Shown here: in pieces, positions 1 to 64,000 of the stretch
How positions within the stretch are numbered: position 1 is the stretch's first letter
Layout of the letters: every line of letters begins with the position of its first letter
From: Minisyncoccota bacterium
GTDB taxonomy: Bacteria > Patescibacteriota > Minisyncoccia > Phycocordibacterales > UBA9973
Assembly: GCA_041657445.1 (NCBI GenBank)
Contig: JBBABV010000002.1
Span: 3,364-67,363 of the forward strand
Reading direction: 5' to 3'
DNA: 64,000 nucleotides
Notes under the pieces: generated by a model
Seen by the model: only the letters and a program-made list of their open reading frames with translations
Told to the model about the DNA's origin: nothing
The model's database searches: none
Program-made: the position numbers and the translations under genes

Positions 1-1095
1 ACATATTCGTTTATTGATCGTGGTGGTCGTGATGTAACTTTACGGCCAGAAATGACGCCAACGGTTGCCCGTATGGTTGCGAACAAAAGAAAAACCCTGT
101 TTTTCCCGCTACGATGGTACTCTATACCGAATTGCTTCAGGTATGAACGTCCACAGCGTGGACGGCTTCGTGAATTCTGGCAACTTAATGTCGATCTACT
201 AGGAACAGATAGCTTGTTTGCTGATGCTGAAATAATAAAAATAGCCTATGACATAATGGACGCTTTTGGCGCAGACCCGAAAACTTTTGTGATCAAAGTA
301 AACAACAGGAAGCTTATGAATGAATTCTTTAAAGAGATTCTAAAACTTGATGAAGAAAAATCCTATCGTCTTTCAAAGCTTATCGATAAAAAATCAAAAG
401 TTTCCGAGAAAGAGTTCACGGAAGAGTCAGAAAGCCTTGTAGGGAACCAAAGAGAACTCCTTGATGCGTTTTTAAAAGCAACTACGCTCGACGAATTGCC
501 AGAAATCATTAGTGATTCCAAAAATTTAAAAGAGTTAAGAGATGTCATGAACACTTTAAATTCTCAGGGTGTTAAAAACTGTATATTTGACCCGACACTT
601 ATGCGAGGTTTTGACTACTACACAGGAATTGTTTTTGAAGTTTTTGATTTGAACCCATTAAATAACCGCTCACTCTTTGGAGGTGGACGATATGATAATC
701 TAGTTGATTTGTTTGGAGTGGAACCAGTACCGGCAGTGGGATTCGGCATGGGAGATCTAACTATGCAAACTTATTTAGAAACCTATAACTTAACGCCAAA
801 GCTCGAAACAAAAATAGATGTGATCATTTGTATGCTCGATAAGCAAATCATTACCCAAGCAGTAGAGCTTGCAACAGTGTTGAGGAAAAATGGTGTAACT
901 GTCGTTATTGATTATACCGATAAAAAAATGGGCCAAAAAATAAAAAACGCAGATAAAAAACAAATTCCTTTTGTTGTTATTTATGGACCGGAAGAAGTAG
1001 CACGCAATGAGGTGACTATCAAAATGATGAAAACAGGTAAACAGAAAACTATTCCGCAAAATCAAATTACTAATTACTTTAAGGGATACAACTAA
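1..1095 (+). CDS. hisS: Histidyl-tRNA synthetase-like protein, 5'-partial (the reading frame is open back to nt 1). Class II aaRS core with a C-terminal HGTP anticodon-binding-like domain. Could act as HisS and/or as the HisZ regulatory partner of the short-form HisG.
   Basis: Frame 1 is open from nt 1 (TYSFIDRGGRDVTLRPEMTP...), matching HisS motif 2 (RYERPQRGRxREFWQ). Motif 3 FGGGRYDNL is present, and the C-terminal VVIDYTDKK...IPFVVIYGPEEVARNEVTIKMMKTGKQ resembles an anticodon-binding domain. Sits directly upstream of hisG. Confidence 0.75.
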   Translation, partial: TYSFIDRGGRDVTLRPEMTPTVARMVANKRKTLFFPLRWYSIPNCFRYERPQRGRLREFWQLNVDLLGTDSLFADAEIIKIAYDIMDAFGADPKTFVIKVNNRKLMNEFFKEILKLDEEKSYRLSKLIDKKSKVSEKEFTEESESLVGNQRELLDAFLKATTLDELPEIISDSKNLKELRDVMNTLNSQGVKNCIFDPTLMRGFDYYTGIVFEVFDLNPLNNRSLFGGGRYDNLVDLFGVEPVPAVGFGMGDLTMQTYLETYNLTPKLETKIDVIICMLDKQIITQAVELATVLRKNGVTVVIDYTDKKMGQKIKNADKKQIPFVVIYGPEEVARNEVTIKMMKTGKQKTIPQNQITNYFKGYN

Positions 1096-1097
1096 AT

Positions 1098-1712
1098 ATG
1101 AAAAATGATAGATTAAAAATTGCGATACAGAAAAAAGGGAGACTAAGTGAAGCTAGTTTGGCATTTCTTAATTCTCTTGGTCTTAAATTTATACCTAATG
1201 GTCATTATTTAATACAAAAGTGTGAGAATAAAGATATAGATCTTATTCTCTTACGCGATGATGATATTCCCGAGTATGTCAGCCGGGGTGTCGCTGATTT
1301 TGCAATTATTGGGGAAAACGTTCTCTTGGAAAAGCAGATGAGCGCAGATGTAATTCGTGAATTAGATTTTGCTAAATGTCGCTTGGATATTGCTGTGCCT
1401 GAAAATTCATCAATTAAAACACCCGAGGATTTAGAGGGAGAACGCATAGCAACTACCTACCCCGAGCTATTAAAAGCATACTTAGCCAAAAATAATATCA
1501 ACTCCGCCATTATTCCCATTCAGGGTTCTGTAGAAATAACCCCTGAACTAAATTTAGCTGATGCAATTTGTGATGTGGTGCAAACTGGCAATACTTTGAA
1601 AGCCCACAATCTAAAATCCCTCGTAACGATTTTAGAATCTAAAGCTTTATTAATTACAAATAATGTCCCGAAGGAAGGTAAAGAAGCATTAAAAGAACTC
1701 TTACTAAAATAA
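1098..1712 (+). CDS. hisG: ATP phosphoribosyltransferase, short form (HisG_S, 204 aa)
   Basis: N-terminus MKNDRLKIAIQKKGRLSEASLAFLNSLGL and length are typical of short-form HisG. Starts 3 nt after the upstream stop. Confidence 0.9.
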   Translation: MKNDRLKIAIQKKGRLSEASLAFLNSLGLKFIPNGHYLIQKCENKDIDLILLRDDDIPEYVSRGVADFAIIGENVLLEKQMSADVIRELDFAKCRLDIAVPENSSIKTPEDLEGERIATTYPELLKAYLAKNNINSAIIPIQGSVEITPELNLADAICDVVQTGNTLKAHNLKSLVTILESKALLITNNVPKEGKEALKELLLK

Positions 1713-1715
1713 TCT

Positions 1716-2321
1716 ATGAAAAAGATAAACACCAAAAAAATAAATTGGGAAAAGGTTAACGGCCTTATCCCCGCCGTAATTCAAGATTTTTCTACTGGGT
1801 TGGTTTTAATGCTTGGTTACATGAATCAAGAAGCACTCACAAAAACTATGAAAAATGGCTTTGTGTGGTTTTATAGCCGAACCAGAAAAAAATTGTGGAT
1901 GAAGGGTGAAACCAGTGGCAATACTTTAAAAGTTCTGGATATAAAGCTAGATTGTGACAACGATACCTTACTTATCAAAGCCTTACCCAAAGGACATGTT
2001 TGTCACACAGGAGAACTAACATGTTTTTTTGAGACTCCAACGAATAACCCTATAAGAGATTTATTTACTACAATTATCAGTCGCAAAAATAAACTTCCAA
2101 AAGGGTCATATACAACTTCTCTCTTCAAAGCTGGCTTGGATAAAATTTCCTTGAAAGTGGCTGAGGAATCTTTAGAAGTTGTTCACGCTGCACAAAAACA
2201 AACACAAAAACGGCTCGTCGAAGAAGCTGTCGATCTCTTCTATCACCTTTTTGTCCTATTAGCAGAAAAAGAGATCACTTTAGAACAGGTCGAATCTGAA
2301 ATTAAAAAACGCCAGAAATAA
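1716..2321 (+). CDS. hisI: Bifunctional phosphoribosyl-AMP cyclohydrolase / phosphoribosyl-ATP pyrophosphatase (HisI-HisE fusion)
   Basis: HisI-like N-half (GLIPAVIQD...WFYSRTRKKLWMKGETSGN...CHTGELTCFF) and HisE-like C-half (KLPKGSYTTSLFKAGLDKISLKVAEESLEV). Confidence 0.9.
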   Translation: MKKINTKKINWEKVNGLIPAVIQDFSTGLVLMLGYMNQEALTKTMKNGFVWFYSRTRKKLWMKGETSGNTLKVLDIKLDCDNDTLLIKALPKGHVCHTGELTCFFETPTNNPIRDLFTTIISRKNKLPKGSYTTSLFKAGLDKISLKVAEESLEVVHAAQKQTQKRLVEEAVDLFYHLFVLLAEKEITLEQVESEIKKRQK

Positions 2322-2336
2322 ACTATAAAATAATTT

Positions 2337-3629
2337 ATGAAAATATTATCTACAAAAAAATATTCTCCATCAAAAATAATGAATATTATTCAACGGAAAC
2401 AAAGCCAGAAAGCTGACGTAGAAAAAGTAGTACGAAATATCATTCAGAGTGTCCGTAAGGATAAAGATAAAGCGTTATTTTCTCTGTCTGAACAGTTCGA
2501 TGGAGTTAAACTAAAAACACTCGGAGTTTTTAGAGAAGAAATTCTCGAAGCCTATACGCAGGAATCCAAAGAAGTTGTAAAAGCCCTAAAGGTAGCCAAA
2601 GCTAATATAGAAAAGTTCCACAAAAATAACGTAAAGAAGAAAGAAACTCCTATTGCAACAGCCAAGGGTGTAGAAGTTTGGCGAGAGTTTAGACCTATTG
2701 AAAAGATAGGACTTTACATTCCTGGAGGAAAAGCGGCCTATCCATCTACAGTTCTTATGCTCGGAGTACCGGCTAAAATTGCAGGTTGTAGTGAAATTGT
2801 TTTATGCGTACCGCCCGGGAAAGATGGCAAAGTTCCTAGTGTTGTGTTGGTCGCAGCCGATATCTGTGGTATATCAAAAATTTTCAAAGTCGGAGGTGCT
2901 CAAGCAATCGCCGCTATGGCTTATGGTACCGAATCAATACCAAAGGTTTCAAAAATATTTGGACCGGGGAATCAATACGTAACGACAGCCAAGATGCTCG
3001 TGTATGGAGAAGTTGATATAGATATGCCAGCAGGACCTTCAGAGGTTCTGGTATTTGCTGATACGACCGCCAATCCTGCTTGGGTAGCGGCTGACTTACT
3101 GTCTCAACTTGAACACGGAGAAGACTCTCAAGCAATACTGGTTACGGGATCACAAGTCATTGCCAGCCAAGTTTTAGCTGAAGTTAGGAAACAAACAAAA
3201 AATCTCTCACGAAAAGAGATTATTAAACAATCTCTTAAAAAAAGTTTTGCGGTTGTTGTGGAAAACGAAAATCAAGCGTGTAAACTCATTAACGAATACG
3301 CCCCTGAACACTTAGAAATTATAAGTGAAAATGAAAAGCAGATACTTGAGAAAATTAACAATGCAGGTTCGGTATTCTTGGGCCCTTATTCAAGTGAACC
3401 TTTAGGTGACTATGCGACTGGCAGTAATCACACCTTACCTACTTCCGGATACGCCAAAATGTTCTCAGCACTCTCCGTCGAATCATTTGGCAAGAAGATG
3501 CAAATTCAACGTGTTACTAAAGACGGAATTAAAAGACTAAAAACTACAGTTGAAGTTCTGGCCAAGAGAGAAAGACTAGATGCTCACAAGAATGCAATTA
3601 GTATTAGATTCAATAAAATTTATGATTAA
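2337..3629 (+). CDS. hisD: Histidinol dehydrogenase
   Basis: 430 aa with conserved HisD stretches (IPGGKAAYPSTVLMLGVPAKIAGC, FGPGNQYVTTAK, DYATGSNHTLPT). Confidence 0.92.
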   Translation: MKILSTKKYSPSKIMNIIQRKQSQKADVEKVVRNIIQSVRKDKDKALFSLSEQFDGVKLKTLGVFREEILEAYTQESKEVVKALKVAKANIEKFHKNNVKKKETPIATAKGVEVWREFRPIEKIGLYIPGGKAAYPSTVLMLGVPAKIAGCSEIVLCVPPGKDGKVPSVVLVAADICGISKIFKVGGAQAIAAMAYGTESIPKVSKIFGPGNQYVTTAKMLVYGEVDIDMPAGPSEVLVFADTTANPAWVAADLLSQLEHGEDSQAILVTGSQVIASQVLAEVRKQTKNLSRKEIIKQSLKKSFAVVVENENQACKLINEYAPEHLEIISENEKQILEKINNAGSVFLGPYSSEPLGDYATGSNHTLPTSGYAKMFSALSVESFGKKMQIQRVTKDGIKRLKTTVEVLAKRERLDAHKNAISIRFNKIYD

Positions 3630-4662
3630 TTCATTAGTGCGTTCAAACTTAAGAAACTTTAAACCATATAGCTCAGCTCGCAGCCTTTATCAAAAGGGAG
3701 TATTTATGGATGCCAATGAGAACTCTCTGGGTAGTGTAATTTCTACAGAATACAGTTCTGAACTAAATCGTTACCCAGATCCTTTATCTATGGATCTGAG
3801 AAAAGCCTTAGGGAAATTCTTAGATATTTCAGAAAAAAATATCTTTGTAGGGAGTGGATCGGATGAAATAATCGATTTGTTGATTCGCCTTTTTGTAGAA
3901 CAGGACGAAGAAATAATTGTAGAAGAACCATCTTATGGAATGTATAAGGTAGCTGCTGAAGTTGCGGGAGTAAAAGTAAAAAGCGTCCTATTAAAAGCAG
4001 ATTTTCAGATAGATATTTCAAACTTACTTTCTCAAATTACCTTTAAGACTAAAATTATTTTCCTTTGCTCACCGAACAATCCGACAGGAGCTTTGATAAG
4101 TTTTGAAGATATAGAAAATATCTGCAAGAACTTCAAAGGAATAGTAGTCGTAGATGAAGCGTATGTAGAATTTTCCTCCAAACCCTCTCTAGTGAATAAA
4201 GTCTCCAGTATAGAAAACTTGGTTGTCCTTCGAACATTTTCTAAGGCGTGGGGGTTAGCCGGTATAAGGGTTGGATATGCTGTAGCACAAGAAGAAATAA
4301 TTGATTACTTAAACAAAATAAAATTGCCCTATAACTTGAATCGCATTTCAAGCAAACTTGCTATTGAAGCTTTGGGTGAATACCAAAAAATGCTGGAGCT
4401 TAGAGAAATTATCCTGGGTGAACGAGAAAAACTGGCAAACGACTTAATCGACTTGGACTTTAAGGTTTTTCCCAGTGAAGCTAATTTTTTACTGGTTAAT
4501 TACCCAAATGCTTCAGAGGTCGCTAAAACCCTTGCTTTGGAGTATGGAATTATTATTAGAGATTTTGGTTCCAAACCAATGCTTAAGGACTGCGTACGAA
4601 TATCTGTAGGATCGTCAGAACAGAATGATTTATTAATAAAATCACTAAAGAAAATTTTATGA
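3622..4662 (+). CDS. hisC: Histidinol-phosphate aminotransferase. The ORF track starts at 3580; the start at 3622 (MINSLVRSNL..., 8-nt overlap with hisD) or at 3706 (MDANEN) is more likely.
   Basis: Class I/II aminotransferase with PLP-lysine context (RTFSKAWGLAGIRVGY) and the N-terminal KPYSSARS motif. Confidence 0.85.
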   Translation: MINSLVRSNLRNFKPYSSARSLYQKGVFMDANENSLGSVISTEYSSELNRYPDPLSMDLRKALGKFLDISEKNIFVGSGSDEIIDLLIRLFVEQDEEIIVEEPSYGMYKVAAEVAGVKVKSVLLKADFQIDISNLLSQITFKTKIIFLCSPNNPTGALISFEDIENICKNFKGIVVVDEAYVEFSSKPSLVNKVSSIENLVVLRTFSKAWGLAGIRVGYAVAQEEIIDYLNKIKLPYNLNRISSKLAIEALGEYQKMLELREIILGEREKLANDLIDLDFKVFPSEANFLLVNYPNASEVAKTLALEYGIIIRDFGSKPMLKDCVRISVGSSEQNDLLIKSLKKIL

Positions 4663-5720
4663 AAAAATCTATAGAAAAATTGAAGGTGGCATTCCTAGAC
4701 CGTGACGGGGTTCTGATTTATGAACCACAAGATACTAAACAAATTGATAGCCTAGAAAAGTTACAGATTTTGCCTAAAGTAATAACTGGACTGAAGACCC
4801 TCTTAAATTCTGGCTACAAACTAGTCATGGTATCTAATCAGGACGGTCTGGGTACAAAATCTTTTCCCACTGTTGATTTTGAGGTGGTGCAAAATAAATT
4901 ACTTGAGATTTTTAAAGAAGAAGAAATTTCCTTTTCCGAGATCTTTATCTGTCCACACTTCGAAAGTGATAAATGTAGTTGCAGAAAACCCAAAACAGGG
5001 CTTTTAGAAAAATTCTTATCTACAAACCTAATAGATTTAGAAAAGTCATTTGTTGTAGGAGATAGAAAAAGCGACGAGGAATTAGCTAAAAACCTCGGGG
5101 TTAAATTTTATCAAGTTGAAGTAAATGGATCTTTCCCAAGACTAGGTTCTGTCGAAAGAAATACCAAAGAGACAGAAGTGTTCATAAGATGTAATCTTGA
5201 TGGGCAAGGCATATTCAACATTGATACAGGAGTAAATTTCTTTAATCACATGTTAGAGCAATTTTCTAAGCACTCTCTTATTGATATAGACATCAAAGCA
5301 AATGGGGGCTTGAAAGTAGATGATCACCACACAATAGAAGATGTCGGTTTATCACTTGGGCAGGCCTTATTACAAGCCCTAAGCGACAGAAAAGGTATTA
5401 GGCGCTATGGCTTCCTATTACCTATGGATGACACCTTGGTGGAAGTAGCGATTGATTTGGGCGGTAGACCTTACCTAGTATTTAACTGCGACTTTAAAAG
5501 AGAAAAAGTCGGAGATTTACCTACTGAAATGGTCGAACACTTTTTCAGATCGGTAGCTGAATCTTTGAAAGCAAATATTCACATTAATGTTAAATACAGC
5601 AAAAATGAGCACCACAAAATTGAGGCAATTTTTAAGGCCTTTGCAAAATCTTTACGGATGGCAGTCGAAGCAGATTCTAGGCAAAAAGATAAACTACCTT
5701 CTACCAAGGGAATATTATGA
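4659..5720 (+). CDS. hisB: Bifunctional histidinol-phosphatase (HAD) / imidazoleglycerol-phosphate dehydratase
   Basis: N-terminal HAD motif VAFLDRDGVLI followed by an IGPD domain (DDHHTIEDVGLSLGQAL, HINVKYSKNEHHKIEA). 4-nt overlap with hisC. Confidence 0.9.
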   Translation: MKKSIEKLKVAFLDRDGVLIYEPQDTKQIDSLEKLQILPKVITGLKTLLNSGYKLVMVSNQDGLGTKSFPTVDFEVVQNKLLEIFKEEEISFSEIFICPHFESDKCSCRKPKTGLLEKFLSTNLIDLEKSFVVGDRKSDEELAKNLGVKFYQVEVNGSFPRLGSVERNTKETEVFIRCNLDGQGIFNIDTGVNFFNHMLEQFSKHSLIDIDIKANGGLKVDDHHTIEDVGLSLGQALLQALSDRKGIRRYGFLLPMDDTLVEVAIDLGGRPYLVFNCDFKREKVGDLPTEMVEHFFRSVAESLKANIHINVKYSKNEHHKIEAIFKAFAKSLRMAVEADSRQKDKLPSTKGIL

Positions 5721-6304
5721 AAATAGCAATCATTGATTATGGAGCAAGTAATTTGCAGAGTGTAGCCAATGCGTTAACTTCGCTTGGCAAATCTTTTGAA
5801 ATTGTCAGTGACCCAGAGAAACTTACTGATTTTGATAAGGTTATTTTACCTGGTGTGGGAGCTGCGGGTAGCGCAATGAAAAAACTTATCAAAAGTGGTT
5901 TTGCTGAAATCTTACCCAAATTGAAAGTCCCAACCTTGGGAGTATGTTTGGGATTGCAGTTATTTGCCGATTTCTCCGAAGAAGATAACACAAAGTGCCT
6001 ATCAATAATCCCTGGTGAAGTGAACAAATTCCAAACTGAACTAAAAGTTCCACATATGGGTTGGAATAAAGTTGAGTTTGTAAAAAATTCCTCCCTAGTT
6101 GCCGGCATCCCCAACAACAGCTTCTTCTATTTCGTGCACTCGTATTGCCTTGAAACTGAAGATAAATTTATTATAGGAAAAACAGCTTATGGCATTAATT
6201 TCCCAGCAATCGTTCAGAAAGACAACTTCTATGCTGTGCAGTTTCACCCTGAAAAATCTGGACAATGGGGACTAAAATTATTAGCTAACTTCTGTGATTT
6301 ATGA
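5717..6304 (+). CDS. hisH: Imidazole glycerol phosphate synthase, glutamine amidotransferase subunit
   Basis: Class I GATase triad context (GVCLGLQLF ... VQFHPEKS), 195 aa. Confidence 0.9.
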
Positions 6305-7788
6305 TAATTATTCCCGCCATAGATATTTTTGATGGAAAATGTGTGCGTCTCACACAAGGCGATTTTGGTCTGTCAAAGACATATAATGAAAACCCTGTTG
6401 CTGTAGCTAAAGAATTTGAAAGACTGGGAGCGCAATTCTTGCACATCATTGATTTAGAAGGGGCTAAAGAAAGACGACCGATGAATAAAGAAATAATTTT
6501 AGCCATAGTGAAGGCAGTTCAAATTCCTGTCCAAGTTGGAGGTGGTATTCGTTCTTATGATGACGCAAAGGTCTATCTAGAAAATGGAGTCGCTAGAATT
6601 ATTCTTAGTTCTATCATTATTGAAAACCCCAAAATGTTAGAGAAGTTGGTGAAGGAATTTGGAAGCTCAAAAATAGTTTTTTCGCTTGATATACGAAATG
6701 GACAATTTGCCAGCGCTGGCTGGAAAGATTTGGAGAAAAAATCTATTGCCGACATTCTTGAGTTTATCAAAACAATAAGAATAAAAACGATCATTGTGAC
6801 GGATGTTGCCAAGGATGGAATGCTCGAAGGGCCTAATTTGGAGTTAATGAAACAGATGCTTAAAGAAAAATTGGAGATTATAACTGCCGGGGGTGTTTCT
6901 TCAATTTCCGATCTATTAGAACTGAAAAAAATAAGAATAAAAAGCGTAATTATTGGTAAAGCACTTTACGAAGGAAAGATTGATCTACAAGAAGCCCTTA
7001 ATTTTACTAAACTTGTTTCTAATTTAACCAAAAGGATTATCCCTTGTTTGGATGTAAAAGATGGGAAGGTCGTTAAAGGTGTTCGTTTTCGTGACCACGC
7101 TGTAATTGGAGATATTGTCGAACTTGCTAAACGATATAGCGACGAAGGAGCTGATGAATTAGTTTTCTATGACATTACCGCCAGCACGGAAGCCAGAACT
7201 GTATCAATTGATTGGGTAAAAAAAGTATCCAAAGTAATTAATATTCCATTTTGCGTGGCCGGTGGTATTACCTCGGTTGAAGATGCAAGAAAAATCTTAC
7301 AAAGTGGTGCGGATAAAATTTCCATTAATTCGCCTGCACTTGAAAATCCAGATCTGATTAATAATCTGGTTAAAGAATTTGGCTCTCAGGCTGTTGTGGT
7401 TGGAATAGATAGTCTAAAAGAAGGCGACGAGTATTTTGTAAAACAATACACTGGTGATCCAGACAAAACTCAATCAACCAAATGGCTTACTTTTGATTGG
7501 GCACTAGAGGCTCAAAATCGAGGTGCTGGTGAAATAGTGCTTAATTGCATGAACCAAGACGGAACTCGTAAAGGTTATGACATTGATCAGCTTAAGGTAT
7601 TGTCTAAATTACTCACAATCCCCGTAGTCGCTTCTGGTGGAGCAGGTTCAGCCGAAGATTTTGTGAAAGTTTTTCAGGAAACTAATGTTGATGCAGGATT
7701 AGCCGCAAGTATTTTTCACAGCAGAAAAATTTCTATCCTAGACCTAAAAAACGTTCTAAAGGAAAATAATATACAAATTCGTTTATGA
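6301..7788 (+). CDS. hisAF: Fused ProFAR isomerase (HisA) / IGP synthase cyclase subunit (HisF), one 495-aa polypeptide
   Basis: N-half is HisA-like ([23 protein letters not shown]...VQVGGGIRS). C-half is HisF-like ([22 protein letters not shown]...VFYDITAS...[12 protein letters not shown]). No stop codon lies between the two halves. Confidence 0.85.
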
Positions 7789-7795
7789 AAACAAA

Positions 7796-7822
7796 AAACC
7801 ACCCAACAGGGTGATTTTTTGT
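7796..7822 (+). terminator. Rho-independent terminator of the his operon
   Basis: CCACCC-aaca-GGGTG hairpin followed by ATTTTTTG. Confidence 0.7.
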
Positions 7823-7900
7823 TCTGAATACTGCTCTCAGCAGGTATGCTATGACTGAATAGTTTCTTGAGTGGTTTCGACGCATCTCGTGCGGGATAAC

Positions 7901-7918
7901 CTAGCTCAAGCTGGCTGG
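7901..7918. repeat. Left direct repeat (att-like) of the integrated element: ctagctcaagCtggctgg
   Basis: 17/18 identical to 21539-21556 (ctagctcaagTtggctgg), which overlaps the tRNA-Gln 3' end. Confidence 0.65.
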
Positions 7919-7982
7919 CGTCCTTGAGCCAGAACCGTGGTCGGTCAAGCCCCGTAAGGACATTTTTAATACCTTTATTCTA

Positions 7983-8132
7983 TCATTTCGACGGTCTTTG
8001 AGCAGTAGGTTTTTTATACCGATCTGGATTCTGCTTTTTATCTTGCTCTAATAGCCATTGAAAGACTGCCACCACTCTATCGGTTTCTTCCTTAGTCCAA
8101 TTTTTAGGATTTCTTTTATCTTCTTGATTCAT
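7983..8132 (-). CDS. Small hypothetical protein (49 aa) at the island edge. Not in the ORF track because it is under 60 aa.
   Basis: ATG at 8132, TGA at 7983-7985. Translation: MNQEDKRNPKNWTKEETDRVVAVFQWLLEQDKKQNPDRYKKPTAQRPSK. Confidence 0.3.
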   Translation of the reverse strand: MNQEDKRNPKNWTKEETDRVVAVFQWLLEQDKKQNPDRYKKPTAQRPSK

Positions 8133-8177
8133 AAAAAGTGACAAAAGTGACACAGGTTTGAGTATAAAAGTTACAGA

Positions 8178-8792
8178 CTACTGCAACTTTTTAACCTCAA
8201 AAGAGCCTGTATTATTACGATCTCTGCCCGAGTAATACTCTGTTTGAAGTATTCCTTCATCTTCCAGTTTTGCAGATGCTGACCCCTCATGTATGTGCAT
8301 ACTTTCGGGAGCATTATCTTTTGGTTTGTTTCTGTATTGATAATGTATTCGAGCTGTTCCAAATTCATCAACATTCATTGATGCCTCAAAACTAAAAGAT
8401 TCTGATGTCTCTGTTTCTAGGTAAATCAGCATGTGTGTCCATGTTTGTTTGATACAAAATTTTTTTATCGGTATTGGACCATTAGCATGATTTGAATGAG
8501 AAGTTATATTTCCAGACCAGTTTCCATCTACGATAGGAGTTTTTATATTAGTAATTTTGCGAATAAAATTATTTCTCCACAACTTAGTCTCGAACCACTT
8601 ATGTAAAATTCCGTAAAAACCAATCACCGAAGGAGCCTCAACCCACCACGGAAGTGCAAAGATATTTTGTGAGAAAAGATATAAACCCCAGGCAAGCAAT
8701 ATAGACAATACCGCAAGGTAGAGCGATACATACTTGTGTTCTTCTGAATTTATTGAATATGGATGAATATTTTGCATAATTATTGATTCCAA
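8178..8792 (-). CDS. Putative CBASS effector: two N-terminal TM helices plus a C-terminal beta-rich domain (Cap15 / S-2TM-beta-like)
   Basis: 204 aa. Hydrophobic helices at residues ~22-42 and ~47-70, then a soluble ~130-aa domain. Overlaps the upstream NTase gene by 13 nt and is the last gene of the operon. Confidence 0.5.
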   Translation of the reverse strand: MESIIMQNIHPYSINSEEHKYVSLYLAVLSILLAWGLYLFSQNIFALPWWVEAPSVIGFYGILHKWFETKLWRNNFIRKITNIKTPIVDGNWSGNITSHSNHANGPIPIKKFCIKQTWTHMLIYLETETSESFSFEASMNVDEFGTARIHYQYRNKPKDNAPESMHIHEGSASAKLEDEGILQTEYYSGRDRNNTGSFEVKKLQ

Positions 8793-9703
8793 TTATCCCA
8801 AAGCTCTACAAAAGCACTGATAGTTTTTACTGCATCATCTTGATTCCATTGCTCCTCACTTTCACCAAATAATTCATGAAAATGGTTTTGACACACACAT
8901 TGACCAAGTGGCAATGCAGACCAGAGGTGTTTTAATACGGCGTGTACGGTCGTGGAATGATCACCAGCGAAATGTTCATCAGGGACATTGTAAACTAATG
9001 ACTGTAAGAAATACGATGGTGCTATACCATCGACAAGTTTACCTGTATCAACAAGATGATTTCTCATATTCTTGAAAATTCGTACTGTTGGCTTAAAGCG
9101 TCCACCTGTACGAGTATCTGAATTTTTATTAACTCCATTTTGATAGTGGTGCTCTGGATAATTTATAATTCCACGATTTGTTGTGCGATGATAGAACTTC
9201 ACACCCTCTTCTGCATTATGACTATTGGTACCATAAAAATAATTATATTTACGATAATTTATAACAGGAACAATATCAGCCTTTAATCTTCCTGAAGAAG
9301 GTTTGAGTTTAATTGATTTATTACCACTTGTATCAACGGACAGTAGTCCATAATATTTGGTTAGAGCAGAGATGACATCTCTGCGTAAATCTTGCCAATC
9401 ATAAACAGCACTACTGTATGTCTGGTCATGAGCATTTTTCTGATCATAAGGAAGTTCATGTGCATTATGACCAAATGTGGTTGTTAGTTCGACAACTACA
9501 TCAACATCGCTATCTGCTCGAATATTTGTATCATTTTTATACGATCCCTGGAGATAGATTTTTACCGAGCCATTATTGATACGATCTTTAAGTGGAGACT
9601 GATCGTGTGTTAGTGCAGTCCGGATAGATTCATGTGTTGTTTTTGCTGAAACAGTAGCACCTTGATTCGACCATGTTGTTAGTTGAGAGAGTGGAATTGC
9701 CAT
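8780..9703 (-). CDS. cGAS/DncV-like nucleotidyltransferase (CD-NTase, SMODS-type)
   Basis: Pol-beta NTase signature GSYKNDTNIRADSDVDVVV (GS...[DE]h[DE]h) and a later third acidic motif KADIVPV (hDhhP). 307 aa, typical CD-NTase size. The ATG lies 1 nt past the TGA of the upstream gene. Confidence 0.6.
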   Translation of the reverse strand: MAIPLSQLTTWSNQGATVSAKTTHESIRTALTHDQSPLKDRINNGSVKIYLQGSYKNDTNIRADSDVDVVVELTTTFGHNAHELPYDQKNAHDQTYSSAVYDWQDLRRDVISALTKYYGLLSVDTSGNKSIKLKPSSGRLKADIVPVINYRKYNYFYGTNSHNAEEGVKFYHRTTNRGIINYPEHHYQNGVNKNSDTRTGGRFKPTVRIFKNMRNHLVDTGKLVDGIAPSYFLQSLVYNVPDEHFAGDHSTTVHAVLKHLWSALPLGQCVCQNHFHELFGESEEQWNQDDAVKTISAFVELWDNWNQ

Positions 9704-9704
9704 A

Positions 9705-10649
9705 TCATTTAAATAGATTATCGATTTCAGCCGACCAATTATCGCTATGTATTATCCTATTTTTTTGATAGTTATTTTTAAGTATTTCTGCTTTGGTCAT
9801 TTGAGAAAGTACCTCCCAATCAGTACCTAACACATAAGTTGCATTACCATAATGCAAACTTTCAAGTAAATAAATACTTTTATCTTTATATCCAAACACA
9901 AGATACCCAGTAAAACCTCCCAACCCTATCGCTATTTGGTTAGGTTTATAAGATTCAATTTTCTTGAATCTGTCGGCTATCATTGCTTTTTCCCCAGTAG
10001 ATCTCTTTTCAATAATTTCTTTAACTCTTTCATTAACTTTACTCCAAGGATTTATTCCAGGGGGTAGTAACTCCCAGTTGAGTCTAATAATTTTAGTTTT
10101 AACTGGCAGAGTTAAATTTTCTTTGAAAATCTGGAACTCATCAAATATTTCAAAAAACAAATTCATTGCATGCTTAATATCAGCATATTCACTTTTTGCT
10201 TTTTTAAATTTCTTTGAAATAACTATTTTCTTTGCATCTTTTTCAGCAATTTGAAACTCCAAACTTGGAGGAGGAACCAATTCTCTTTGCCATCTTTCAT
10301 ATGGCATATAATTTACACCACTATGTTCGTAGCCACCCCAATCAGTTAACGTCCATTCTCTAGGATAATAAACTGTCTCTTTTGGTAGATCCTTTCTGGG
10401 ATTTTCTTTACCTTCTGCATTAAATTCTGAAACATTTCCAAATATTGCAGGAAGAACAGTCTCGCCGATATTAACATCTTTAGAGAAACCTATTTTTTTG
10501 AGCAAATTCATTAAACTATCAGTAACTTCTACACCAATATAAAAATCTTCATTATCTTTTATTAAGGATAAATATTTTTCAGGATTAACTACTCTCTTAT
10601 GTCTTTTCTTTGCCATAAATTTAATATAGATCACCAGGGAGCACAGCAA
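9705..10649 (-). CDS. Hypothetical protein (314 aa; an alternative start MAKKRHKR at 10616 gives 303 aa), sitting between the repressor and the CD-NTase
   Basis: Long ORF with no motif I recognise. Tightly coupled to the flanking genes (4-nt gap or 29-nt overlap upstream, 1-nt gap downstream). Confidence 0.6.
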   Translation of the reverse strand: MLCSLVIYIKFMAKKRHKRVVNPEKYLSLIKDNEDFYIGVEVTDSLMNLLKKIGFSKDVNIGETVLPAIFGNVSEFNAEGKENPRKDLPKETVYYPREWTLTDWGGYEHSGVNYMPYERWQRELVPPPSLEFQIAEKDAKKIVISKKFKKAKSEYADIKHAMNLFFEIFDEFQIFKENLTLPVKTKIIRLNWELLPPGINPWSKVNERVKEIIEKRSTGEKAMIADRFKKIESYKPNQIAIGLGGFTGYLVFGYKDKSIYLLESLHYGNATYVLGTDWEVLSQMTKAEILKNNYQKNRIIHSDNWSAEIDNLFK

Positions 10650-11268
10650 CGACTACTCCTTGTATGATGCAGTTATCTGTTAATATAATCGGCTTGTGGT
10701 TTTTGTTCGTTGACTTTGGTTGAAGTACAACAGCACCATTCGCTTTCTTAAACACTTTGACGGTTGCTTCGTCATTTATAAGAGCAACAACTTTATCGTT
10801 ATCTTCTGCTGTATCTTGCTGTCGAATCAAAAGCAGATCACCACTATTAATTCCTGCAAGATTCATTGAGTCTCCGATCGCACGCAAAAGAAAATATTTT
10901 GAACCCTTTTTAGCTAGTCCTGTTGATACAGGAATTAATGCTTGGATATTTTCTTCGGCAAGAACAGGTGCACCGCAAGTCACAGCACCTACCAAGGGCA
11001 CATCAACAGTGCTTATTGAAGCTGTTGTTTGTGATCCAGTAAGGATAAGTTGTCGCCCGATTTTCTTTATAAGTCCCGCATCGATTAGTCGATTAATTAC
11101 AAGACTCGCAGATCGTGGAGAAGCTCCACCTGTAACCTCATTAATCTCACTAAGCGTAGGGCTTTTGCCATAATGAACAATCTTGTTACGGATAAGGGCA
11201 AATGCTTTTTTATCTTTGTCGCTAAGGTTATTTGTCATGGTATAAATAGTATAAATTACTCTATACAA
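10621..11268 (-). CDS. LexA/CI-like repressor (wHTH plus S24 self-cleaving peptidase). The start at 11238 (MTNNLSD) is more likely.
   Basis: N-terminal winged-HTH region (...KSPTLSEINEVTGGASPRSASLVINRLIDAGLIKK). Cleavage-site-like VGAVTCGAP. S24 Ser/Lys context (LLRAIGDSMNLAGINSGDLLLI ... KVVALINDEATVKVF). Confidence 0.85.
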   Translation of the reverse strand: MYRVIYTIYTMTNNLSDKDKKAFALIRNKIVHYGKSPTLSEINEVTGGASPRSASLVINRLIDAGLIKKIGRQLILTGSQTTASISTVDVPLVGAVTCGAPVLAEENIQALIPVSTGLAKKGSKYFLLRAIGDSMNLAGINSGDLLLIRQQDTAEDNDKVVALINDEATVKVFKKANGAVVLQPKSTNKNHKPIILTDNCIIQGVVVAVLPGDLY

Positions 11269-11296
11269 AAAAGCAAGTATTTGCTATGATGTCTTT

Positions 11297-11920
11297 ATGA
11301 AAAATGACCAGAAAAAACCAATGACTGTCGGTGAACTGGTGGCAAAGATACATCCCCCTGTCTTGAGTGAGGGGCAGATTTCTCAATTCCAGGAAATCGG
11401 TAAAAGACATGCCGAAATGATTGAGAATGTGAGAAAGGTCGCTCAACCTATTATTGAACAAATGAATCGTGTTAGAGAACAGATAAAGATTTTTGAACCA
11501 GTAGAGTATCCTGAGATCGTATTTAATCGCCCTGTTGAGTATGACATTTTGGAAGAACTTCAAGAACTAAATAAAAACCACAAGCGACTTCTGTCCTCAG
11601 GCCAGGATAGCAATGTAATTATTTATGATACAAGAAACGGATCGCTCGACAGACATTTAGGCGGTAAACTTTTCTCATACGACCTCACTGAAAATGGAAA
11701 AAGAAAACAATTACTTGAAATACTTCTTGACCGTGGCACATATGTAAAAACAAAAGAACTTGAATCCATGCTTTCATCGCCAGCCATAGCAAAAATAGTT
11801 CAGACTTTTAATGACTATGCGATCAACACCCTAAGGCTTCCAAAGAAAACAAAACTCATTCAAGGAAAGAAAGGCTCTGGGTATCGTATCAATCCTAAAA
11901 TACACATAGAGAAAGAGTAA
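11297..11920 (+). CDS. Hypothetical protein with a C-terminal winged-helix (OmpR-like trans_reg_C-like) region, divergent from the repressor
   Basis: C-terminus ...LLEILLDRGTYVKTKELESML...GKKGSGYRINP resembles an OmpR/PhoB-family wing. 207 aa. Confidence 0.45.
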   Translation: MKNDQKKPMTVGELVAKIHPPVLSEGQISQFQEIGKRHAEMIENVRKVAQPIIEQMNRVREQIKIFEPVEYPEIVFNRPVEYDILEELQELNKNHKRLLSSGQDSNVIIYDTRNGSLDRHLGGKLFSYDLTENGKRKQLLEILLDRGTYVKTKELESMLSSPAIAKIVQTFNDYAINTLRLPKKTKLIQGKKGSGYRINPKIHIEKE

Positions 11921-12093
11921 ATTCCTAAGTTGACACCAAGTTGAGTGGATAACTTTGAAAAATCGCCTTTAAATAGGCGTTTTTTCTTTATGCTACTCAA
12001 TTTTATGCCAATTACATGCCTATGTACCTTTTTGATTTCATAGAGTTAGTAGATTAGTCATCTACAAATTTATAAGTAATCAAATAAAACTCT

Positions 12094-13371
12094 ATGAATA
12101 AAAAACCTTCATGGAAAACAGGAGTTCGAGAAGTCAAAGACTTACTCCCTTGGAAAGAAAATCCAAGAAAAATCTCACGGGTCGCTATGGAGAAATTAAA
12201 AGAGAAAATCATTCAAAGTGGTTTTCATAGTGTGATTGTCATTGATACAGACAACACCATTATCTCTGGCAACCAAAGAAAAACAGCTTTGATACAGCTC
12301 GGTATCAAACAAGTAAATGTATTAATCCCTGATCGCAAACTATCAGACGACGAACGTCGCAAGATTGCTATTGAAAGCAACATCAACGACGGTGAATGGG
12401 ATTTCGAAAAGCTTAAATCTTTTGATTTAGAGCTTTTACAATTTGCTGGATTCAACGAAAAAGAATTGGTTAAGTTTTGGGACGAAGAAAAGGATTCCAA
12501 AGATGATAAATTCGATGTCGATAAAGAGTTAAAGAAAATAAAAACACCACAAACGAAACCTGGCGACCTCATTGTTATGGGCGGTCATAAGTTGTTGTGT
12601 GCTAGTTCTACCGATATGAATGCTGTCACCAAACTATTCGGAAATGATAAAGCTACCGCTATCTATAATGACCCACCTTTTAATATCGGACTCTCATACG
12701 ATAAAGGTGTGGGCAATAAATCTAACTATGGAGGTACCTTTGACGACAATCAATCACCTGAAGAATACAAAGAATTTATTCGCAAGGTTCTAAAATCTTC
12801 ACTAGCCGTATCTAATAAGGACGTACACGTCGCTTTCTGGTGTGATGAAGCCTGGGTGTGGGTTTTTCAAACGCTCTATATGGAAAATGGAGTTAAGAAC
12901 CGAAGACTTAATGTCTGGATCAAAAACAATTCGTCGCCGACACCTACTGTTGCGTTCAATAAGTGTCTTGAGTATTGCGTGTATGGCACGAAAGGATATC
13001 CATATATTTCTGATCTCGTAAAAAATCTCAACGAAGTACAAAACAAAGACTACGGAACTGGCAATCAACTTCTCGAAGATATCTCAAATATCTGGGCAAC
13101 AAAACGACTACCTGCGAATCAAATGGAGCATGCGACGAGTAAAAATCCTGAATTACACCATAAGTTTATTATGCGTTGTACCAAGCCAGGAGACATCATT
13201 TTTGATGCCTTCTCTGGATCTGCTAGCACTATGATCTGTGCGGAACAACTTGGTCGAAAGGTTTATTCCCTAGAAATAGAACCTGTGTTTTGTGATTTAG
13301 CAATTCGTCGTTATGAAAAATTAACTGGTCACAAGGCACAAGTAATCAAGAATTTCTATGAAAAAGAATAA
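12094..13371 (+). CDS. ParB-like nuclease domain fused to a beta-class N6-adenine/N4-cytosine DNA methyltransferase (phage-type)
   Basis: N-terminal ParB/Srx motif (KENPRKISRVAMEKL...ISGNQRKTA). Motif IV IYNDPPFNIG precedes motif I IIFDAFSGSAST, the beta-class order. Confidence 0.8.
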   Translation: MNKKPSWKTGVREVKDLLPWKENPRKISRVAMEKLKEKIIQSGFHSVIVIDTDNTIISGNQRKTALIQLGIKQVNVLIPDRKLSDDERRKIAIESNINDGEWDFEKLKSFDLELLQFAGFNEKELVKFWDEEKDSKDDKFDVDKELKKIKTPQTKPGDLIVMGGHKLLCASSTDMNAVTKLFGNDKATAIYNDPPFNIGLSYDKGVGNKSNYGGTFDDNQSPEEYKEFIRKVLKSSLAVSNKDVHVAFWCDEAWVWVFQTLYMENGVKNRRLNVWIKNNSSPTPTVAFNKCLEYCVYGTKGYPYISDLVKNLNEVQNKDYGTGNQLLEDISNIWATKRLPANQMEHATSKNPELHHKFIMRCTKPGDIIFDAFSGSASTMICAEQLGRKVYSLEIEPVFCDLAIRRYEKLTGHKAQVIKNFYEKE

Positions 13372-13765
13372 ATTTCAAGATCAGTTCCTTGATGAACTAC
13401 GGAAAGTGCCGATCGTTCAAGTGGCATGCGAGAAGACAGGATTGTCTCGCAATAGTGTCTATCGTTGGCGAAAAGATGATAAAGAATTTATCAAGAAAAT
13501 GGATGGTGCACTTTCTGAAGGTGTCGCTTTGGTAAATGACATGAGTGAGAGCCAACTACTCACTCTTATTAAAGAGAAAAACTATCCTGCGATTAGTTTT
13601 TGGCTTCGTCACCGAAATGATAATTACAAGAACAAACTTGAAATTACTACCAAGGATGACAATGAAGAACTGACACCGTCACAAGCAAAAATCGTAAAAC
13701 AAGCACTCAAACTCGCAAAAATTACCAAGTCGAAATCTATTAAAAACATTAATCGTAAAAAATAA
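13358..13765 (+). CDS. Terminase small subunit-like HTH protein
   Basis: 135 aa with an N-terminal HTH (VACEKTGLSRNSVYRWRK). Overlaps the upstream gene and sits immediately before terL. Confidence 0.5.
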   Translation: MKKNKFQDQFLDELRKVPIVQVACEKTGLSRNSVYRWRKDDKEFIKKMDGALSEGVALVNDMSESQLLTLIKEKNYPAISFWLRHRNDNYKNKLEITTKDDNEELTPSQAKIVKQALKLAKITKSKSIKNINRKK

Positions 13766-13767
13766 TT

Positions 13768-15264
13768 ATGACTAAAATAATTTCAAAAGCACTGGTTAAT
13801 ACGATGATAAAAGATCGTTCAGTGCGAACATCAATTACAAAAGATAGTTTCCTGTACTTTTTCCACTTCTACTATGCACACTATGTGAAATACGAAACGG
13901 CAGACTTCCAAAAAGAGATTATTCATAATCTCGAAAAGAGCACCACTGAAAACTTATATGTGGTGGCGTTTCGTGGATCTGGAAAATCCACCATGGTGAC
14001 AACTGCATATCCGATTTGGGCAATCCTCGGAAAACAGCAAAAGAAGTTTTGTATTATCTTTTGCCAAACACGAGCACAGGCAAAACAACACATGATGAAT
14101 ATTCGTACAGAGCTTGAGGGTAACGATGTACTTAAAAAAGACCTCGGACCATTCCAAGAAGAAAGCGATGAATGGGGTTCATTCTCCCTTGTATTCAAGA
14201 AGCACGGAGCAAGAATTACCGTAGCTTCTGCCGAGCAAAGTATTCGTGGTATTCGCCACAACGAACACCGCCCAGATTTAATAATCTGTGACGATGTTGA
14301 AGATGTGCAATCAACCAAAACTCGTGAAGGTCGAGAAAAGACTTATAACTGGCTCCGTGGTGAAGTTATACCTGCTGGTGATAGGAATACTCGACTAATC
14401 ATTGTCGGAAACTTACTCCATGAAGATTCGCTGTTAATGCGAATAAAAGACGAGATTGCTAAAGGTAAAGCAAAAGGAATATTTAAAGAGTATCCGTTGA
14501 TTGATAAGAATGGTGTGTGCTTATGGTCTGGAAAATATGCAACAGAAAAAGATCTTGAAGATGAGAAGTTAAAAGTTGCCAGTGAAATATCTTGGCAACG
14601 AGAATATTTACTTCGTATTATTCCGAGCGATGATCAAGTTATCTACCCAGAGTGGATTCAATTTTATGATGAACTGCCAGGAGAAAAACATCGTGGCTAT
14701 CGTGGTACTTATGCAGGCGTAGATCTTGCTATATCAGCGTCAGAAACTGCCGATGATACTGCTGTGGTGTTTGCTCACATTTATTCACGCCGTGAGAAAT
14801 TGCGAATCTACATACTACCTAACCCTATTGCAAAGAAACTTAACTTTCCTGCACAGGTAGATCTCATGAAAGATATTCGTAACACACTACTCACAAGAAG
14901 TTCTGATGAATTATTTGTTGAAAGTGTTGCGTATCAAGAAGCTCTACCTCAAATGCTCGAACATCATGGTGTTAAGGCTACAGCAATTAAACCCAAAGGA
15001 GATAAGCGAACAAGACTAGCTCTTACTTCGACTGCAATAAAATCAGCAAAGATTTTATTCCCAAGAGAAGGATGTGAAAGACTTATCGAGCAATTGGTCG
15101 GATTCGGTGTTGAAAAGCATGACGACTTAGCAGATGCATTTTCTCTCTTGATCAACTCAACCATGGACAAGCATTCGGGAGAATCAACATGGCTTATGTA
15201 CTGGATGGGAGACGATGAACCTTTGTACTTTAGGGATTATGTAGATATGGATCAAAAAAAGTAG
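13768..15264 (+). CDS. Phage terminase large subunit (ATPase plus RNase H-like nuclease)
   Basis: Walker A VVAFRGSGKST, Walker B LIICDDVED, and a C-terminal nuclease region GVDLAISASETADDTAVVFAH. Confidence 0.8.
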   Translation: MTKIISKALVNTMIKDRSVRTSITKDSFLYFFHFYYAHYVKYETADFQKEIIHNLEKSTTENLYVVAFRGSGKSTMVTTAYPIWAILGKQQKKFCIIFCQTRAQAKQHMMNIRTELEGNDVLKKDLGPFQEESDEWGSFSLVFKKHGARITVASAEQSIRGIRHNEHRPDLIICDDVEDVQSTKTREGREKTYNWLRGEVIPAGDRNTRLIIVGNLLHEDSLLMRIKDEIAKGKAKGIFKEYPLIDKNGVCLWSGKYATEKDLEDEKLKVASEISWQREYLLRIIPSDDQVIYPEWIQFYDELPGEKHRGYRGTYAGVDLAISASETADDTAVVFAHIYSRREKLRIYILPNPIAKKLNFPAQVDLMKDIRNTLLTRSSDELFVESVAYQEALPQMLEHHGVKATAIKPKGDKRTRLALTSTAIKSAKILFPREGCERLIEQLVGFGVEKHDDLADAFSLLINSTMDKHSGESTWLMYWMGDDEPLYFRDYVDMDQKK

Positions 15265-16656
15265 TTGCGAGTATGCAATATTTCGCTAGTTCTGCATAGA
15301 CTTAGCAAAACGCTCAAATTGCGTCATCAATATAATATGGAGACGCAATATATAAGCAATTTAGGAGTAAGAACAGAGGTACCAAAAACCAAGATTCGGT
15401 ATGTCCTGTATGCTCGAAAATCAACTGAATCGGACGAAAAACAAGCCTTGTCTATTGAATCACAAGTTAAGGAAATGCTTGCTATCGCCGACCGTGATAG
15501 CTTAACGGTTGTTGATATTAGACGTGAATCTCACTCGGCTAAAGAATCTGGTCAACGACCAGTATTTAGAGAGGTATTAGAGGATGTAAGGCGTGGTAGG
15601 TATAACGGCATACTCACCTGGGCCCCTGATCGTCTATCGAGAAACGCTGGTGATCTGGGATCAGTAGTTGACCTTATGGACGAGACGAAACTTCTTGAAA
15701 TAAGAACATACGGACAACACTTCAAAAATTCTCCCAATGAGAAGTTTCTTTTGATGATCCTGTGTTCACAAGCCAAACTCGAAAACGATAATAAAAGTAT
15801 CAATGTAAAACGAGGGCTACGAACAAGATGTGAAATGGGGCTTCGTCCAGGTCCTGCTGTAGTTGGATATCTCAACGAAAAACGAATGGATAAAAAATGT
15901 GAGGTTGTTATAGATCCAGAACGAGCACCAATAGTTAAACAAATGTTTGAAAAAGTGGCATACGAAAAGTGGTCAGGAAGAAAACTCTACCACTGGCTAA
16001 AATTTGATCTAAACTTCAAAACTCGAAGTGGCAACAAAGGTCTTACTCTTAGTAACATTTATCTCATACTTCAAAACCCATTTTATTATGGGGTTTTTGA
16101 ATATCCTCGAAAGAGTGGAAATTTTTATACAGGAAAACACGAACCGATAATCAATAAAGAACTTTTTGATCTGGTTCAAGAGCAAACAAAAAGCCAAGTA
16201 CTACGGACCCAAGAACCAAAAGAATTTGCTTTTACAAAAATGATGACATGTGGACTTTGTGGATCGGGAATCTGTGCAGATGAAAAGTTTAAAAAGTTAA
16301 AAGACGGATCAGTGAATAGACATATATATTATGGATGTACGAGATCAAAGGATAAAAATTGTAAGTGTGGGTATATAAACGAAAGTGAACTAATACAACA
16401 ATTTGAAAAGCTGATTGATCAAGTAAATATCAATGAGATTGGAATGAAAGAGAAGATTAAATATGAGGTTGAGCGAATAAAACGCTTTAATCAATCTGTA
16501 TTAAATACAAAACAACAGATACAAATAAAAGACGTAGACATTAGAGACTACGCCAAATTTATTTTAAAAGACGGCTTGATTGAAGAGAAGCGAGAATTAT
16601 TAACTTGTTTTAAGAGTAAGATTATATTGAAAAATAAAATAGTTTCAATTAATTGA
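15265..16656 (+). CDS. Large serine recombinase (integrase). The start at 15337 (METQYISNLG) is more likely.
   Basis: Catalytic YARKSTESDEKQ (YxRxSTxxQ) resolvase domain, then a recombinase domain, then a Cys-rich zinc-ribbon (CGLCGSG...YYGCTRSKDKNCKCG). Confidence 0.85.
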   Translation: MRVCNISLVLHRLSKTLKLRHQYNMETQYISNLGVRTEVPKTKIRYVLYARKSTESDEKQALSIESQVKEMLAIADRDSLTVVDIRRESHSAKESGQRPVFREVLEDVRRGRYNGILTWAPDRLSRNAGDLGSVVDLMDETKLLEIRTYGQHFKNSPNEKFLLMILCSQAKLENDNKSINVKRGLRTRCEMGLRPGPAVVGYLNEKRMDKKCEVVIDPERAPIVKQMFEKVAYEKWSGRKLYHWLKFDLNFKTRSGNKGLTLSNIYLILQNPFYYGVFEYPRKSGNFYTGKHEPIINKELFDLVQEQTKSQVLRTQEPKEFAFTKMMTCGLCGSGICADEKFKKLKDGSVNRHIYYGCTRSKDKNCKCGYINESELIQQFEKLIDQVNINEIGMKEKIKYEVERIKRFNQSVLNTKQQIQIKDVDIRDYAKFILKDGLIEEKRELLTCFKSKIILKNKIVSIN

Positions 16657-19435
16657 ATTTAGAAATATACTTTTCAAGCGCAGATAACATGTCTTTTACA
16701 GACAATTTATCTTTTGGTGAAGATCCAACTATATGATCTATGTATTTTGGTTTTTTAAGCTCTGTTAGTATGTTTGCACTTTCGTTACCCTTCGCAGAAT
16801 GATGATATATTTGTGCTGTAATAATTAAGTTATATTTACTTTGACCTCTTTTAAGCCCAGAGAACACATCAGAGCTTTTTAATTTTGAGTTTGATATAAA
16901 TTGAATATCCCAATCATTTGCCCCAAGTCCGTATTTAGTAAAGTACTTTCTTGTATCTTTTAATATCAAATCATCATCAACAGTTTCTCCGATAATACAT
17001 ACATTAAAAGGTTTTGGGAGTTTAACATCCTGATCTTCTAAAATAGAAGATTCTTCTTTTAGCATCAATTTTGCATTATCTAGGTCTATTTTGAGTATTT
17101 CTTTTTCAGTTTCAATATCTTTAATCTTCTTTATGGCCTGATTAAGTTCTTCTTCATATAAATCTAACAATTCTTGATCTTCTTTAGATTCTGCTTTCGT
17201 TGCCTTAGATACAACTTTTCTACTTTGCGAAAAACGAATCAAGTCGTACTCATATTTTGAAGAAAAAGTATCTAAGCTTTGCTCGTTTAGACTATGGAAA
17301 AAATTTATATAATCCCTCGGTGAAAGAATGAAGAAAAGGATATTATCTTTACCTTTATACTTCTCAACATAAGCTTTCCCAGCATTAAGTTTTAGTAGGT
17401 TTTCATTTTTAAAATCCTTATCATCTTTTATCTCGACAATAATGGTTTCTTTCTTTGTCTTTAGGATAAAATCTGGATAAAAGCCATAGAGTGCATCTTC
17501 TCCACTTTTTGGATTTTGTTTTTTATAAGGTATTCCAAAAAATTTACTCTCTCTTTCTCCATTTTTAAACCACCAAACTAAATAATCTTCTGATGATTCA
17601 AGCTTAGACACAAACTTGTTTTCAGGTTTTGATATAGTAAGTCTTGAATTTTTATCTTTTTTTAAATAGTAAGGAGACATTATAGACTTTTGTATATCTA
17701 CTTGTTCTTCAAAATCATTAAATACGCTTATATCTTCGGGGATTTGCCAATTACTATTCTCGACAATAGTATCTTGTTGGGTTGGGAGATTCGCGTATTT
17801 ATTTTTTGCAAGATCAATCAATTCCTCTATCTCTGTCTTATTTTTATCTCTTATAACTATGTTCGCGATTTGATCTTCGTCATCTATTTTAAATAGAGTT
17901 ATAAAAAGTGCCCTCAAATGACTTTTCAAAGTATTGGTTGAGTCTGATTTTGCATAAGGAACAGTGCAAGATTCTAAAAATCTATTATAAGAATCAAAGA
18001 CTTCTTCTCTATTTTTTTCGATTTCAATTTCACTCTTAAAATCAATATCTTTTCTTTTTTCATCGATAGTTTTTGCAGAACCACCGACACCCACAACTTT
18101 TTTGTAAGTAGCGATACTGGTCACCAACTTCTTTTTTGTATTTAATTCTTCAGCCGAATCAAAAAGACATTTTTTGAAAGGAGCCTGCAGGCGAGTTATT
18201 TCTCGTTTCCGTCTTATTTGCGCACTAGGCAAATCAATATTTCTATATTTTGTATTATCTCTCAACATTGTTGCGCTACTTGCATAATCTTTAGCAATAT
18301 CTTCAACTATCGTAAAGTTATCAGAAGCTGTAAATACATAACCAAAATTTAAATCTTCACAAGATTCGTAATGCTTTTGTTCTGGCATACGCATAATACG
18401 CCCCAATGTTTGAACATTAAACTCATAGTTTTCAGAGTTCCATTCCTTTTGAAGTAAAAGTATAGAAGCTCTAGGGCAATCCCACCCAAGAGCAATAGCG
18501 TCTTTAAAAATTAAAACTTCGATCTCGCTTGTATTCTCACGGACATTAAAAAGATGGTCTTTATCTTCTTGGTTTAAATAAATTCCTAACTTTCCTGCAT
18601 CTTTTGTAATACCGAATTTAGATAAAACATCAATAATTTTTTCTTCAGGAGGTCTTTGTCCTTTTTTAGCATCAGGAATTTGTATTAATAAAAGAGGATT
18701 AATTTTTAAACCTAATTTTTCATAACTAGCTTTTAATTGTTTTCTTTTTTGTAATGCTACGTTTACAATATCTTCATTATTTTTTACAAAATCCTTTTTA
18801 AGCCCGTAGTTTATCTTTACTTCTTTTTTTATCATTCCTTCAGCAACAACCTCTTCAATCTTTATCTTTATAGGTATTCCACTTATATCTTTTGGTGTGG
18901 CCGACATTTCAATAGTTAAATCTGGTTCGATGATAGACAGTACCTCTTTTGCTTTAGAGGTTTTTGCAGAGTGATGACTCTCGTCAATAATTAATACAAT
19001 TTTTCTACCCTCATCTTTTGTATTTGAAATTATTTTAGATAAGTTCCAATCATCCTCGTTTTCAACCATGAAAAGATTTCCCTCACGATTCAAACTCTGC
19101 CAATTTATAAATAAGATTTGATTTTCCTCTAAAACATTTCCAACAATATCTCTTGCTTCAACACACTCCAAAAGACGATCATTTTCAAAGTGAAGTTCTA
19201 AGCTTTCGCTACTTTGTCTATGTAGATTATTTACAGAAATCCACACAAAAGAAAGAGTCTCTTTTGACTGTAATTCTTTTACGATACGAATCATTGATTC
19301 GGCCATCATTGTTGTTTTCCCTGAACCGGTTGGAGCTTGAAATATGAGAGTTTGAGGGTCAGAGTCACTTAAATAAGTAACGGAATGGTTTACTATTTTT
19401 GCTATTGCTTTTTGTTGATAAATTAATTGTTTCAT
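16649..19435 (-). CDS. res: Type III restriction enzyme Res subunit (SF2 helicase plus endonuclease)
   Basis: Helicase motif I FQAPTGSGKT and motif II LIIDESHH. 928 aa. Overlaps the upstream mod gene by 4 nt. Confidence 0.8.
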   Translation of the reverse strand: MKQLIYQQKAIAKIVNHSVTYLSDSDPQTLIFQAPTGSGKTTMMAESMIRIVKELQSKETLSFVWISVNNLHRQSSESLELHFENDRLLECVEARDIVGNVLEENQILFINWQSLNREGNLFMVENEDDWNLSKIISNTKDEGRKIVLIIDESHHSAKTSKAKEVLSIIEPDLTIEMSATPKDISGIPIKIKIEEVVAEGMIKKEVKINYGLKKDFVKNNEDIVNVALQKRKQLKASYEKLGLKINPLLLIQIPDAKKGQRPPEEKIIDVLSKFGITKDAGKLGIYLNQEDKDHLFNVRENTSEIEVLIFKDAIALGWDCPRASILLLQKEWNSENYEFNVQTLGRIMRMPEQKHYESCEDLNFGYVFTASDNFTIVEDIAKDYASSATMLRDNTKYRNIDLPSAQIRRKREITRLQAPFKKCLFDSAEELNTKKKLVTSIATYKKVVGVGGSAKTIDEKRKDIDFKSEIEIEKNREEVFDSYNRFLESCTVPYAKSDSTNTLKSHLRALFITLFKIDDEDQIANIVIRDKNKTEIEELIDLAKNKYANLPTQQDTIVENSNWQIPEDISVFNDFEEQVDIQKSIMSPYYLKKDKNSRLTISKPENKFVSKLESSEDYLVWWFKNGERESKFFGIPYKKQNPKSGEDALYGFYPDFILKTKKETIIVEIKDDKDFKNENLLKLNAGKAYVEKYKGKDNILFFILSPRDYINFFHSLNEQSLDTFSSKYEYDLIRFSQSRKVVSKATKAESKEDQELLDLYEEELNQAIKKIKDIETEKEILKIDLDNAKLMLKEESSILEDQDVKLPKPFNVCIIGETVDDDLILKDTRKYFTKYGLGANDWDIQFISNSKLKSSDVFSGLKRGQSKYNLIITAQIYHHSAKGNESANILTELKKPKYIDHIVGSSPKDKLSVKDMLSALEKYISKFN

Positions 19436-21234
19436 ATCTCTTTTGGTTTATATAGTTCCTTAAAAATTTTGCGATATACATTCAGGATAACTTCAGGGAT
19501 TGGTTTTATTTTTACCTTTGGTATATCTTCAAAATCTGATTCATCGACCGTATGATCATAACTAAATATATAAATACTGATAATTTTTTTATTCTTCTTT
19601 AAAACCTTTTTTGCCTCCTCGATTTCATTTTCATCAAAAATTATCATCGTTGCCTTATCTATTGATTCATAAAGTGCAAAATCTTTATTTGAAATTATCT
19701 TATCGAATGTTTCCTCTGAAAGACAAAGCATTTCTACTGCTTTTCTAACGAAATCCCTCTTGTCTTTATCTGTTTTAATTTTGTCTATGAATTCTGTCTT
19801 GAAAAATCTTAAATTACCTCCTAATCCTTTCTTTTTTCCATATCCATTAATTACATTTATAATTCTAGGGTACAAAACAGTTGTCATTATTTTATGAGAG
19901 CCGTTTTCGTCTTTATCATTTGTACATAGAATAAATTTTCTTTTTTGTCCATCTTTTTCATTTAAATTTAATACCGCGTGCCCTGTCGAACCAGATCCAG
20001 CAAAAAAATCCAAAATAGTTGCATTTTCGTAAGGGTAAAGAGAGAACATTCTTTCCAGGAAAGCTATAGGTTTTTTACTTCTGAATTTTACTCCTCCTTC
20101 AGATGAGAGTCCTTGCCAAGTAAGATCATCCCAAAGAGTTCCTGCTTTTTCTTGTTTTATTAACTTATCGCCAATTTTTTGAGTTGTATCACTGAGCCAA
20201 TTTACTAAATCACATTTCAAATAATAATTTGTCGCAATTGTACCTTTATTTTTCCCACTTCTTGGCGTGTATTCAATAGAATACAAGTCTCTAGAATTTT
20301 CTGTTGCTGTATTTACTCTAGTTCGAATAGATGATTGGGCTGGTTGAAGTCTAAAAATCTTATCTAAATGGTTTAAGTAAACCTCTTTCTCTGTGCAATT
20401 ATTTTCTTTAGCAAAAGCTTTTAAAGTTAAAACCTTATATTTAGCATGTTTGTATATTTTTATATCCTTACCACTACCATCTTTTATTACTTTATATAGT
20501 TTTTTAGATCCCAAATCTTTTAGAACACTTTTATACTCAAAAGATTTTCCATCTTCCTCTTTTTCATCGATGATATCAAAAAGATTTCTTTTAATATAAA
20601 CAGGTTGGTATTTAAAAAAGTTTCTATTTTTTGCATAAAAAAGTAAAAATTCTATATTTTTCTTTAGTTTTTTATCTTCTCCACCTCCACTAGCGCCAGA
20701 AGATGTTTTTGTTTTTACTGTTATACAATTAATAAAATTTTCACGACCGAATATTTCATCCATTAAAATCTTTAATTGTGCAAATTCGTTTTCATCAATA
20801 CTTACAAACATAAAACCTGTATCTTTCAACAATCGTTTAGAAAGAAGAAGTCTCTTTTGCATGAAAGATAACCATTTTGAATGACGGTAATGATCTTCTG
20901 TATCAATAAATTTATCATTGTACATAAAATCTTTATCTCCAGTATTATAAGGTGGGTCAATGTAGATTATGTCTATCTTTTTTTTATGAGTATAATTTAA
21001 AACAGATAAAGATTCATAATTATCACCCTGTATTAAAATATTTGTCTCACCATTGTTATTCAAAATAGACTTTTTTTCATCATAAGAAATCACGGGTAAC
21101 ATTTGTTTGCATTTTTCAGCAACATCTTCATCTTTTGGTTCCCAAACAATTCCAAATTTTTTACGCTTTAATAACAAGTCCACATAGTGAACCAATTTAT
21201 CTTTAGACCATTCGTGATGAGGTTTCTTTTTCAT
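19432..21234 (-). CDS. mod: Type III R-M Mod subunit (beta-class N6-adenine DNA methyltransferase)
   Basis: Motif IV IYIDPPYNTG precedes motif I ILDFFAGSGSTGHAV. 600 aa. Immediately upstream of res. Confidence 0.8.
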   Translation of the reverse strand: MKKKPHHEWSKDKLVHYVDLLLKRKKFGIVWEPKDEDVAEKCKQMLPVISYDEKKSILNNNGETNILIQGDNYESLSVLNYTHKKKIDIIYIDPPYNTGDKDFMYNDKFIDTEDHYRHSKWLSFMQKRLLLSKRLLKDTGFMFVSIDENEFAQLKILMDEIFGRENFINCITVKTKTSSGASGGGEDKKLKKNIEFLLFYAKNRNFFKYQPVYIKRNLFDIIDEKEEDGKSFEYKSVLKDLGSKKLYKVIKDGSGKDIKIYKHAKYKVLTLKAFAKENNCTEKEVYLNHLDKIFRLQPAQSSIRTRVNTATENSRDLYSIEYTPRSGKNKGTIATNYYLKCDLVNWLSDTTQKIGDKLIKQEKAGTLWDDLTWQGLSSEGGVKFRSKKPIAFLERMFSLYPYENATILDFFAGSGSTGHAVLNLNEKDGQKRKFILCTNDKDENGSHKIMTTVLYPRIINVINGYGKKKGLGGNLRFFKTEFIDKIKTDKDKRDFVRKAVEMLCLSEETFDKIISNKDFALYESIDKATMIIFDENEIEEAKKVLKKNKKIISIYIFSYDHTVDESDFEDIPKVKIKPIPEVILNVYRKIFKELYKPKEI

Positions 21235-21236
21235 AG

Positions 21237-21443
21237 TTATTTCAAAAGTTCGTTAGTAGATACACCCAACACCTTAGCTAAGCTAGTAATGGTTGAAAGA
21301 GTCGGATTGTTTTTTCCGTTCTCGATATTGCTCACAAAAGATCGATCAACGCCCAATATTCTGGCGAGTTCTATTTGGCTAATATCTTTTTTGATCCTAA
21401 GTTTTTTGAGATTTTCTCCCAACTTTTTGGCATCATCTTTCAT
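21237..21443 (-). CDS. XRE-family HTH regulator (controller-like) upstream of mod. The track ORF extends to 21491; the start at 21443 (MKDDAKK) is more likely.
   Basis: HTH_3 motif LKKLRIKKDISQIELARILGVDRSFVSNIENGK. Confidence 0.7.
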   Translation of the reverse strand: MKDDAKKLGENLKKLRIKKDISQIELARILGVDRSFVSNIENGKNNPTLSTITSLAKVLGVSTNELLK

Positions 21444-21485
21444 AAAAAGATTATAGCACACTTTGTTGTAATATAAAACAACAAA

Positions 21486-21514
21486 AAACACCTTCGTAAA
21501 TGAAAGTGTTTTTT
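21486..21514 (-). terminator. Hairpin with flanking T/A runs; the likely terminator downstream of tRNA-Gln
   Basis: ACACCTTC-gtaaat-GAAAGTGT with T-runs on both sides. Confidence 0.5.
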
Positions 21515-21538
21515 GTTTGTAAACTAGCTATCTTTGAG

Positions 21539-21556
21539 CTAGCTCAAGTTGGCTGG
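21539..21556. repeat. Right direct repeat (att-like): ctagctcaagTtggctgg. Its last 7 nt are the 3' end of tRNA-Gln.
   Basis: 17/18 identical to 7901-7918. Confidence 0.65.
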
Positions 21557-21623
21557 GAGACTAGGACTCGAACCTAGATAAATGGATCCAGAATCCATGG
21601 TCCTACCATTAGACGATCTCCCA
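21550..21623 (-). tRNA. tRNA-Gln (anticodon CUG), CCA encoded
   Basis: Acceptor UGGGAGA/UCUCCCA with U1-A72. Anticodon stem AUGGA/UCCAU, loop UUCUGGA. T-arm CUAGG-UUCGAGU-CCUAG. Confidence 0.85.
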
Positions 21624-21914
21624 ATGATTATCATTGCCCTTCCTAACAATAGTACAAAAAGGGGTTTTTATCAAATATTGCACAGGGTTAGTATACAATT
21701 GACACTAGATAGGAATGAAAACAAACCACATATTACGATTGGACAGTACACAATTTTGCCCATTAATACTAAAAACTTAACTCCATATGTGTATATACAT
21801 TATCCACACCCTCCTTGACAATAATGTTAGAAAAATATAACATTAGGTATTTGGTAAATGCCTTTCTAACTTTTAAAAAGAGCATCATTATAAAAAAATA
21901 ACAAGCATAACAAA

Positions 21915-22376
21915 ATGTCAAAAAAACAATTCAAGATCATTCAAATATGTATTGCAGTTATACTCGCATTGATATTTAGTCAATCAATTATTTTAGAGAA
22001 CTATTTCATCCCTATCATTGCTGTTCTAATAGGTCTTGGGCTACTCTTGTGGCTAAAAACAAAAGTAAAAGATGTGTTAGCAGATGAGAGAGATTGGCAA
22101 ATAGGAGGAAAATCAGCAATCCTTTCTCTTCAAATCTTCTCCGGAGTGATGGTGCCAATAATCTTCGTCCTCTACATCTTAAAAGATACCAATCCTACCT
22201 TTGAACCAATCGCTATGGCTTTATCATTCTCAGTCGTTTTCATTATGCTTCTTTACTCTTTGATATTTACATATCTTTCAAAGTATAAATTTGGTGACAA
22301 GAAATCCTTTTACTTGTCGCTTGCTGTATTTATTTTACTCATTTCATTTCTACTTGGTATGAGATTCATAAAATGA
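21915..22376 (+). CDS. Small multi-TM membrane protein (DUF2178-like partner of an XRE regulator)
   Basis: 153 aa with ~4 hydrophobic helices. Overlaps the downstream XRE gene. Confidence 0.6.
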
Positions 22377-22567
22377 AAAACAACATCAAAGAATTAAGAA
22401 ACAAAGCAAAACTGACCCAAGAAGAACTTGCTTATATAGTGGGAGTAAGAAGAGAAACGATCCTCTTCCTTGAACAAGGAAAATACAATCCTTCTCTTCG
22501 GCTTGCCTATGATATATCAAAGGTTTTCAAGATGAGTATTGAAGAGGTTTTTTCATTTAAGAAATAA
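22373..22567 (+). CDS. XRE-family HTH transcriptional regulator
   Basis: [39 protein letters not shown]. Confidence 0.8.
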
Positions 22568-22583
22568 CAGTTATAATAATAAA

Positions 22584-22844
22584 ATGAAAATATCAGTAAA
22601 AGCGAAGACAAAGGCGAAGGAAGAAAAAGTTGAGAAATTAAATCAGCCCTCTCTTCCCTTTTCTAAAAAAGAAAAAGAAGAACTGCCAATCTACAAAGTG
22701 TCGGTAAAGGAAGCACCTGAACACGGAAAAGCAAACATTGCAATCATCAAACTCTTATCAAAGTATTTTGATGTCCCATATTCTTCTATCACTCTCATCT
22801 CTGGGCAAACTTCCAAGCAAAAAGTCTTTGAGATTTTTGAATAG
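22584..22844 (+). CDS. YggU/DUF167-family protein. The track ORF begins at 22539; MKISVKAK at 22584 is the likely start.
   Basis: VKEAPEHGKANIAIIKLLSKYFDVPYSSITLISGQTSKQKVFEI matches the DUF167 pattern. Confidence 0.65.
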   Translation: MKISVKAKTKAKEEKVEKLNQPSLPFSKKEKEELPIYKVSVKEAPEHGKANIAIIKLLSKYFDVPYSSITLISGQTSKQKVFEIFE

Positions 22845-22935
22845 GTATTTCCTAAAAATATCATTTTCAAAACTTAAGAAACCCAACCCCTCCAAACTAA
22901 ATGCGATTTTTCAACTTTTTTGTTAGAATGAATCC

Positions 22936-23940
22936 ATGCCTAACATAGAGTATTCAATCATCGTATCAGGACTTACAAAGAAATTCACCTTTCCAGTGAA
23001 GAGTTCTTCTCATTCGTGGTTCATAAATCTCTTTAAGCCAGAGAAGAGAGAGGTCACTGCTGTAAACGATATCTCTTTTAAGGTAGCAAAAGGTGAAAGG
23101 GTAGCTTTCATCGGACCAAACGGTGCAGGCAAATCTACTACTATTAAGATGCTTTCAGGTATACTCTTCCCTACTTCAGGAGACATCTCCGTGCTTGGAC
23201 TTGACCCAAAGACAGAGAGGAAAAAGCTAGCATACAGGGTAGGGACAGTCTTCGGACAGAGATCTCAGCTTTTACCAAATCTTCCACTCACTGATTCATT
23301 GGAATTCTATGGTGTGATGTATGACTTGAGTAAGATTGAGATTAAAAAAAGAATTGAAGAATTAACAAATCTCTTTGACCTAGTTTCTTTTATAGACCAA
23401 CCAGTGAGAAAACTTTCATTAGGACAGCGAATGAAGGGAGAGATAGCAGTATCACTCATTCACAAACCTGACATCATATTCTTAGACGAGCCAACCATAG
23501 GGCTTGATGTAGTAGCCAAGAAATCCTTGAGAGACCTTCTACTTAAAATCAACCAAGAAGAGAAGACTACCATATTCTTAACTTCTCATGATGTAGGAGA
23601 TATTGAATCACTATGTGAGAGAACTGTAATCATAAATCACGGTGCAATCATCAAAGACATCTCTACCAGCGAACTTTCAAAATCATTTGTAAAGGAGAAA
23701 AATATTGAAGTCATCCCACTTGAGAGTTTAGAAGAATTTCCATCTCTTCCTCTCGGACTTCGCTATAGTATCAAAGAAAAGAATCGGATAGTGGTCACAG
23801 TTGATTTAGAGAAGATAGAAGTACAGGATTCCCTTCGTAATCTTTTAGGATTATTCAGTGTAGACGACATAGATGTATATGATACAGATTTAGAAACGAT
23901 AATTAGAAATATATATGAAAACACTTCGTCTAGGAAGTAA
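22936..23940 (+). CDS. ABC transporter ATP-binding protein
   Basis: Walker A GPNGAGKSTT, signature LSLGQRMK, Walker B IIFLDEPT. Confidence 0.9.
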   Translation: MPNIEYSIIVSGLTKKFTFPVKSSSHSWFINLFKPEKREVTAVNDISFKVAKGERVAFIGPNGAGKSTTIKMLSGILFPTSGDISVLGLDPKTERKKLAYRVGTVFGQRSQLLPNLPLTDSLEFYGVMYDLSKIEIKKRIEELTNLFDLVSFIDQPVRKLSLGQRMKGEIAVSLIHKPDIIFLDEPTIGLDVVAKKSLRDLLLKINQEEKTTIFLTSHDVGDIESLCERTVIINHGAIIKDISTSELSKSFVKEKNIEVIPLESLEEFPSLPLGLRYSIKEKNRIVVTVDLEKIEVQDSLRNLLGLFSVDDIDVYDTDLETIIRNIYENTSSRK

Positions 23941-24715
23941 AATAATAGGCACACTGGTAAAGGATAGGATTTATTATCCAAATCAATCTTTTGCTGAAAT
24001 TATCGGAATATTCTCTCGATGCGTAGTCCTTCTTCTTCTTTATTGGTATGTGTATAAAATTAACGATGGAACCATAAACGGAACTACATTCACTCCTGTC
24101 GCTTGGAGTATGTTCTTTTACTTCATACTATTAGTTCTAAATTTAAGAAAGGTTGCTAATGAAATAATGCAAGATGTCGTATCAGGAAAAGTAGAAACAC
24201 TCTTTAGTAAACCTGTATCATATCTATTCTATCGTTCTTTTTGGCAAATAGGTATAGGAATATACTCATTTGTATTAATTACAATACTTGGAGGGATAAC
24301 ATTGTATTTTTTAGTTGGACTACCAGATATAATGTATCAAGTTATGTTTCTTCCGACACTTCTAGGCACTTTGGTTCTCGGAAGCATTCTTTGCCTTTTA
24401 GTTTACATAGCAGTAGGACTGTTAGCATTTTGGATGGAAGATATCAATCCTGTATTTTGGTTAATAGATAAAGCAGTGATGATATTAGGTGGTTCATATC
24501 TACCTGTCGCCTTATTCCCAGAGCTTATGTATAAGATAGCAATATACAGTCCATTCGGTGCATTATACTTTATAACTCACACTGTATATGACAGTTGGGA
24601 GATTGATTGGCTTTTTAAAATGGGAATGCAATTAGCATGGATAGGTATCATGTCCTTAATAGTGTTTTTCCTTTTTAAAAAAGCGAGGAAAAAGGTTTCA
24701 GTAAATGGAGGATAA
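23915..24715 (+). CDS. ABC-2-type transporter permease
   Basis: 6-TM integral membrane protein overlapping the ATPase gene. Confidence 0.7.
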   Translation: MKTLRLGSKIIGTLVKDRIYYPNQSFAEIIGIFSRCVVLLLLYWYVYKINDGTINGTTFTPVAWSMFFYFILLVLNLRKVANEIMQDVVSGKVETLFSKPVSYLFYRSFWQIGIGIYSFVLITILGGITLYFLVGLPDIMYQVMFLPTLLGTLVLGSILCLLVYIAVGLLAFWMEDINPVFWLIDKAVMILGGSYLPVALFPELMYKIAIYSPFGALYFITHTVYDSWEIDWLFKMGMQLAWIGIMSLIVFFLFKKARKKVSVNGG

Positions 24716-24720
24716 AAAAA

Positions 24721-25515
24721 ATGTTAAAAGAATTAAAATTTGCATTTTATGCAATTAAAAAGAATTTTCAGAATGGATTAGAGCTACGAACTAGCTTCTT
24801 TACGAATGTCTTTGGTATGGCTATTAACAATACTGCTTTCATCATCATCTGGGTATCTTTTACTAAATCAATAGGAATACTAAATGGGTGGACAGCAATA
24901 GATATCATCGGACTAATAGGATTCAGTTCTCTTACATTTGGACTTACATTTTCATTTGCATCAGGATTTAGAAAATTATCAGAGTATGTGACTATGGGTA
25001 GTTTTGATAGATATATCCTTTCTCCTAAGAACCTCATCTTAAGAATTGCTACTTCTTGGTTTAGCCCATCAGGAATTGGAGACATTGTATTTGGAATTAT
25101 CACCCTTATTATTTATGGAATCCTCATTTCTGCCACAGCATTCCAGATATTTTTAATATTCATTCTTTCTATCACAGCCACTATATGTATGATAGCCATA
25201 TCTATCACTATATTTTCTGCAAGTTTTCTCTTCGCTGATTCTAGAGCTATCACTGATGGATTACTTCACTTCTTCTTAAGTCCTTCCCTCTTTCACGGAG
25301 GTGCATTCCAAGGAGGGATTAGATTTGTGTTTACCTTCCTCGTTCCATCTCTCGTAGTTGGAGCACTTCCAGTGGAAGCATTAAAGGATATTGATATACT
25401 AAAAGTTCTCTTGATACTCTTTATATCTGTGATTTGGTTCTATATTTCTGTGAAGATTTTCTACAAAGGTGTAGAAAAATATGAAAGCACAAACTTTATG
25501 ACTTTTGGAAATTAG
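24721..25515 (+). CDS. ABC-2-type transporter permease (second)
   Basis: Multi-TM protein in the same operon. Confidence 0.7.
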   Translation: MLKELKFAFYAIKKNFQNGLELRTSFFTNVFGMAINNTAFIIIWVSFTKSIGILNGWTAIDIIGLIGFSSLTFGLTFSFASGFRKLSEYVTMGSFDRYILSPKNLILRIATSWFSPSGIGDIVFGIITLIIYGILISATAFQIFLIFILSITATICMIAISITIFSASFLFADSRAITDGLLHFFLSPSLFHGGAFQGGIRFVFTFLVPSLVVGALPVEALKDIDILKVLLILFISVIWFYISVKIFYKGVEKYESTNFMTFGN

Positions 25516-25544
25516 AAATAATTGCTATAATCTATATACAAAAT

Positions 25545-26456
25545 ATGTCATACACCATTCGCAACCTTGAACACGGAAGATGGATTGATATTCAGAAACC
25601 AACTGAAATAGATATAGAATTCCTAAAGAAGGAATTCCCTTTCATTCACCCTACGAATCTTGAAGACTCGCTTGAGCGAGTACAACACTCAAAAATGGAC
25701 ATCAATGAGAAATATCTATTCCTCTCCACTGTAATTCCTATGGGAATAGAACCAGTAAAAAAGATGACAAGCTTTGAGGTATCTTTCTTCTTAACAAACA
25801 ACGACCTCATCACCATCACCCACCAAGAAACTAGTTTATTCACCTCCGAACAAGCCGATGAAGGAGAAATAGCAGATATCTCTCTTCCTGAAACACCAGT
25901 ACTTCTAATGTATAGATTCCTTGAAAAGCTTTATGAAATGTCTGACAAAAATATCACAAAGATAACCAAGGCTGTTCAGCGAATTGATGACACTATTTTA
26001 GTAGTGAAGTCACCCGATATCATCAGAGAGATTGCTTTTCTTCAAAGAAACATTATTTATTTCATCACCACTTTAGTTACCACCATTCCTCTCTTTGTTG
26101 AACTTGAGAAAAAGGACCTTTCATACGATAAATCAGGAATGAAGGAATACTGGGGAGATATTGCTGACAAGTTAAATAGTCAGAAAGACACCCTTGAGGA
26201 TTATAATCTCCTACTGAGAACATTATCAAAAGCACACGAGATGTTCATCAATCACAGAATGAATAGTATAATGTCAGTTCTTACTGTGTTCTCTGTTATC
26301 TTTCTTCCTCTTAATCTAATAGCAGGTATATATGGAATGAATTTAAATTATTTACCCTTTGCAGATAGTGCAAATGGTTTTATTGAAATCACATTCTTAA
26401 TGGTATTGGTAGCAGTAGGATTATTTTCTTTCTTTAAATTAAGAGAATGGATTTAA
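25545..26456 (+). CDS. corA: CorA-family divalent cation (Mg2+/Co2+) transporter
   Basis: C-terminal 2-TM region with the GMN motif (IYGMNLNYLP). Confidence 0.8.
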   Translation: MSYTIRNLEHGRWIDIQKPTEIDIEFLKKEFPFIHPTNLEDSLERVQHSKMDINEKYLFLSTVIPMGIEPVKKMTSFEVSFFLTNNDLITITHQETSLFTSEQADEGEIADISLPETPVLLMYRFLEKLYEMSDKNITKITKAVQRIDDTILVVKSPDIIREIAFLQRNIIYFITTLVTTIPLFVELEKKDLSYDKSGMKEYWGDIADKLNSQKDTLEDYNLLLRTLSKAHEMFINHRMNSIMSVLTVFSVIFLPLNLIAGIYGMNLNYLPFADSANGFIEITFLMVLVAVGLFSFFKLREWI

Positions 26457-26505
26457 AAAGGGGAAAACTAATAGACATATTTAGAAATAAACTGGTATAA
26501 TTCAT

Positions 26506-26904
26506 ATGATGAATTCCGCAACAAACAAAGAAAATATTCTCATAATAGAAGATGATAGTAATCTTGTTTCTTTACTCTCAGGAAGACTTGAGTCTGCAGG
26601 ATACAAAACAGAAATAGCAACAGACGGAGAAAAAGCATTGATAGAGATAGAAAAAAAGCCAGATTTGATTCTGCTTGATATTATGCTTCCCAAATTAAGT
26701 GGTCTTGATGTTATGAAAATAATCAGAGAGAAAGATGAATGGGGTAAAAAAGTTCCGATTATTATCACCAGTAATTTAAATCCTGATGATGATCATATTA
26801 TAAGTAGTGTAGCCAAATACTCCCCTGCTTTTTATCTAGTAAAAGCAAATTACTCTCTAGAGGAAATTATTGAAAAAATAAAAAGTGTTTTGCTGACAAA
26901 ATGA
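26506..26904 (+). CDS. Stand-alone response regulator receiver (CheY-like)
   Basis: ILIIEDD...LILLDIMLPKLSGLDVMKIIRE. 132 aa, no output domain. Confidence 0.85.
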   Translation: MMNSATNKENILIIEDDSNLVSLLSGRLESAGYKTEIATDGEKALIEIEKKPDLILLDIMLPKLSGLDVMKIIREKDEWGKKVPIIITSNLNPDDDHIISSVAKYSPAFYLVKANYSLEEIIEKIKSVLLTK

Positions 26905-28910
26905 AAATAAGAACAAAAATCACAATACTTACAGGTGCCTTGATTTTAGGAACAACCTTTATAGTATTAGGACAGTATTTCCTTGAAAAAGAAAGGTTAA
27001 GTGATTTTCTAAAAGAAGTTACAAGGGAAGAAAAAGATTCTTTCAATCTCCTTGTTTCTCTTTCTAGTTCAAATATATCAACACTAGCAAGAGACTATAC
27101 TTTCTGGGATGAAATGGTGGAATATGTCAACAATCCAGATCCAATTTTTGCAGAAGAGAACATAAATGAAGGGGTAAATGTATTTAATGCAAGCAGTGCC
27201 TATGTTTATAACATAGACAAAGAATTAGTTTATGTATATGACATAAATCATCAAGTTCCTTTCATTAATTTTTCAAAAGAAACATTAGAAGAATTAATGA
27301 GAAGTCGTTTCACTCACTTTTTTGCAAGAACAAATAGCAATATAACAGAATTTAGTGCTGCCACAATTCACCCAACAAATGATTCTGAAAGAATTACTAA
27401 ACCTCAAGGTCTTTTTATTGTAGGAAAGCACTGGGACAATAATTATATTAGTAATCTAGAAAATCTATCTGGAATGTCTATCATTCATGAAGGAGAAGAA
27501 ATTCCAAATGAGGAAGATTCAAGTATAAAATTTTCATACCAGATATTAGATAAAAACAATAATATAATTGAAACTTTCACAATAGTATCTCCATTACCAA
27601 TTTTTGATGATATGCAAAGAGCATCAAGAAATCAACTTCTATTTATCATTTTTTCTACACTGCTTATGCTTTTTGTAATATTTATCTCTCTTAATAGATT
27701 GGTAGGAAAACCAATTGAGTCTCTTTCAAGAAGTATAAAGAAAAAAGATATTGAATTAATGAAAAAAATGCAGAAAAGTCCTTCTGAGTTTGGAGTTCTA
27801 GCAAAATTAGTTTTAGATTTTTCAGAACATGAATTAGTGCTTCAATCAAAAGCAAAAGACGAAGCTATACTTTCAGCAGTTGGTAGTGGATTGATTGCTG
27901 TTGACAAAGAAAAAAGAATAAGTCTATTCAATGTAGCAGCTGAACATCTTTTTGGTGTAAATGCTAAAGATGCTTTAGGTAAATCAGTTGATTCAGTATT
28001 TGAAACAAGAACTCATTCTGGTTTTTCTTTCTCACCTGAAGATTTCCCCCTTTCAAAAGCATTAAGAGAAAAAAAATTAGTAAGCGAAACCGTTCAATGT
28101 ATAACAAAAGATGGAAAAAAATTCCCAGCAGTAATTACTGCTGCCCCTGTGATATTAAATAACGAGGTCATAGGAGCAGTGCAAGATTTACGTGATATCA
28201 CAAGCGAAGAAGCCCTAGAGCAAAGCAAGAGAGATTTTATTTCTCTCATTTCTCATGAATTAAGAACTCCTTTGACTAGTCTTGATTGGACAGTAGAAAA
28301 ACTAGAATCAGAAAAGAATCTTCCTCTTGATATTATTGAATCAACAATTCCATATATGAGATCTTCTTTAAATAGAATAAAAACACTTGTTTCAGCTATG
28401 ATAGAGGTCTCAAAAATTGAAAGTGGTTCTGTGATTACTGCAAGTAACGAATTAGAAATTTCTGTCCTTATTGATAATTCAATAAAGGAATTAAAACCTG
28501 GAATTGAAGCAAAAAAATTAAAAATAGAGATAAATGATGAAACTGATGATAAAGACACTGTGCTTTCTGATGAAAAATTGCTTCAAATAATCATAAATAA
28601 TCTAATATCAAATGCTGTAAGATATAGTAATGAAAATGGAATTGTTAGAATTAACATTAAGAAGGATGAAAAGGAGTTTGTAATTGATATTGCAAATACA
28701 GGTGAAGGTATTCCAGAAGAGGAACAATCAAGAATTTTCTCAAAAATGTTTAGAGCAACAAATGCAAAACTAATTTCTCCAGATGGAGTAGGATTAGGAC
28801 TCTTTATAAGTAAATCATTTCTTGAAAAACTTGGTGGATCTCTCACCTTTTTGTCCATTCCAAATAAAGAAACTATTTTCAGCATCCATTTACCTGTTTT
28901 GAGAAAGTAA
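26901..28910 (+). CDS. Sensor histidine kinase with an N-terminal TM/extracellular region and a PAS domain
   Basis: H-box HELRTPLTSL, N-box IINNLISNAVRYS, and G-boxes DIANTGEGIP and GVGLGLFISK. Confidence 0.85.
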   Translation: MKIRTKITILTGALILGTTFIVLGQYFLEKERLSDFLKEVTREEKDSFNLLVSLSSSNISTLARDYTFWDEMVEYVNNPDPIFAEENINEGVNVFNASSAYVYNIDKELVYVYDINHQVPFINFSKETLEELMRSRFTHFFARTNSNITEFSAATIHPTNDSERITKPQGLFIVGKHWDNNYISNLENLSGMSIIHEGEEIPNEEDSSIKFSYQILDKNNNIIETFTIVSPLPIFDDMQRASRNQLLFIIFSTLLMLFVIFISLNRLVGKPIESLSRSIKKKDIELMKKMQKSPSEFGVLAKLVLDFSEHELVLQSKAKDEAILSAVGSGLIAVDKEKRISLFNVAAEHLFGVNAKDALGKSVDSVFETRTHSGFSFSPEDFPLSKALREKKLVSETVQCITKDGKKFPAVITAAPVILNNEVIGAVQDLRDITSEEALEQSKRDFISLISHELRTPLTSLDWTVEKLESEKNLPLDIIESTIPYMRSSLNRIKTLVSAMIEVSKIESGSVITASNELEISVLIDNSIKELKPGIEAKKLKIEINDETDDKDTVLSDEKLLQIIINNLISNAVRYSNENGIVRINIKKDEKEFVIDIANTGEGIPEEEQSRIFSKMFRATNAKLISPDGVGLGLFISKSFLEKLGGSLTFLSIPNKETIFSIHLPVLRK

Positions 28911-29006
28911 TACTCTTTTAATCTTAATCTGATATAAAAATACTTGCTCCATTACTTGCATTATGTTATGGTGGTAATAGGTCGTCTATTGTCAGTTTAA
29001 CTTTGA

Positions 29007-29108
29007 ATTATACAAAATGGATAACGATCAAAATCCAAACCCTGTTGTTCCTCCTGCAACTGAAGGAGAAGAAACAACTACTCCTGAACAGCAACAACCA
29101 GCTCAATA
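29007..29108 (+). CDS. Small acidic/proline-rich peptide (33 aa), hypothetical
   Basis: Translation MDNDQNPNPVVPPATEGEETTTPEQQQPAQ. A strong terminator follows at 29133-29160. Confidence 0.25.
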
Positions 29109-29132
29109 AAAACTGGTACTCTGAAGAAACAA

Positions 29133-29160
29133 AGACACCCTAAAAAGGGTGTTTTTTGTT
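29133..29160 (+). terminator. Rho-independent terminator
   Basis: GACACCC-taaaaa-GGGTGTTTTTTGTTTT. Confidence 0.7.
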
Positions 29161-29195
29161 TTACTTTTTTAAATAAATCATAGTATAATATCTAT

Positions 29196-29570
29196 ATGAA
29201 AGAATATACATCAAATATAGAGGAACTCACTCTTAAAAATGAGAATTTTCGTGAAGTGCTTTACACAAGCGAAAATATGCAATTAGTATTAATGAGTCTA
29301 TTACCTAAAGAAGATATAGGAAAAGAAATACATCACTTAGACCAGTTTTTTAGAATAGAAAAAGGAACAGGAAAAGCAATTATAAATGACAATGAGTATG
29401 AACTCTCAGATGGTGTAGTAGTCATAGTACCAAGCGGAGCAATGCATAATATCATCAACACTTCTTCTACTGAAAAATTAAAACTCTACACCATATATGC
29501 TCCAAAAAACCACCCAGATGGAACAATCCATAAAACAAAATTAGAAGCAGAAAAAGACGAACACCATTAA
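29196..29570 (+). CDS. Cupin-domain protein
   Basis: 124 aa beta-barrel cupin signature region (GVVVIVPSGAMHNIINTSS). Confidence 0.6.
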   Translation: MKEYTSNIEELTLKNENFREVLYTSENMQLVLMSLLPKEDIGKEIHHLDQFFRIEKGTGKAIINDNEYELSDGVVVIVPSGAMHNIINTSSTEKLKLYTIYAPKNHPDGTIHKTKLEAEKDEHH

Positions 29571-29572
29571 AG

Positions 29573-30547
29573 ATGAAAAAGAAAAAAATATATATAACAA
29601 GAAAAATTCCTGAAATTGCTGAAAGAATGTTAAAGAAAAAAGGATATATAGTAGAAATCAATACAAAAGATAAAAATCTATCAAAAAAGGAATTAATTTC
29701 AAAACTTAAAAAAGGTAATTATGATGCTGTTTTGAGTTTACTTTCAAATAAAATTGATGAAGATATATTTAAGATAGCTCCTACAGTAAAAATTTTTGCA
29801 AATTATGCAACAGGTTTTGATAATGTTGATCTAGAGAAAGCAAAAAAATATAAAGTAGTAATAACAAATGCTCCTGCTCCAAAAACAGCAGAATCGGTAG
29901 CAGAGCATACATTTGCATTAATGCTTGCTCTTGTAAAAAACATTACTGATGGTGATAGATTTGTAAGAGCAGGAAAATACAAAGGGTGGATGCCGTTGCT
30001 TTTTATTGATAATGATTTAATTGGTAAAAATCTTGGATTGATAGGTGCAGGAAGAATTGGAGAAAAAGTTGCACAAAAAGCAAGTGCTCTTGGTTTAAAA
30101 ATAATCTACACAGACATTAAGAGAAATAAATTCTTAGAAAAGAAACTTGGAGCAAAATACTACAAATCTTTTAAAGAACTTTTGCCTAAAGCTGATTTTG
30201 TCAGTTTACATGCCCCTCTTCTTCCTTCTACATACCATTTGATAAATAAAAACACATTAAAACTCATGAAAAAAACTGCCTATATCGTAAATACCTCAAG
30301 AGGCCCAGTGATAGATGAAAAAGCTTTAGTAAAAGCATTAAAGAATAAGGAAATCAATGGAGCAGGACTTGATGTATATGAATTTGAACCAAAGGTAACA
30401 AAGGATTTAATTAAAATGGAAAATACTGTCCTGACACCTCATATTGCCTCAGCTTCATTTGGAGCAAGAAATGAAATGGCAGAAATATGTGCTCAAAACA
30501 TAATTGACTGTCTAGAAGGAAGAAAACCAAAATACCAAGTTAATTAA
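29573..30547 (+). CDS. D-isomer-specific 2-hydroxyacid dehydrogenase (glycerate dehydrogenase / hydroxypyruvate reductase family)
   Basis: NAD-binding [13 protein letters not shown] plus the catalytic R/E/H context of the family. Confidence 0.85.
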
Positions 30548-30549
30548 CT

Positions 30550-31356
30550 ATGAAAAATTCTTCAAAAGCACAAATTATAGCAACCATAGGCCCTTCTTCA
30601 TCCAAAGAAGATGTACTAGAATCTATGGCTCTTCATCAAATGGATATTGTAAGATTCAATTTCTCTTGGAGTAATGATGAAGAAAGGAAAACTCAAATAA
30701 ATTTAATAAGAAAAATTTCAGAAAAGATTGGTAAAAAAATACCAATAATTGCTGACCTTCCTGGGCCAAGAGTTCAAAAAGAAGAAAGTCATACATACGA
30801 TACGAAGATCACTAGCTCTTTTACTGATGAGGATGAAAAATCAATAAAATTTGGAATAGAACAAAATGTAGACTATTTTGCACTTTCTTTTGTTGGTAAT
30901 AAAAACGATATAAAAAAATATAAAGAAGTGATAAAAAAATATTCTGGATATCAAAAAATAATATCAAAAATTGAGAGAAAAATAGCACTAGATAATCTTC
31001 TAGATATAATAGAAGAATCTGATGCAGTAATGGTCGCAAGAGGTGATTTAATAAATGAGATCCCTATTGAGCAACTTCCGTTTATACAAGATAAAATAGT
31101 AAAGGAAGCAAAAAAGGCTGGAAAACCAGTAATAGTAGCTACGGAGATGTTACTTTCAATGACAAAGGAACCAAGACCAACTAGAGCAGAAATTACTGAT
31201 GTGGCAAATGCAATACTCGGAGGAGCAGACTCTGTAATGCTTTCCGAAGAAACTTCTACAGGAAAATACCCCATAGAAGCCGTAACAATAATGGAAAAAA
31301 TAGTCCTTGAGGCAGAAAAGCATTTACTGGGTAAATCAAATTTTAATACTTTATGA
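30550..31356 (+). CDS. Pyruvate kinase-like protein, truncated (268 aa; no B-domain insertion and no C-terminal domain)
   Basis: [34 protein letters not shown] matches the PK N-terminus. [17 protein letters not shown]...[55 protein letters not shown] matches the PK active-site region. Confidence 0.75.
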
Positions 31357-32597
31357 TAAATAAAATCCTAAACATAAACGGAAGAGAGATATTAGACTCA
31401 AGGGGCAATCCAACAATTGAGGTTACTTGTAGTCTTTTGGGAGGAGTAGAAGGAATATTTTCTGTTCCATCAGGAGCAAGTACTGGGATACACGAGGCTA
31501 TTGAATTAAGAGATGGTGATATCAACAGATACAATGGATTAGGAGTATTGAAAGCAGTAAAAAATATAAATGAAGTAATAAAAAATATAATCAAGGATAA
31601 AGAATTTGATCAAGAATCTCTTGATAAAACTCTTATCAAACTTGATGCTACAGAAAATAAATCAAAACTAGGAGCAAATGCAATTCTTGGAGTTTCATTA
31701 TCATTCGCAAAAGCTTCTGCCATAACAAAAAAACAAGAATTATACAAATATATAGGTGAGATGTTTGGTAATAATAATTACCACTTACCTATTCCCTCCT
31801 TTAATCTTATAAACGGTGGAAAACATTCCGATAGTGGATTAGACATTCAAGAATTCATGATTTTACCTACACAAATTGATACTATTAAAGAAAAAATAAG
31901 AGTAGGGGCAGAAGTATTTCATACTTTAAAAAAAATTCTTCAAGAAAAAAATTACAGCACTGGAGTAGGCGACGAAGGTGGCTTTGCCCCAAAACTTTCT
32001 TCCAATGAAGAAGCGTTTAAATTACTAATGGAAGCAATCAATAAATCAGGTTATGAAGGAAAAATAAAACTCGGTGTGGATATTGCTAGTTCTTCATTCT
32101 ATAAAAATGGAAAATACAACTTTAAGATAAACGGAAAAGAAAAAAATACTGACTCAAAAGAACTCATCTCCTGGTATGAAGAATTAGCAAAAGATTATCC
32201 CATTATACTAATTGAAGATGGATTATCAGAGGATGACTGGGATGGCTTTAAAAATATGAATAATGCAATGGGTAAAGATATAAAAATTGTTGGAGATGAT
32301 CTAACAGTCACAAATAAAAAAAGAATAGAAAAAGCGATAAACGAAAAAGCGATAAATTCAGTTATTATAAAACCAAATCAAATTGGAACATTAACAGAAA
32401 CTCTTGAAGCTGTAAAAATTGCTCAAAAGGCAGGATTTTCTATAATGGTTTCTCATAGATCAGGCGATACTCCTGATTCATTTATCGCAGATCTAGCAGT
32501 AGGAATAGGAGCAGAATTTATTAAATCAGGATCATTAAGTCGTGGAGAGCGAATTTCAAAATACAATCGTCTTTTAGAAATAGAGGAAAAAATCTAG
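31353..32597 (+). CDS. eno: Enolase
   Basis: [10 protein letters not shown], the GDD loop, and [17 protein letters not shown]. Confidence 0.95.
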
Positions 32598-32665
32598 GAC
32601 ATATTTTACTTCTTGTCAATTTGTAAGTAAGGTAATACCTTGCTATACTATTTGTCCAACAAAAT

Positions 32666-33148
32666 ATGAAAAAAAATATACTAAAATATGCTGTGCTTTT
32701 AATCATAGGAATAATTATTTTTATACTTGGATTTTCTAGTGGTATTTCATATAAGAATCACAATGAAAATAAAGAAGAATTGTATGGAATAGGTGAAAAC
32801 TTTTTCTCCTCCACAACAGATCAAGAATCTATTGGTAAGGCTAGTTTATTAATCAATTACGGAAACGGAAATATAGATAGTTTTAATGAGCTTAATATCC
32901 CTCCTAATGGGAAAGTAATAGATTTATTAGAACAAATAGAAAAAGAGACTTTAAAAAGAGAATACAAGGATTATGGGAGTGGTATGGGAGTATTTGTAAC
33001 ATCTCTAGGAGGTGTTGGACCTGATAAAGAAGGAAAAAAGTGGTGGCAATATTTTATAAACAATGAATATGCTAAAATGGGGATAAGCACACAAAGTATA
33101 AAAAATGGGGATATAATTGAATTTAAATTTTCAGAAGAAAAATTGTAA
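32666..33148 (+). CDS. Membrane-anchored hypothetical protein (DUF4430-like)
   Basis: Signal-anchor N-terminus followed by a soluble ~130-aa domain. Confidence 0.5.
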   Translation: MKKNILKYAVLLIIGIIIFILGFSSGISYKNHNENKEELYGIGENFFSSTTDQESIGKASLLINYGNGNIDSFNELNIPPNGKVIDLLEQIEKETLKREYKDYGSGMGVFVTSLGGVGPDKEGKKWWQYFINNEYAKMGISTQSIKNGDIIEFKFSEEKL

Positions 33149-33687
33149 TGAAAAAAAATATATTAATAAATATTTCAATAATTCTATTCGTAATTCTTCT
33201 TGGAGTATCCGCAAGACTTCTGCCTCATCCTTGGAATTTTACTCCCCTTACCGCTATTGCACTTTCTTTATCCGTATATCTCGGATGGAGATATTCAATC
33301 ATTGGTGTAATTGCTATTATGTTGCTTAGTGATATTTTTATTGGGGTGTATGATTTACCAATCATGCTTTCTGTATATGGAAGTTTTGTCTTTTCTATAA
33401 TTTTAGGAACATTCATAGACAGACACAAAAAACAAACTATACTTTTTGGGATTTTAGGCTCTTCCCTTTTCTTTTTCTTAGTAACAAACTTTGCAGTATG
33501 GGAATTCGGCACAATGTATCCTCATTCTTTTTTAGGACTTATTGAGTCTTACACAATGGCTATTCCTTTTTTTAGGAATGCCTTACTAGGAGATATTTTT
33601 TATACAACTATATTCTTTGGTGTATTTGAGATATGTATATATTTTGAGCAAAGATTCGTAAAATTACTTGCGTGGAAAAAAATTTAA
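33148..33687 (+). CDS. Multi-TM membrane protein (possible ECF-type substrate component)
   Basis: 179 aa with ~5 TM helices, translationally coupled to the upstream gene. Confidence 0.5.
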   Translation: MKKNILINISIILFVILLGVSARLLPHPWNFTPLTAIALSLSVYLGWRYSIIGVIAIMLLSDIFIGVYDLPIMLSVYGSFVFSIILGTFIDRHKKQTILFGILGSSLFFFLVTNFAVWEFGTMYPHSFLGLIESYTMAIPFFRNALLGDIFYTTIFFGVFEICIYFEQRFVKLLAWKKI

Positions 33688-33703
33688 ATCAACTTTTTAT
33701 AAA

Positions 33704-34369
33704 ATGAATATATTAATAATAGAAGACAACACTGACACTCTTTTGTTCTTAAAACAGGCTCTTCATGAAGAAGGTTTTGTAGTAGATACAGCAGAAGATG
33801 GAAACATAGGATTGAAGAAAGCATTAGGAAACGATTATGATTTTATCATCCTAGACAATACTCTCCCAGGAAAAAATGGAAAAGAAATCTGTCAGGAAAT
33901 AAGAAAAAATGGAAAGGTTCTTCCTATTTTAATGCTTTCTGTTAATGAAGATACAAATACAAAAACAGACATTCTAAATATTGGAGCAGATGATTATCTT
34001 TCAAAACCTTTTTCATATAAAGAACTTTTAGCACGGATAAAAGCAATTCTAAGGAGACCAAGGGAGATAAAGAAAGAAATACTACAGACAGGAAAATTAA
34101 TTCTTGACTCAAAAAATCACACAGTTACATATATTGGAAAAGATATTAGTCTTACTCCAAAGGAATTTTCTTTATTAGAATACCTAATGAGAAATAAAGG
34201 AAAGGTCCTTTCTAGGATACAAATTCTTGAGCATGTATGGGATATGAATGCAGATCTTTTTACTAACACAGTTGAAACACATATTTTAAATATAAGAAAG
34301 AAAATAAAAAACAAGGAAAATAAGCCTGTAATTCTAACTGTTTCCGGAGCAGGATACAAAATCCTATAA
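33704..34369 (+). CDS. OmpR/PhoB-family response regulator. The track ORF starts at 33668; MNILIIED at 33704 is the likely start.
   Basis: Receiver domain (LIIEDN...FIILDNTLPGKNG) plus a C-terminal winged helix (LTPKEFSLLEYLMRNKGKVLSRIQILEHVWD...VSGAGYKI). Confidence 0.9.
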   Translation: MNILIIEDNTDTLLFLKQALHEEGFVVDTAEDGNIGLKKALGNDYDFIILDNTLPGKNGKEICQEIRKNGKVLPILMLSVNEDTNTKTDILNIGADDYLSKPFSYKELLARIKAILRRPREIKKEILQTGKLILDSKNHTVTYIGKDISLTPKEFSLLEYLMRNKGKVLSRIQILEHVWDMNADLFTNTVETHILNIRKKIKNKENKPVILTVSGAGYKIL

Positions 34370-34388
34370 AGATGATACAATACAAACA

Positions 34389-34601
34389 ATGATCTCCAAG
34401 AGAGACTGGGGAATAGTCGAAACCCTTTATTATAAGAATAACTTAAAGACCCCGAGTCTCAATGGAGTTTCTCCATCAATTAAAATGAATAAACTAATGG
34501 AAGTAATTCTTTTGGATAAAAAGGTAAGAAATAGTAATTTCATTAAACTTCTTATTGGAAGTTTAATGAGTGCTGGTTCTCCTTGGTCAGGTAAAGAGTA
34601 A
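34389..34601 (+). CDS. Small hypothetical protein (70 aa) between the RR and HK genes
   Basis: Listed ORF with no recognisable motif. A hairpin lies at 34619-34641. Confidence 0.25.
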   Translation: MISKRDWGIVETLYYKNNLKTPSLNGVSPSIKMNKLMEVILLDKKVRNSNFIKLLIGSLMSAGSPWSGKE

Positions 34602-34673
34602 CTTTATCATCTAAGTAACCTGCTCAGATAATGAGCAGGTTGTCTAGATGAATATCTTTTCTTAACATACTTA

Positions 34674-36071
34674 ATGAAAAAATTCCTAATTAAATTTCTT
34701 TATTCAAAATCAAAAGATGAAGATATAAAAAGAAGAGAATTTATATTAAATATATTGCTTTTTTCTACAATTACTATTTTCGCTTTTGCTACTGTTGTTA
34801 ATATATTTGTTTCTATTTACCGTCCTTTTTCCTATGAAAAGAGCAGTGTGTCCTTGTTGTTCGTCATTATTTTTCTTCTTTTATTTTTACTTCTATATTT
34901 CCTATCAAAAAAAGGATACTCAAAACTATCAGCATATATATTTACCATCCTACTCTTTTTCTTGGCATTGCATATGGGAATAAAATGGGGAATTGATGTA
35001 AATATCTCACTTCTCCTCTATGCTCTTTTAATTGTCATGACAAGTGTACTTATCGGAACAAAATCTTCTTTTATTTTCACAGGAGTTATAATTACTTCTA
35101 CTATTTTAATAGAGTTTTTACATAAAGCAGAAATAATTATTCCAAATACATACTGGAGAAATGAACCTTGGAAAGAAAGCGATACACTAATGCTAGCTAT
35201 CATTTTACTTTCAATCGCTACAGTTTCATGGCTTTCAAACCATGAAACAGAAAAATCACTCACCAGAGCAAGAAAATCGGAAAAGATGCTAAAAGAAGAA
35301 AGAGATAAACTTGAAATAACAGTAGAAAAAAGGACAAAAGAATTAAGAGAGGTAGAGGCAGAAAAAATATCTCAACTCTATAGATTTGCTGAATTCGGTA
35401 GATTATCATCAGGACTTTTTCATGATCTCATGAACCCACTAGGTGCAGTATCTTTAAATGTTGAAAAAGCAAAAATGGAAAGAGGGAAAAAGGGAAATTT
35501 AGAAGAAGTAAAGAACTATTTAGACAAAGCACTTTTTGCTGCAAAAAAGATGGAATTTTTTGTCTCGGCAATACAAAAACAGCTTACAAAGAAAAGTGAT
35601 AAAAAAGTATTCTCTTTAGAAAAAAGTGTAAACGAAATAATAGATATATTATCCTACAAATCACACATAATGGGAGTAAAAATGTACTTTGAGGCAAAGT
35701 CTTCACCAAAATTTTATGGTGAGGAAATGAGATGGAATCAAGTAGTGCTCAATTTATTAACTAATGCTATTGATTCATATGAAGAAAAAAAGGGGACGAT
35801 TGATAAAAAGGTAATAGTAAGCCTAGATGAGGATGAAATAGAAATAAAGCTTTCAGTTAAAGATTTCGGTGAAGGAATAAAAAAAGAAAATCTCCTAAGT
35901 ATTTTTAAACCATTTTTTACAACAAAAAATGTAAACGAACAAAAAGGTATAGGGCTTGGGTTATCTATGACAAAAAATATAATTGAAAAGGATTTTAAAG
36001 GAACAATATCCGTAATAAGTGAAGAAAAGATAGGTACAACATTTTTTGTCATTCTTAAAAAACTAACATAG
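34674..36071 (+). CDS. Membrane sensor histidine kinase
   Basis: ~5 N-terminal TM helices, H-box HDLMNPLGAV, and G-box GIGLGLSMTKNI. Confidence 0.85.
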   Translation: MKKFLIKFLYSKSKDEDIKRREFILNILLFSTITIFAFATVVNIFVSIYRPFSYEKSSVSLLFVIIFLLLFLLLYFLSKKGYSKLSAYIFTILLFFLALHMGIKWGIDVNISLLLYALLIVMTSVLIGTKSSFIFTGVIITSTILIEFLHKAEIIIPNTYWRNEPWKESDTLMLAIILLSIATVSWLSNHETEKSLTRARKSEKMLKEERDKLEITVEKRTKELREVEAEKISQLYRFAEFGRLSSGLFHDLMNPLGAVSLNVEKAKMERGKKGNLEEVKNYLDKALFAAKKMEFFVSAIQKQLTKKSDKKVFSLEKSVNEIIDILSYKSHIMGVKMYFEAKSSPKFYGEEMRWNQVVLNLLTNAIDSYEEKKGTIDKKVIVSLDEDEIEIKLSVKDFGEGIKKENLLSIFKPFFTTKNVNEQKGIGLGLSMTKNIIEKDFKGTISVISEEKIGTTFFVILKKLT

Positions 36072-36098
36072 AATAGTTTAAAAAACTATTTTCTACAA

Positions 36099-37460
36099 AT
36101 GAATAAAAAAATTAAAAAAATTCTTGAAAAAAGAAATAAGAATTGGCGTTTTCCTGGAACAGTATACGATAATTTTTACTACTTATCTCATATCGCTAAA
36201 TATAACAAAAAACTTTTAAATGGAAAAACACTCGGAAAAATTATTTCTTCACTTGTCTCAATTGAAGAAAAACCTGGTGGACCTTACTATTCCTTGTTCC
36301 CCACAACCAAAACAGTAAAAAAAATAGTAGAGGAAAGGACAAATAAAATGATTGCAGAATTCTTATCTATTTACAATATATATCTACCTTCGCTGAAAAA
36401 ATACATGAAAAGCAAAGGCACTATAAACATAGAAAATTACAATAAGAACAAATGCTCCCCTAATATCCTTTTTACAAAAGACGAGAAAAAAATAATGTCG
36501 GGTATAAGAATAAATTTCAAAAAAATAATCTCTTCTTTCCCAAATGAATTTCAGAAGTCTGCTAAAGATATATTTGAAAAAACAATAAGGGGCAACAAAG
36601 ATAAGCAAATGTCATTATTACCATACTATTTTTGGCTATCACTTGGAAAACCAAAAGAAATAGAGCAAAAATTAATAGAGAAACTCGGTATGATAAATAT
36701 ACTGTTTTGGTCCGCTTTCATAATCTATGACGACTTTTGGGATAAAGATGAAAAAGCAGATCCCCTTCTTCTTCCTATTGCCAATATGTTTGCCAGAAAC
36801 CATATAGACTATTTTATATCTGTCTTTTCTGAAGAAAAAAGCCTCAAAACTCTTTTTGACTCATTAATGAATAAACAAGATATCGCAAATGCATGGGAAA
36901 TAAAAAACTGTAGAATAAAAAAGGAAGATGAAATACTCTTTTTACCAAAAGTTTCAAAAATATATGAGGACTATACAAAAAAATACGAACCTGCTTCTCC
37001 ACACATACTAGGACCAGTTTTGATTCTATACTTACTCACAAAAGACAAATCTTCCAAAACATATTCAATAAACGAAATCAGTGATCTTATATTTTTTTTG
37101 AAGAACTTACTTATCATAATGCAATTATGTGACGATATATATGATTTTGAAGAGGATTTAAAAAGAGGTCATATTAGCACAGCAGTTGATCTTCTTCTTA
37201 CAGAACTAAATAAGAAAACAATCAACCTCACAAAAGATATTCCAGAACTTAAAAAAATCTTTTGGTTTGTTATTTTGCCAAAACTTGTGGATAAAATTCT
37301 TTTTGGTGTAAAAAACTCAAGAAAAGCATTAAGAAAAATGACAGTAATAAAAAACCCAATTTATCTTGAGAAACTTATATCATTCTATGAGAATATAGGA
37401 GAAGAAGCACTTTTAAAACAAAAAGAGTCAAAAGAATTTATTACTGCATTTAACTACTAA
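36099..37460 (+). CDS. Hypothetical protein with class I terpene-synthase-like metal-binding motifs
   Basis: DDxxD-type motif FIIYDDFWDKDE near residue 210. A second acidic motif CDDIYDFEEDLKRG lies ~130 aa downstream, the usual spacing in class I terpene synthases. Confidence 0.4.
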   Translation: MNKKIKKILEKRNKNWRFPGTVYDNFYYLSHIAKYNKKLLNGKTLGKIISSLVSIEEKPGGPYYSLFPTTKTVKKIVEERTNKMIAEFLSIYNIYLPSLKKYMKSKGTINIENYNKNKCSPNILFTKDEKKIMSGIRINFKKIISSFPNEFQKSAKDIFEKTIRGNKDKQMSLLPYYFWLSLGKPKEIEQKLIEKLGMINILFWSAFIIYDDFWDKDEKADPLLLPIANMFARNHIDYFISVFSEEKSLKTLFDSLMNKQDIANAWEIKNCRIKKEDEILFLPKVSKIYEDYTKKYEPASPHILGPVLILYLLTKDKSSKTYSINEISDLIFFLKNLLIIMQLCDDIYDFEEDLKRGHISTAVDLLLTELNKKTINLTKDIPELKKIFWFVILPKLVDKILFGVKNSRKALRKMTVIKNPIYLEKLISFYENIGEEALLKQKESKEFITAFNY

Positions 37461-37524
37461 TTTCTTTATTTTTTCTTTATCTAAACTTTATCTAAACTTT
37501 AACTTCATTTCGTATTATTTCAAT

Positions 37525-37686
37525 ATGAATGATAAAAAAATAAAAGAATACCGTTGTTCCTGCGGTAAATTACTTTTTAAAGGTTATTTGTTTATTGGAA
37601 CAGTTGAAATCAAATGTCGTCATTGTAGAGAAATTGCATATTTTCTTGGAAGAATTAGGCAAGAGAAAAACAAAGAACTTGCATAA
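37525..37686 (+). CDS. Mu Com-like zinc-finger protein (53 aa). Not in the ORF track because it is under 60 aa.
   Basis: Translation MNDKKIKEYRCSCGKLLFKGYLFIGTVEIKCRHCREIAYFLGRIRQEKNKELA. The CxCGKLLFK...EIKCRHC pattern matches Com. Confidence 0.55.
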   Translation: MNDKKIKEYRCSCGKLLFKGYLFIGTVEIKCRHCREIAYFLGRIRQEKNKELA

Positions 37687-37701
37687 TAAAAAGCATTATA
37701 T

Positions 37702-39354
37702 TTATTTAGATTTAGTTTTTTTAGAACAAGCTTTCATAAAAGCCAAAAAAAGTGGATGAGGGTGAAGTGGTCTTGATTTCAACTCTGGATGAAACTGTGT
37801 TCCAAGGTAAAATATATGCTTTTTTTGTGGAAGTTCTACGATCTCCATTAATTTCTTGTCCGGAGAAACTCCAGAAAAAATCAAACCTGCTTTTTCTAAT
37901 TTATCAATATATTCTGGATTTACCTCATAACGATGACGATGTCTTTCTGATATTATTGATGCTTTATATGCATTGTATGCAATACTCCCTTTTTTTAATT
38001 GAGCAGGATAAGCTCCAAGTCGCATTGTCGCTCCATAGTTTTTCTCTCGCAAGTTTTTCTTTTGTTCAGGCATTATGTCAATTACAGGATTGGTGCTATC
38101 TGGATTTATTTCTGTAGTATGTGCATTTTTTAACTTTAAAACATTTCTAGCATATTCTATAACAGATATTTGCATTCCATAACATAATCCAAAATAAGGT
38201 ATTTCATTCTTTCTACAATACTCTGCCACCTTTATTTTTCCTTCTATACCTCTTTCTCCAAAACCACCAGGTACAATTATTCCATTATATTTTTTCAATT
38301 CATTTAATAATTTTGGAGTCTTTTCAAATTGTTCGGAATTTATCCATTGAATTTTAGGTCTACATCCTAATACTCCAGCAGAATGTTTTATTGATTCAAT
38401 AATTGATATATATGAATCTTCAAGAACAAAATCTCCACTTCCAAAATATTTACCAACTATACCTATAGAAACATCTTTTTTTGCTTCGTTCATTTTTTTT
38501 ACCATCCTTCTCCAGTCTTTCATGTCTTTATTTCTTGGTTTCATCTTTAATTTTTTTAGAATACGATTTCCAAGTTCATCATTTTCAAAATTGATTGGAA
38601 CTTCATATATATTTTTTACATTTGGAGCCGAAATTACATCTCCTTTTTCTAGACTACACATAAACTCTATCTTCTCTTTTCTTTTATCATCAAGAGGTAT
38701 ATGAGCTCTAGCTAAAATAATATCAGGGTTAAGACCCACAGCATTCAAACTTCTAACTGCATGCTGAGTGGGTTTAGTTTTTAATTCATTTCCCCCTGCT
38801 CCAAGGGCAGGAACATGACTTACTAATACTAAAACAACATCATTTGGTCTTTTAATTTTTAGCATACGAACTGCTTCAAGAAAAAGAATGTTTTCATATT
38901 CTCCTACTGTTCCTCCTATCTCCACTACTGCTATTTTTGCCTCCGCTTTTTCTGCTGCCTTGTTTATTCTTCCGATAATCTCAAGAGGAATACGGGGAAC
39001 CACCTCTACTTGTTTTCCTGCAAATTCAAGATTCCTTTCTTTTTGGATAACAGAAAGATATACACTCCCTGTAGTCATGTAATTTGTTTTTGATAGATTT
39101 CTATCTAAAAATCTTTCATAATTTCCCATATCCTGATCACATTCTGTGCCATCATCAAGAACAAAGACTTCTCCGTGTTCAGTAGGGTTCATAGTCCCTG
39201 CATCAACATTTACATATGGATCAATTTTAAGTGCCGTAACTTCTACTCCCCTTGACTGAAGAATTTTTGAAATAGAAGATGAAGCAACACCTTTTCCTAC
39301 CCCTGACATAACCCCTCCTACTACAAATATATATTTTGTTTTCTTTTTTTTCAT
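37702..39354 (-). CDS. pyrG: CTP synthase
   Basis: N-terminal synthetase domain (IFVVGGVMSGVGKG) and C-terminal GATase (GLCYGMQ, HPE). Confidence 0.95.
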   Translation of the reverse strand: MKKKKTKYIFVVGGVMSGVGKGVASSSISKILQSRGVEVTALKIDPYVNVDAGTMNPTEHGEVFVLDDGTECDQDMGNYERFLDRNLSKTNYMTTGSVYLSVIQKERNLEFAGKQVEVVPRIPLEIIGRINKAAEKAEAKIAVVEIGGTVGEYENILFLEAVRMLKIKRPNDVVLVLVSHVPALGAGGNELKTKPTQHAVRSLNAVGLNPDIILARAHIPLDDKRKEKIEFMCSLEKGDVISAPNVKNIYEVPINFENDELGNRILKKLKMKPRNKDMKDWRRMVKKMNEAKKDVSIGIVGKYFGSGDFVLEDSYISIIESIKHSAGVLGCRPKIQWINSEQFEKTPKLLNELKKYNGIIVPGGFGERGIEGKIKVAEYCRKNEIPYFGLCYGMQISVIEYARNVLKLKNAHTTEINPDSTNPVIDIMPEQKKNLREKNYGATMRLGAYPAQLKKGSIAYNAYKASIISERHRHRYEVNPEYIDKLEKAGLIFSGVSPDKKLMEIVELPQKKHIFYLGTQFHPELKSRPLHPHPLFLAFMKACSKKTKSK

Positions 39355-39367
39355 TATTAATGATTAT

Positions 39368-40285
39368 TTATTTATTTAAATATTTCCTTATCGCCAGAAA
39401 ACTTGAAACTGTTCCTAATAATCCTCCTGAAATTATCAATATCACAGAAATCTGTAGAAAGTTGGAAACATAATACTCATTTATATTAATACCAAGAAAA
39501 TCCGTCATACCACTACTAAACCAACCTGTAATTGGGAAAAAGAGTGTAATTGTTATAATAGTCGCTACTAATCCATAGATTATTCCTTCAACCAAAAAAG
39601 GTCCACGAACAGTCATCTTGCTTGCCCCTACTAAGCGCATTACACCTATTTCTTCTTTTGAAATGAATATAGCAAGACGGATAGTATTAAGGGTAATGAT
39701 AAGGGAGATAATTATAAGAATAATGGTAATAATTGCACCAAGACTCTTTGCTCCAGAGATAATTGAATTTAGTTTATCTATTACTATTTTGTTTTCAAAA
39801 TAATTTACCTTGTCAATAATTGATCCAGAAGTAGAAGAAAGAACATCATCAGACTTTAAAAAGTCTGCAATACCTTCATATTGAGAGACTTGTTTTGCTT
39901 TTATATTTAAATATGCTCCTAGAGGATTTTCCTTTATTTCATCAAGTGCTGCAAGAGTTGCATAATCTCCTTCATGTCTTTGGCGGAAGATAGCTAAGGC
40001 TTCCTCAGCACTTACATATGTTACAGAATCTACTTCTGGTAATTCTTTTAGTGAATCACGAAGTGCGAGAATTTCTTCATTTGGAGCCCCAACATTAAAA
40101 TATATAGCAATATCTACTTTTTCCTTTATTTCATTCAAAGAAAAATTTAAAATTGCTTGAAGCAGGATAATACAAGTGATAACAGAGAGAGTGATGGTCA
40201 TAATAAGCACCGATGCCCAAGAAACAGTGCCACTTCTTTTAAAATTTAGAAAACCTGCTTTAATTATTCTTAATAGTTTTATCAT
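39368..40285 (-). CDS. ftsX: Cell-division ABC transporter permease FtsX
   Basis: FtsX topology and an N-terminus typical of FtsX. Directly downstream of ftsE. Confidence 0.85.
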   Translation of the reverse strand: MIKLLRIIKAGFLNFKRSGTVSWASVLIMTITLSVITCIILLQAILNFSLNEIKEKVDIAIYFNVGAPNEEILALRDSLKELPEVDSVTYVSAEEALAIFRQRHEGDYATLAALDEIKENPLGAYLNIKAKQVSQYEGIADFLKSDDVLSSTSGSIIDKVNYFENKIVIDKLNSIISGAKSLGAIITIILIIISLIITLNTIRLAIFISKEEIGVMRLVGASKMTVRGPFLVEGIIYGLVATIITITLFFPITGWFSSGMTDFLGININEYYVSNFLQISVILIISGGLLGTVSSFLAIRKYLNK

Positions 40286-40306
40286 TTTTTTACTTCAATT
40301 TACTTA

Positions 40307-40987
40307 TCATATCACATAATTTCCGTTTTTGTCATCTCTAACAATTTTACCTTTTTCTAAGGTAATTACTCTTTTTCCTACAGAATCAATTACTCCCCTA
40401 TTATGTGTCGTTAAAATAACAGTAGTGCCAAGATCATTAATTTTTTTAAGAATTTGTATTATTTCATATGTATTAACTGGGTCAAGATTTCCTGTTGGCT
40501 CATCTGCAATGATAAGTTCAGGTTGATTAATAATTGCTCTTGCAATAGCAAGTCTTTGCTTTTCTCCTCCTGACATTTGACCTGGAAAGTGAAAAGTTTT
40601 TTTACCTAAATCTACTAATTCAAGCACATGAGGAACATCTTTTCTTATATCTTCCTCTGCCTTTCCTACTGCCTCCATAGCAAAGGCAATATTTTCATAA
40701 GCAGTTTTGTTAGAAAGTAATTTAAAATCTTGAAAAACTGTTCCTATACGACGGCGAAGTTTTGTTAAACTTTCATTTTTGATTTTATGCACATTAACAG
40801 ATTCAAAAAACACCTCTCCCTGAGAAGGTGCTTCCTCGGCTAGTATCATTTTTACGAGAGTTGTTTTACCTGCACCAGAATGACCTACAACCGAAACAAA
40901 TTCTCCTACCGTTACGGTAAGGTTTATGTTATCAAGAGCAATAGAATCTTTATCGTAGATTTTTGAAACATTGTTAAAATATATCAC
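40307..40987 (-). CDS. ftsE: Cell-division ATP-binding protein FtsE
   Basis: Walker A GHSGAGKTT, signature LSGGEKQR, Walker B LIIADEPT. Confidence 0.9.
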   Translation of the reverse strand: MIYFNNVSKIYDKDSIALDNINLTVTVGEFVSVVGHSGAGKTTLVKMILAEEAPSQGEVFFESVNVHKIKNESLTKLRRRIGTVFQDFKLLSNKTAYENIAFAMEAVGKAEEDIRKDVPHVLELVDLGKKTFHFPGQMSGGEKQRLAIARAIINQPELIIADEPTGNLDPVNTYEIIQILKKINDLGTTVILTTHNRGVIDSVGKRVITLEKGKIVRDDKNGNYVI

Positions 40988-40999
40988 CCTACAATTCTA

Positions 41000-41878
41000 T
41001 CATAAATCCCTCTCCGCTTCAATAAAAATGTCTAATCTCCCTGAAAGCACACTATCTACATTGTTTGTTTCAACAAGAGTCCTATGATCTTTAACCATTT
41101 TATATGGATGAAATACATATGACCTTATCTGACTACCCCATTCTATTTCTGTATTCTTTGTAGATTTTATACTTTCTTCTATTGTCTTTTTCTCTTCTTC
41201 TGCCTTCTTAAAAATTTTTGCTTTAAGAATTGACATTGCCTGTTCACGATTTCTTTCCTGGCTACGTTCCAATGAAGAATGAACAGAAATACCACTTGGT
41301 ATATGAACCAATCTTACTGCTGTTTCTCTTTTATTTACATTTTGTCCTCCAGGACCACCAGATCTTGAGTATTCTATCTTTAAATCACCTTCTGGAATAA
41401 AAATATCTTTTTCCTCAAGTTTAGAAAATTTTGGAAGCACTTCTACTAAAGAAAAAGAAGTATGACGAAGTTTTTTTGCATTAAAAGGAGAAATACGAAC
41501 CAATCTATGCACTCCACTCTCTTTTTTTAATGTTCCGTAAGAATTTTTTCCGTTGACCTCAAATGAAATGTTTCTATACCCAGAATGGTCATTTTTGTTT
41601 TCATGTATAAGAGAAATAGACCATCCTTTATTAAGAATATACTTTTTATACATTTCAAAAAGTATTGCGGAAAAATCTTCTGCGTCATCACCACCTGCAC
41701 CAGAGATTATTGTTATCACTGCATTACCTTTGTCATATTTTCCTTTTCCATCCTTTTTTGATTTAAGTTCTCCATATTCTCTCAAAATTTCTTGGGCTTT
41801 ATTCTTATCATTCCAAAAATCAGGACTTGCAATAATCCGTTCAAACTCTTTTATTTTTTCTTCTATATTCTCTGCCAT
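41000..41878 (-). CDS. prfB: Peptide chain release factor 2, with no programmed +1 frameshift
   Basis: SPF tripeptide (RISPFNAKK) and GGQ motif (SGGPGGQNVNK). The ORF is contiguous from an ATG, with a shortened N-terminus. Confidence 0.85.
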   Translation of the reverse strand: MAENIEEKIKEFERIIASPDFWNDKNKAQEILREYGELKSKKDGKGKYDKGNAVITIISGAGGDDAEDFSAILFEMYKKYILNKGWSISLIHENKNDHSGYRNISFEVNGKNSYGTLKKESGVHRLVRISPFNAKKLRHTSFSLVEVLPKFSKLEEKDIFIPEGDLKIEYSRSGGPGGQNVNKRETAVRLVHIPSGISVHSSLERSQERNREQAMSILKAKIFKKAEEEKKTIEESIKSTKNTEIEWGSQIRSYVFHPYKMVKDHRTLVETNNVDSVLSGRLDIFIEAERDL

Positions 41879-41920
41879 AAATCAGATTTTATCATATAAT
41901 ATCAATCAAACTTTTCAGAA

Positions 41921-42952
41921 TTATATATTTTTTATTTCTGGGAAAAGACTACTAGGAAGATTTTTAAAATAGTCATCAATATACGGAAACATAGTATCGC
42001 ATGCTAAAAAGCAAGTAACAATTTCTCCTTCTTTATTTTTTAACTCTTTTAATCTATTCTTTTTCTTGTATTCCTTTAATTTTTCATAAAGAGCAGACAA
42101 CTGCATTCCTGTAGAGGGTCCTACAAACATACCAGCACGGATAAGATCAAGACTGGTTTTGAAAGAATGGGTTTGATCCATAGAAATAATCTCGTGAACT
42201 GTTTTTTCCCACGGAAAAGCAAGCTTGTGTATATGAGACTCACTTCTTGGTCCTGGTATACTAGAACCTTCCTTTATACAAGTGCCTATTATTTTTAGTT
42301 TGGGATTCTTTTTCAACAGATATTTTGTAGCACCCGCTATAGTACCAGCCGTACCTATACTACACATAAAAAGTGTCATATTATCACCAAGTTGGTCAAT
42401 TAATTCCTTTGCTACATATTTTTCTCCTGCTTTAAGATTTGCTGGATTAATATACTGATGAAGATTATGCCACCCTTTCTTTTTACCCATTTTTTTTGCT
42501 TCGTATACTCCTCCAGTATTTGCAAAAACATCAGGACAAGACGGTCCATGTGAAATCATTATATTTGTCCCTAATAACCTTAAAAGTCTTTTTTTATGTT
42601 CAGGCACATCAGGAGTAATAATTGCATGCATATTTGGTATACCAAAATATTTTGACAAAACTGTAAGAGAAAGCACAGTATTACCAGAAGAATATTCTAC
42701 CAGATGCTTTATTTTTTTTAATTCATTTTCTGGAATTGTAGAAAGCATTTCATAAGAAGGTAAAGATTTGATATTAAAAAGTGGAACAAAATTAATTAAC
42801 TTCATAAAAATCCTTACTTTGTCTTTATGAAAAGGATTAAATGCTTTTGGTAACTCAACCAAAGGAGTAGGGCTTGTCCCTTCAGGTTTCAAAAACTCAA
42901 AAAACGCATTTTCTCCTTCAAAAACTTTTTTTTGTTTTGTTTTGTTTTTCAT
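41921..42952 (-). CDS. PLP-dependent enzyme of the tryptophan-synthase-beta fold type II (cysteine synthase/CBS family-like)
   Basis: PALP-domain-like core (EYSSGNTVLSLTVLSKYFGIP ... CSIGTAGTIAGATKYL). Confidence 0.5.
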   Translation of the reverse strand: MKNKTKQKKVFEGENAFFEFLKPEGTSPTPLVELPKAFNPFHKDKVRIFMKLINFVPLFNIKSLPSYEMLSTIPENELKKIKHLVEYSSGNTVLSLTVLSKYFGIPNMHAIITPDVPEHKKRLLRLLGTNIMISHGPSCPDVFANTGGVYEAKKMGKKKGWHNLHQYINPANLKAGEKYVAKELIDQLGDNMTLFMCSIGTAGTIAGATKYLLKKNPKLKIIGTCIKEGSSIPGPRSESHIHKLAFPWEKTVHEIISMDQTHSFKTSLDLIRAGMFVGPSTGMQLSALYEKLKEYKKKNRLKELKNKEGEIVTCFLACDTMFPYIDDYFKNLPSSLFPEIKNI

Positions 42953-42954
42953 TG

Positions 42955-43785
42955 TTATAATTCTACCATACCATTAAAACTAGATACAGCAGGACCACTC
43001 ATAATTATTTCTCCTTCCTTATTTTCAGAAAGATGTAAATCCCCTCCAGGGAGATGAATTATTACTTTTTCCCTTTTTATCTCTTTTCTAGATTTTTCTT
43101 TCTGTAATAAAGCAAAAGCAGAACATGCTCCTGTGCCACAAGCAAGCACAAGTCCACAACCTCTTTCCCAAACCTTTACTTTCAATTCATTTTCCCCAAT
43201 TTTTTCTACTAACTCAAAATTTATTTTATTAGGAAAACTTTTGTGATTTTCAATAATTGGACCAAGATATGCTAGGTTGTATTTTTCTATATCTTTTACA
43301 AAAGCCACTGCAAAAGGATTTCCAACACTGACAAAATCAAGTGACAACTCTTCTATTTCCTTTTCCGCATTATTATAATCTTCGCTAGAAAATTCTGCTT
43401 TCCCCATATTTACAGAAAAAATATCTCCACCTTCCCATTTTATTTCCTTTAATCCATCACGGGTTTGAATTTTAAAAACACTTTTATCTTTCAGATATTC
43501 ATCTTTTAAAAATCTAGCAGTGCAACGAATACCATTACCACACATTTTAGCCAAAGAACCATCACTATTTATATAGTTCATAAAACAATCAACCTTTTCA
43601 GAACTTTCTTTGTAAGTTTCTACTAAAATAACTCCATCTGCTCCTATTCCTTTATGTCTATCACACAGTGCTATCACCTGCTCTTTATTGAGGTTTATCC
43701 TTCCATTGAAATTATCTATGACGATAAAATCATTTCCAATTCCATGCATTTTTGTAAATCCAATAATCATATTTTTGTGAGCCAC
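42955..43785 (-). CDS. dapF: Diaminopimelate epimerase
   Basis: FTKMHGIGNDFIVID, with the two catalytic Cys contexts MCGNGIRC and LACGTGACS. Confidence 0.9.
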   Translation of the reverse strand: MAHKNMIIGFTKMHGIGNDFIVIDNFNGRINLNKEQVIALCDRHKGIGADGVILVETYKESSEKVDCFMNYINSDGSLAKMCGNGIRCTARFLKDEYLKDKSVFKIQTRDGLKEIKWEGGDIFSVNMGKAEFSSEDYNNAEKEIEELSLDFVSVGNPFAVAFVKDIEKYNLAYLGPIIENHKSFPNKINFELVEKIGENELKVKVWERGCGLVLACGTGACSAFALLQKEKSRKEIKREKVIIHLPGGDLHLSENKEGEIIMSGPAVSSFNGMVEL

Positions 43786-43852
43786 CCCCGAGAATTGAAC
43801 TCGGGACCTACGGTTTACGATACCGTTGCTCTACCAACTGAGCTAGGGTGGC
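43780..43852 (-). tRNA. tRNA-Thr (anticodon CGU), CCA not encoded
   Basis: Acceptor GCCACCC/GGGUGGC, anticodon stem ACGGU/ACCGU, loop AUCGUAA, T-arm CCGAG-UUCAAUU-CUCGG. Confidence 0.85.
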
Positions 43853-43927
43853 TTAGCTTATCCCATCGTTCTTTAAATATCTCTCAAAACTATAACTGTT
43901 TATAAAAATCTTAACAGAAAAGTAGTG

Positions 43928-44000
43928 AGCCGTTGATCGGGATTGAACCGATGACCTCGCCCTTACCATGGGCGTGCTCTACCAACTGAGCTACAACGGC
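43928..44000 (-). tRNA. tRNA-Thr (anticodon GGU)
   Basis: Acceptor GCCGUUG/CAACGGC, anticodon stem CGCCC/GGGCG, loop AUGGUAA, T-arm CAUCG-GUUCAAU-CCGAU. Confidence 0.85.
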
Positions 44001-44093
44001 AAACAACAAAAGAACAGGACTATTATCGTCCATATTACTATGTTTTGCCTTATTTTTCAATTGTTATACCGATTAGTACTTTTTAAACCTTTG

Positions 44094-44371
44094 CGCGGCT
44101 GATGGGTGCTGACCCCACGACCTCTCCCGTGCACTGATCCAATATTTTCATAAAGGCGTGGACTATATCTTCACCTTGCCAAAAAAGGTTTAGGTGCTCC
44201 TGTATCTAGTCTCTACGGTGCCCCCAGCCTTATGCTAGGGTTCCCACGGTATTAGCATATCTAATAAGACTTAGCCTTCACCGTTATCCAGGAGAGTTTC
44301 AATCCGCCATTTCGACGAAAAGCTGCAATTTGTGCTCACAGGGGAGTATTCTACCGTTGAACTACAGCCGC
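44094..44371 (-). tRNA. tRNA-Asp (anticodon GUC) interrupted in the anticodon loop by a 206-nt group I intron (~44132-44337). 5' exon 44338-44371, 3' exon 44094-44131.
   Basis: Exons are GCGGCUGUAGUUCAACGGUAGAAUACUCCCCUGU | CACGGGAGAGGUCGUGGGGUCAGCACCCAUCAGCCGCG, which closely matches bacterial tRNA-Asp. The 5' exon ends in U and the intron ends in G. Confidence 0.7.
44132..44337 (-). mobile_element. Group I intron (no ORF) in tRNA-Asp
   Basis: Minus-sense core elements in the correct order: P-like ...CCGUGGGAA (44241-44253), R-like UAGAGACUAGA (44205-44220), S AAGAUAUAGUCC (44158-44175). Confidence 0.65.
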
Positions 44372-45039
44372 TTTTTTATATACTCTTCAAATACATCTTT
44401 TTTCCTACCAAGGAACAACCCTGATGTACTTATCCTATTATACATAAAATAATATAATTTCAAAGCATTTATAGTACTATATTGTAGGCGACAAAACTCT
44501 CTCATTTTTGACCTATAAATACATCCTCCCTCTAATCCAAAAAAGTTAAGTTCAGTATGAAGTCTTTTAATAAATTCATACGAGCATGAAGTAAATGTCA
44601 ACTATAATACGAGGTGTGTTGTTTTTCTATTTTTATGAACCCTACCCATCCAGATATTTCCATCACCATCAAAATATCCCCTGACAAAATAAGAAAAATA
44701 TTCCTTAGGAATATTTGGAATAGCTAAGCTTTTTGTTTTCCTTTAAGTAAAACCAAGTTCCCTTAAATCACTACACATTTCTTTATTACCAATTTGTAAT
44801 CTATAGATAATACTTGATTTTGCATTCTTAGGTACCCTAATATTTATTTGATGCTCAGATTCAATCTCTTCTTTAATACTATATATTAAATCTTTATCAG
44901 TTGTCTGTATACACCAGTATTCTCCTCCTCTTTTGTTTACAGTTATGTATCCGTCTGCGGTAAAAAATCCTAGAATGTAGAACATTTCTCTCGTCCATTT
45001 TTTGAAAAAATCTTTGTTTATTTTCTTTTGTATTGGCAT
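44362..45039 (-). pseudogene. Decayed free-standing LAGLIDADG homing endonuclease gene, split into two ORFs (44743-45039 N-part, 44362-44601 C-part)
   Basis: The N-part has the canonical motif ILGFFTADGYITV. The C-part has a degenerate second motif LNFFGLEGGCI. The two are separated by a gap or frame break. Confidence 0.55.
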
Positions 45040-45069
45040 AAAATTTTATGCCCCTTGAAGAAGTCTGAA

Positions 45070-45143
45070 TTATTTACTGTGTCGACGCCAGGATTTGCAC
45101 CTGGGACCTGCACTTTATGAGTGTGCCGCTCTAACTACCTGAG
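45070..45143 (-). tRNA. tRNA with a CAU anticodon (elongator Met, or Ile2/lysidine type)
   Basis: Acceptor GUCGGCG/CGUCGAC, D-arm GCUC-AGGUAGUU-GAGC, anticodon loop CUCAUAA, T-arm CCAGG-UGCAAAU-CCUGG. Confidence 0.75.
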
Positions 45144-45229
45144 CTACGCCGACATACTAAAACCTTATTAAATATAACTTAAGAAAGTTTTGTTTGCAAA
45201 TAATGAAAAAAATGTATATACTGCAACAT

Positions 45230-45531
45230 AGCGGGGTGGAGAAGTGGTATCTCACAAGGCTCGACATAATGGGCCCCTCAATAGGAAACTATTGAGTTCG
45301 CATTTGCCAAATTCGGGGAAGTCCTCCCTTGTAATTTTTACAAGAAAGATAATCCCGAGCTAAACCTCACTAATCAGTGAGAAAATGTGTAGAGACTAGA
45401 TGGCAAACTCCTTAATTCTTTATTAAAGAAAAGGAGATGGGATAGTCCAGACCACAAATTCATAGTGATGTAGTGAAAACTATAGTGGTAAGCATAACCT
45501 TGAGACAGCCGTTCGAATCGGCTCCCCGCAA
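45230..45531 (+). tRNA. CAU-anticodon tRNA (Met; possibly the initiator, given A1·A72) interrupted after U33 by a 231-nt group I intron (45262-45492). 5' exon 45230-45261, 3' exon 45493-45531.
   Basis: Exons are AGCGGGGUGGAGAAGUGGUAUCUCACAAGGCU | CAUAACCUUGAGACAGCCGUUCGAAUCGGCUCCCCGCAA. Anticodon stem CAAGG/CCUUG, T-arm AGCCG-UUCGAAU-CGGCU, acceptor GCGGGG/CCCCGC. Confidence 0.65.
45262..45492 (+). mobile_element. Group I intron (no ORF) in the CAU tRNA
   Basis: Plus-sense P AAUUCGGGGAAGUCC, Q AAUCCCGAGC, R GUGUAGAGACUAGA, S GAUGGGAUAGUCCAG in canonical order. The intron ends in G. Confidence 0.65.
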
Positions 45532-45615
45532 CATTTTTTTAAAAAAGAAAGAACACTTTCTTCTTTTTTAGTTCGTTTTTGACACTTTTTCGTTACTTTT
45601 TTCAAAAAAAATTCC

Positions 45616-46269
45616 TTAAATAAAACCAAATTCTTGGAAGATTTGCTCATATAGAGTAATGATTCTTCCTGCTTCCCTTTTACTTAATGTAAAATTTGGA
45701 CCTTCATGAGCGATTTTGTTTCTTACTGTATGCGCTTCCCAAGCAATAGGAAGTTTTTTAAATTTCTTTGGATCTGCTGATTTTAGTTTTTCTCCTACTC
45801 CTTCTCCTTCAAAACCAAGTTGAGTTAAAAGTTCCAAAAGCATATTATCTGCTTCTAAAATAGACATCTTCCAATCAGAAGAATCAGGGGATAAAAAATG
45901 ATTCATTACGCTTACCCATTCTTGATTTCCAGATATTTTTTTTGCTTTCATTTCTTCTTTTTCTTTCTCAGCCATTTTATGAGCATATTCAACTATTTCA
46001 TGATGTAAATGCTCGTGTTCTTTCTTACGAATTTCAAACATTCTAACAGCACAATAAATCATTACCGCTATAAAAAACATTGAAACAAGAGACAAGACAC
46101 CTTTTATTATATTCCACACCTCGTGACTAAAAATTACAGGTAAAATATCTCCTGTCCATTCCATAAATTTAAATACTTCATATTCCCATTTTAAAAACAA
46201 AGAAGAACCTTCTGAAGCAGTGTTTCCAAAAACAGGATTTTGTTCTAGTGTTGGGGTAAGAATATCCAT
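45616..46269 (-). CDS. Hypothetical single-TM protein with a C-terminal HEPN-like Rx4H motif
   Basis: TM helix LSLVSMFFIAVMIYCAV, a charged coiled region, and a C-terminal AHTVRNKIAHEG. Confidence 0.4.
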   Translation of the reverse strand: MDILTPTLEQNPVFGNTASEGSSLFLKWEYEVFKFMEWTGDILPVIFSHEVWNIIKGVLSLVSMFFIAVMIYCAVRMFEIRKKEHEHLHHEIVEYAHKMAEKEKEEMKAKKISGNQEWVSVMNHFLSPDSSDWKMSILEADNMLLELLTQLGFEGEGVGEKLKSADPKKFKKLPIAWEAHTVRNKIAHEGPNFTLSKREAGRIITLYEQIFQEFGFI

Positions 46270-46270
46270 A

Positions 46271-47665
46271 CTATTTTAAATCTTTTTCTATACTAAATAA
46301 CATTTTATCGCTTTTTTGTCTTGTAGTAAACAGCGTCCCAAATGGTAACCCTTCACTTCCTATTCCAGAAGGAATAGAAATGGATGGAAGACCTGCTAGA
46401 TTTGCTGATACTGTAAATATATCTGATAAATACATCTCAACTGGAGAACTTTTTGCCCCAAACCTAAATGCTGGGGTGGGTGTAGTTGGTGTCATTACAA
46501 AATCTACATTTTTAAAGACATCATCATATTCCTTCATAATCGCTCTTCTCACCTTCCATGCCTTATTATAATATGCATCATAATATCCGTGAGACAATAC
46601 ATAAGTTCCAAGCATAATTCTTCTTCTCGTTTCGACACCAAATCCACATGAACGAGTCTTTTTATAAGTATCAAATACATTTTCTCCTTCAGTTCGAAGT
46701 CCATATCTTATTCCATCAAGTCTTGATAGGTTGGTAGAAACTTCAGCAGGCATTATGATGTAATATACAGCAAGAGAATATTTTGAATATGGTAATGAAA
46801 TATCTACAATTTTATATCCTTTCTTTTTTAATTTCTCTATTGATTCTTCAAAATTTTGTAAAACTTCTTTATCCACTCCTTCCTTTAAAAAATCTCTCGG
46901 CACCCCTATTACCTTTCTATTTTCATTTTCTAGATCATTTAAATCAATTGAGGTAGAATCCATCTCATCTCTACCTTTGATACAATCAAAAATAATCTCT
47001 GCATCTTCTGCTGTCTTAGCAAAAGGTCCAATTACATCTAAAGATGAAGACATTGCAGTAAGTCCACTTCTTGAGATTCCACCATATGTTGGTTTCATTC
47101 CTACTACTCCACAAAAACTGGCTGGTTGTCTAATAGAACCACCGGTATCTGAACCAAGTGCTCCAAGAGCCATACCTCCAGATACTGCTCCCGCTGAACC
47201 ACCTGATGAACCTCCTGGAACCCTAGAAGTATCAAGGGGGTTTTTTACTGCACCATATGCAGAATTCTCTGTAGATGAACCCATGGCAAATTCATCCATA
47301 TTTGTTCTTCCCACAAGCACGGCTCCACTTTCCTTAAGCCTTTTAATCACAAATGCATCATAACTCGCTCTGTAATTCTCCAACATTTTAGACCCTGAAC
47401 TATTTATCCTCCCCTCTATCAATATATTATCCTTTACCGCAATAGGAATTCCACAAAGTGTTCCACCTTTACCCTCTTTTAGCATTTCATCTGCTCTCTT
47501 TGCCTGCTCTAATGCATCTTCAAAAATTTCAAGAAATATATTTAATTTAGAATTCTTTTCCTTTATCAAATCAAGACAAGAAGAAACTAAATCAAAAGAA
47601 CTCATTTCGCCTTTCCTCATTTTTTCGCTTGCTTCTTTGATTGTTAATGTTTTTGTGTCTATCAT
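46271..47665 (-). CDS. gatA: Glutamyl-tRNA(Gln) amidotransferase subunit A
   Basis: Amidase signature (GGSSGGSAGAV, catalytic GSDTGGSIRQPA). Confidence 0.95.
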   Translation of the reverse strand: MIDTKTLTIKEASEKMRKGEMSSFDLVSSCLDLIKEKNSKLNIFLEIFEDALEQAKRADEMLKEGKGGTLCGIPIAVKDNILIEGRINSSGSKMLENYRASYDAFVIKRLKESGAVLVGRTNMDEFAMGSSTENSAYGAVKNPLDTSRVPGGSSGGSAGAVSGGMALGALGSDTGGSIRQPASFCGVVGMKPTYGGISRSGLTAMSSSLDVIGPFAKTAEDAEIIFDCIKGRDEMDSTSIDLNDLENENRKVIGVPRDFLKEGVDKEVLQNFEESIEKLKKKGYKIVDISLPYSKYSLAVYYIIMPAEVSTNLSRLDGIRYGLRTEGENVFDTYKKTRSCGFGVETRRRIMLGTYVLSHGYYDAYYNKAWKVRRAIMKEYDDVFKNVDFVMTPTTPTPAFRFGAKSSPVEMYLSDIFTVSANLAGLPSISIPSGIGSEGLPFGTLFTTRQKSDKMLFSIEKDLK

Positions 47666-47668
47666 TTT

Positions 47669-47941
47669 TTACAAAATCTTCTTCACTTTTATAAAGCCAT
47701 CTTGTGAATCAGGGAATTGTGAAAGTATTTGTTCTCTAGAAAAATCTTTTTTCTTTTCTTCATCCTCTCTCCAGATATTTTTGAGTGGATATTGTATTTC
47801 TTCCTCATCCACCTTCACTTCTTCTATTTGCTTTACATAGTCTAAAATACCATCCAAATCTTTTTGGAGGGATTCTTTTTCAATATCATTTAAATCAAGT
47901 TTTGCAAGTTCGGATAGATTTTCTATATCTTTTATTTCCAT
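47669..47941 (-). CDS. gatC: Glutamyl-tRNA(Gln) amidotransferase subunit C
   Basis: 90 aa GatC-like, directly upstream of gatA. Confidence 0.85.
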   Translation of the reverse strand: MEIKDIENLSELAKLDLNDIEKESLQKDLDGILDYVKQIEEVKVDEEEIQYPLKNIWREDEEKKKDFSREQILSQFPDSQDGFIKVKKIL

Positions 47942-47982
47942 TTGTAAAGTATATCAAAAAAGCATTAAATTAAAAAGAAAAA

Positions 47983-48762
47983 CTACCGAACACAACGAAC
48001 ATGCCTTGTAGCAAGTTTAGTATCACTACCCACATTTCCACCTCCCAAATACACACTGTAAGCATTAGCACTATTAGATGGAACAGCAGTACCTGACCAA
48101 TAGTGACTTGCAACGAAACCGGGAGGGTTCCTAGTAGAATCTGAAATACAAGATTCATTACCTAATCTTTCACACTCTGCATCTGCTAGAGTTTTGAGTT
48201 CTTCTATTGTAGGTAATCTTCCACCTGAGAGAGAACAAGCAGTAACTGCTTGAGTCCAAATCATCCTTATATCATCTCCTGTGACAAATTCACCTGTTGT
48301 ATCTACTCCTTTCTCATCCCATTTGACTACTCCTTGTTGTGAAGTTGAGTATGCCTCTATCGGTGCTGTATCACTTGGTATTAGGGCTGTTACTCCCCAT
48401 CTCTCTAGAACATCACTCCAAGTTGGGGAGTTTACAGAATGGCATCTGACTATTGCTCCGCTATTTGTTACAGAAGATATCATCTTTGTTATTGGACTAG
48501 TAGAAAGGCAGTTGGTATTTGGCCTCCATTGGTCTCCTCCTGTATTTAATCCTCCATAGTTGTTGTTATCAAGATATGATAGTTCCATTTGAGCACCCAT
48601 ATTCTTTAGATTTGACTTGATTGCTGCTTCTTTTCCTTTACTTCTTGCACTATTTAGAGATGCTATGACTATAGTGGCTAGTATTCCTATGATTGCTACT
48701 ACTACCAAGAGTTCTATGAGAGTGAAGGCTCTTTGATATTTTCTTTTTGTATTAAAAGACAT
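47983..48762 (-). CDS. Type IV pilin-like protein with a C-terminal DUF1566-like Cys-containing domain
   Basis: Prepilin N-terminus KYQRAFTLIELLVVVAIIGILATIV, then a C-terminal ~120-aa domain with conserved Cys (CSLSGGRLPTIEELKTLADAEC...HVRCV). Confidence 0.7.
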   Translation of the reverse strand: MSFNTKRKYQRAFTLIELLVVVAIIGILATIVIASLNSARSKGKEAAIKSNLKNMGAQMELSYLDNNNYGGLNTGGDQWRPNTNCLSTSPITKMISSVTNSGAIVRCHSVNSPTWSDVLERWGVTALIPSDTAPIEAYSTSQQGVVKWDEKGVDTTGEFVTGDDIRMIWTQAVTACSLSGGRLPTIEELKTLADAECERLGNESCISDSTRNPPGFVASHYWSGTAVPSNSANAYSVYLGGGNVGSDTKLATRHVRCVR

Positions 48763-48809
48763 TGGGTTTACTATACTATGTTAGAAATAATAAAAACATT
48801 TTCAAAAAG

Positions 48810-49712
48810 TTATTTACCTATCAATGCTTTAATTCTATCTTCAACAGGTGGATGTGTAGAAAAAAGCCCTGCAATCTTCTTACCAGCACTTTTACCAAAT
48901 GAACTTCCTTCTGGATTTGATATATATAGATGTGCCATTGCTTTACTTTTTCTCTTCATTGGAGTGCTATGCAAAGAAATTTTTTTTAAAGCATTTGCTA
49001 ACCCTTCTGGATATCTCGTCAAAAGTGCCCCTGATGCATCTGCTAAAAATTCTCTTTTTCGTGAAATTGCTAAATGGATAAGATTTGCAAAGATAGGTGA
49101 TAATATCATCAAAATAACCCCAACAAGCATTAAGATATTTCCTCCTCTATTATCACTACTACTATTTCTTCCCCCAAATATATGACTTCTTATAAACATA
49201 TCTGAAAGAATAGTCACAAAACCAACCAAGACTACTACTACAGTAGAAAGTAAAATATCTCTATTCCCTATATGTGACAACTCATGAGCTATCACTCCTT
49301 CAAGTTCATTCTTATCTAAAATACCAAGAAGTCCTGTAGTAACCGCTACCACTGAATGATTCTTATCCCTTCCTGTCGCAAAAGCATTTGGAGCAGGGTC
49401 ATCTATGACATATACTTTTGGCATCGGTAGCCCAGCGGTGATAGATAGGTTCTCTACAGAATTATATAAATCAAAATACTCTGTCCGCTTTGCTTCTTTT
49501 GCACCAGAGAGACCTATCACCACCCTATCAGAAAACCAATATGAAAAGATATTCATTAAAATACTAAAAATAATGAAAAAATACAGAATGTTTGGGTTGC
49601 TATAGTAATATGAGAAGAACCATCCAAGAACAATAACAATCACTAAAAAAACACTCATTAAAAGCCAAGTTTTAAGAACATTATTTGATTGATGTGTGTA
49701 TAGTGTCGCCAT
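48810..49712 (-). CDS. htpX: HtpX-like M48 zinc metalloprotease
   Basis: HExxH motif (HELSHIGNRD) and N-terminal TM helices. Confidence 0.85.
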   Translation of the reverse strand: MATLYTHQSNNVLKTWLLMSVFLVIVIVLGWFFSYYYSNPNILYFFIIFSILMNIFSYWFSDRVVIGLSGAKEAKRTEYFDLYNSVENLSITAGLPMPKVYVIDDPAPNAFATGRDKNHSVVAVTTGLLGILDKNELEGVIAHELSHIGNRDILLSTVVVVLVGFVTILSDMFIRSHIFGGRNSSSDNRGGNILMLVGVILMILSPIFANLIHLAISRKREFLADASGALLTRYPEGLANALKKISLHSTPMKRKSKAMAHLYISNPEGSSFGKSAGKKIAGLFSTHPPVEDRIKALIGK

Positions 49713-49971
49713 TTATGCCAAACTAGCTACTTTTATGAAGGTAAAAAATATCTTTCATGATTTTTAAATTTGATTCATTTAAATCTCTTATATACTTCTT
49801 CATATCTTCATTTGCCTCATCTCTGAGTTATTTTATATATTTTTGAATTTCTTTTTCTGCCATAGACAGATAATATCAAAGTAAAAACTAAAAACAAGTT
49901 ACCAAACATACTTTATATGTTCTAATATATTCCTTAAAATTAACCTTTATAGACAAGGAGTCTTCACCAAA

Positions 49972-50532
49972 TTAGAATTTCACTTCAACGGGCTTTTGAG
50001 CAATATCATCATCTGCTAGGTCAAAGAATTCTTTCTTTGCAAATTTAAAAATGTTTGCGATTATATTTGAAGGAAAACTCTCAATCTTCATATTCAAGTC
50101 TCTCACATTGGTATTATAAAACCTTCTTGCTGATTGAATCTTGTTCTCTGTATCAGAAAGTTCCCTTTGTAATTCTAAAAAGTTTGTATTTGCCTTTAAG
50201 TCTGGATATGCTTCAGCTAGAGCAAAGATTGATTTTAATGCACCTGTTAGCATATTTTCTGCTTCAGCATGAGCTTCTGTAGGACCACTTGCCCCCATAG
50301 CAAGAGATCGTGCTTTTGTAACATTTTCAAATGCACTTGATTCGTGAGTAGCATAACCCTTCACTGTATTTACTAAGTTTGGAATCAAGTCATATCTTCT
50401 CTTAAGCTGAACTTCAATATCAGCCCAAGCTTCTTCAGACCTGACTCTTAAAGAAATGAATTTATTGTAAACATAAGCAACATAAACCACTATCAAACCT
50501 AAAACTATATAAATATATGTCATTGTATTCAT
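49972..50532 (-). CDS. lemA: LemA-family protein
   Basis: N-terminal TM helix followed by the LemA helical-domain signature (AWADIEVQLKRRYDLIPNLV). Confidence 0.8.
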   Translation of the reverse strand: MNTMTYIYIVLGLIVVYVAYVYNKFISLRVRSEEAWADIEVQLKRRYDLIPNLVNTVKGYATHESSAFENVTKARSLAMGASGPTEAHAEAENMLTGALKSIFALAEAYPDLKANTNFLELQRELSDTENKIQSARRFYNTNVRDLNMKIESFPSNIIANIFKFAKKEFFDLADDDIAQKPVEVKF

Positions 50533-50552
50533 GAGGATATTATAGCATATTT

Positions 50553-51458
50553 TTAGTTATATTTCTTCTGTTTCTCTTCCCAGAGGACTAGAAGTGGTGA
50601 AGCAAGGAAGATTGATGAGTATGTGCCGAAAAACATTCCAATTGTGAGCATTAATGCAAAATACTTCGTACTTTCTGGACCAAAGAAAAATAGTGAAAGT
50701 AGAACCAAAATAGTAGTAAGTGAGGTAAAGAGTGATCTAAGGTAAGATTGTTTTAAACTCTCTCCTACTACAGAAGAAAAACTTAGTTTGTGTTTGTCTT
50801 CATTCTTTCTCAAATTCTCTCTTATCCTATCAAATATAACTATAGTATCAGAGACAGAAAGTCCGACGATAGTAAGCCCTGCTACCACAAAAAGTGAATC
50901 TGCTTCTACTCCGAAGAATCTTGATATTAAAGAAAATACTCCTGCTGTGATTATGATATCGTGAAGAAGTGCCCCTATAGCAATGATTCCGTATTTCCAA
51001 GAAGATACTGGTTTAGAGACCTTCCTGAAAGCAAAAGCAATGAATAGCACAATAGCAAAAGAAGAAAGAATAATAGCAAATAATGCTTTCCTTGAAAGTT
51101 CCTTACCAACAGAAGGACCAATAGAATTAAAATTTGATTCTGTAAGTTTGTATTCACCTTTCATTCCAAGAGTTTCCAGTAGAAGAGTATGCTCTTCCTC
51201 ATTGACATCTCTTGATTTTACTATATACCCAAGCTCACCTGTAGGTTGAAGGAGAATTGAGCCCATTCCAAGATTCTGAAGTTCTGTATTAAGAGATACT
51301 TGTTCGGGTCTTTCATTTTCATATACTACTTCTGTAATTGCTCCCCCTTTAAAATCAATTCCAATCTTTAAACCAAATACAGAAAGAGATATGATAGACA
51401 GAATCACTAATGCTATTGATATACCTATAAATATTTTTTTGTGATTTATTACAAACAT
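50553..51458 (-). CDS. secF: Protein translocase subunit SecF
   Basis: SecF topology, directly downstream of secD. Confidence 0.9.
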   Translation of the reverse strand: MFVINHKKIFIGISIALVILSIISLSVFGLKIGIDFKGGAITEVVYENERPEQVSLNTELQNLGMGSILLQPTGELGYIVKSRDVNEEEHTLLLETLGMKGEYKLTESNFNSIGPSVGKELSRKALFAIILSSFAIVLFIAFAFRKVSKPVSSWKYGIIAIGALLHDIIITAGVFSLISRFFGVEADSLFVVAGLTIVGLSVSDTIVIFDRIRENLRKNEDKHKLSFSSVVGESLKQSYLRSLFTSLTTILVLLSLFFFGPESTKYFALMLTIGMFFGTYSSIFLASPLLVLWEEKQKKYN

Positions 51459-51467
51459 ATTTTTATA

Positions 51468-52841
51468 TTATTTCTTAATTTCCGAACTGAATAAAAATCT
51501 CGCTATCTTACCTTCTCCTAAGATACTCATTCCATAAAGGAAGAGACGAGAGATAACTACAGCAGAAAGCATTGATACCAACACTCCCATTCCTAAAGTA
51601 AGAGCAAATCCTTGAACTAAGGAAGTGCCAAACCAAAAGAGAATGATAGAGGTAATAATAGTAGAAATATTTGAATCACGGATAGATAGCCATGATCTAG
51701 AAAATCCATCTTTTAGAGATTCTATGATAGTCTTTCCCCCTTTCAATTCTTCTTTTAATCTTTCAAAGATAAGCACATTCCCATCCACCGCAATACCAAG
51801 AGAAATTATAAACCCAGCAATACCTGAAGCAGTAAGAGTAACAGGAATGAGTTTGTAAAGAGCAAGAATGATAGCCATATATACTCCTAGAGCTAATACT
51901 GCAACTACCCCAGGCAATCTATACCAAAGTATCATAAATACTCCTACTAGGATAAGTCCAACAATAGCCGATTTTACTCCTGCTGTAATAGCATTCTCTC
52001 CAAGAGTTGCACCTATGGTTTGCCTTCCCACTAATTTGATAGGAACAGGTAGTGCACCAGAATTTAATCTTCCGACAAGTTGTTTTGCTTCTTCTGGAGT
52101 AAATTCACCACTTATCTGTGCTTGTCCATCTAGAATAGGTTCATTAACTGTAGGAACAGAAATAGGTGCTCCGTCTAAAAATATTGCTACAAACTTACCT
52201 ACATTTTGAGTAGTAATCTCTGCAAAAAGTTCCTTTCCTATATCATCAAACTCTAAACCTACAAGGGGTCTTCTAGTCATCTGATCAAACTGAAGAGTAG
52301 CCTTCTTTAGATATCTACCTGTAAGTTCCGTAGAAGCAAATTGGGTATAAGGATCAACATCTAATACAAGTTGCCCATTTTCATCTACTGTCGCTTTTTG
52401 AGTAGAAATTTCATTCTCTATGTTCTCCACTTTAAATTCAAGAAGTGGTGTCTCACCTATCATCTCTGCTGCTTTTTCAACATCAGTCACTCCTGGAAGA
52501 TCTACTATTAGTTTCTCCCCACCCCCATCCACAAATCCTGCGCTTTGAACATGAACTATAGGCTCAGAAACACCAAAAAGATTCACTCTTCGCTCTATCA
52601 CATCACGAAGAGAATCCATTGATTCACCTATCTGTCCTTCTGGAACTTCACTAACATCTGCTTCATATACTAAATGGCTTCCACCAGAGAGATCCAATCC
52701 GAGGTGAAAAGGAAATTTCTTTAGAAACGAACTCTCGTTTTCATAATTTGGATTTACTCTTGGTTCAGACTTAAATACAAAAAAGGAGATTCCAACTCCT
52801 AATATCAATATCAACAAGGCAAACACTCTTTTTTTCCACAT
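51468..52841 (-). CDS. secD: Protein translocase subunit SecD
   Basis: LGLDLSGGSHLVYE and the C-terminal 6-TM SecD/SecF domain. Confidence 0.9.
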   Translation of the reverse strand: MWKKRVFALLILILGVGISFFVFKSEPRVNPNYENESSFLKKFPFHLGLDLSGGSHLVYEADVSEVPEGQIGESMDSLRDVIERRVNLFGVSEPIVHVQSAGFVDGGGEKLIVDLPGVTDVEKAAEMIGETPLLEFKVENIENEISTQKATVDENGQLVLDVDPYTQFASTELTGRYLKKATLQFDQMTRRPLVGLEFDDIGKELFAEITTQNVGKFVAIFLDGAPISVPTVNEPILDGQAQISGEFTPEEAKQLVGRLNSGALPVPIKLVGRQTIGATLGENAITAGVKSAIVGLILVGVFMILWYRLPGVVAVLALGVYMAIILALYKLIPVTLTASGIAGFIISLGIAVDGNVLIFERLKEELKGGKTIIESLKDGFSRSWLSIRDSNISTIITSIILFWFGTSLVQGFALTLGMGVLVSMLSAVVISRLFLYGMSILGEGKIARFLFSSEIKK

Positions 52842-52927
52842 ATTGATAATATAATACTACTTTTCTTAAAATTTGCAAAACCCAGTCTTTCTATGTTTTT
52901 TGTAAGAAAATATGCTATAATCAATCC

Positions 52928-53653
52928 ATGGAAAACAACACAAAAACAAATTATACAATTTTTGCCCTGATTTTAGGGCTATCATTAGTAGCAAGTGCTA
53001 TTATCGGTTCTGCCACTTTTTATAAATTAAGATCAATGGATTATATATCTTCCACAGGTTCTGCAAAAAAAGCAGTAATATCTGATAAAGTAAAATGGTC
53101 TTCAAATATCTCTCGTTCTGTAAGAGAAAGCACTATTGAGGAAGGATACTCAAAAATGGAAACCGATTTAAAAGAAGTTAAAGCATTTTTAATTAAAAAT
53201 GGAATCAAAGAAGAATCAATAGAAGTATCTCCTGTATATATGAATGAAGTTTGGGAACAAAATCCTAGTTCAGAAAAAAAATACAATCTTTCTCAAAACA
53301 TAGAGATACAATCTGAAGAAGTAGAAAAAATTGGTGAAATGGCAAAGAATGTAAGTGAACTTGTTCAAAAAGGAATATTATTTTCAATCAATTCCCTTGA
53401 GTATTATTACTCCAAACTCCCAGAAGCAAGAGTAGAATTATTAGCGGAAGCCGTTGGAGATGCAAAAGCTCGTGCAGAACAACTCGCAAAAGCAGGAGGT
53501 AAAAAAATTGGAGCATTAAAATCTGCTTCTTCTGGTGTAGTACAAGTTATGTCTGAAAATTCTTTAGAAATTTCAGATTATGGAATGTATGATACTTCAA
53601 AAATCAATAAAGAAATAATGGTAACAGTTAAGGCAAGTTTTGAGATTAATTAA
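52928..53653 (+). CDS. SIMPL-domain (DUF541) protein with a signal anchor
   Basis: N-terminal TM followed by the SIMPL-like region (...EARVELLAEAVGDAKARAEQLAKAGGKKIGALKSASSG). Confidence 0.65.
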   Translation: MENNTKTNYTIFALILGLSLVASAIIGSATFYKLRSMDYISSTGSAKKAVISDKVKWSSNISRSVRESTIEEGYSKMETDLKEVKAFLIKNGIKEESIEVSPVYMNEVWEQNPSSEKKYNLSQNIEIQSEEVEKIGEMAKNVSELVQKGILFSINSLEYYYSKLPEARVELLAEAVGDAKARAEQLAKAGGKKIGALKSASSGVVQVMSENSLEISDYGMYDTSKINKEIMVTVKASFEIN

Positions 53654-53662
53654 ATCTTGTTT

Positions 53663-54181
53663 CTAATATCCAGAGCCAAGGGGGAAAGCACAATAATGTC
53701 CTCCGTCTGGGAATCCTTGATTAAACCAAGATGGATAATCTAGTTTATTCTTTTCTGTGCGAAATCTTATGGCAAAGGGTTGGCTAGTGGTAACAGAAGT
53801 ATTTCCACAGTTTGTGTTTGTATAATAAAAATAACAAAAACTTCCACTAGGTATTATTGCATTTATAGGATCAACAGGAATTTTGGAAATGAATCCATTA
53901 GAAACCAATGGAGAAAGCGCTTCCTCAAATGTTTCATTACAACTAGAAGGATCCTGAAAAACATATCCTGTAGTAGATGGATATGAATCATAAGTATCAT
54001 AATATAAATTTAATGCAATTCTTAATTGACGAATATCAGAAACTCTTTTTGTATCTCTTACTTTCATTCTTGCATTCCTTAATGAAACTAATACTATAGA
54101 AGAAAGGATTCCAATAATTGCAACTACTATCAGAAGCTCTATAAGAGTAAAACCTTTTTCACCATTTTTTATTTTTTTCAT
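53663..54181 (-). CDS. Type IV pilin/pseudopilin-like protein
   Basis: Prepilin leader KGFTLIELLIVVAIIGILSSIVLVSL. Confidence 0.75.
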   Translation of the reverse strand: MKKIKNGEKGFTLIELLIVVAIIGILSSIVLVSLRNARMKVRDTKRVSDIRQLRIALNLYYDTYDSYPSTTGYVFQDPSSCNETFEEALSPLVSNGFISKIPVDPINAIIPSGSFCYFYYTNTNCGNTSVTTSQPFAIRFRTEKNKLDYPSWFNQGFPDGGHYCAFPLGSGY

Positions 54182-54723
54182 AATCTCTTAAAGAAAAGAA
54201 AACAAAGATACGCTACCAAGAAACCAAGGACAAATCCACCTATGATATCAATATGAGAGTGCACTCCTGCCATTATACGGGCAATACCTATAAATAATGC
54301 AGAAATAATAAAAAAATAACCAAACTTTTTATTTAAAAATAAAACCACAAATCCAAGTGCCATAAAAAAGGCAGAATGACTAGAAGGAAAAGCATAACCT
54401 GTTTCAAGAAAAAGTGGAGTAATATCTTTAAAGATTTCAAATGGTCTCGGATTCTCAAAAATTTCTTTAATGAAAGAAGATAAAATCCATGCAAAACCAA
54501 CAGAAAAAGGAGCAAAAACAATCTTCTCCCAATCTTTTTTTATTAAAAAAACAATCTCACGAAGACTTCTAACAGAAAAAAACTTAAAGTAATAAAGTAA
54601 AAAAACACCAAAAATAAAAACTACAATATAAGGAAAAGTTTCTGCAAAAAATACTATTAAATAATCAATTTCTTTTGATATATTTGAAAAACCAAAAAAG
54701 TAATAAAAAATCTCTTTATTCAT
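54178..54723 (-). CDS. PAP2-family membrane phosphatase (undecaprenyl-diphosphatase BcrC-like)
   Basis: PAP2 motifs KEIFENPRP, PSSHS, and RIMAGVHSHIDIIGG. Confidence 0.7.
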   Translation of the reverse strand: MNKEIFYYFFGFSNISKEIDYLIVFFAETFPYIVVFIFGVFLLYYFKFFSVRSLREIVFLIKKDWEKIVFAPFSVGFAWILSSFIKEIFENPRPFEIFKDITPLFLETGYAFPSSHSAFFMALGFVVLFLNKKFGYFFIISALFIGIARIMAGVHSHIDIIGGFVLGFLVAYLCFLFFKRL

Positions 54724-55625
54724 AATTTTCTTTTTGCAACCTTTAGCACATTATTTAATAACATAGCCACTGTTACTGGACCTACCCCGCCTGGAACTTT
54801 TGAAACATAACCTGCGATACCATTTACGGAATCAAAGTCAACATCTCCTACTATTTCTTTCTTTATGGAATAATCATTTTTTGAATCATTTGATTCTGAT
54901 GTTCCAGCGTCAATAACAACTACACCTTCTTTTATCATATCACCAGTAATAAACTTTCCTTTTCCTATGCCAGAAATAATTATATCAGCATTTTTTATTA
55001 TTTCATCTTTATTCTCTGTGTTACTTCTTACTGTTACTGGCTCAAGTCCTCTGAATTTGAGTAAAGTCGTTACAGGTCTTCCCACCAATTCTCCTTGCCC
55101 TATTACTACTATGTTTTTGCCTTTTAATTCCATATTTAAAGAATCAAGCATAGTCATACAAGCAAGAGCAGTAGGAAAACCTATCTCATTTTCATTTCTA
55201 TAGAATTTCTCGCTTGCTTTACTTCCTAAGCAATCCACATCAAGTTCCTCTGGCACAGAATCAAGTATTTTTCTTTTATCATCAAAAAATCTTAATGGAA
55301 GCGGTAATTGAACAATAATGCCACACATATTTAAAACATTACCAAGTTTTTGTATTTCTTCTGATAAAGATTGAGAAGTAACATCTTTATTAAATTCTGC
55401 TCTGTGAAATTTAATACCTACTTTTTCTGCTGTTTTTGCTTTCATTTCTACATATTGCCTTGAAACAGAGTCATCTCCAACTAAGACATCACAAAATACA
55501 GGTTGAAATGGCAATAGACTAATTTCATTTTTTATATCCTCTAAAATCTTTTTCCTTATCTCCCTACCGTCAATTATTTTTGTTTCCATTTTTAATTTAT
55601 TATTGTTATATACCCAAAAACTCAT
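54720..55625 (-). CDS. folD: Bifunctional methylenetetrahydrofolate dehydrogenase/cyclohydrolase
   Basis: GIIVQLPLP and the NAD(P)-binding GxGxxVGRP (VIGQGELVGRPV). Confidence 0.9.
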   Translation of the reverse strand: MSFWVYNNNKLKMETKIIDGREIRKKILEDIKNEISLLPFQPVFCDVLVGDDSVSRQYVEMKAKTAEKVGIKFHRAEFNKDVTSQSLSEEIQKLGNVLNMCGIIVQLPLPLRFFDDKRKILDSVPEELDVDCLGSKASEKFYRNENEIGFPTALACMTMLDSLNMELKGKNIVVIGQGELVGRPVTTLLKFRGLEPVTVRSNTENKDEIIKNADIIISGIGKGKFITGDMIKEGVVVIDAGTSESNDSKNDYSIKKEIVGDVDFDSVNGIAGYVSKVPGGVGPVTVAMLLNNVLKVAKRKL

Positions 55626-56763
55626 TCTTCATATCATCTTTATGTGCTGGTCTAGAATACTTTCTAAAACTCATCAAAATACCTAATGCCATAAATTCAG
55701 TTAAAAGATGAGATCCGCCATAACTCATAAAAGGAAGCGGAATACCCGTGACAGGCATAAGACCAAGATTCATTCCGATATTTACTAATATATGACTCAT
55801 TAAGAAAATAGCAATACCTATTCCGAATAAAATTTCAAAATTAGTAGCTCCAAGCAAAGCAGAAACTAATATTCTCCATATTACAAGACCATAAAGAATT
55901 AATAACAAAAAAGAACCAATAAATCCCCACTCTTCTGCAAAAGCAGCAAAAATAAAATCTGTTTGTGGCTCAGGTAAAAACTGCAATCTTGATTGAGTCC
56001 CAAAACCTAATCCTTTTCCTGTTAATTCTCCTGAACCAACTGCAATAGTGGATTGCAAAGCATTGTAACCTGAACCATGCATATCTGCTAGTGGATTGAT
56101 AAAACTTACAATTCTTGCTTTTTGATATGGGGCAAAAACAAAAGTCCAAAGAGAAAAGAAAATAATTGCTCCACCAGTAAAAACAAGAAGTAAATGAGTC
56201 TTTGAGATACCAGAAACAAGCACCATTCCAAGCCAGATAAGAGCAATAACCATAGCAGAACCAAAATCCGGCTGTAAAAGAATCAAGGTGAAAGGAATAA
56301 ATGCATAAAGTCCAGAAATAAAAATATGCTTTATGCTTTTTATCTCCACATGACGACGAGAAAAATACTTTGCAAGAATAAGTATCAATATGAGTTTCAT
56401 CAAATCCACCGGTTGAAAAGAAAATCCTGCAAAAGAAAACCAACTTTGAGCTCCTTTGACCGTGCTACCAAAAACAAAAAGTAATATAAGAAGTGTAGAT
56501 ATAAATAAAAAAAGACCAACAAGAACCCATGTTTTTTTTAAAAAACGAAAATCTATAAATGAAAAAGAAAAAAACACAATCAATGATAAAAATGCCCAAA
56601 TTATCTGTTTGTCAAAAAAATTACCCACATTTTCAGAAATAGAAAAAGACTTCATGGTAACAAGTCCAGCAATTACTATTGGAAGAATAAAGAAGACAAG
56701 CAACCAGTCCACTCTCTTAATTGTTTGAGAAAAACGAGATAAATTTAAATTTAAATATTCCAT
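55606..56763 (-). CDS. SEDS-family peptidoglycan glycosyltransferase (FtsW/RodA)
   Basis: 10-TM protein with the conserved FtsW/RodA C-terminal region (LPFMSYGGSHLL). Confidence 0.85.
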   Translation of the reverse strand: MEYLNLNLSRFSQTIKRVDWLLVFFILPIVIAGLVTMKSFSISENVGNFFDKQIIWAFLSLIVFFSFSFIDFRFLKKTWVLVGLFLFISTLLILLFVFGSTVKGAQSWFSFAGFSFQPVDLMKLILILILAKYFSRRHVEIKSIKHIFISGLYAFIPFTLILLQPDFGSAMVIALIWLGMVLVSGISKTHLLLVFTGGAIIFFSLWTFVFAPYQKARIVSFINPLADMHGSGYNALQSTIAVGSGELTGKGLGFGTQSRLQFLPEPQTDFIFAAFAEEWGFIGSFLLLILYGLVIWRILVSALLGATNFEILFGIGIAIFLMSHILVNIGMNLGLMPVTGIPLPFMSYGGSHLLTEFMALGILMSFRKYSRPAHKDDMKNEFLGI

Positions 56764-56802
56764 TTTTAAAAATTGTTTTAAAAACTTTTCTATCCTACAA
56801 TT

Positions 56803-57687
56803 CTATTTTAATTTTGTAAGAAAAATATCATATATAGGAATAATTTCACTTGCAACTACTTTTTCATTAAAAGGCGAAGGCCAAGTAAAACTTATTTCTT
56901 TTGATTCTCCTCTATCCAACTGCTCAAGATATGTCCGAGAAGAGGTTATAGCATTCCCATCTTTATCATATAAAATAACAACAATATCTACTTCAGGAAT
57001 TATAAAAAGAGAATTATTCTTTATAACTGCAGATAAATAAGGATCTGTATTTTCATTTTTAAGTTCTAAATCTGAAACAAAAACTTTTACTTCATTCAAT
57101 TTTTCTTCTGGAGCCTTAACCCAAAAAGGTGTTTCTGTAAATTCAAAAGAAACATATACAGGTATAGAATTACCAAAATCAATTGCAGGTTCAAAAACAG
57201 CAAATTTTCCTGAAGCAGGGATGGTAGTTTTTCCTTCTCTTTTTCCTATGTATATATTATTTTCATCAGCAAAACGAAATCTGTAACTTATATTTCTTAT
57301 TGCACTTGTTGGATTATGATTTTCAAGATATGCTACTGCATTATATCTCCCCTTTACTACCTTAAAAGCTCTTGCCCAAAGTATAGAAACCTGGTCCACT
57401 TCATACAAACATTGGTTACTGCACGATCCACCACAATCTACTCCTGTCTCATCTCCATTTTGCTTTCCATCACTACAAGTAGGGATATTATCAATATGCG
57501 GAGCTACAATAAAAAAAACTATTACTCCTAAGGTAACAATAAGCACAATGATAAAAATTATTTGCCTTTTGAGTGCCCAAGTCATAAATGTATTGTAACA
57601 CAGTATGTATTTGCTTTCTAGGTGGCACAATAACTCACAAATATGCACCCTCGACAAATATTGAGGGTGCTTTTTATTTTTATTCAT
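56803..57687 (-). CDS. Hypothetical signal-anchored protein with a Cys-rich stretch. The start at 57585 (MTWALKRQ) is more likely than 57687.
   Basis: TM anchor IIFIIVLIVTLGVIVFFIV followed by CSDGKQNGDETGVDCGGSCSNQC. Confidence 0.5.
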   Translation of the reverse strand: MNKNKKHPQYLSRVHICELLCHLESKYILCYNTFMTWALKRQIIFIIVLIVTLGVIVFFIVAPHIDNIPTCSDGKQNGDETGVDCGGSCSNQCLYEVDQVSILWARAFKVVKGRYNAVAYLENHNPTSAIRNISYRFRFADENNIYIGKREGKTTIPASGKFAVFEPAIDFGNSIPVYVSFEFTETPFWVKAPEEKLNEVKVFVSDLELKNENTDPYLSAVIKNNSLFIIPEVDIVVILYDKDGNAITSSRTYLEQLDRGESKEISFTWPSPFNEKVVASEIIPIYDIFLTKLK

Positions 57688-57880
57688 ATCACCTATATTC
57701 TAATACAGGTGTTGCAATTGATTGTTGAACTAAGTATACAAAAATTTGACTTTTTTTTAAAAAGGTCTAGAATACAAAAAGACTTCACCGTCCCCCAATC
57801 AATTAAGCGCGCCCCCTCCCAAGGGGGCTTATACTCCAGAATCCTACCTTTTCTGGAGTTTTTTTATACCTAATAACACA

Positions 57881-57912
57881 AAAAACCCGAAAAATAATCG
57901 GGTTTTTTGTTA
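57881..57912 (-). terminator. Hairpin terminator downstream of 5S rRNA (symmetric, with U-runs on both strands)
   Basis: AAAAAACCCGA-aaaataa-UCGGGUUUUUU. Confidence 0.6.
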
Positions 57913-57923
57913 TATTAAATGCT

Positions 57924-58038
<115 letters not shown>

Positions 58039-58369
58039 AACATTCAATTTATTAATACAAATTTTTAATAAACATGTATAATATATGAATTTTTATGAAA
58101 ATATCTTAAATGTGTTTTTTATACATTATAAGTTTTGTGAATTATTATGATTTCCAAATTTCTTAACAGGAATCGAACAATTAGTACTTCTCAGCTCTAC
58201 ACATTACTGTGCTTACACTTAAAGCCTATCAACCTGATCATCTCTCAGGGTTCTAAACGATTCCTCATCTTGAAGATGGCTTCCCTCTTAGATGCTTTCA
58301 GAGGTTATCCATTCCCGACATAGCTACCGAGCAGTCCACTTGGCAGTAGAGCTCGTACACCAGAGGTCA

Positions 58370-58400
<31 letters not shown>

Positions 58401-58460
58401 ATCTTCTCAAGAATCAACGAGTGCAGTAGATAGGAGACCAACCTGTCTCACGCATGTTTT

Positions 58461-59694
58461 CACACATTACTGTATGCATTGGACTATACTTTCCCTATAA
58501 TACAGGGGTCGGTTTGTAGTCTCTACAAAGAACAAAAGTTCTTCTCGGTATTGTCCTCCACTTATAATGGATGGGATTTTACCGATAACCCCGACTTATT
58601 CTTTATTTTTAAATAAAGACCGCCGTGATTTGATTGGTTACTCTATCTTTTTAACAAACGAAAAAACTTCTTAATAACAGTATTTTATAATTTCTCTTAG
58701 GATTCAGATTGTGGAATAGTCGTTTATATTACTAAAAACAACTTCTCCACGGTCTGACATTTAATCCATTATTACTAATGGTACTGACTATACCTTTTCC
58801 AAAACTTTCCTGCCTTGGAACTGACGTGTTAGCAAGCATGTCGCTCGCTCTGTCTATTTACTAGACAAGTCGATACGGGGATTATCAATCTTATAAGTCA
58901 TTGATGGGGCGATAAATGGAGAAACTATTGAGAGAAAAAGATTGTAATATTCTTTTCCAATTGCAATTTTCCATTGATTTCTATCTTTTACTATTGTCGC
59001 AGATATATTATATTTCTTTTTTAGAAAATCAACAATTATTTCTTGATCTTCATAAGAAAACGAATGTGTACTTAAAGTCACATTACTGTGATTATTTGAA
59101 CCATCATCCATATACCATATCGCTAACATTCTATCAGAAAAAATAGGAAGTACTTCTTTTGGAAATATTTTCACATTATCTTTATAAAAGATTTTATGTA
59201 TAATTCCAAATCCTTCCAAACTTCTCGTATGAAAGTACCATGATATTTCTTTAAGATTTCTTTTTCTATTTGTCCATGAAATTTTTCTTGGACTAGAAGA
59301 AACAAAACTCTTTAATATTTCATACTTCCACCAGACATAATCTTTTTGTTTTTCGCCATGATGCACACGAAATCGAGCTGTTAAAACACCCCTAATTCCA
59401 TTTGACCTGCACTCAAGCCGTGCATCTCCTAACAACGACCCTATAATCACATCTAGCTGATGTGATGGAAATGTTGATTGTAATCTTCCCACGATATTAT
59501 CCATTATGTGTATTTTATCACACACAACCGGACTTCACCGTTATGAGTCAGTTTATTTTTTATCTCTTTTTTATTTTGACAAGCGAGGAGCGAGTGAAAA
59601 TAATAATTTTCACTTCGTCCGAGCGAAGTCAAACTATGGATTTTAATAAATCCATGTCCTCGTAGAAAGTCATTAGCTGGGCTCATGAATCCTT
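58461..59694 (-). mobile_element. Group I intron A in 23S, near the site equivalent to E. coli ~L2585-2593, carrying a LAGLIDADG gene
   Basis: 5' exon ends ...GAGCUGGGU. The 3' end has P-like, R GUAGAGACUACA, S AGUAUAGUCC, and a P9 CAUACA-GUAA-UGUGUG hairpin, then an omega G before AAAACAUGCGUGAGACAGG. Confidence 0.55.
58854..59525 (-). CDS. LAGLIDADG homing endonuclease, double-motif, intron-encoded
   Basis: Two motifs, VIIGSLLGDARLE and AIWYMDDGSNN. 223 aa. Confidence 0.8.
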   Translation of the reverse strand: MCDKIHIMDNIVGRLQSTFPSHQLDVIIGSLLGDARLECRSNGIRGVLTARFRVHHGEKQKDYVWWKYEILKSFVSSSPRKISWTNRKRNLKEISWYFHTRSLEGFGIIHKIFYKDNVKIFPKEVLPIFSDRMLAIWYMDDGSNNHSNVTLSTHSFSYEDQEIIVDFLKKKYNISATIVKDRNQWKIAIGKEYYNLFLSIVSPFIAPSMTYKIDNPRIDLSSK

Positions 59695-59774
59695 ACCCAG
59701 CTCGCGTACCTTTTTAATTGGCGAACAGCCAAACGCTTGGGAGCTTCTCCGCCCCCGCGCTAAGGTGAGCCGAC

Positions 59775-60301
59775 CACTTATTTACATGCAATGAAACCAT
59801 TGCAAAACCATTATTACTAATGGTGCAGACTATACCTTTATATTAGATTTGTTCTAAATATACCAGCGTCTTATAACAATGTTTATATTGTTATCTTCAT
59901 TTTATTCTGTAATTCTTACAGATACAAAAATCCAGTCGTTACGGGGTTATGAAAGTCCTATCTTATATCTCATAGATTTGATGATATAAGGACAAATTAG
60001 GTCAACAAGTTTTTGAGTCTCTTTTTTATTGCAATATATTCTATAACCTTTATCTCTATCTTTGTAAGACAACATAGATATGTTAAATTTATTCTTAACA
60101 ATAAAACAAAGTTTCTCAATCTCTTGTAGAGTAAAAGAATAAGCATTTTCTTATTCCAATATTTACTTTCTAAACTTCCCACGGTGTTGACCATATATAA
60201 CGCGAATTATATCATGGCTTTCTCCGTTATGAGCTGATTTAATACATAAATTTATGTATGAGAGAATTGTTCAGACTCTCTCTCCTCGACATTCGGTGTT
60301 T
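59775..60301 (-). mobile_element. Group I intron B in 23S at the L2500-equivalent site (between CUCGAU and GUCGGCUC), with a decayed ORF remnant at 59997-60194
   Basis: 5' exon ends GGCACCUCGAU. The intron ends ...S-like AAGGUAUAGUCUG plus a P9 CCAUUA-GUAA-UAAUGG, then G, then GUCGGCUC. Confidence 0.55.
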
Positions 60302-60555
60302 ATCGAGGTGCCGAACTCCGCCGTCGATATGAACTCTTAGGCGGAACTAGCCTGTTATCCCTAGAGTAGCTTTTATCCGTTAATCTTCCACCACATCTAA
60401 TGTGTATGGTCGGTTCACTATGTTCTGGTTTCCCACCTGCTTGGGATGTACCCCTCACAGTCAAGCCAGCTTGTGCCATTACACTATCGGCACGGTTTCC
60501 ATTCGCGCCTAGCTGACCTTTAAACCCCTCCTTTACTTTTTAGGCTCTTTGTTAA

Positions 60556-60922
60556 CTGCATATCGCTATGCAGGACGGACTATACATTCATCCTTTTTAG
60601 GATGGCTGGTTTGTAGTCTCTACGGGTGATCTATTTAATATAAGTAACAAATATTACTATTAAAAGAAAGAAAATTTTGATTATCTCTAATTTCTTCTAA
60701 CAACTTAATAATTTTTTCATTATTATCCGTGCACTATATTATAGTCTTTCCCTCGGTGTTGTCCACTTGGGATTTCACCGATATTCCCAACTTTTTTCAA
60801 TCACGATTGATCGTGAAAGCCCCCCTTGTATTTATTTTTTCTGCAGGTGGATTATACCTGCCTGAGGCTGCAAAGTTCGAGGATTCGAATAAAATAAAAT
60901 CTTATTTCAAGTCCTCGAGGGT
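60556..60922 (-). mobile_element. Group I intron D in 23S (no ORF), near the E. coli ~2200-equivalent region
   Basis: 5' exon ...UUUUACUGGGGCUGU. The intron carries P-like (60763-60777), R GUAGAGACUACAAACC, S AUGUAUAGUCCG, and a P9 CUGCAUA-GCGA-UAUGCAG, then UUAACAAAGAGCC. Confidence 0.5.
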
Positions 60923-61228
60923 ACAGCCCCAGTAAAACTATCCACCAGATACTGTCTCAATGCGTTTTTTCCGCACAGGTTAGAACATGCCTTCAAAAAG
61001 AATGGTATTTCACTGTTGAGTAGATTTCAGCCGAAACCGAAAACATCAGACCTCTCCCATCTATTCTACGCAGTTTAAAAACATGCTCAATATCAAGTTA
61101 TAGTAAAGCTTCTAGGGTCTTTTCGTCTAACTGCACTTAACCGGCATCTTCACCGGTATTGTATTTTCACCGAGCTGGTCCCCGAGACAGTTCTCCGGTC
61201 ATTACACCATTCGTGCGCGTCGGAACTT

Positions 61229-61971
61229 CATGTATTTACATTACTTAATCTCCAAAAATGGAGAGCAAAACCCACTATTACTAGTGGCACAGACTATATC
61301 TTCATCTCAATGCATTTTGAATATCTTTCTTTGAATACTTTCTTTTTCCACTTGGATTCATTTGAAAAACTAAATCTAAAATCTTTTTTAATCCGTTCTT
61401 ATTCTTGTGCATATTTTTTTGCATAAGAAAACAAACTTCTTTAAAACGATTAAAGTCATTCTGTTTCTCTGAAATCAAAGGGTGTTTTTCAAAATGAGGA
61501 ATTATTTTACTGATTAGGTTTTCCAAACTTCTCACTTCATATTTAAGTGTTTTGTCTGAATAATCTCTTCTGATAAAACCACATTGAAAAATGTTTTGCA
61601 TCAGGAAAAGAATTTGTGCTCTATCTTCATTTTGACTGACAGAAAAACTTGGTTTGGTTTCCCAGCCCAGAGTTAGTTTGTCTCGCTTTGAAAAAGAAAC
61701 ACTAAAGCATCCTTCTCCATCCACATATCCTGAAATATATTCTTGTATATTATGCTTTTTTATATTGAGAGCCGGCATGTTATAGATTATAACAATAATC
61801 TATCTAGGTCGCCACTATACAGAGGCGACCTAAGTCGTTACGGGGTCACTATAATTTGATTATAGGACTTCCCACGGTATTGTCCTTAATTACTTTCGCA
61901 CTTTCATTAAGGATTCCACCGTTATAAGCCGGATTTAATCCGAAAATCACTCTTCGGATGGGCAGTTCTCT
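61229..61971 (-). mobile_element. Group I intron C in 23S at the L1917-1931-equivalent region (GUCGGGU|AAGUUCCGAC), carrying a LAGLIDADG gene
   Basis: Exon junction reconstitutes GUCGGGUAAGUUCCGAC. P-like CAAUACCGUGGGAAGUC, Q-like CCCCGUAACGAC, S AAGAUAUAGUCUG plus a P9 CCACUA-GUAA-UAGUGG. Confidence 0.55.
61302..61778 (-). CDS. LAGLIDADG homing endonuclease, single-motif, intron-encoded
   Basis: Motif ISGYVDGEGCFSVSF. 158 aa. Confidence 0.8.
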   Translation of the reverse strand: MPALNIKKHNIQEYISGYVDGEGCFSVSFSKRDKLTLGWETKPSFSVSQNEDRAQILFLMQNIFQCGFIRRDYSDKTLKYEVRSLENLISKIIPHFEKHPLISEKQNDFNRFKEVCFLMQKNMHKNKNGLKKILDLVFQMNPSGKRKYSKKDIQNALR

Positions 61972-61991
61972 ACCCGACAAGGTATTTCGCT

Positions 61992-62205
61992 CTAGTCACC
62001 TGTAAAAACTAGGACTCTATCTTCATCCTCTTTCGTAAGAAAGTAGGATGCATGGCGTTGGTCTCTTGTTAACCATGATTGGATTCTCATACATTACTGC
62101 ATAAGTAGGTAGCGTTTTTGTGTAATTTTTCTGTTTACTTTTCCTACAACAGTCCCAATCCTTTTTGACTCATTATTACAACACATATTGTAAAATATGT
62201 CAAAA
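61992..62205 (-). mobile_element. Small (214-nt) group I intron E in 23S between GGUCCUAAGGU and AGCGAAAUACC (L1900-equivalent region)
   Basis: Splits the otherwise contiguous CUAAGGUAGCGAAAU. R-like CAAGAGACCAAC and S-like AAGAUAGAGUCCUAG. The intron ends in G. Confidence 0.5.
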
Positions 62206-62240
<35 letters not shown>

Positions 62241-64000
62241 CAGGGCTTATATCAGTCTGCATATCACATTGCTGTAATACACCGCCGATATTTGACCTTC
62301 TGGCATTGGTCAGGTGTCACCCCCTATACATCCTCTTACCGAGTTCGCAGGGAGCTGTGTTTTTGGTAAACAGTTGCCAGAGATACTTTCGCTGCGGCCC
62401 TCTAAATAAATAGAGGGCAAGCCTTATCCCGAAGTTACGGCTGCTTTTTTGCCGAGTTCCTTGGGGACCACTCACTCGTTCGTCTTGGTCTACTCGACCT
62501 GATCACCTGTGTCGGTTTGCGGTACGGATTCTATATTCATAAGTTTAGAGATTTTTCTTGGAAGTGTGCTTTGCATTATCATCCTCAGCCGAAACTGAAA
62601 ACTTTTCATTTCTCTTGGAATTGCTATTTAAAGCAGTGTACGGATTTACCTATACAACATCCTTAAGAAACAAACTTCAAATCCAATAATGAGCAATGCA
62701 TACTACACTCCGTCATCCCATCACAAAATACAGAAGTCAGGGAATATTAACCCTGTGTCCATCGGGTACGGATTTCTCCATCCCCTTAGGCCCGACTAAC
62801 CCTTGGCTGATTGACATTACCAAGGAAACCTTGATCTTTCGACGGTGGGCGTTCTCAACCCACTTGCGGTTACTTGTGCCAACATTCTTACTTCCACACA
62901 CTCCAGAGGCCCTCACGGGTCCTCCTTCACTGCTTTGGATTGCTCTCACGAACAATCCGAGTGGAACACTCTCCTACCACTCGTGAACTTCATAGAGGAG
63001 CCAACAATAATTATATTGTTGGCAGAAAAATTAAATAATTTCGGTTGGGGTGAAACATTTTAAATGCTTGATTAATGTTCCACATCCTAAAGTGATCTCT
63101 CCAATACAAGAGAGCGAGCTCAAGAATTTGAGCACTTTAGAACTCAAAAATACAATAGAAAAAAATTAGCATTCTGTTTTGTATTTCTGACCCAAAACTT
63201 AATAAAGAACAAATAACTGAGGCTGACTGTAAATTTTACAGTTTTTCTCCTTTTCCCAATAGGAGAACTTCAATACAATATCAGCCAGCCTTCAGCAAAA
63301 ACATTTCCTCTATGAAATTCACGAATCCTCAAATTCGGTATCATACTTAGCCCCAATTATTTTCGACGCAAAATCTCTGGATGAGTGAGCTGTTACGCTA
63401 TCTTTAAAGGATGGCTGCTTCTAAGCCAACCTCCTCATTGTCAGAGAAATTTCACCTTCTTATTTTACACTTAGTATGAATTTAGGGACCTTATTTAGAG
63501 ATCTGGGCTGTTTCCCTTTTCACCTGTGGAGCTTAGCCCCCACGGTGTAACTGCCGTGCTTTAACTTCTGGTATTCGGAGTTTGATAGGTTTCGCGAGAT
63601 TGCTCCCTGTCGAAACCTTCCAGTGCTCTACCCCCAGAAAGAAACACACGACGCTAGCCCTAAAGCTATTTCGGAGAGAACCAGCTATTACCAGGTTCGA
63701 TTAGCTTTTCACTCCTTACCACAAGTCATCCCAACGCGTTGTACGACGAACGGGTTCGGACCTCCATTTCACTTTCGCAAAACTTCATCCTGCTCATGGC
63801 AAGCTCACCTGGCTTCGGGTCTTATGCATACTACTTAATCGCGCTATTAACACTCGGTTTCCCTGTGGCTTCATGGTTCTCCCATTTAACCTTGCAGTAT
63901 GAATAAACTCGTTGGCTCATTCTTCAATAGGCACGCCGTAGCAGAGTAAACTCTGCATCGACTCCTTGTAGACATATGGTTTCAGGTCTATTTCACCGCC

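Follow-up and report, generated by a model that had tools for sequence, protein, structure and literature searches.

Eight putative group I introns within 18 kb of a CPR genome probably represent several old, site-specific lineages

Introduction

Judged from its sequence, a stretch of 18 kb in the genome of an ultra-small bacterium of CPR/Paceibacteria type holds eight putative self-splicing group I introns: six interrupt the 23S rRNA gene and two lie in tRNA genes. This raises the question whether the introns are recent copies of one element or separate lineages that meet in one locus. The initial annotation of the window (the whole 64,000-nucleotide stretch of DNA analysed) had proposed the former, a single closely related family that recently spread to at least seven sites. 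In 2015, Brown and co-workers reportedly described both insertion sequences and group I introns from the rRNA genes of CPR bacteria. Insertions are present in 82% of CPR 23S genes, many being group-I-like with LAGLIDADG genes at positions 1917, 1931, 1952 and 2593 (Tsurumaki et al. 2024, PMC11270868). CPR 23S genes with several introns have been published before; less expected here are the clade of the tRNA-Asp intron, which is confined to GUN-anticodon tRNAs, and a free-standing LAGLIDADG pseudogene adjoining tRNA-Asp. Introns of tRNA genes are absent from the cited paper (0 occurrences of 'tRNA').

Results

Intron set and recurring blocks

The 23S rRNA gene (58170..64000, minus strand) was delimited by an Rfam LSU match and by blastn and MAFFT comparison with E. 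coli 23S. It runs from about E. coli position 498 to the 3′ end, its 5′ part lying outside the window, and is followed 3′ by the 5S rRNA gene (58034 to 57927, minus strand, Rfam match). The tRNA-Asp gene is on the minus strand as well, and tRNA-Met on the plus strand. Six insertions follow E. coli positions 1931, 1951, 2262, 2504, 2584 and 2593; after their removal the gene is colinear with E. coli 23S at all six. Two mini-exons result, one of 20 nt (61972..61991, minus strand; AGCGAAAUACCUUGUCGGGU, aligning at E. coli 1932-1951) and one of 9 nt (58749..58757, minus strand; UCAGACCGU versus UUAGAACGU in E. coli 2585-2593). All eight introns are preceded by U and terminate in G, and in 7/8 a P1 guide pairing with U·G at the splice site could be read directly from the sequence. 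The group I assignment of the L1931 insertion, counted among the eight, is tentative.

The interval marked in the initial annotation, 44094-62205, indeed encloses several group I introns; the blocks quoted there are present, and both tRNA genes and the 23S gene are interrupted by introns with common core blocks. Its count of five 23S introns and seven sites was superseded by the 23S mapping, which gives six and a total of eight. The P-, R- and S-strings it quoted are real but were written antisense, because the minus strand encodes 23S, 5S and tRNA-Asp; RNA sense was used for the P9 hairpins alone. Read as RNA, the P-like string is CAAUACCGUGGGA, comprising the Q-like 3′ strand of P4 and the start of P6, the R block is GUAGAGACUACA and the S block is GRUAUAGUC. 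Five matches to TCCCACGGTRTTG were found at ≤2 mismatches, versus 0.63 expected, and none of 100 shuffles reached five. Two exact and two one-mismatch copies of TGTAGTCTCTAC all fall within introns. GACTATAYC taken alone was not enriched (25 observed, 20 expected), and no shared flanks beyond the recurring blocks were found among the window introns.

Introns of the tRNA genes

The tRNA-Asp(GUC) gene (44094..44371, minus strand) is split into exon 1 (44371 to 44338) and exon 2 (44131 to 44094), which ARAGORN folds into a cloverleaf when spliced. The junction, CUGU|CAC, is the same as in the intronless tRNA-Asp of contigs L181 and L184; the T-loop, GUCAGCA, is aberrant, unlike that of 17 homologues. 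The 206-nt intron (44132..44337, minus strand) lies in the anticodon loop at U35|C36. Its P1 is CUGU/GCAG, which puts U·G at the splice site; P2-P9 are present, L9 is a GAAA loop, and the intron terminates in G. It scored 42.7 bits against Rfam RF00028 (E 3.5e-9, under the gathering score) and 188.7 bits against R1, a covariance model built from tRNA-Asp-type introns. Its best relatives are introns of the same gene in other contigs (119 bits). On sequence grounds it belongs to an abundant 'GUN-tRNA' clade, clade A, found only in tRNAs with GUN anticodons (Asn, Asp, Tyr) and inserted at U35|N36. An alignment of 36 clade-A sequences contains compensatory changes in 27/41 pairs, supporting P1-P9, with P1 itself unchanged throughout. 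The host genes of these introns were listed nowhere in the literature searched.

An initiator-type tRNA-Met(CAU) gene (45230..45533, plus strand) was recognized by ARAGORN with its intron option; it folds as a cloverleaf with the A1×A72 mismatch and A11:U24, and the spliced form matches intronless homologues in contigs L179, L181, L183 and L184. Its 231-nt intron (45262..45492, plus strand) is inserted in the anticodon loop at U33|C34, with P1 GGCU/GGCC and a terminal G, and is the sole Rfam RF00028 match above the gathering score (63.4 bits). Other tMet introns are its nearest relatives (96 bits), followed by those of tRNA-Arg(UCU) (54) and tRNA-Leu(UAA) (44). Found here in a CPR bacterium, it falls into clade B, the classical (IC3-like) type of tRNA intron; the IC3-like label, as with IA below, was taken from architecture rather than from subgroup-specific reference models. 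The two tRNA introns of the window align with each other at 10-14 bits only, and in syntenic contigs these tRNA genes are either split in the same way or lack the intron.

[quoted passage not shown] Same-site homologues occur in at least seven CPR loci. Near its 5′ end there is no canonical guide sequence, and in the candidate P1 the splice-site pair is A-U; no Rfam match was obtained, and R1 gave 9.2 bits (E 0.09). The L1951 intron (61971 to 61229, minus strand; 743 nt), after U1951, has P1 GGGU/GCCC and an endonuclease ORF in the P8 loop. It is of group IA type, with P7.1/P7.2 between P7 and P3′; the two extra hairpins were seen in 22 sequences, and P3, P4 and P6 show covariation. Its same-site homologues number about 50 loci, with up to 420 bits over the whole intron, and R1 gave 42.2+10.6 bits.

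The L2262 intron (60917 to 60545, minus strand; 373 nt, no ORF) follows U2262 and has P1 CCCU/GGGG, a long P1-loop insertion and an L9 GCGA loop, without P7.1/P7.2; same-site relatives are found in loci L016 and L025, and R1 gave 41.9 bits. The introns after U2504 (60301 to 59775, minus strand; 527 nt; P1 CCUCGAU/GUCGAGG) and U2584 (59694 to 58758, minus strand; 937 nt; P1 AGCUGGGU/GCCCAGCU) were classed by eye as IA-type; the P7.1/P7.2 hairpins, likewise read by eye in these two, are present only in L1951, L2504 and L2584. In L2584 the ORF overlaps P4′-P7, and same-site homologues in L033 and L038 gave 63-72 bits for the core and 283 bits for the whole. The L2593 intron (58748 to 58453, minus strand; 296 nt, no ORF), after U2593, has P1 ACCGU/GCGGU, a compact P2-P9 core, an L9 GUAA loop and a 5′ extension of about 100 nt; its same-site homologues scored 66, 55 and 38 bits, and the R1 match (71.3 bits) spans the full model.

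A further insertion of 354 nt (62977..63330, minus strand) lies in helix 45, opposite E. coli 1163-1210. Its predicted fold (-127 kcal/mol) is closed by a stem of about 21 bp. No homologue was found in the other loci compared, and R1 gave no match; the insertion resembles an intervening sequence or an expansion segment and is not a group I intron.

Endonuclease genes

The L1951 ORF (61302..61778, minus strand) encodes a predicted single-domain LAGLIDADG_1 homing endonuclease of 158 aa (Pfam E 7.6e-26) with I-SmaMI, I-OnuI and I-PanMI as PDB relatives; nearly all of its 56 homologous loci are within L1951 introns. The L2584 ORF (58854..59525, minus strand) belongs to LAGLIDADG_2, the I-SceI family (Pfam E 1.8e-42; E 4e-17 to I-SceI in PDB), and a probable ATG at 59504 would give 216 aa. 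Its product is 63% identical to the same-site orthologue in L033 and 25-36% to paralogues at L2262, L2449, L2500, L2504 and L2511. The two intact intron endonucleases are thus of different families, I-OnuI-like and I-SceI-like. In L2504, what is left of a decayed I-SceI-family endonuclease (about 59950-60150; by eye it seems to sit in the P6 loop) shares 32% identity with the C-terminus of the L2584 enzyme. Homing endonuclease homologues occur in MAGs labelled Nomurabacteria or Paceibacterota, which supports a host of the Paceibacteria/Nomurabacteria type within the CPR.

A free-standing double-motif LAGLIDADG endonuclease pseudogene (44365..45039, minus strand; Pfam LAGLIDADG_3) has two in-frame stops, is open only for its first 98 codons (45039 to 44743), and ends in a TAG within the first 10 nt of tRNA-Asp. 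Its family has 2328 homologues, including an intact 221-aa one in L103 (67% identical, tblastn). In other contigs the gene adjoins intron-less tRNA-Asp too, so the intron is not needed for protection of the site.

Relationships among the introns

Even with lax filters, Rfam RF00028 detected none of the six 23S introns, and their assignment therefore rests on R1, motifs and hand-drawn helices. The tRNA-intron model R1 detected 7/8 window introns at E ≤ 0.003; four exceeded the phage T4 baseline, L2593 (71 bits), tMet (69), L1951 (42) and L2262 (42) versus 13-23 for the two ORF-split phage IA2 introns td and nrdB.

With ORFs removed, the best core relatives of the 23S introns were same-site CPR introns: L1951 168, L2504 136 (in L006), L2584 72, L2593 66, L1931 46 and L2262 41 bits. 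These matches are 2-6 times better than those to any other window intron, although the comparison set was gathered via the L1951 endonuclease, so that other sites are unevenly sampled, with 2-3 comparators each for L2504 and L2584. The best cross-site pairs within the window reached 9-30 bits (L2504, 21-30), and most pairs gave no match. The intron complement differs among related genomes.

Discussion

The eight introns very probably represent several old site-specific lineages common to other CPR bacteria and not a single recently spread family. What the introns have in common is for the most part the core found in group I introns generally, together with L9 GNRA tetraloops. The R1 scores above the T4 baseline imply that some lineages share more than the bare universal core, which fits old rather than recent common ancestry.

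Recent copying of one family to at least seven tRNA and 23S sites in this genome, for instance by reverse splicing or ectopic homing, is highly improbable and largely refuted already. Core blocks and GNRA-capped P9 hairpins do recur in all introns, a stretch of about 35 nt at P7-P9 is common to L2504 and L2584 (z = 12.5 in local alignment), and a model from tRNA introns detects the 23S introns. Against this, cross-site scores in the window are 0-30 bits versus 41-168 at the same site elsewhere, architectures and endonuclease families differ, paralogous endonucleases are about 30% identical, and syntenic relatives carry the same introns at the same sites with host-like nucleotide identity of 65-79%. 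A deeper connection is a possibility that we rate as rather unlikely: L2593, L2262 and the anticodon-loop introns may descend from one ancestor whose targets changed between rRNA and tRNA long ago, within CPR or earlier, in which case 'one family' would hold only on a deep timescale. R1 gives L2593-type introns 50-84 bits, with window L2593 close to tMet and far above T4 td and nrdB, and full-length alignment has the same P2-P9 layout; however, with a baseline of only two phage IA2 introns, 50-80 bits may be normal for any compact group I intron, and there is no common flank or guide sequence.

A little less probable still is that some insertions do not self-splice, L1931 in particular and the helix-45 insert certainly, being IVS or degenerate relics that are excised by RNase (fragmented rRNA) or retained. 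The atypical guide pairing of L1931 and its poor Rfam and R1 results would agree with this, as would the long hairpin of the helix-45 insert at a classical IVS site and the fact that group I accounts for under half of the CPR 23S insertions in the classification of PMC11270868. The position of L1931 directly after U1931, its terminal G, the S-like GAAGAUAGAGUCC and R-like AAGAGACC blocks and the P8 hairpin argue otherwise; its homologues keep these blocks, and retention in the functionally critical H69-H71 region would probably be harmful.

Free-standing homing endonucleases beside conserved genes have phage parallels. Phage T4 SegB is a GIY-YIG enzyme encoded near or within a tRNA cluster, and at cyanophage psbA a free-standing endonuclease and an ORF-less intron engage in 'collaborative homing'. 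The pseudogene resembles these in lying tight against a conserved tRNA gene that often has an ORF-less intron, and differs in being LAGLIDADG rather than GIY-YIG, bacterial and chromosomal and in also occurring beside intron-less tRNA-Asp. As in the CPR rRNA insertions of the same host clade (PMC11270868), several group-I-like insertions are concentrated around the peptidyl-transferase centre, in the 3′ part of 23S, and IVS-like inserts at known RNase III sites are likewise described there; this locus differs by its six introns, its 20-nt and 9-nt mini-exons and the failure of Rfam to match any of the six introns. Compared by site and not by sequence, bacterial 23S introns are cited at the same classical positions in Coxiella burnetii (L1917 and L1951, flanking a 34-bp exon; Raghavan et al. 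2007, as cited in PMC11270868) and in Thermotoga and Simkania (L1931). Coxiella shares the arrangement of two introns around a tiny exon, these genes have one or two introns versus six here, and their endonuclease contents differ.

Under the preferred reading of old site-specific lineages, the rRNA operon and nearby tRNA cluster would hold at least five: IA-type introns with P7.1/P7.2 (L1951, L2504, L2584), compact introns (L2262, L2593), the atypical L1931 element, the 'GUN-tRNA' intron of tRNA-Asp and the classical IC3-like intron of initiator tRNA-Met. Each would be bound to its own insertion site, at which it recurs in many other CPR genomes. At the RNA level, each intron would fold as a group I core whose guide pairs with the 5′ exon to place U·G at the splice site, and two transesterifications ending at the terminal G would yield intact 23S rRNA and tRNAs. 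At the DNA level, the LAGLIDADG endonucleases encoded in L1951 and L2584 may maintain and spread these two introns by homing into alleles that lack them; the endonuclease of L2504 has decayed. The ORF-less introns may last through vertical inheritance, or through recombination or co-conversion across their highly conserved exons. That the introns cluster within 18 kb would then reflect where conserved, homing-prone targets lie, the 23S peptidyl-transferase region and the anticodon loops, rather than local copying.

The split 23S rRNA gene

A bacterial-type 23S rRNA gene was identified by Rfam on the minus strand, running from the end of the window (64000) down to about 58180, with a 5S rRNA gene downstream (58034 to 57927, minus strand). 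The minus strand of 57900-64000 was mapped onto the E. coli 23S rRNA gene (L001:1004-3907), giving colinear blocks interrupted by large insertions. Using a MAFFT map and a spliced reconstruction, the junctions were placed exactly 3′ of E. coli U1931, U1951, U2262, U2504, U2584, and U2593, after which the insertions are named: L1931 (62205 to 61992, 214 nt), L1951 (61971 to 61229, 743 nt), L2262 (60917 to 60545, 373 nt), L2504 (60301 to 59775, 527 nt), L2584 (59694 to 58758, 937 nt), and L2593 (58748 to 58453, 296 nt), all on the minus strand. The initial annotation had counted five 23S introns; the number is raised here to six, one having been overlooked or fused with its neighbor.

Two mini-exons on the minus strand, of 20 nt between L1931 and L1951 (61991 to 61972) and of 9 nt between L2584 and L2593 (58757 to 58749), each have an intron on either side. 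Joining such mini-exons correctly would need the neighboring predicted ribozymes to splice in order or independently. A further insertion of 354 nt (62977-63330, minus strand), with a closing stem of about 21 bp and a fold of −127 kcal/mol, was located in helix 45 at about E. coli position 1170, the classical RNase III IVS position. This insertion gave no group I signal and had no homologue among the other loci compared.

Two split tRNA genes

Both tRNA introns interrupt the anticodon loop. The tRNA-Asp(GUC) gene (44371 to 44094, minus strand) is split between U35 and C36 by an intron at 44337 to 44132 (tAsp), and the initiator-type tRNA-Met(CAU) gene (45230-45533, plus strand) between U33 and C34 by an intron at 45262-45492 (tMet). 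Following splicing in silico, both tRNAs fold as cloverleaves. With default settings ARAGORN found neither gene, and with the intron option tMet alone. Syntenic loci in which the two genes lack introns confirmed the predicted junctions, CU|CAUAA and CUGU|CAC.

The window's initiator tRNA and its homologues in contigs L179, L181, and L184 carry an A1xA72 mismatch, not the usual bacterial C1xA72, which is found in L183. The window copy also has an A11:U24 pair, and the anticodon stem of its clade contains just two G:C pairs. In its second exon (44094-44131, minus strand), the window's tRNA-Asp has the T-loop GUCAGCA (U54 to G, A58 to G); its D-arm is short. The T-loop is the canonical UUCRAVY in each of 17 homologous split tRNA-Asp genes (GGUUCRAVYCC when flanking stem bases are included). 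This tRNA-Asp gene may be decaying together with the adjoining endonuclease pseudogene described below.

Group I identity and architecture

That group I introns occupy both tRNA and 23S genes had been spotted correctly in the initial annotation. All eight introns are preceded by U and end in G, and for seven of them a guide pairing with the 5′ exon, with U.G at the splice site, was predicted by reading the sequence. These P1 helices (5′ exon/guide) are CUGU/GCAG for tAsp, GGCU/GGCC for tMet, GGGU/GCCC for L1951, CCCU/GGGG for L2262, CCUCGAU/GUCGAGG for L2504, AGCUGGGU/GCCCAGCU for L2584, and ACCGU/GCGGU for L2593. The exception is L1931, with a candidate AGGU/ACCU that places A-U at the splice site.

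The single group I match from Rfam across the interval lay on the plus strand at 45252-45468. Against RF00028 (gathering score 50 bits), tMet was the sole intron above the gathering score (63.4 bits), and tAsp fell under the cut-off at 42.7 bits (E 3.5e-9). The six 23S introns gave no RF00028 match at gathering or lax thresholds in 21-kb and 3.9-kb slices (E <= 10 on the 3.9-kb slice). The single Rfam group I model is known for low sensitivity across subgroups. Because RF00028 gave no match to the 23S introns, a covariance model, R1, was built from 36 relatives of the tAsp intron. With filters off, R1 scored tAsp at 188.7 bits, L2593 at 71.3, tMet at 69.3, L1951 at 42.2 + 10.6, L2262 at 41.9, L2584 at 21.3 + 11.2, L2504 at 13.5 + 8.4, and L1931 at 9.2 bits (E 0.09), against baselines of 22.6 (+7.4) bits for phage T4 td and 13.5 + 12.2 bits for phage T4 nrdB, both bona fide but unrelated introns.

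The RNAalifold consensus of the 36 sequences, which form an intron clade including tAsp (clade A), contained P1, P2, P3, P4, P5, P6, P8, and P9; compensatory changes were found in 27 of its 41 pairs. Covariation was likewise seen in P3, P4, P5, and P6 of the L1951 lineage. Support of this kind for the P3-P9 core covers clade A and the L1951 lineage. L2593, L2262, and L1951 were aligned by R1 across the whole core; P7, a pseudoknot, was visible solely as invariant complementary blocks.

Subgroup names are used here in an architectural sense, not as the outcome of subgroup-specific models. In the L1951 lineage, P3 encloses P4-P6, P7, and P7.1/P7.2, the latter being two hairpins between ACGACU and GCCGG. 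In subgroup IA, such extra hairpins separate the P7 5′ strand from the P3 3′ strand. Both extra hairpins covary among 22 sequences, with whole-stem compensatory replacement in L006 and L010. The same layout was recognized by eye in L2504 and L2584, and on the presence of P7.1/P7.2 all three introns were assigned to IA, the latter two by eye. The finer label IA3 is our assumption, carried over from the classification of the Coxiella L1951 intron. In tAsp, tMet, L2262, and L2593, P7 runs directly into P3′ without P7.1/P7.2. The IC3 subgroup was defined by a compact core without P5abc or P7.1/7.2, GNRA-capped P2 and P9, insertion in the anticodon loop, and kinship to Leu(UAA)/fMet/Ile introns. 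tMet fits this tRNA-intron architecture, and its kinship to Leu(UAA) and Arg introns amounts to 44-54 bits. The compact layout also holds for tAsp, which has GAAA in L9 and scores only 10-23 bits to Met and Leu introns.

L1931 is tentatively regarded as a group I intron. It retains an S-like block, an R-like block, and a P8 hairpin, and has same-site homologues in other genomes, in some of which the terminal G is absent. Near the 5′ end of L1931 no canonical guide sequence was found. Folding by hand and RNAalifold on seven homologues both failed to give a convincing structure. The short L1931 elements of the window (61992-62205, minus strand), L006, L017, L021, L029, L039, and L047 are atypical. 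They share a conserved GCURCYU about 90 nt inside, which could pair with exon AGGU, the R facing the splice-site U, and an exon-like (U)AAGG always lies in the loop of the last hairpin.

Kinship among the introns

From sequence blocks recurring in the tRNA and 23S introns, it had been proposed that one closely related family spread recently to at least seven sites. The quoted blocks are present in the sequence: the 13-mer is strongly enriched (5 matches vs 0.63 expected) and the four best copies of the 12-mer are all intronic, the 9-mer by itself being without enrichment. Seven introns, all but tMet, are transcribed from the minus strand, which makes the originally quoted P, R, and S strings antisense. 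In RNA sense they read CAAUACCGUGGGA, corresponding to the 3′ strand of P4 and the start of P6, GUAGAGACUACA for R, and GRUAUAGUC for S. They are mainly standard group I core elements. A GNRA-capped P9 is common in group I introns.

The proposal of a single, recently spread family is not supported: for each of the eight introns, same-site introns elsewhere score higher than any pairing within the window. Outside comparators were obtained by scanning species-representative genomes with the L1951 endonuclease, resulting in 56 loci, nearly all in CPR MAGs (Nomurabacteria, Paceibacterota, Kaiserbacteria, etc.), with protein identity up to 78%. Their 23S introns occupy positions 1917, 1923, 1931, 1951, 2262, 2449, 2500, 2504, 2511, 2584, 2593, and 2657 in varying combinations. 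With ORFs removed, and with comparator sets seeded from one endonuclease and one DNA pattern, the best same-site core elsewhere scored 168 bits for L1951 (other window introns 26 and 17), 136 for L2504 (30 and 21), 72 for L2584 (13 and 9), 66 for L2593, 46 for L1931, and 41 for L2262, the last three having no match to other window introns. Local alignments within the window gave two weak clusters, {L1951, L2504, L2584} and {L2262, L2593}, the remainder being near noise.

For the tRNA introns, metagenome contigs were scanned for the R...S pattern common to both, yielding at least 120 contigs, so that counts from this set are samples, not censuses. Among the contigs listed, many are syntenic with the window at 65-79% nucleotide identity and carry the same split tRNAs, in the shared order gatA, a gene of about 217 aa, tRNA-fMet, tRNA-Met, LAGLIDADG gene, tRNA-Asp, tRNA-Thr, tRNA-Thr. 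All-against-all scoring among the matches listed resolved two tRNA-intron clades: tAsp scored 119 bits to other tAsp introns, 58-98 to introns in neighboring host classes, and 14 to tMet; tMet reached 96 bits with other tMet introns, 54 with a tRNA-Arg(UCU) intron, 44 with tRNA-Leu(UAA) introns, and 10 with tAsp introns. The tRNA introns are polymorphic for presence and absence among relatives. Taken together, the two-clade scores and the intron-less syntenic alleles indicate that tAsp and tMet are old residents belonging to different lineages.

The endonucleases also speak against one family. LAGLIDADG domains were detected inside L1951 (Pfam E 7.6e-26) and L2584 (1.8e-42), and both ORFs are predicted to be intron-encoded LAGLIDADG homing endonucleases, of different families. 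By their PDB relatives, the L1951 enzyme is single-domain and I-OnuI/I-SmaMI-like, with 56 homologues nearly all within L1951 introns, and the L2584 enzyme belongs to the I-SceI family, of which L2504 holds a decayed remnant. Identity of the L2584 enzyme is 63% with the same-site orthologue in L033 and only 25-36% with paralogues at L2262, L2449, L2500, L2504, and L2511; enzymes of the I-SceI family have switched sites, but long ago.

A deep resemblance of L2593- and L2262-type introns to the tRNA introns persists: across CPR genomes, introns of these types score 50-84 bits with the tRNA-derived R1, above the T4 baseline, although that baseline is thin. As a reading of this resemblance, an old switch between tRNA and 23S targets is rather unlikely. 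Matches of about 24 bits between tAsp and L1951-type introns in nhmmer were rejected as a special tRNA-23S link, being within ordinary cross-site core similarity. The top R1 match in the Paceibacterota contig L003 (84 bits, opposite strand) was considered as a new host gene and rejected: it is an ORF-bearing L2262 intron within an inverted, incomplete piece of 23S (2700-3600, minus strand; E. coli about 2060-2262), which lies upstream of the main 23S copy and represents an assembly chimera or else a genuine duplication.

An intron clade in GUN tRNAs

The tRNA genes hosting tAsp-type introns were named Thr(UGU), Asp, Asn, Ser(UGA), Tyr, and Ala(UGC) by ARAGORN; among the matches listed, its intron mode gave 28 clade-A genes a wrong identity (Thr, Ser, or Ala). 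In A1, the alignment of clade-A introns from metagenome contigs (L059-L178), the 5′ junction has an invariant CUGU with U.G at the second U, and the 3′ junction reads ..GUG|N; P1 is invariably CUGU/GCAG with insertion at U35|N36, again among the matches listed. Based on the invariant U.G after CUGU, the ..GUG|N 3′ ends, and the tRNA profiles, the identities Thr(UGU), Ser(UGA), and Ala(UGC) were rejected. The discriminator base, 3:70 pair, and length of these genes are as in Asn, Tyr, and Asp. Re-solving by the group I rule gave 32 Asn(GUU), 18 Asp(GUC), and 6 Tyr(GUA) among the 122 metagenome matches listed. Within these matches, clade A is thus confined to tRNAs with GUN anticodons, at U35|N36 and with one four-base guide. 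In the literature consulted, the only group I tRNA hosts listed were Leu(UAA), fMet, Ile(CAU), and Arg(CCU) of cyanobacteria and proteobacteria, and no mention of CPR tRNA introns was found.

Upstream of split GUN tRNAs there are often free-standing endonuclease-like genes, which terminate at or within the tRNA 5′ end. In the window, a double-motif LAGLIDADG pseudogene with two in-frame stops (44365-45039, minus strand) lies directly upstream of tRNA-Asp. A 98-aa LAGLIDADG_3 ORF (45039 to 44743) is its open front, the frame running on to 44365, and its final TAG lies within the first 10 nt of tRNA-Asp. Intact homologues measure about 221-230 aa; their family has 2328 members, among them proteins named Paceibacterota or Yonathbacteria. 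A LAGLIDADG gene directly upstream of tRNA-Asp was also found in L103 (4025-4690) and among L179-L190, and at least 15 pattern-selected contigs have one directly upstream of a split tRNA-Asp.

Other split tRNAs likewise have upstream ORFs, whose ends lie no more than about 45 nt from the tRNA 5′ end. These fall into several families with weak or no Pfam matches: a helix-turn-helix family of about 205 aa at tRNA-Tyr (L082, L135, L141, L174, L101), a family of about 224 aa at tRNA-Asn (L086, L142, L067), and HNH-like ORFs of about 100 aa, also at tRNA-Asn (L120, L146, L175). In L187, L189, and L190, the LAGLIDADG ORF closes with 12 nt that copy the tRNA-Asp 5′ end (GCGGCTGTAGCT), with no tRNA directly after; in L189 the intron core is shifted about 90 nt downstream of its usual place. 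These loci hint that the LAGLIDADG gene has a tRNA 5′-end copy of its own.

Nine distinct homologue loci gathered without bias comprised five with a split tRNA-Asp (R1, 169-186 bits), three with an intron-less tRNA-Asp, and one with neither. Because three of the nine have an intron-less tRNA-Asp, the gene is linked to tRNA-Asp and not to the intron. The same loci weaken collaborative homing, by which the LAGLIDADG enzyme would cut intron-less tRNA-Asp where the intron inserts and the intron would protect its host. Co-conversion of the tRNA-Asp intron with the endonuclease gene is possible. One short guide would allow a single intron lineage to hop between GUN tRNA genes, and clade A may spread by co-conversion with the free-standing endonuclease-like genes at tRNA 5′ ends. 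We consider the chances about evenly balanced that clade A is an undescribed, abundant CPR clade that targets solely C32-U33-G34-U35 of GUN (queuosine-family) tRNAs, maybe co-converted with neighboring endonuclease-like genes.

Significance for CPR genomes

In CPR bacteria, 23S genes with several introns and with LAGLIDADG endonucleases at these sites have been described before (PMC11270868); an intron-rich 23S gene with such endonucleases is a published hallmark of the group, and the finding as first proposed is mostly ordinary for it. The cleanly mapped six-intron 23S gene, with mini-exons of 9 and 20 nt in the peptidyl-transferase region, is useful for testing rRNA assembly. The CPR tRNA introns, including the GUN-restricted clade, widen the known host range beyond the Leu, fMet, Ile, and Arg tRNAs of cyanobacteria and proteobacteria. 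If this reading of the clade is true, standard tRNA finders overlook or mis-name split genes, and CPR genomes would falsely appear to be without tRNA-Asp, Asn, Tyr, or fMet. Given the genes missed and mis-called by ARAGORN, tRNAs recorded as missing in CPR annotations may therefore be an annotation artefact.

Follow-up and report, generated by a model that had tools for sequence, protein, structure and literature searches.

A predicted initiator tRNA gene in a Patescibacteria genome, split after U33 by an ORF-less group I intron of the cyanobacterial tRNA-fMet type

A 64-kb stretch of DNA (64,000 nt; hereafter the window, meaning the whole stretch that was analysed) was found to hold a tRNA(CAU) gene interrupted in its anticodon loop by a 231-nt group I intron. 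We put at roughly 90% the probability that this is a bacterial tRNA-fMet(CAU) gene split between U33 and C34 by an ORF-less intron of the cyanobacterial-type tRNA-fMet family. The reading draws on a full-length covariance model match, compensatory changes across an alignment of 39 introns, an orthologous gene in which the site is empty, and the initiator-type features of the joined exons.

Results

Locus layout and splice junction

When two segments of the plus strand are joined (Table 1), a 71-nt tRNA(CAU) cloverleaf is obtained, and the intervening intron, exactly 231 nt long, has its 3′ end at the ωG at position 45492. ARAGORN assigned the joined exons to tRNA-Met(CAU), with seven acceptor positions and an a/a mismatch at 1:72. 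The coordinates, intron length, CAU anticodon, insertion after U33 and 1:72 mismatch given in a first-pass annotation of this DNA were all correct, as judged from the sequence, ARAGORN and Rfam. With the intron in place, the gene was missed by ARAGORN on the unspliced window, for which the program listed a tRNA-Gln, two tRNA-Thr and the one tRNA-Met(CAU) of the minus strand (Table 1). The arms of exon 1 read AGCGGGG UG GAGA AGUGGUA UCUC A CAAGG CU, for a 3′ end of ...GGCU, and those of exon 2 read CAU AA CCUUG AGAC AGCCG UUCGAAU CGGCU CCCCGCA A. CCA is absent from the gene, the bases after A73 being CAUUU.

The splice site is ambiguous by 1 nt, with a C as the first base of both the intron and exon 2. 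It is settled as U33|C34 by the group I rules (a U-1·G wobble and a terminal ωG) and by the intron of one homologous locus (L067), which starts with T. The 302-nt pre-tRNA folds with z = -4.37 relative to shuffles, and its centroid fold regains the acceptor, D and T arms together with P2-P6a, P8 and P9. Promoter-consensus sites number 10 in the region against 5.8±2.5 in shuffles, and one of these promoter-like sites ends 7 nt before tRNA position 1.

The second tRNA(CAU) gene is transcribed divergently, 76 nt from the interrupted gene. It is not an initiator, because it bears G1-C72 and C11-G24, and would encode either an elongator tRNA-Met or a tRNA-Ile2. The first-pass annotation had placed a clean, elongator-type tRNA(CAU) 90 nt upstream; ARAGORN and Rfam put this gene at 76 nt and on the minus strand. 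A cluster of fMet, Met and Asp tRNA genes also occurs in four of the related loci (L021, L163, L123 and L138).

The window has a GC content of ~33%, its closest labelled relatives are Paceibacterota/Patescibacteria, and its 23S rRNA has insertions with LAGLIDADG ORFs, all of which fit a Patescibacteria/CPR host. A LAGLIDADG gene adjoining the tRNA locus is broken by two stop codons.

Table 1. Features at and beside the interrupted tRNA gene, in window coordinates.
Feature	Position	Strand	Basis
tRNA(CAU), non-initiator	45079-45153	-	ARAGORN; Rfam tRNA, 58.5 bits
Promoter-like site, TTGCAA-17 nt-TATACT	45194-45222	+	Consensus scan, 9/12 matches; consensus match only
Exon 1, predicted tRNA-fMet positions 1-33 (AGCGGGGUGGAGAAGUGGUAUCUCACAAGGCU)	45230-45261	+	ARAGORN, joined exons
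Group I intron, ORF-less, starts CGACAUAAUGGGCC, ends ...UAGUGGUAAG	45262-45492	+	Rfam RF00028, alignment A1, covariation
Internal guide sequence, AUGGGCC	45269-45275	+	Read from sequence
P2 hairpin, CUCAAUAG-GAAA-CUAUUGAG	45277-45296	+	Double compensatory changes in 8/8 pairs
P3 5′ strand, UUUGCC (partner GGCAAA, 45402-45407)	45303-45308	+	Pair counts
Element P: J3/4 AAA and P4 5′ strand (AAUUCGGGGAA)	45310-45320	+	Alignment A1
P5 (GUC/GAU) around P5a hairpin CUUGUAA-UUU-UUACAAG	45321-45350	+	Pair counts, folds
Element Q: P4 3′ strand and P6 start (AAUCCCGAGC)	45351-45360	+	Alignment A1, pair counts
P6a hairpin, CUCACU-AAUC-AGUGAG	45366-45381	+	MFE fold
Element R: J6/7, P7 5′ strand G-A(bulge)-GACUA, P3 3′ strand (GUAGAGACUAGAUGGCAAA)	45389-45407	+	
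P8 hairpin, CUCCUU...AAGGAG	45408-45436	+	Pair counts
Element S: J8/7 and P7 3′ strand (AUGGGAUAGUCC)	45437-45448	+	Alignment A1
P9 (ACCAC/GUGGU), inner hairpin GUAGU-GAAA-ACUAU, then AAG	45451-45489	+	Pair counts
Exon 2, predicted tRNA-fMet positions 34-73 (CAUAACCUUGAGACAGCCGUUCGAAUCGGCUCCCCGCAA)	45493-45531	+	ARAGORN, joined exons

Group I intron and its conserved structure

The Rfam group I intron model (RF00028, Intron_gpI), which had been proposed at first pass as a check on the locus, matches positions 45252-45468 of the plus strand above its gathering score (63.4 bits against 50, E 9.7e-14) and over the full model (model positions 1-253). Together with ARAGORN on the joined exons, this bears out the initial reading of a group I intron with recognisable P, Q, R and S inside a CAU tRNA. 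The helices occur in the usual order (P2, P3, P4, P5/P5a, P6/P6a, P7, P8, P9/P9b), and a search of the 231-nt intron for ORFs found none of ≥40 aa.

The structure was assessed in an alignment (A1) of 39 sequences, comprising the window intron and 38 homologues to which it is 60-69% identical. The core is strongly conserved in A1 and the peripheral helices vary. In the named P1-P10 structure, standard pairs fill 90.8% of cells, compared to 34-42% after sliding the 3′ partners by 1-3 columns, a control biased in favour of the named structure, which was drawn from the window sequence and thus from a member of A1. The double-change counts, which are not biased in the same manner by the choice of reference sequence, reach 35 pairs, and none of 500 shuffles attained the covariation score of 0.381 (controls, ≤0.136). 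Structure is thus backed by covariation, in P3, P4, P5, P7 (last pair), P8 and P9, and the catalytic core is conserved.

Among individual helices, P3 has both sides changed in four of its six pairs with 99.6% of cells paired, and P8 has double changes in all six pairs (94.9% of cells paired); the corresponding counts are 3/5 pairs for P9 and 5/5 for P9b. Single covarying pairs include 203:243 in P4 (G-C, n = 23; U-A, n = 15), 208:238 in P5 (C-G, n = 33; U-A, n = 6) and the last pair of P7 (A-U, 19; U-A, 13; G-C, 5; C-G, 1). P5a is present in both the MFE and the centroid fold. The columns of element P are invariant or near-invariant, GUAGAGACU in element R does not vary across the 39 sequences, and AGUCCAGA in element S is likewise invariant in A1.

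RNAalifold recovered P2, P3, P4, P5, P6, P6a, P8, P9a and P9b; of its 56 pairs, 39 show compensatory changes, and it is in this register that the P6a of the intron family covaries. It also drew a helix between GGGC of the guide and GUCC of the P7 3′ strand (columns 154-157/425-428), which was rejected as an artefact because the method cannot draw the P3/P7 pseudoknot and because the named P7 has a covarying pair.

Within the internal guide sequence, AUG is complementary to the anticodon C34-A35-U36 (P10) and GGCC to G30-G31-C32-U33 (P1), where U33 (45261) forms a wobble with G45272; a U·G is found here in 39 of 39 intron-family sequences. Across the same sequences standard pairs make up 99.1% of cells for the three core pairs of P1 and 86.7% for P10, and owing to this near-invariance there is no covariation support for P1 or P10. 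The guide would read the anticodon in the manner of an AUG codon.

Ninety-seven columns are ≥90% conserved among the other 38 sequences, and the window copy agrees in 90 of them. Two of the seven departures form a compensatory pair in P9b, two replace C-G by U·U at the third pair of P6, and the remainder comprise one exon D-stem position, one position in J2/3 and one in J8/7 (A to U at 45438). The P6 departure is also present in a syntenic relative (L021), and the J8/7 change is common to L021 and L058.

Syntenic relatives with and without the intron

The relative L021 (MAG 'bacterium WY5.bin123') shares synteny with the window, its GatA being 73-79% identical in amino acids, and has identical exons save for C1 in place of A1, split by an intron of 225 nt. 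Over an aligned 253-nt segment (the intron and short exon flanks) the two are 71% identical, and 11 helix pairs are changed on both sides with pairing kept.

Metagenome contigs were also scanned for the uninterrupted form of this tRNA type, which gave 60 loci. One of these (L163), syntenic with the window through a 217-aa ORF and GatA, has tRNA-Asp, tRNA-Met and tRNA-fMet genes, all intronless. Its uninterrupted tRNA-fMet carries A1·A72, is identical to exon 1 in its 5′ half and differs from the predicted spliced product by one T-loop base. A blastn comparison of the window with L163 breaks at 45262 and resumes at 45493, precisely at the predicted junction. L163 is therefore an orthologous empty site; it establishes the junction without recourse to a model and shows the intron to be optional among close relatives.

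An intron family across bacterial phyla

One genome per bacterial species was scanned for a G directly before an initiator-type 3′ exon (GCATAACC-N12-13-TTCRAAT-N5-CCCCGC), and at least 120 genome stretches matched. In at least 89 (89 of the 120 matches listed), an fMet 5′ exon with GGCU at its end is found 193-789 nt upstream, giving the same 33/34 site, and the introns start CAAU or CGAU and end UAGUGGUAAG, like the window intron. About 30 of the 120 matches listed had no 5′ exon and are probably not introns. The introns span at least 15 phylum-level groups, cyanobacteria included; by their record labels, hosts among the 89 listed are Nitrospirota (19), Omnitrophota (16), Patescibacteria (15), Acidobacteriota (6), Cyanobacteria (6), Rhodothermales (5), Planctomycetota (4) and Gammaproteobacteria (4), with fewer from Chloroflexota, Methylomirabilota, Actinomycetota, Desulfobacterota, Elusimicrobiota, Bacteroidia and others. 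The same pattern matched viral contigs only three times, each time without a 5′ exon, and no phage-borne intron-containing fMet gene was found among them; each of the three resembles a tRNA 3′ half duplicated at an integration site.

Family introns of ~630-660 nt hold an ORF of ~150 aa. The protein tested matches I-Ssp6803I (PDB 2OST, E 2.2e-63) and Pfam PDDEXK_5, and homologues of 2OST are encoded by at least about 22 longer members, about a quarter of the introns listed. The 655-nt tRNA-fMet intron of Synechocystis 6803, with its 150-codon ORF, encodes the homing endonuclease I-Ssp6803I (PMC1995217, PMC11622646), which is specific for tRNA-fMet genes (PMC1995217). Because the longer members encode homologues of I-Ssp6803I, the window intron is an ORF-less member of the Synechocystis tRNA-fMet family, a known family of group I introns. 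The tie to the Synechocystis 6803 intron itself (GenBank U10482) runs via cyanobacterial MAG members and the I-Ssp6803I homologues. The PD-(D/E)XK endonuclease, an optional feature of the family, is absent from the window intron, and an ORF-less copy remains a member. Among the original three genera, I-Ssp6803I has reportedly been found in Synechocystis only.

Initiator features of the interrupted tRNA

The acceptor stem of the joined tRNA (AGCGGGG/CCCCGCA) pairs from G2-C71 through G7-C66 beneath the A1·A72 mismatch and is followed by A73, and the D stem (G10-A11-G12-A13 with U22-C23-U24-C25) contains A11:U24. The E. coli fMet acceptor is CGCGGGG, and the roles of these features are established in E. 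coli, where a purine11:pyrimidine24 pair (here A11:U24) and G2-C71/C3-G70 are formylation determinants. The anticodon stem CAAGG/CCUUG has G30-C40 and G31-C39 but A29-U41, i.e. two of the three canonical G-C pairs; the same stem recurs in many fMet genes of the intron family, and initiators with an AU/GC/GC anticodon stem occur in mycoplasmas and plastids and are able to sustain E. coli. The exons align with canonical tRNA-fMet genes of many phyla (CGCGGGG...GGGCU|CAUAACCC...CCCCGCA). Of the 60 intronless relatives, 28 share A1·A72, as do three intron-bearing Paceibacterota loci (L013, L048 and L104); the mismatch is a lineage trait rather than an error.

Taken on these features, the interrupted tRNA is predicted to be the initiator tRNA-fMet. 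The first-pass annotation had suggested as much from the 1:72 mismatch, and the suggestion gains support from the fMet alignment across phyla, A11:U24, A73 and GG/CC at 30-31/39-40. It had added that translation initiation would depend on self-splicing, which is plausible and needs this to be the sole initiator gene in the genome; no second fMet-type gene was found within the 64-kb window (ARAGORN; Rfam, E≤1).

Discussion

Processing of the split gene may proceed as follows. A precursor of ~300 nt would be transcribed, with the promoter-like site that ends 7 nt upstream as the probable promoter. The guide 5′-AUGGGCC-3′ would form two helices in this precursor: P1, between GGCC and G30-G31-C32-U33, where the 5′ splice site is marked by the U33·G wobble, and P10, between AUG and C34-A35-U36. 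An external guanosine held in P7 would attack after U33, and the freed 3′-OH of U33 would then attack after the ωG, joining the exons as GGCU-CAUAACC and releasing the intron. RNase P, 3′ trimming and CCA addition would complete the tRNA, to be charged with Met and formylated. Self-splicing, promoter use, formylation and sole-initiator status are all steps that we infer. Since the intron has no homing endonuclease, it would be either a relic left stranded after earlier homing or an element mobilised in trans.

The intron might instead have decayed and no longer splice, leaving the split gene as a tRNA pseudogene and an intact tRNA-fMet elsewhere in the genome to serve initiation. The lack of a homing endonuclease ORF would fit such a history, as would the two stop codons in the neighbouring LAGLIDADG gene, a sign of mobile elements decaying at the locus, and the slight deviations from the family consensus at two places, P6 and J8/7. 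Yet all invariant core positions are retained along with agreement at 90 of the 97 highly conserved columns, pairing survives 11 double changes relative to L021 while the exons remain identical save position 1, and both consensus departures recur in L021, which suggests that they are old and tolerated. Small CPR-type genomes, moreover, usually have single tRNA genes, which also tells against an intact copy elsewhere. Decay is on balance improbable.

A CAU anticodon is common to initiator tRNA-fMet, elongator tRNA-Met and tRNA-Ile2, introns of the Azoarcus type occur in tRNA-Ile(CAU), and the anticodon stem has only two of three G-C pairs, so the split tRNA could in principle be elongator tRNA-Met or tRNA-Ile2(CAU). 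Against this stand the initiator signature (GCGGGG at 2-7, the 1:72 mismatch, A11:U24 and A73), the alignment of the exons with the CGCGGGG...CCCCGCA tRNA-fMet genes of at least 89 genomes, the presence in the intron family of an endonuclease specific for tRNA-fMet, I-Ssp6803I (PMC1995217), and the elongator-type G1-C72 and C11-G24 of the neighbouring tRNA(CAU); an elongator or Ile2 identity is thus very improbable, more so than decay. A tmRNA or other tRNA-like structured RNA, to which the tRNA-like ends and the ~300-nt size could point, had been considered and dismissed at first pass. The dismissal is upheld by two tmRNA searches, of which the one with Rfam had been proposed with it, since neither ARAGORN nor Rfam (E≤1) returned a tmRNA anywhere in the window; the middle of the locus is matched by the group I model at full length, Rfam places no other family over it at a cut-off as loose as E≤1, and the intronless orthologue is an ordinary 71-nt tRNA. 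These searches, the group I match and the orthologue already refute a tmRNA, which is left with a negligible probability.

Read as a split tRNA-fMet gene, the locus presents a clean, fully delimited ribozyme within the tRNA on which the start of every protein depends. Such a gene is missed by standard tRNA finders, so that genomes of the lineage seem to be without tRNA-fMet and may be marked incomplete. In the searchable literature, this intron in Patescibacteria, Nitrospira or Omnitrophica drew passing remarks only, and no report found there spreads the family as widely as the at least 15 phylum-level groups seen here, which points weakly to novelty. A further proposition, which we consider unlikely as a whole, is that the fMet intron is far more widespread than its literature shows and that, if small CPR genomes keep a single initiator gene, a guanosine- and Mg2+-dependent ribozyme gates all initiation and could make the supply of initiator depend on nucleotide or ion status, in which case the arrangement would not be neutral.

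Relation to known tRNA introns

The arrangement is familiar and not new: a split initiator tRNA was described in 1994, and the locus leaves the accepted picture of how such introns work as it was. As recounted in passages of PMC11622646, PMC8450103 and PMC3610870, a group I intron in tRNA-fMet has been known in cyanobacteria since the 1994 description by Biniszkiewicz, Cesnaviciene & Shub, which covered Synechocystis PCC 6803, Gloeobacter, Dermocarpa and Scytonema, and the first of these sources places the Synechocystis intron 'within the anticodon loop' (PMC11622646). The cyanobacterial intron resembles that of the window in its host gene (the initiator tRNA) and in its sporadic presence and absence among relatives. 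Six cyanobacterial MAG members (L018, L028, L074, L090, L092 and L120) have the window's own site, after U33 with a G before CAUAACC, and share with it the 5′ and 3′ intron ends and a core alignable at 60-69% identity. Differences lie in the intron, which is 655 nt with the I-Ssp6803I ORF in Synechocystis and 231 nt without it in the window; in the tRNA, where the window has A1·A72, a D-loop of 7 nt and a variable loop of 4 nt compared to C1·A72 in the cyanobacterial type; and in the host, a low-GC Patescibacteria/CPR genome as opposed to cyanobacteria.

Reinhold-Hurek & Shub reportedly described, in 1992, group I introns of subgroup IC3 in the tRNA-Ile(CAU) of Azoarcus sp. BH72 and the tRNA-Arg(CCU) of Agrobacterium. 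Likened by description, these are similar to the window intron in being small (~200 nt), ORF-less, compact from P2 to P9 and located in the anticodon loop. The Azoarcus intron also shares the CAU anticodon, but in a different host tRNA species, and is said to be placed after the anticodon, with a 5′ exon ending ...CAU, whereas the window intron precedes the anticodon. The intron within the anticodon U-AA of another tRNA occupies a different site, and there too the exon strand of the anticodon stem pairs in the substrate helix. A passage of PMC4033280 treats that intron as thought to be ancient and vertically inherited, and the fMet intron as regarded to be laterally transferred.

For genome annotation, the closest precedents are the tRNAscan-SE 2.0 paper, a passage of which counts 36 genomes whose fMet or Ile2 genes were missed owing to group I introns (PMC8450103), and Lui et al. 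2021, where group I introns are noted in CPR tRNA genes (PMC8172020). The effect in both is the same as here, tRNA finders missing the gene, and the relevant passages give no locus-level description for CPR; relative to them, the window locus adds a concrete case whose boundaries are fully defined and whose empty site is known from an orthologue.

Distribution and open reading frames of the tRNA-fMet intron family

Introns of the tRNA-fMet family, all at the identical 33/34 site, were found in at least 89 species-representative genomes, which span 15 or more phylum-level groups. Among the matches listed, about 22 of these introns encode homologues of I-Ssp6803I, the homing endonuclease of the Synechocystis 6803 tRNA-fMet intron. 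In three loci (L014, L052, and L080), hosted by two Patescibacteria and one Gammaproteobacteria MAG, the intron instead possesses an antisense-strand ORF of ~155 aa, for which a Pfam search returned no match.

Many of the tRNA-fMet genes among the matches listed show T1 opposite A72, or A1 opposite T72, including examples from the Nitrospirota (L004, L015, L023, and L040) and Patescibacteria (L005 and L115); this would be a Watson-Crick 1:72 pair instead of the textbook initiator mismatch. Three viral contigs (L182–L184) and, among the matches listed, about 30 genomes, including members of the Alphaproteobacteria, Actinomycetota, and Chloroflexota, carry a tRNA-fMet 3′ half preceded by a G but without a 5′ half in the vicinity. 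These orphan halves probably do not mark introns; they resemble tRNA 3′ ends that were duplicated at integration sites.

Other interrupted RNA genes in the window

Several insertions (see table) interrupt the 23S rRNA gene, and there are further ones before the 5S gene. Two of the insertions contain LAGLIDADG ORFs, and none of the insertions matched the Rfam intron models at E ≤ 1.

Interrupted RNA genes and LAGLIDADG reading frames of the window
Feature	Position	Strand	Remarks
Interrupted tRNA-Asp(GUC) gene	44093–44371	−	ARAGORN, Asp on joined exons
tRNA-Asp group I intron, 206 nt	44132–44337	−	Within anticodon, after U35
Free-standing double-motif LAGLIDADG endonuclease gene	44362–45039	−	Between tRNA(CAU) and tRNA-Asp
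23S rRNA gene	58035–64000	−	Several insertions
23S insertion, about 950 nt	Between 61157 and 62106		
23S insertion, 386 nt			Inside domain V
LAGLIDADG ORF in 23S insertion	61302–61778		LAGLIDADG_1
LAGLIDADG ORF in 23S insertion	58854–59525		LAGLIDADG_2

The other intron-bearing tRNA of the window is tRNA-Asp, the intron of which scored 42.7 bits against the Rfam group I model. This value is below the gathering score of the model, and the hit emerged only from a search restricted to that small region. The whole interrupted gene is present in L013 (Ca. Paceibacterota), 82.5% identical to the window copy, with a partial match in L178. In the relatives L104, L177, L021 (syntenic, with an intron-bearing tRNA-fMet), and L163 (a syntenic metagenome contig with an intronless tRNA-fMet), tRNA-Asp is intronless. 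Unusual T-loops occur in tRNA-Asp (GUCAGCA; 44094–44131, minus strand) and in the neighbouring non-initiator tRNA(CAU) (UGCAAAU, with G at the place of the universal U55; 45079–45153, minus strand).

The reading frame of the adjacent LAGLIDADG gene is interrupted by two in-frame stops (TAA at 44743–44745 and TAG near 44602), and its first fragment matches Pfam LAGLIDADG_3. Homologues with 44–65% amino acid identity lie directly upstream of tRNA-Asp in L104, L171, L177, and L178; the gene is absent from L021, L163, and L013. As all four combinations of presence and absence of the gene and the tRNA-Asp intron occur among the window and its relatives, the two elements move independently. By analogy, the arrangement recalls free-standing endonucleases that work jointly with ORF-less introns.
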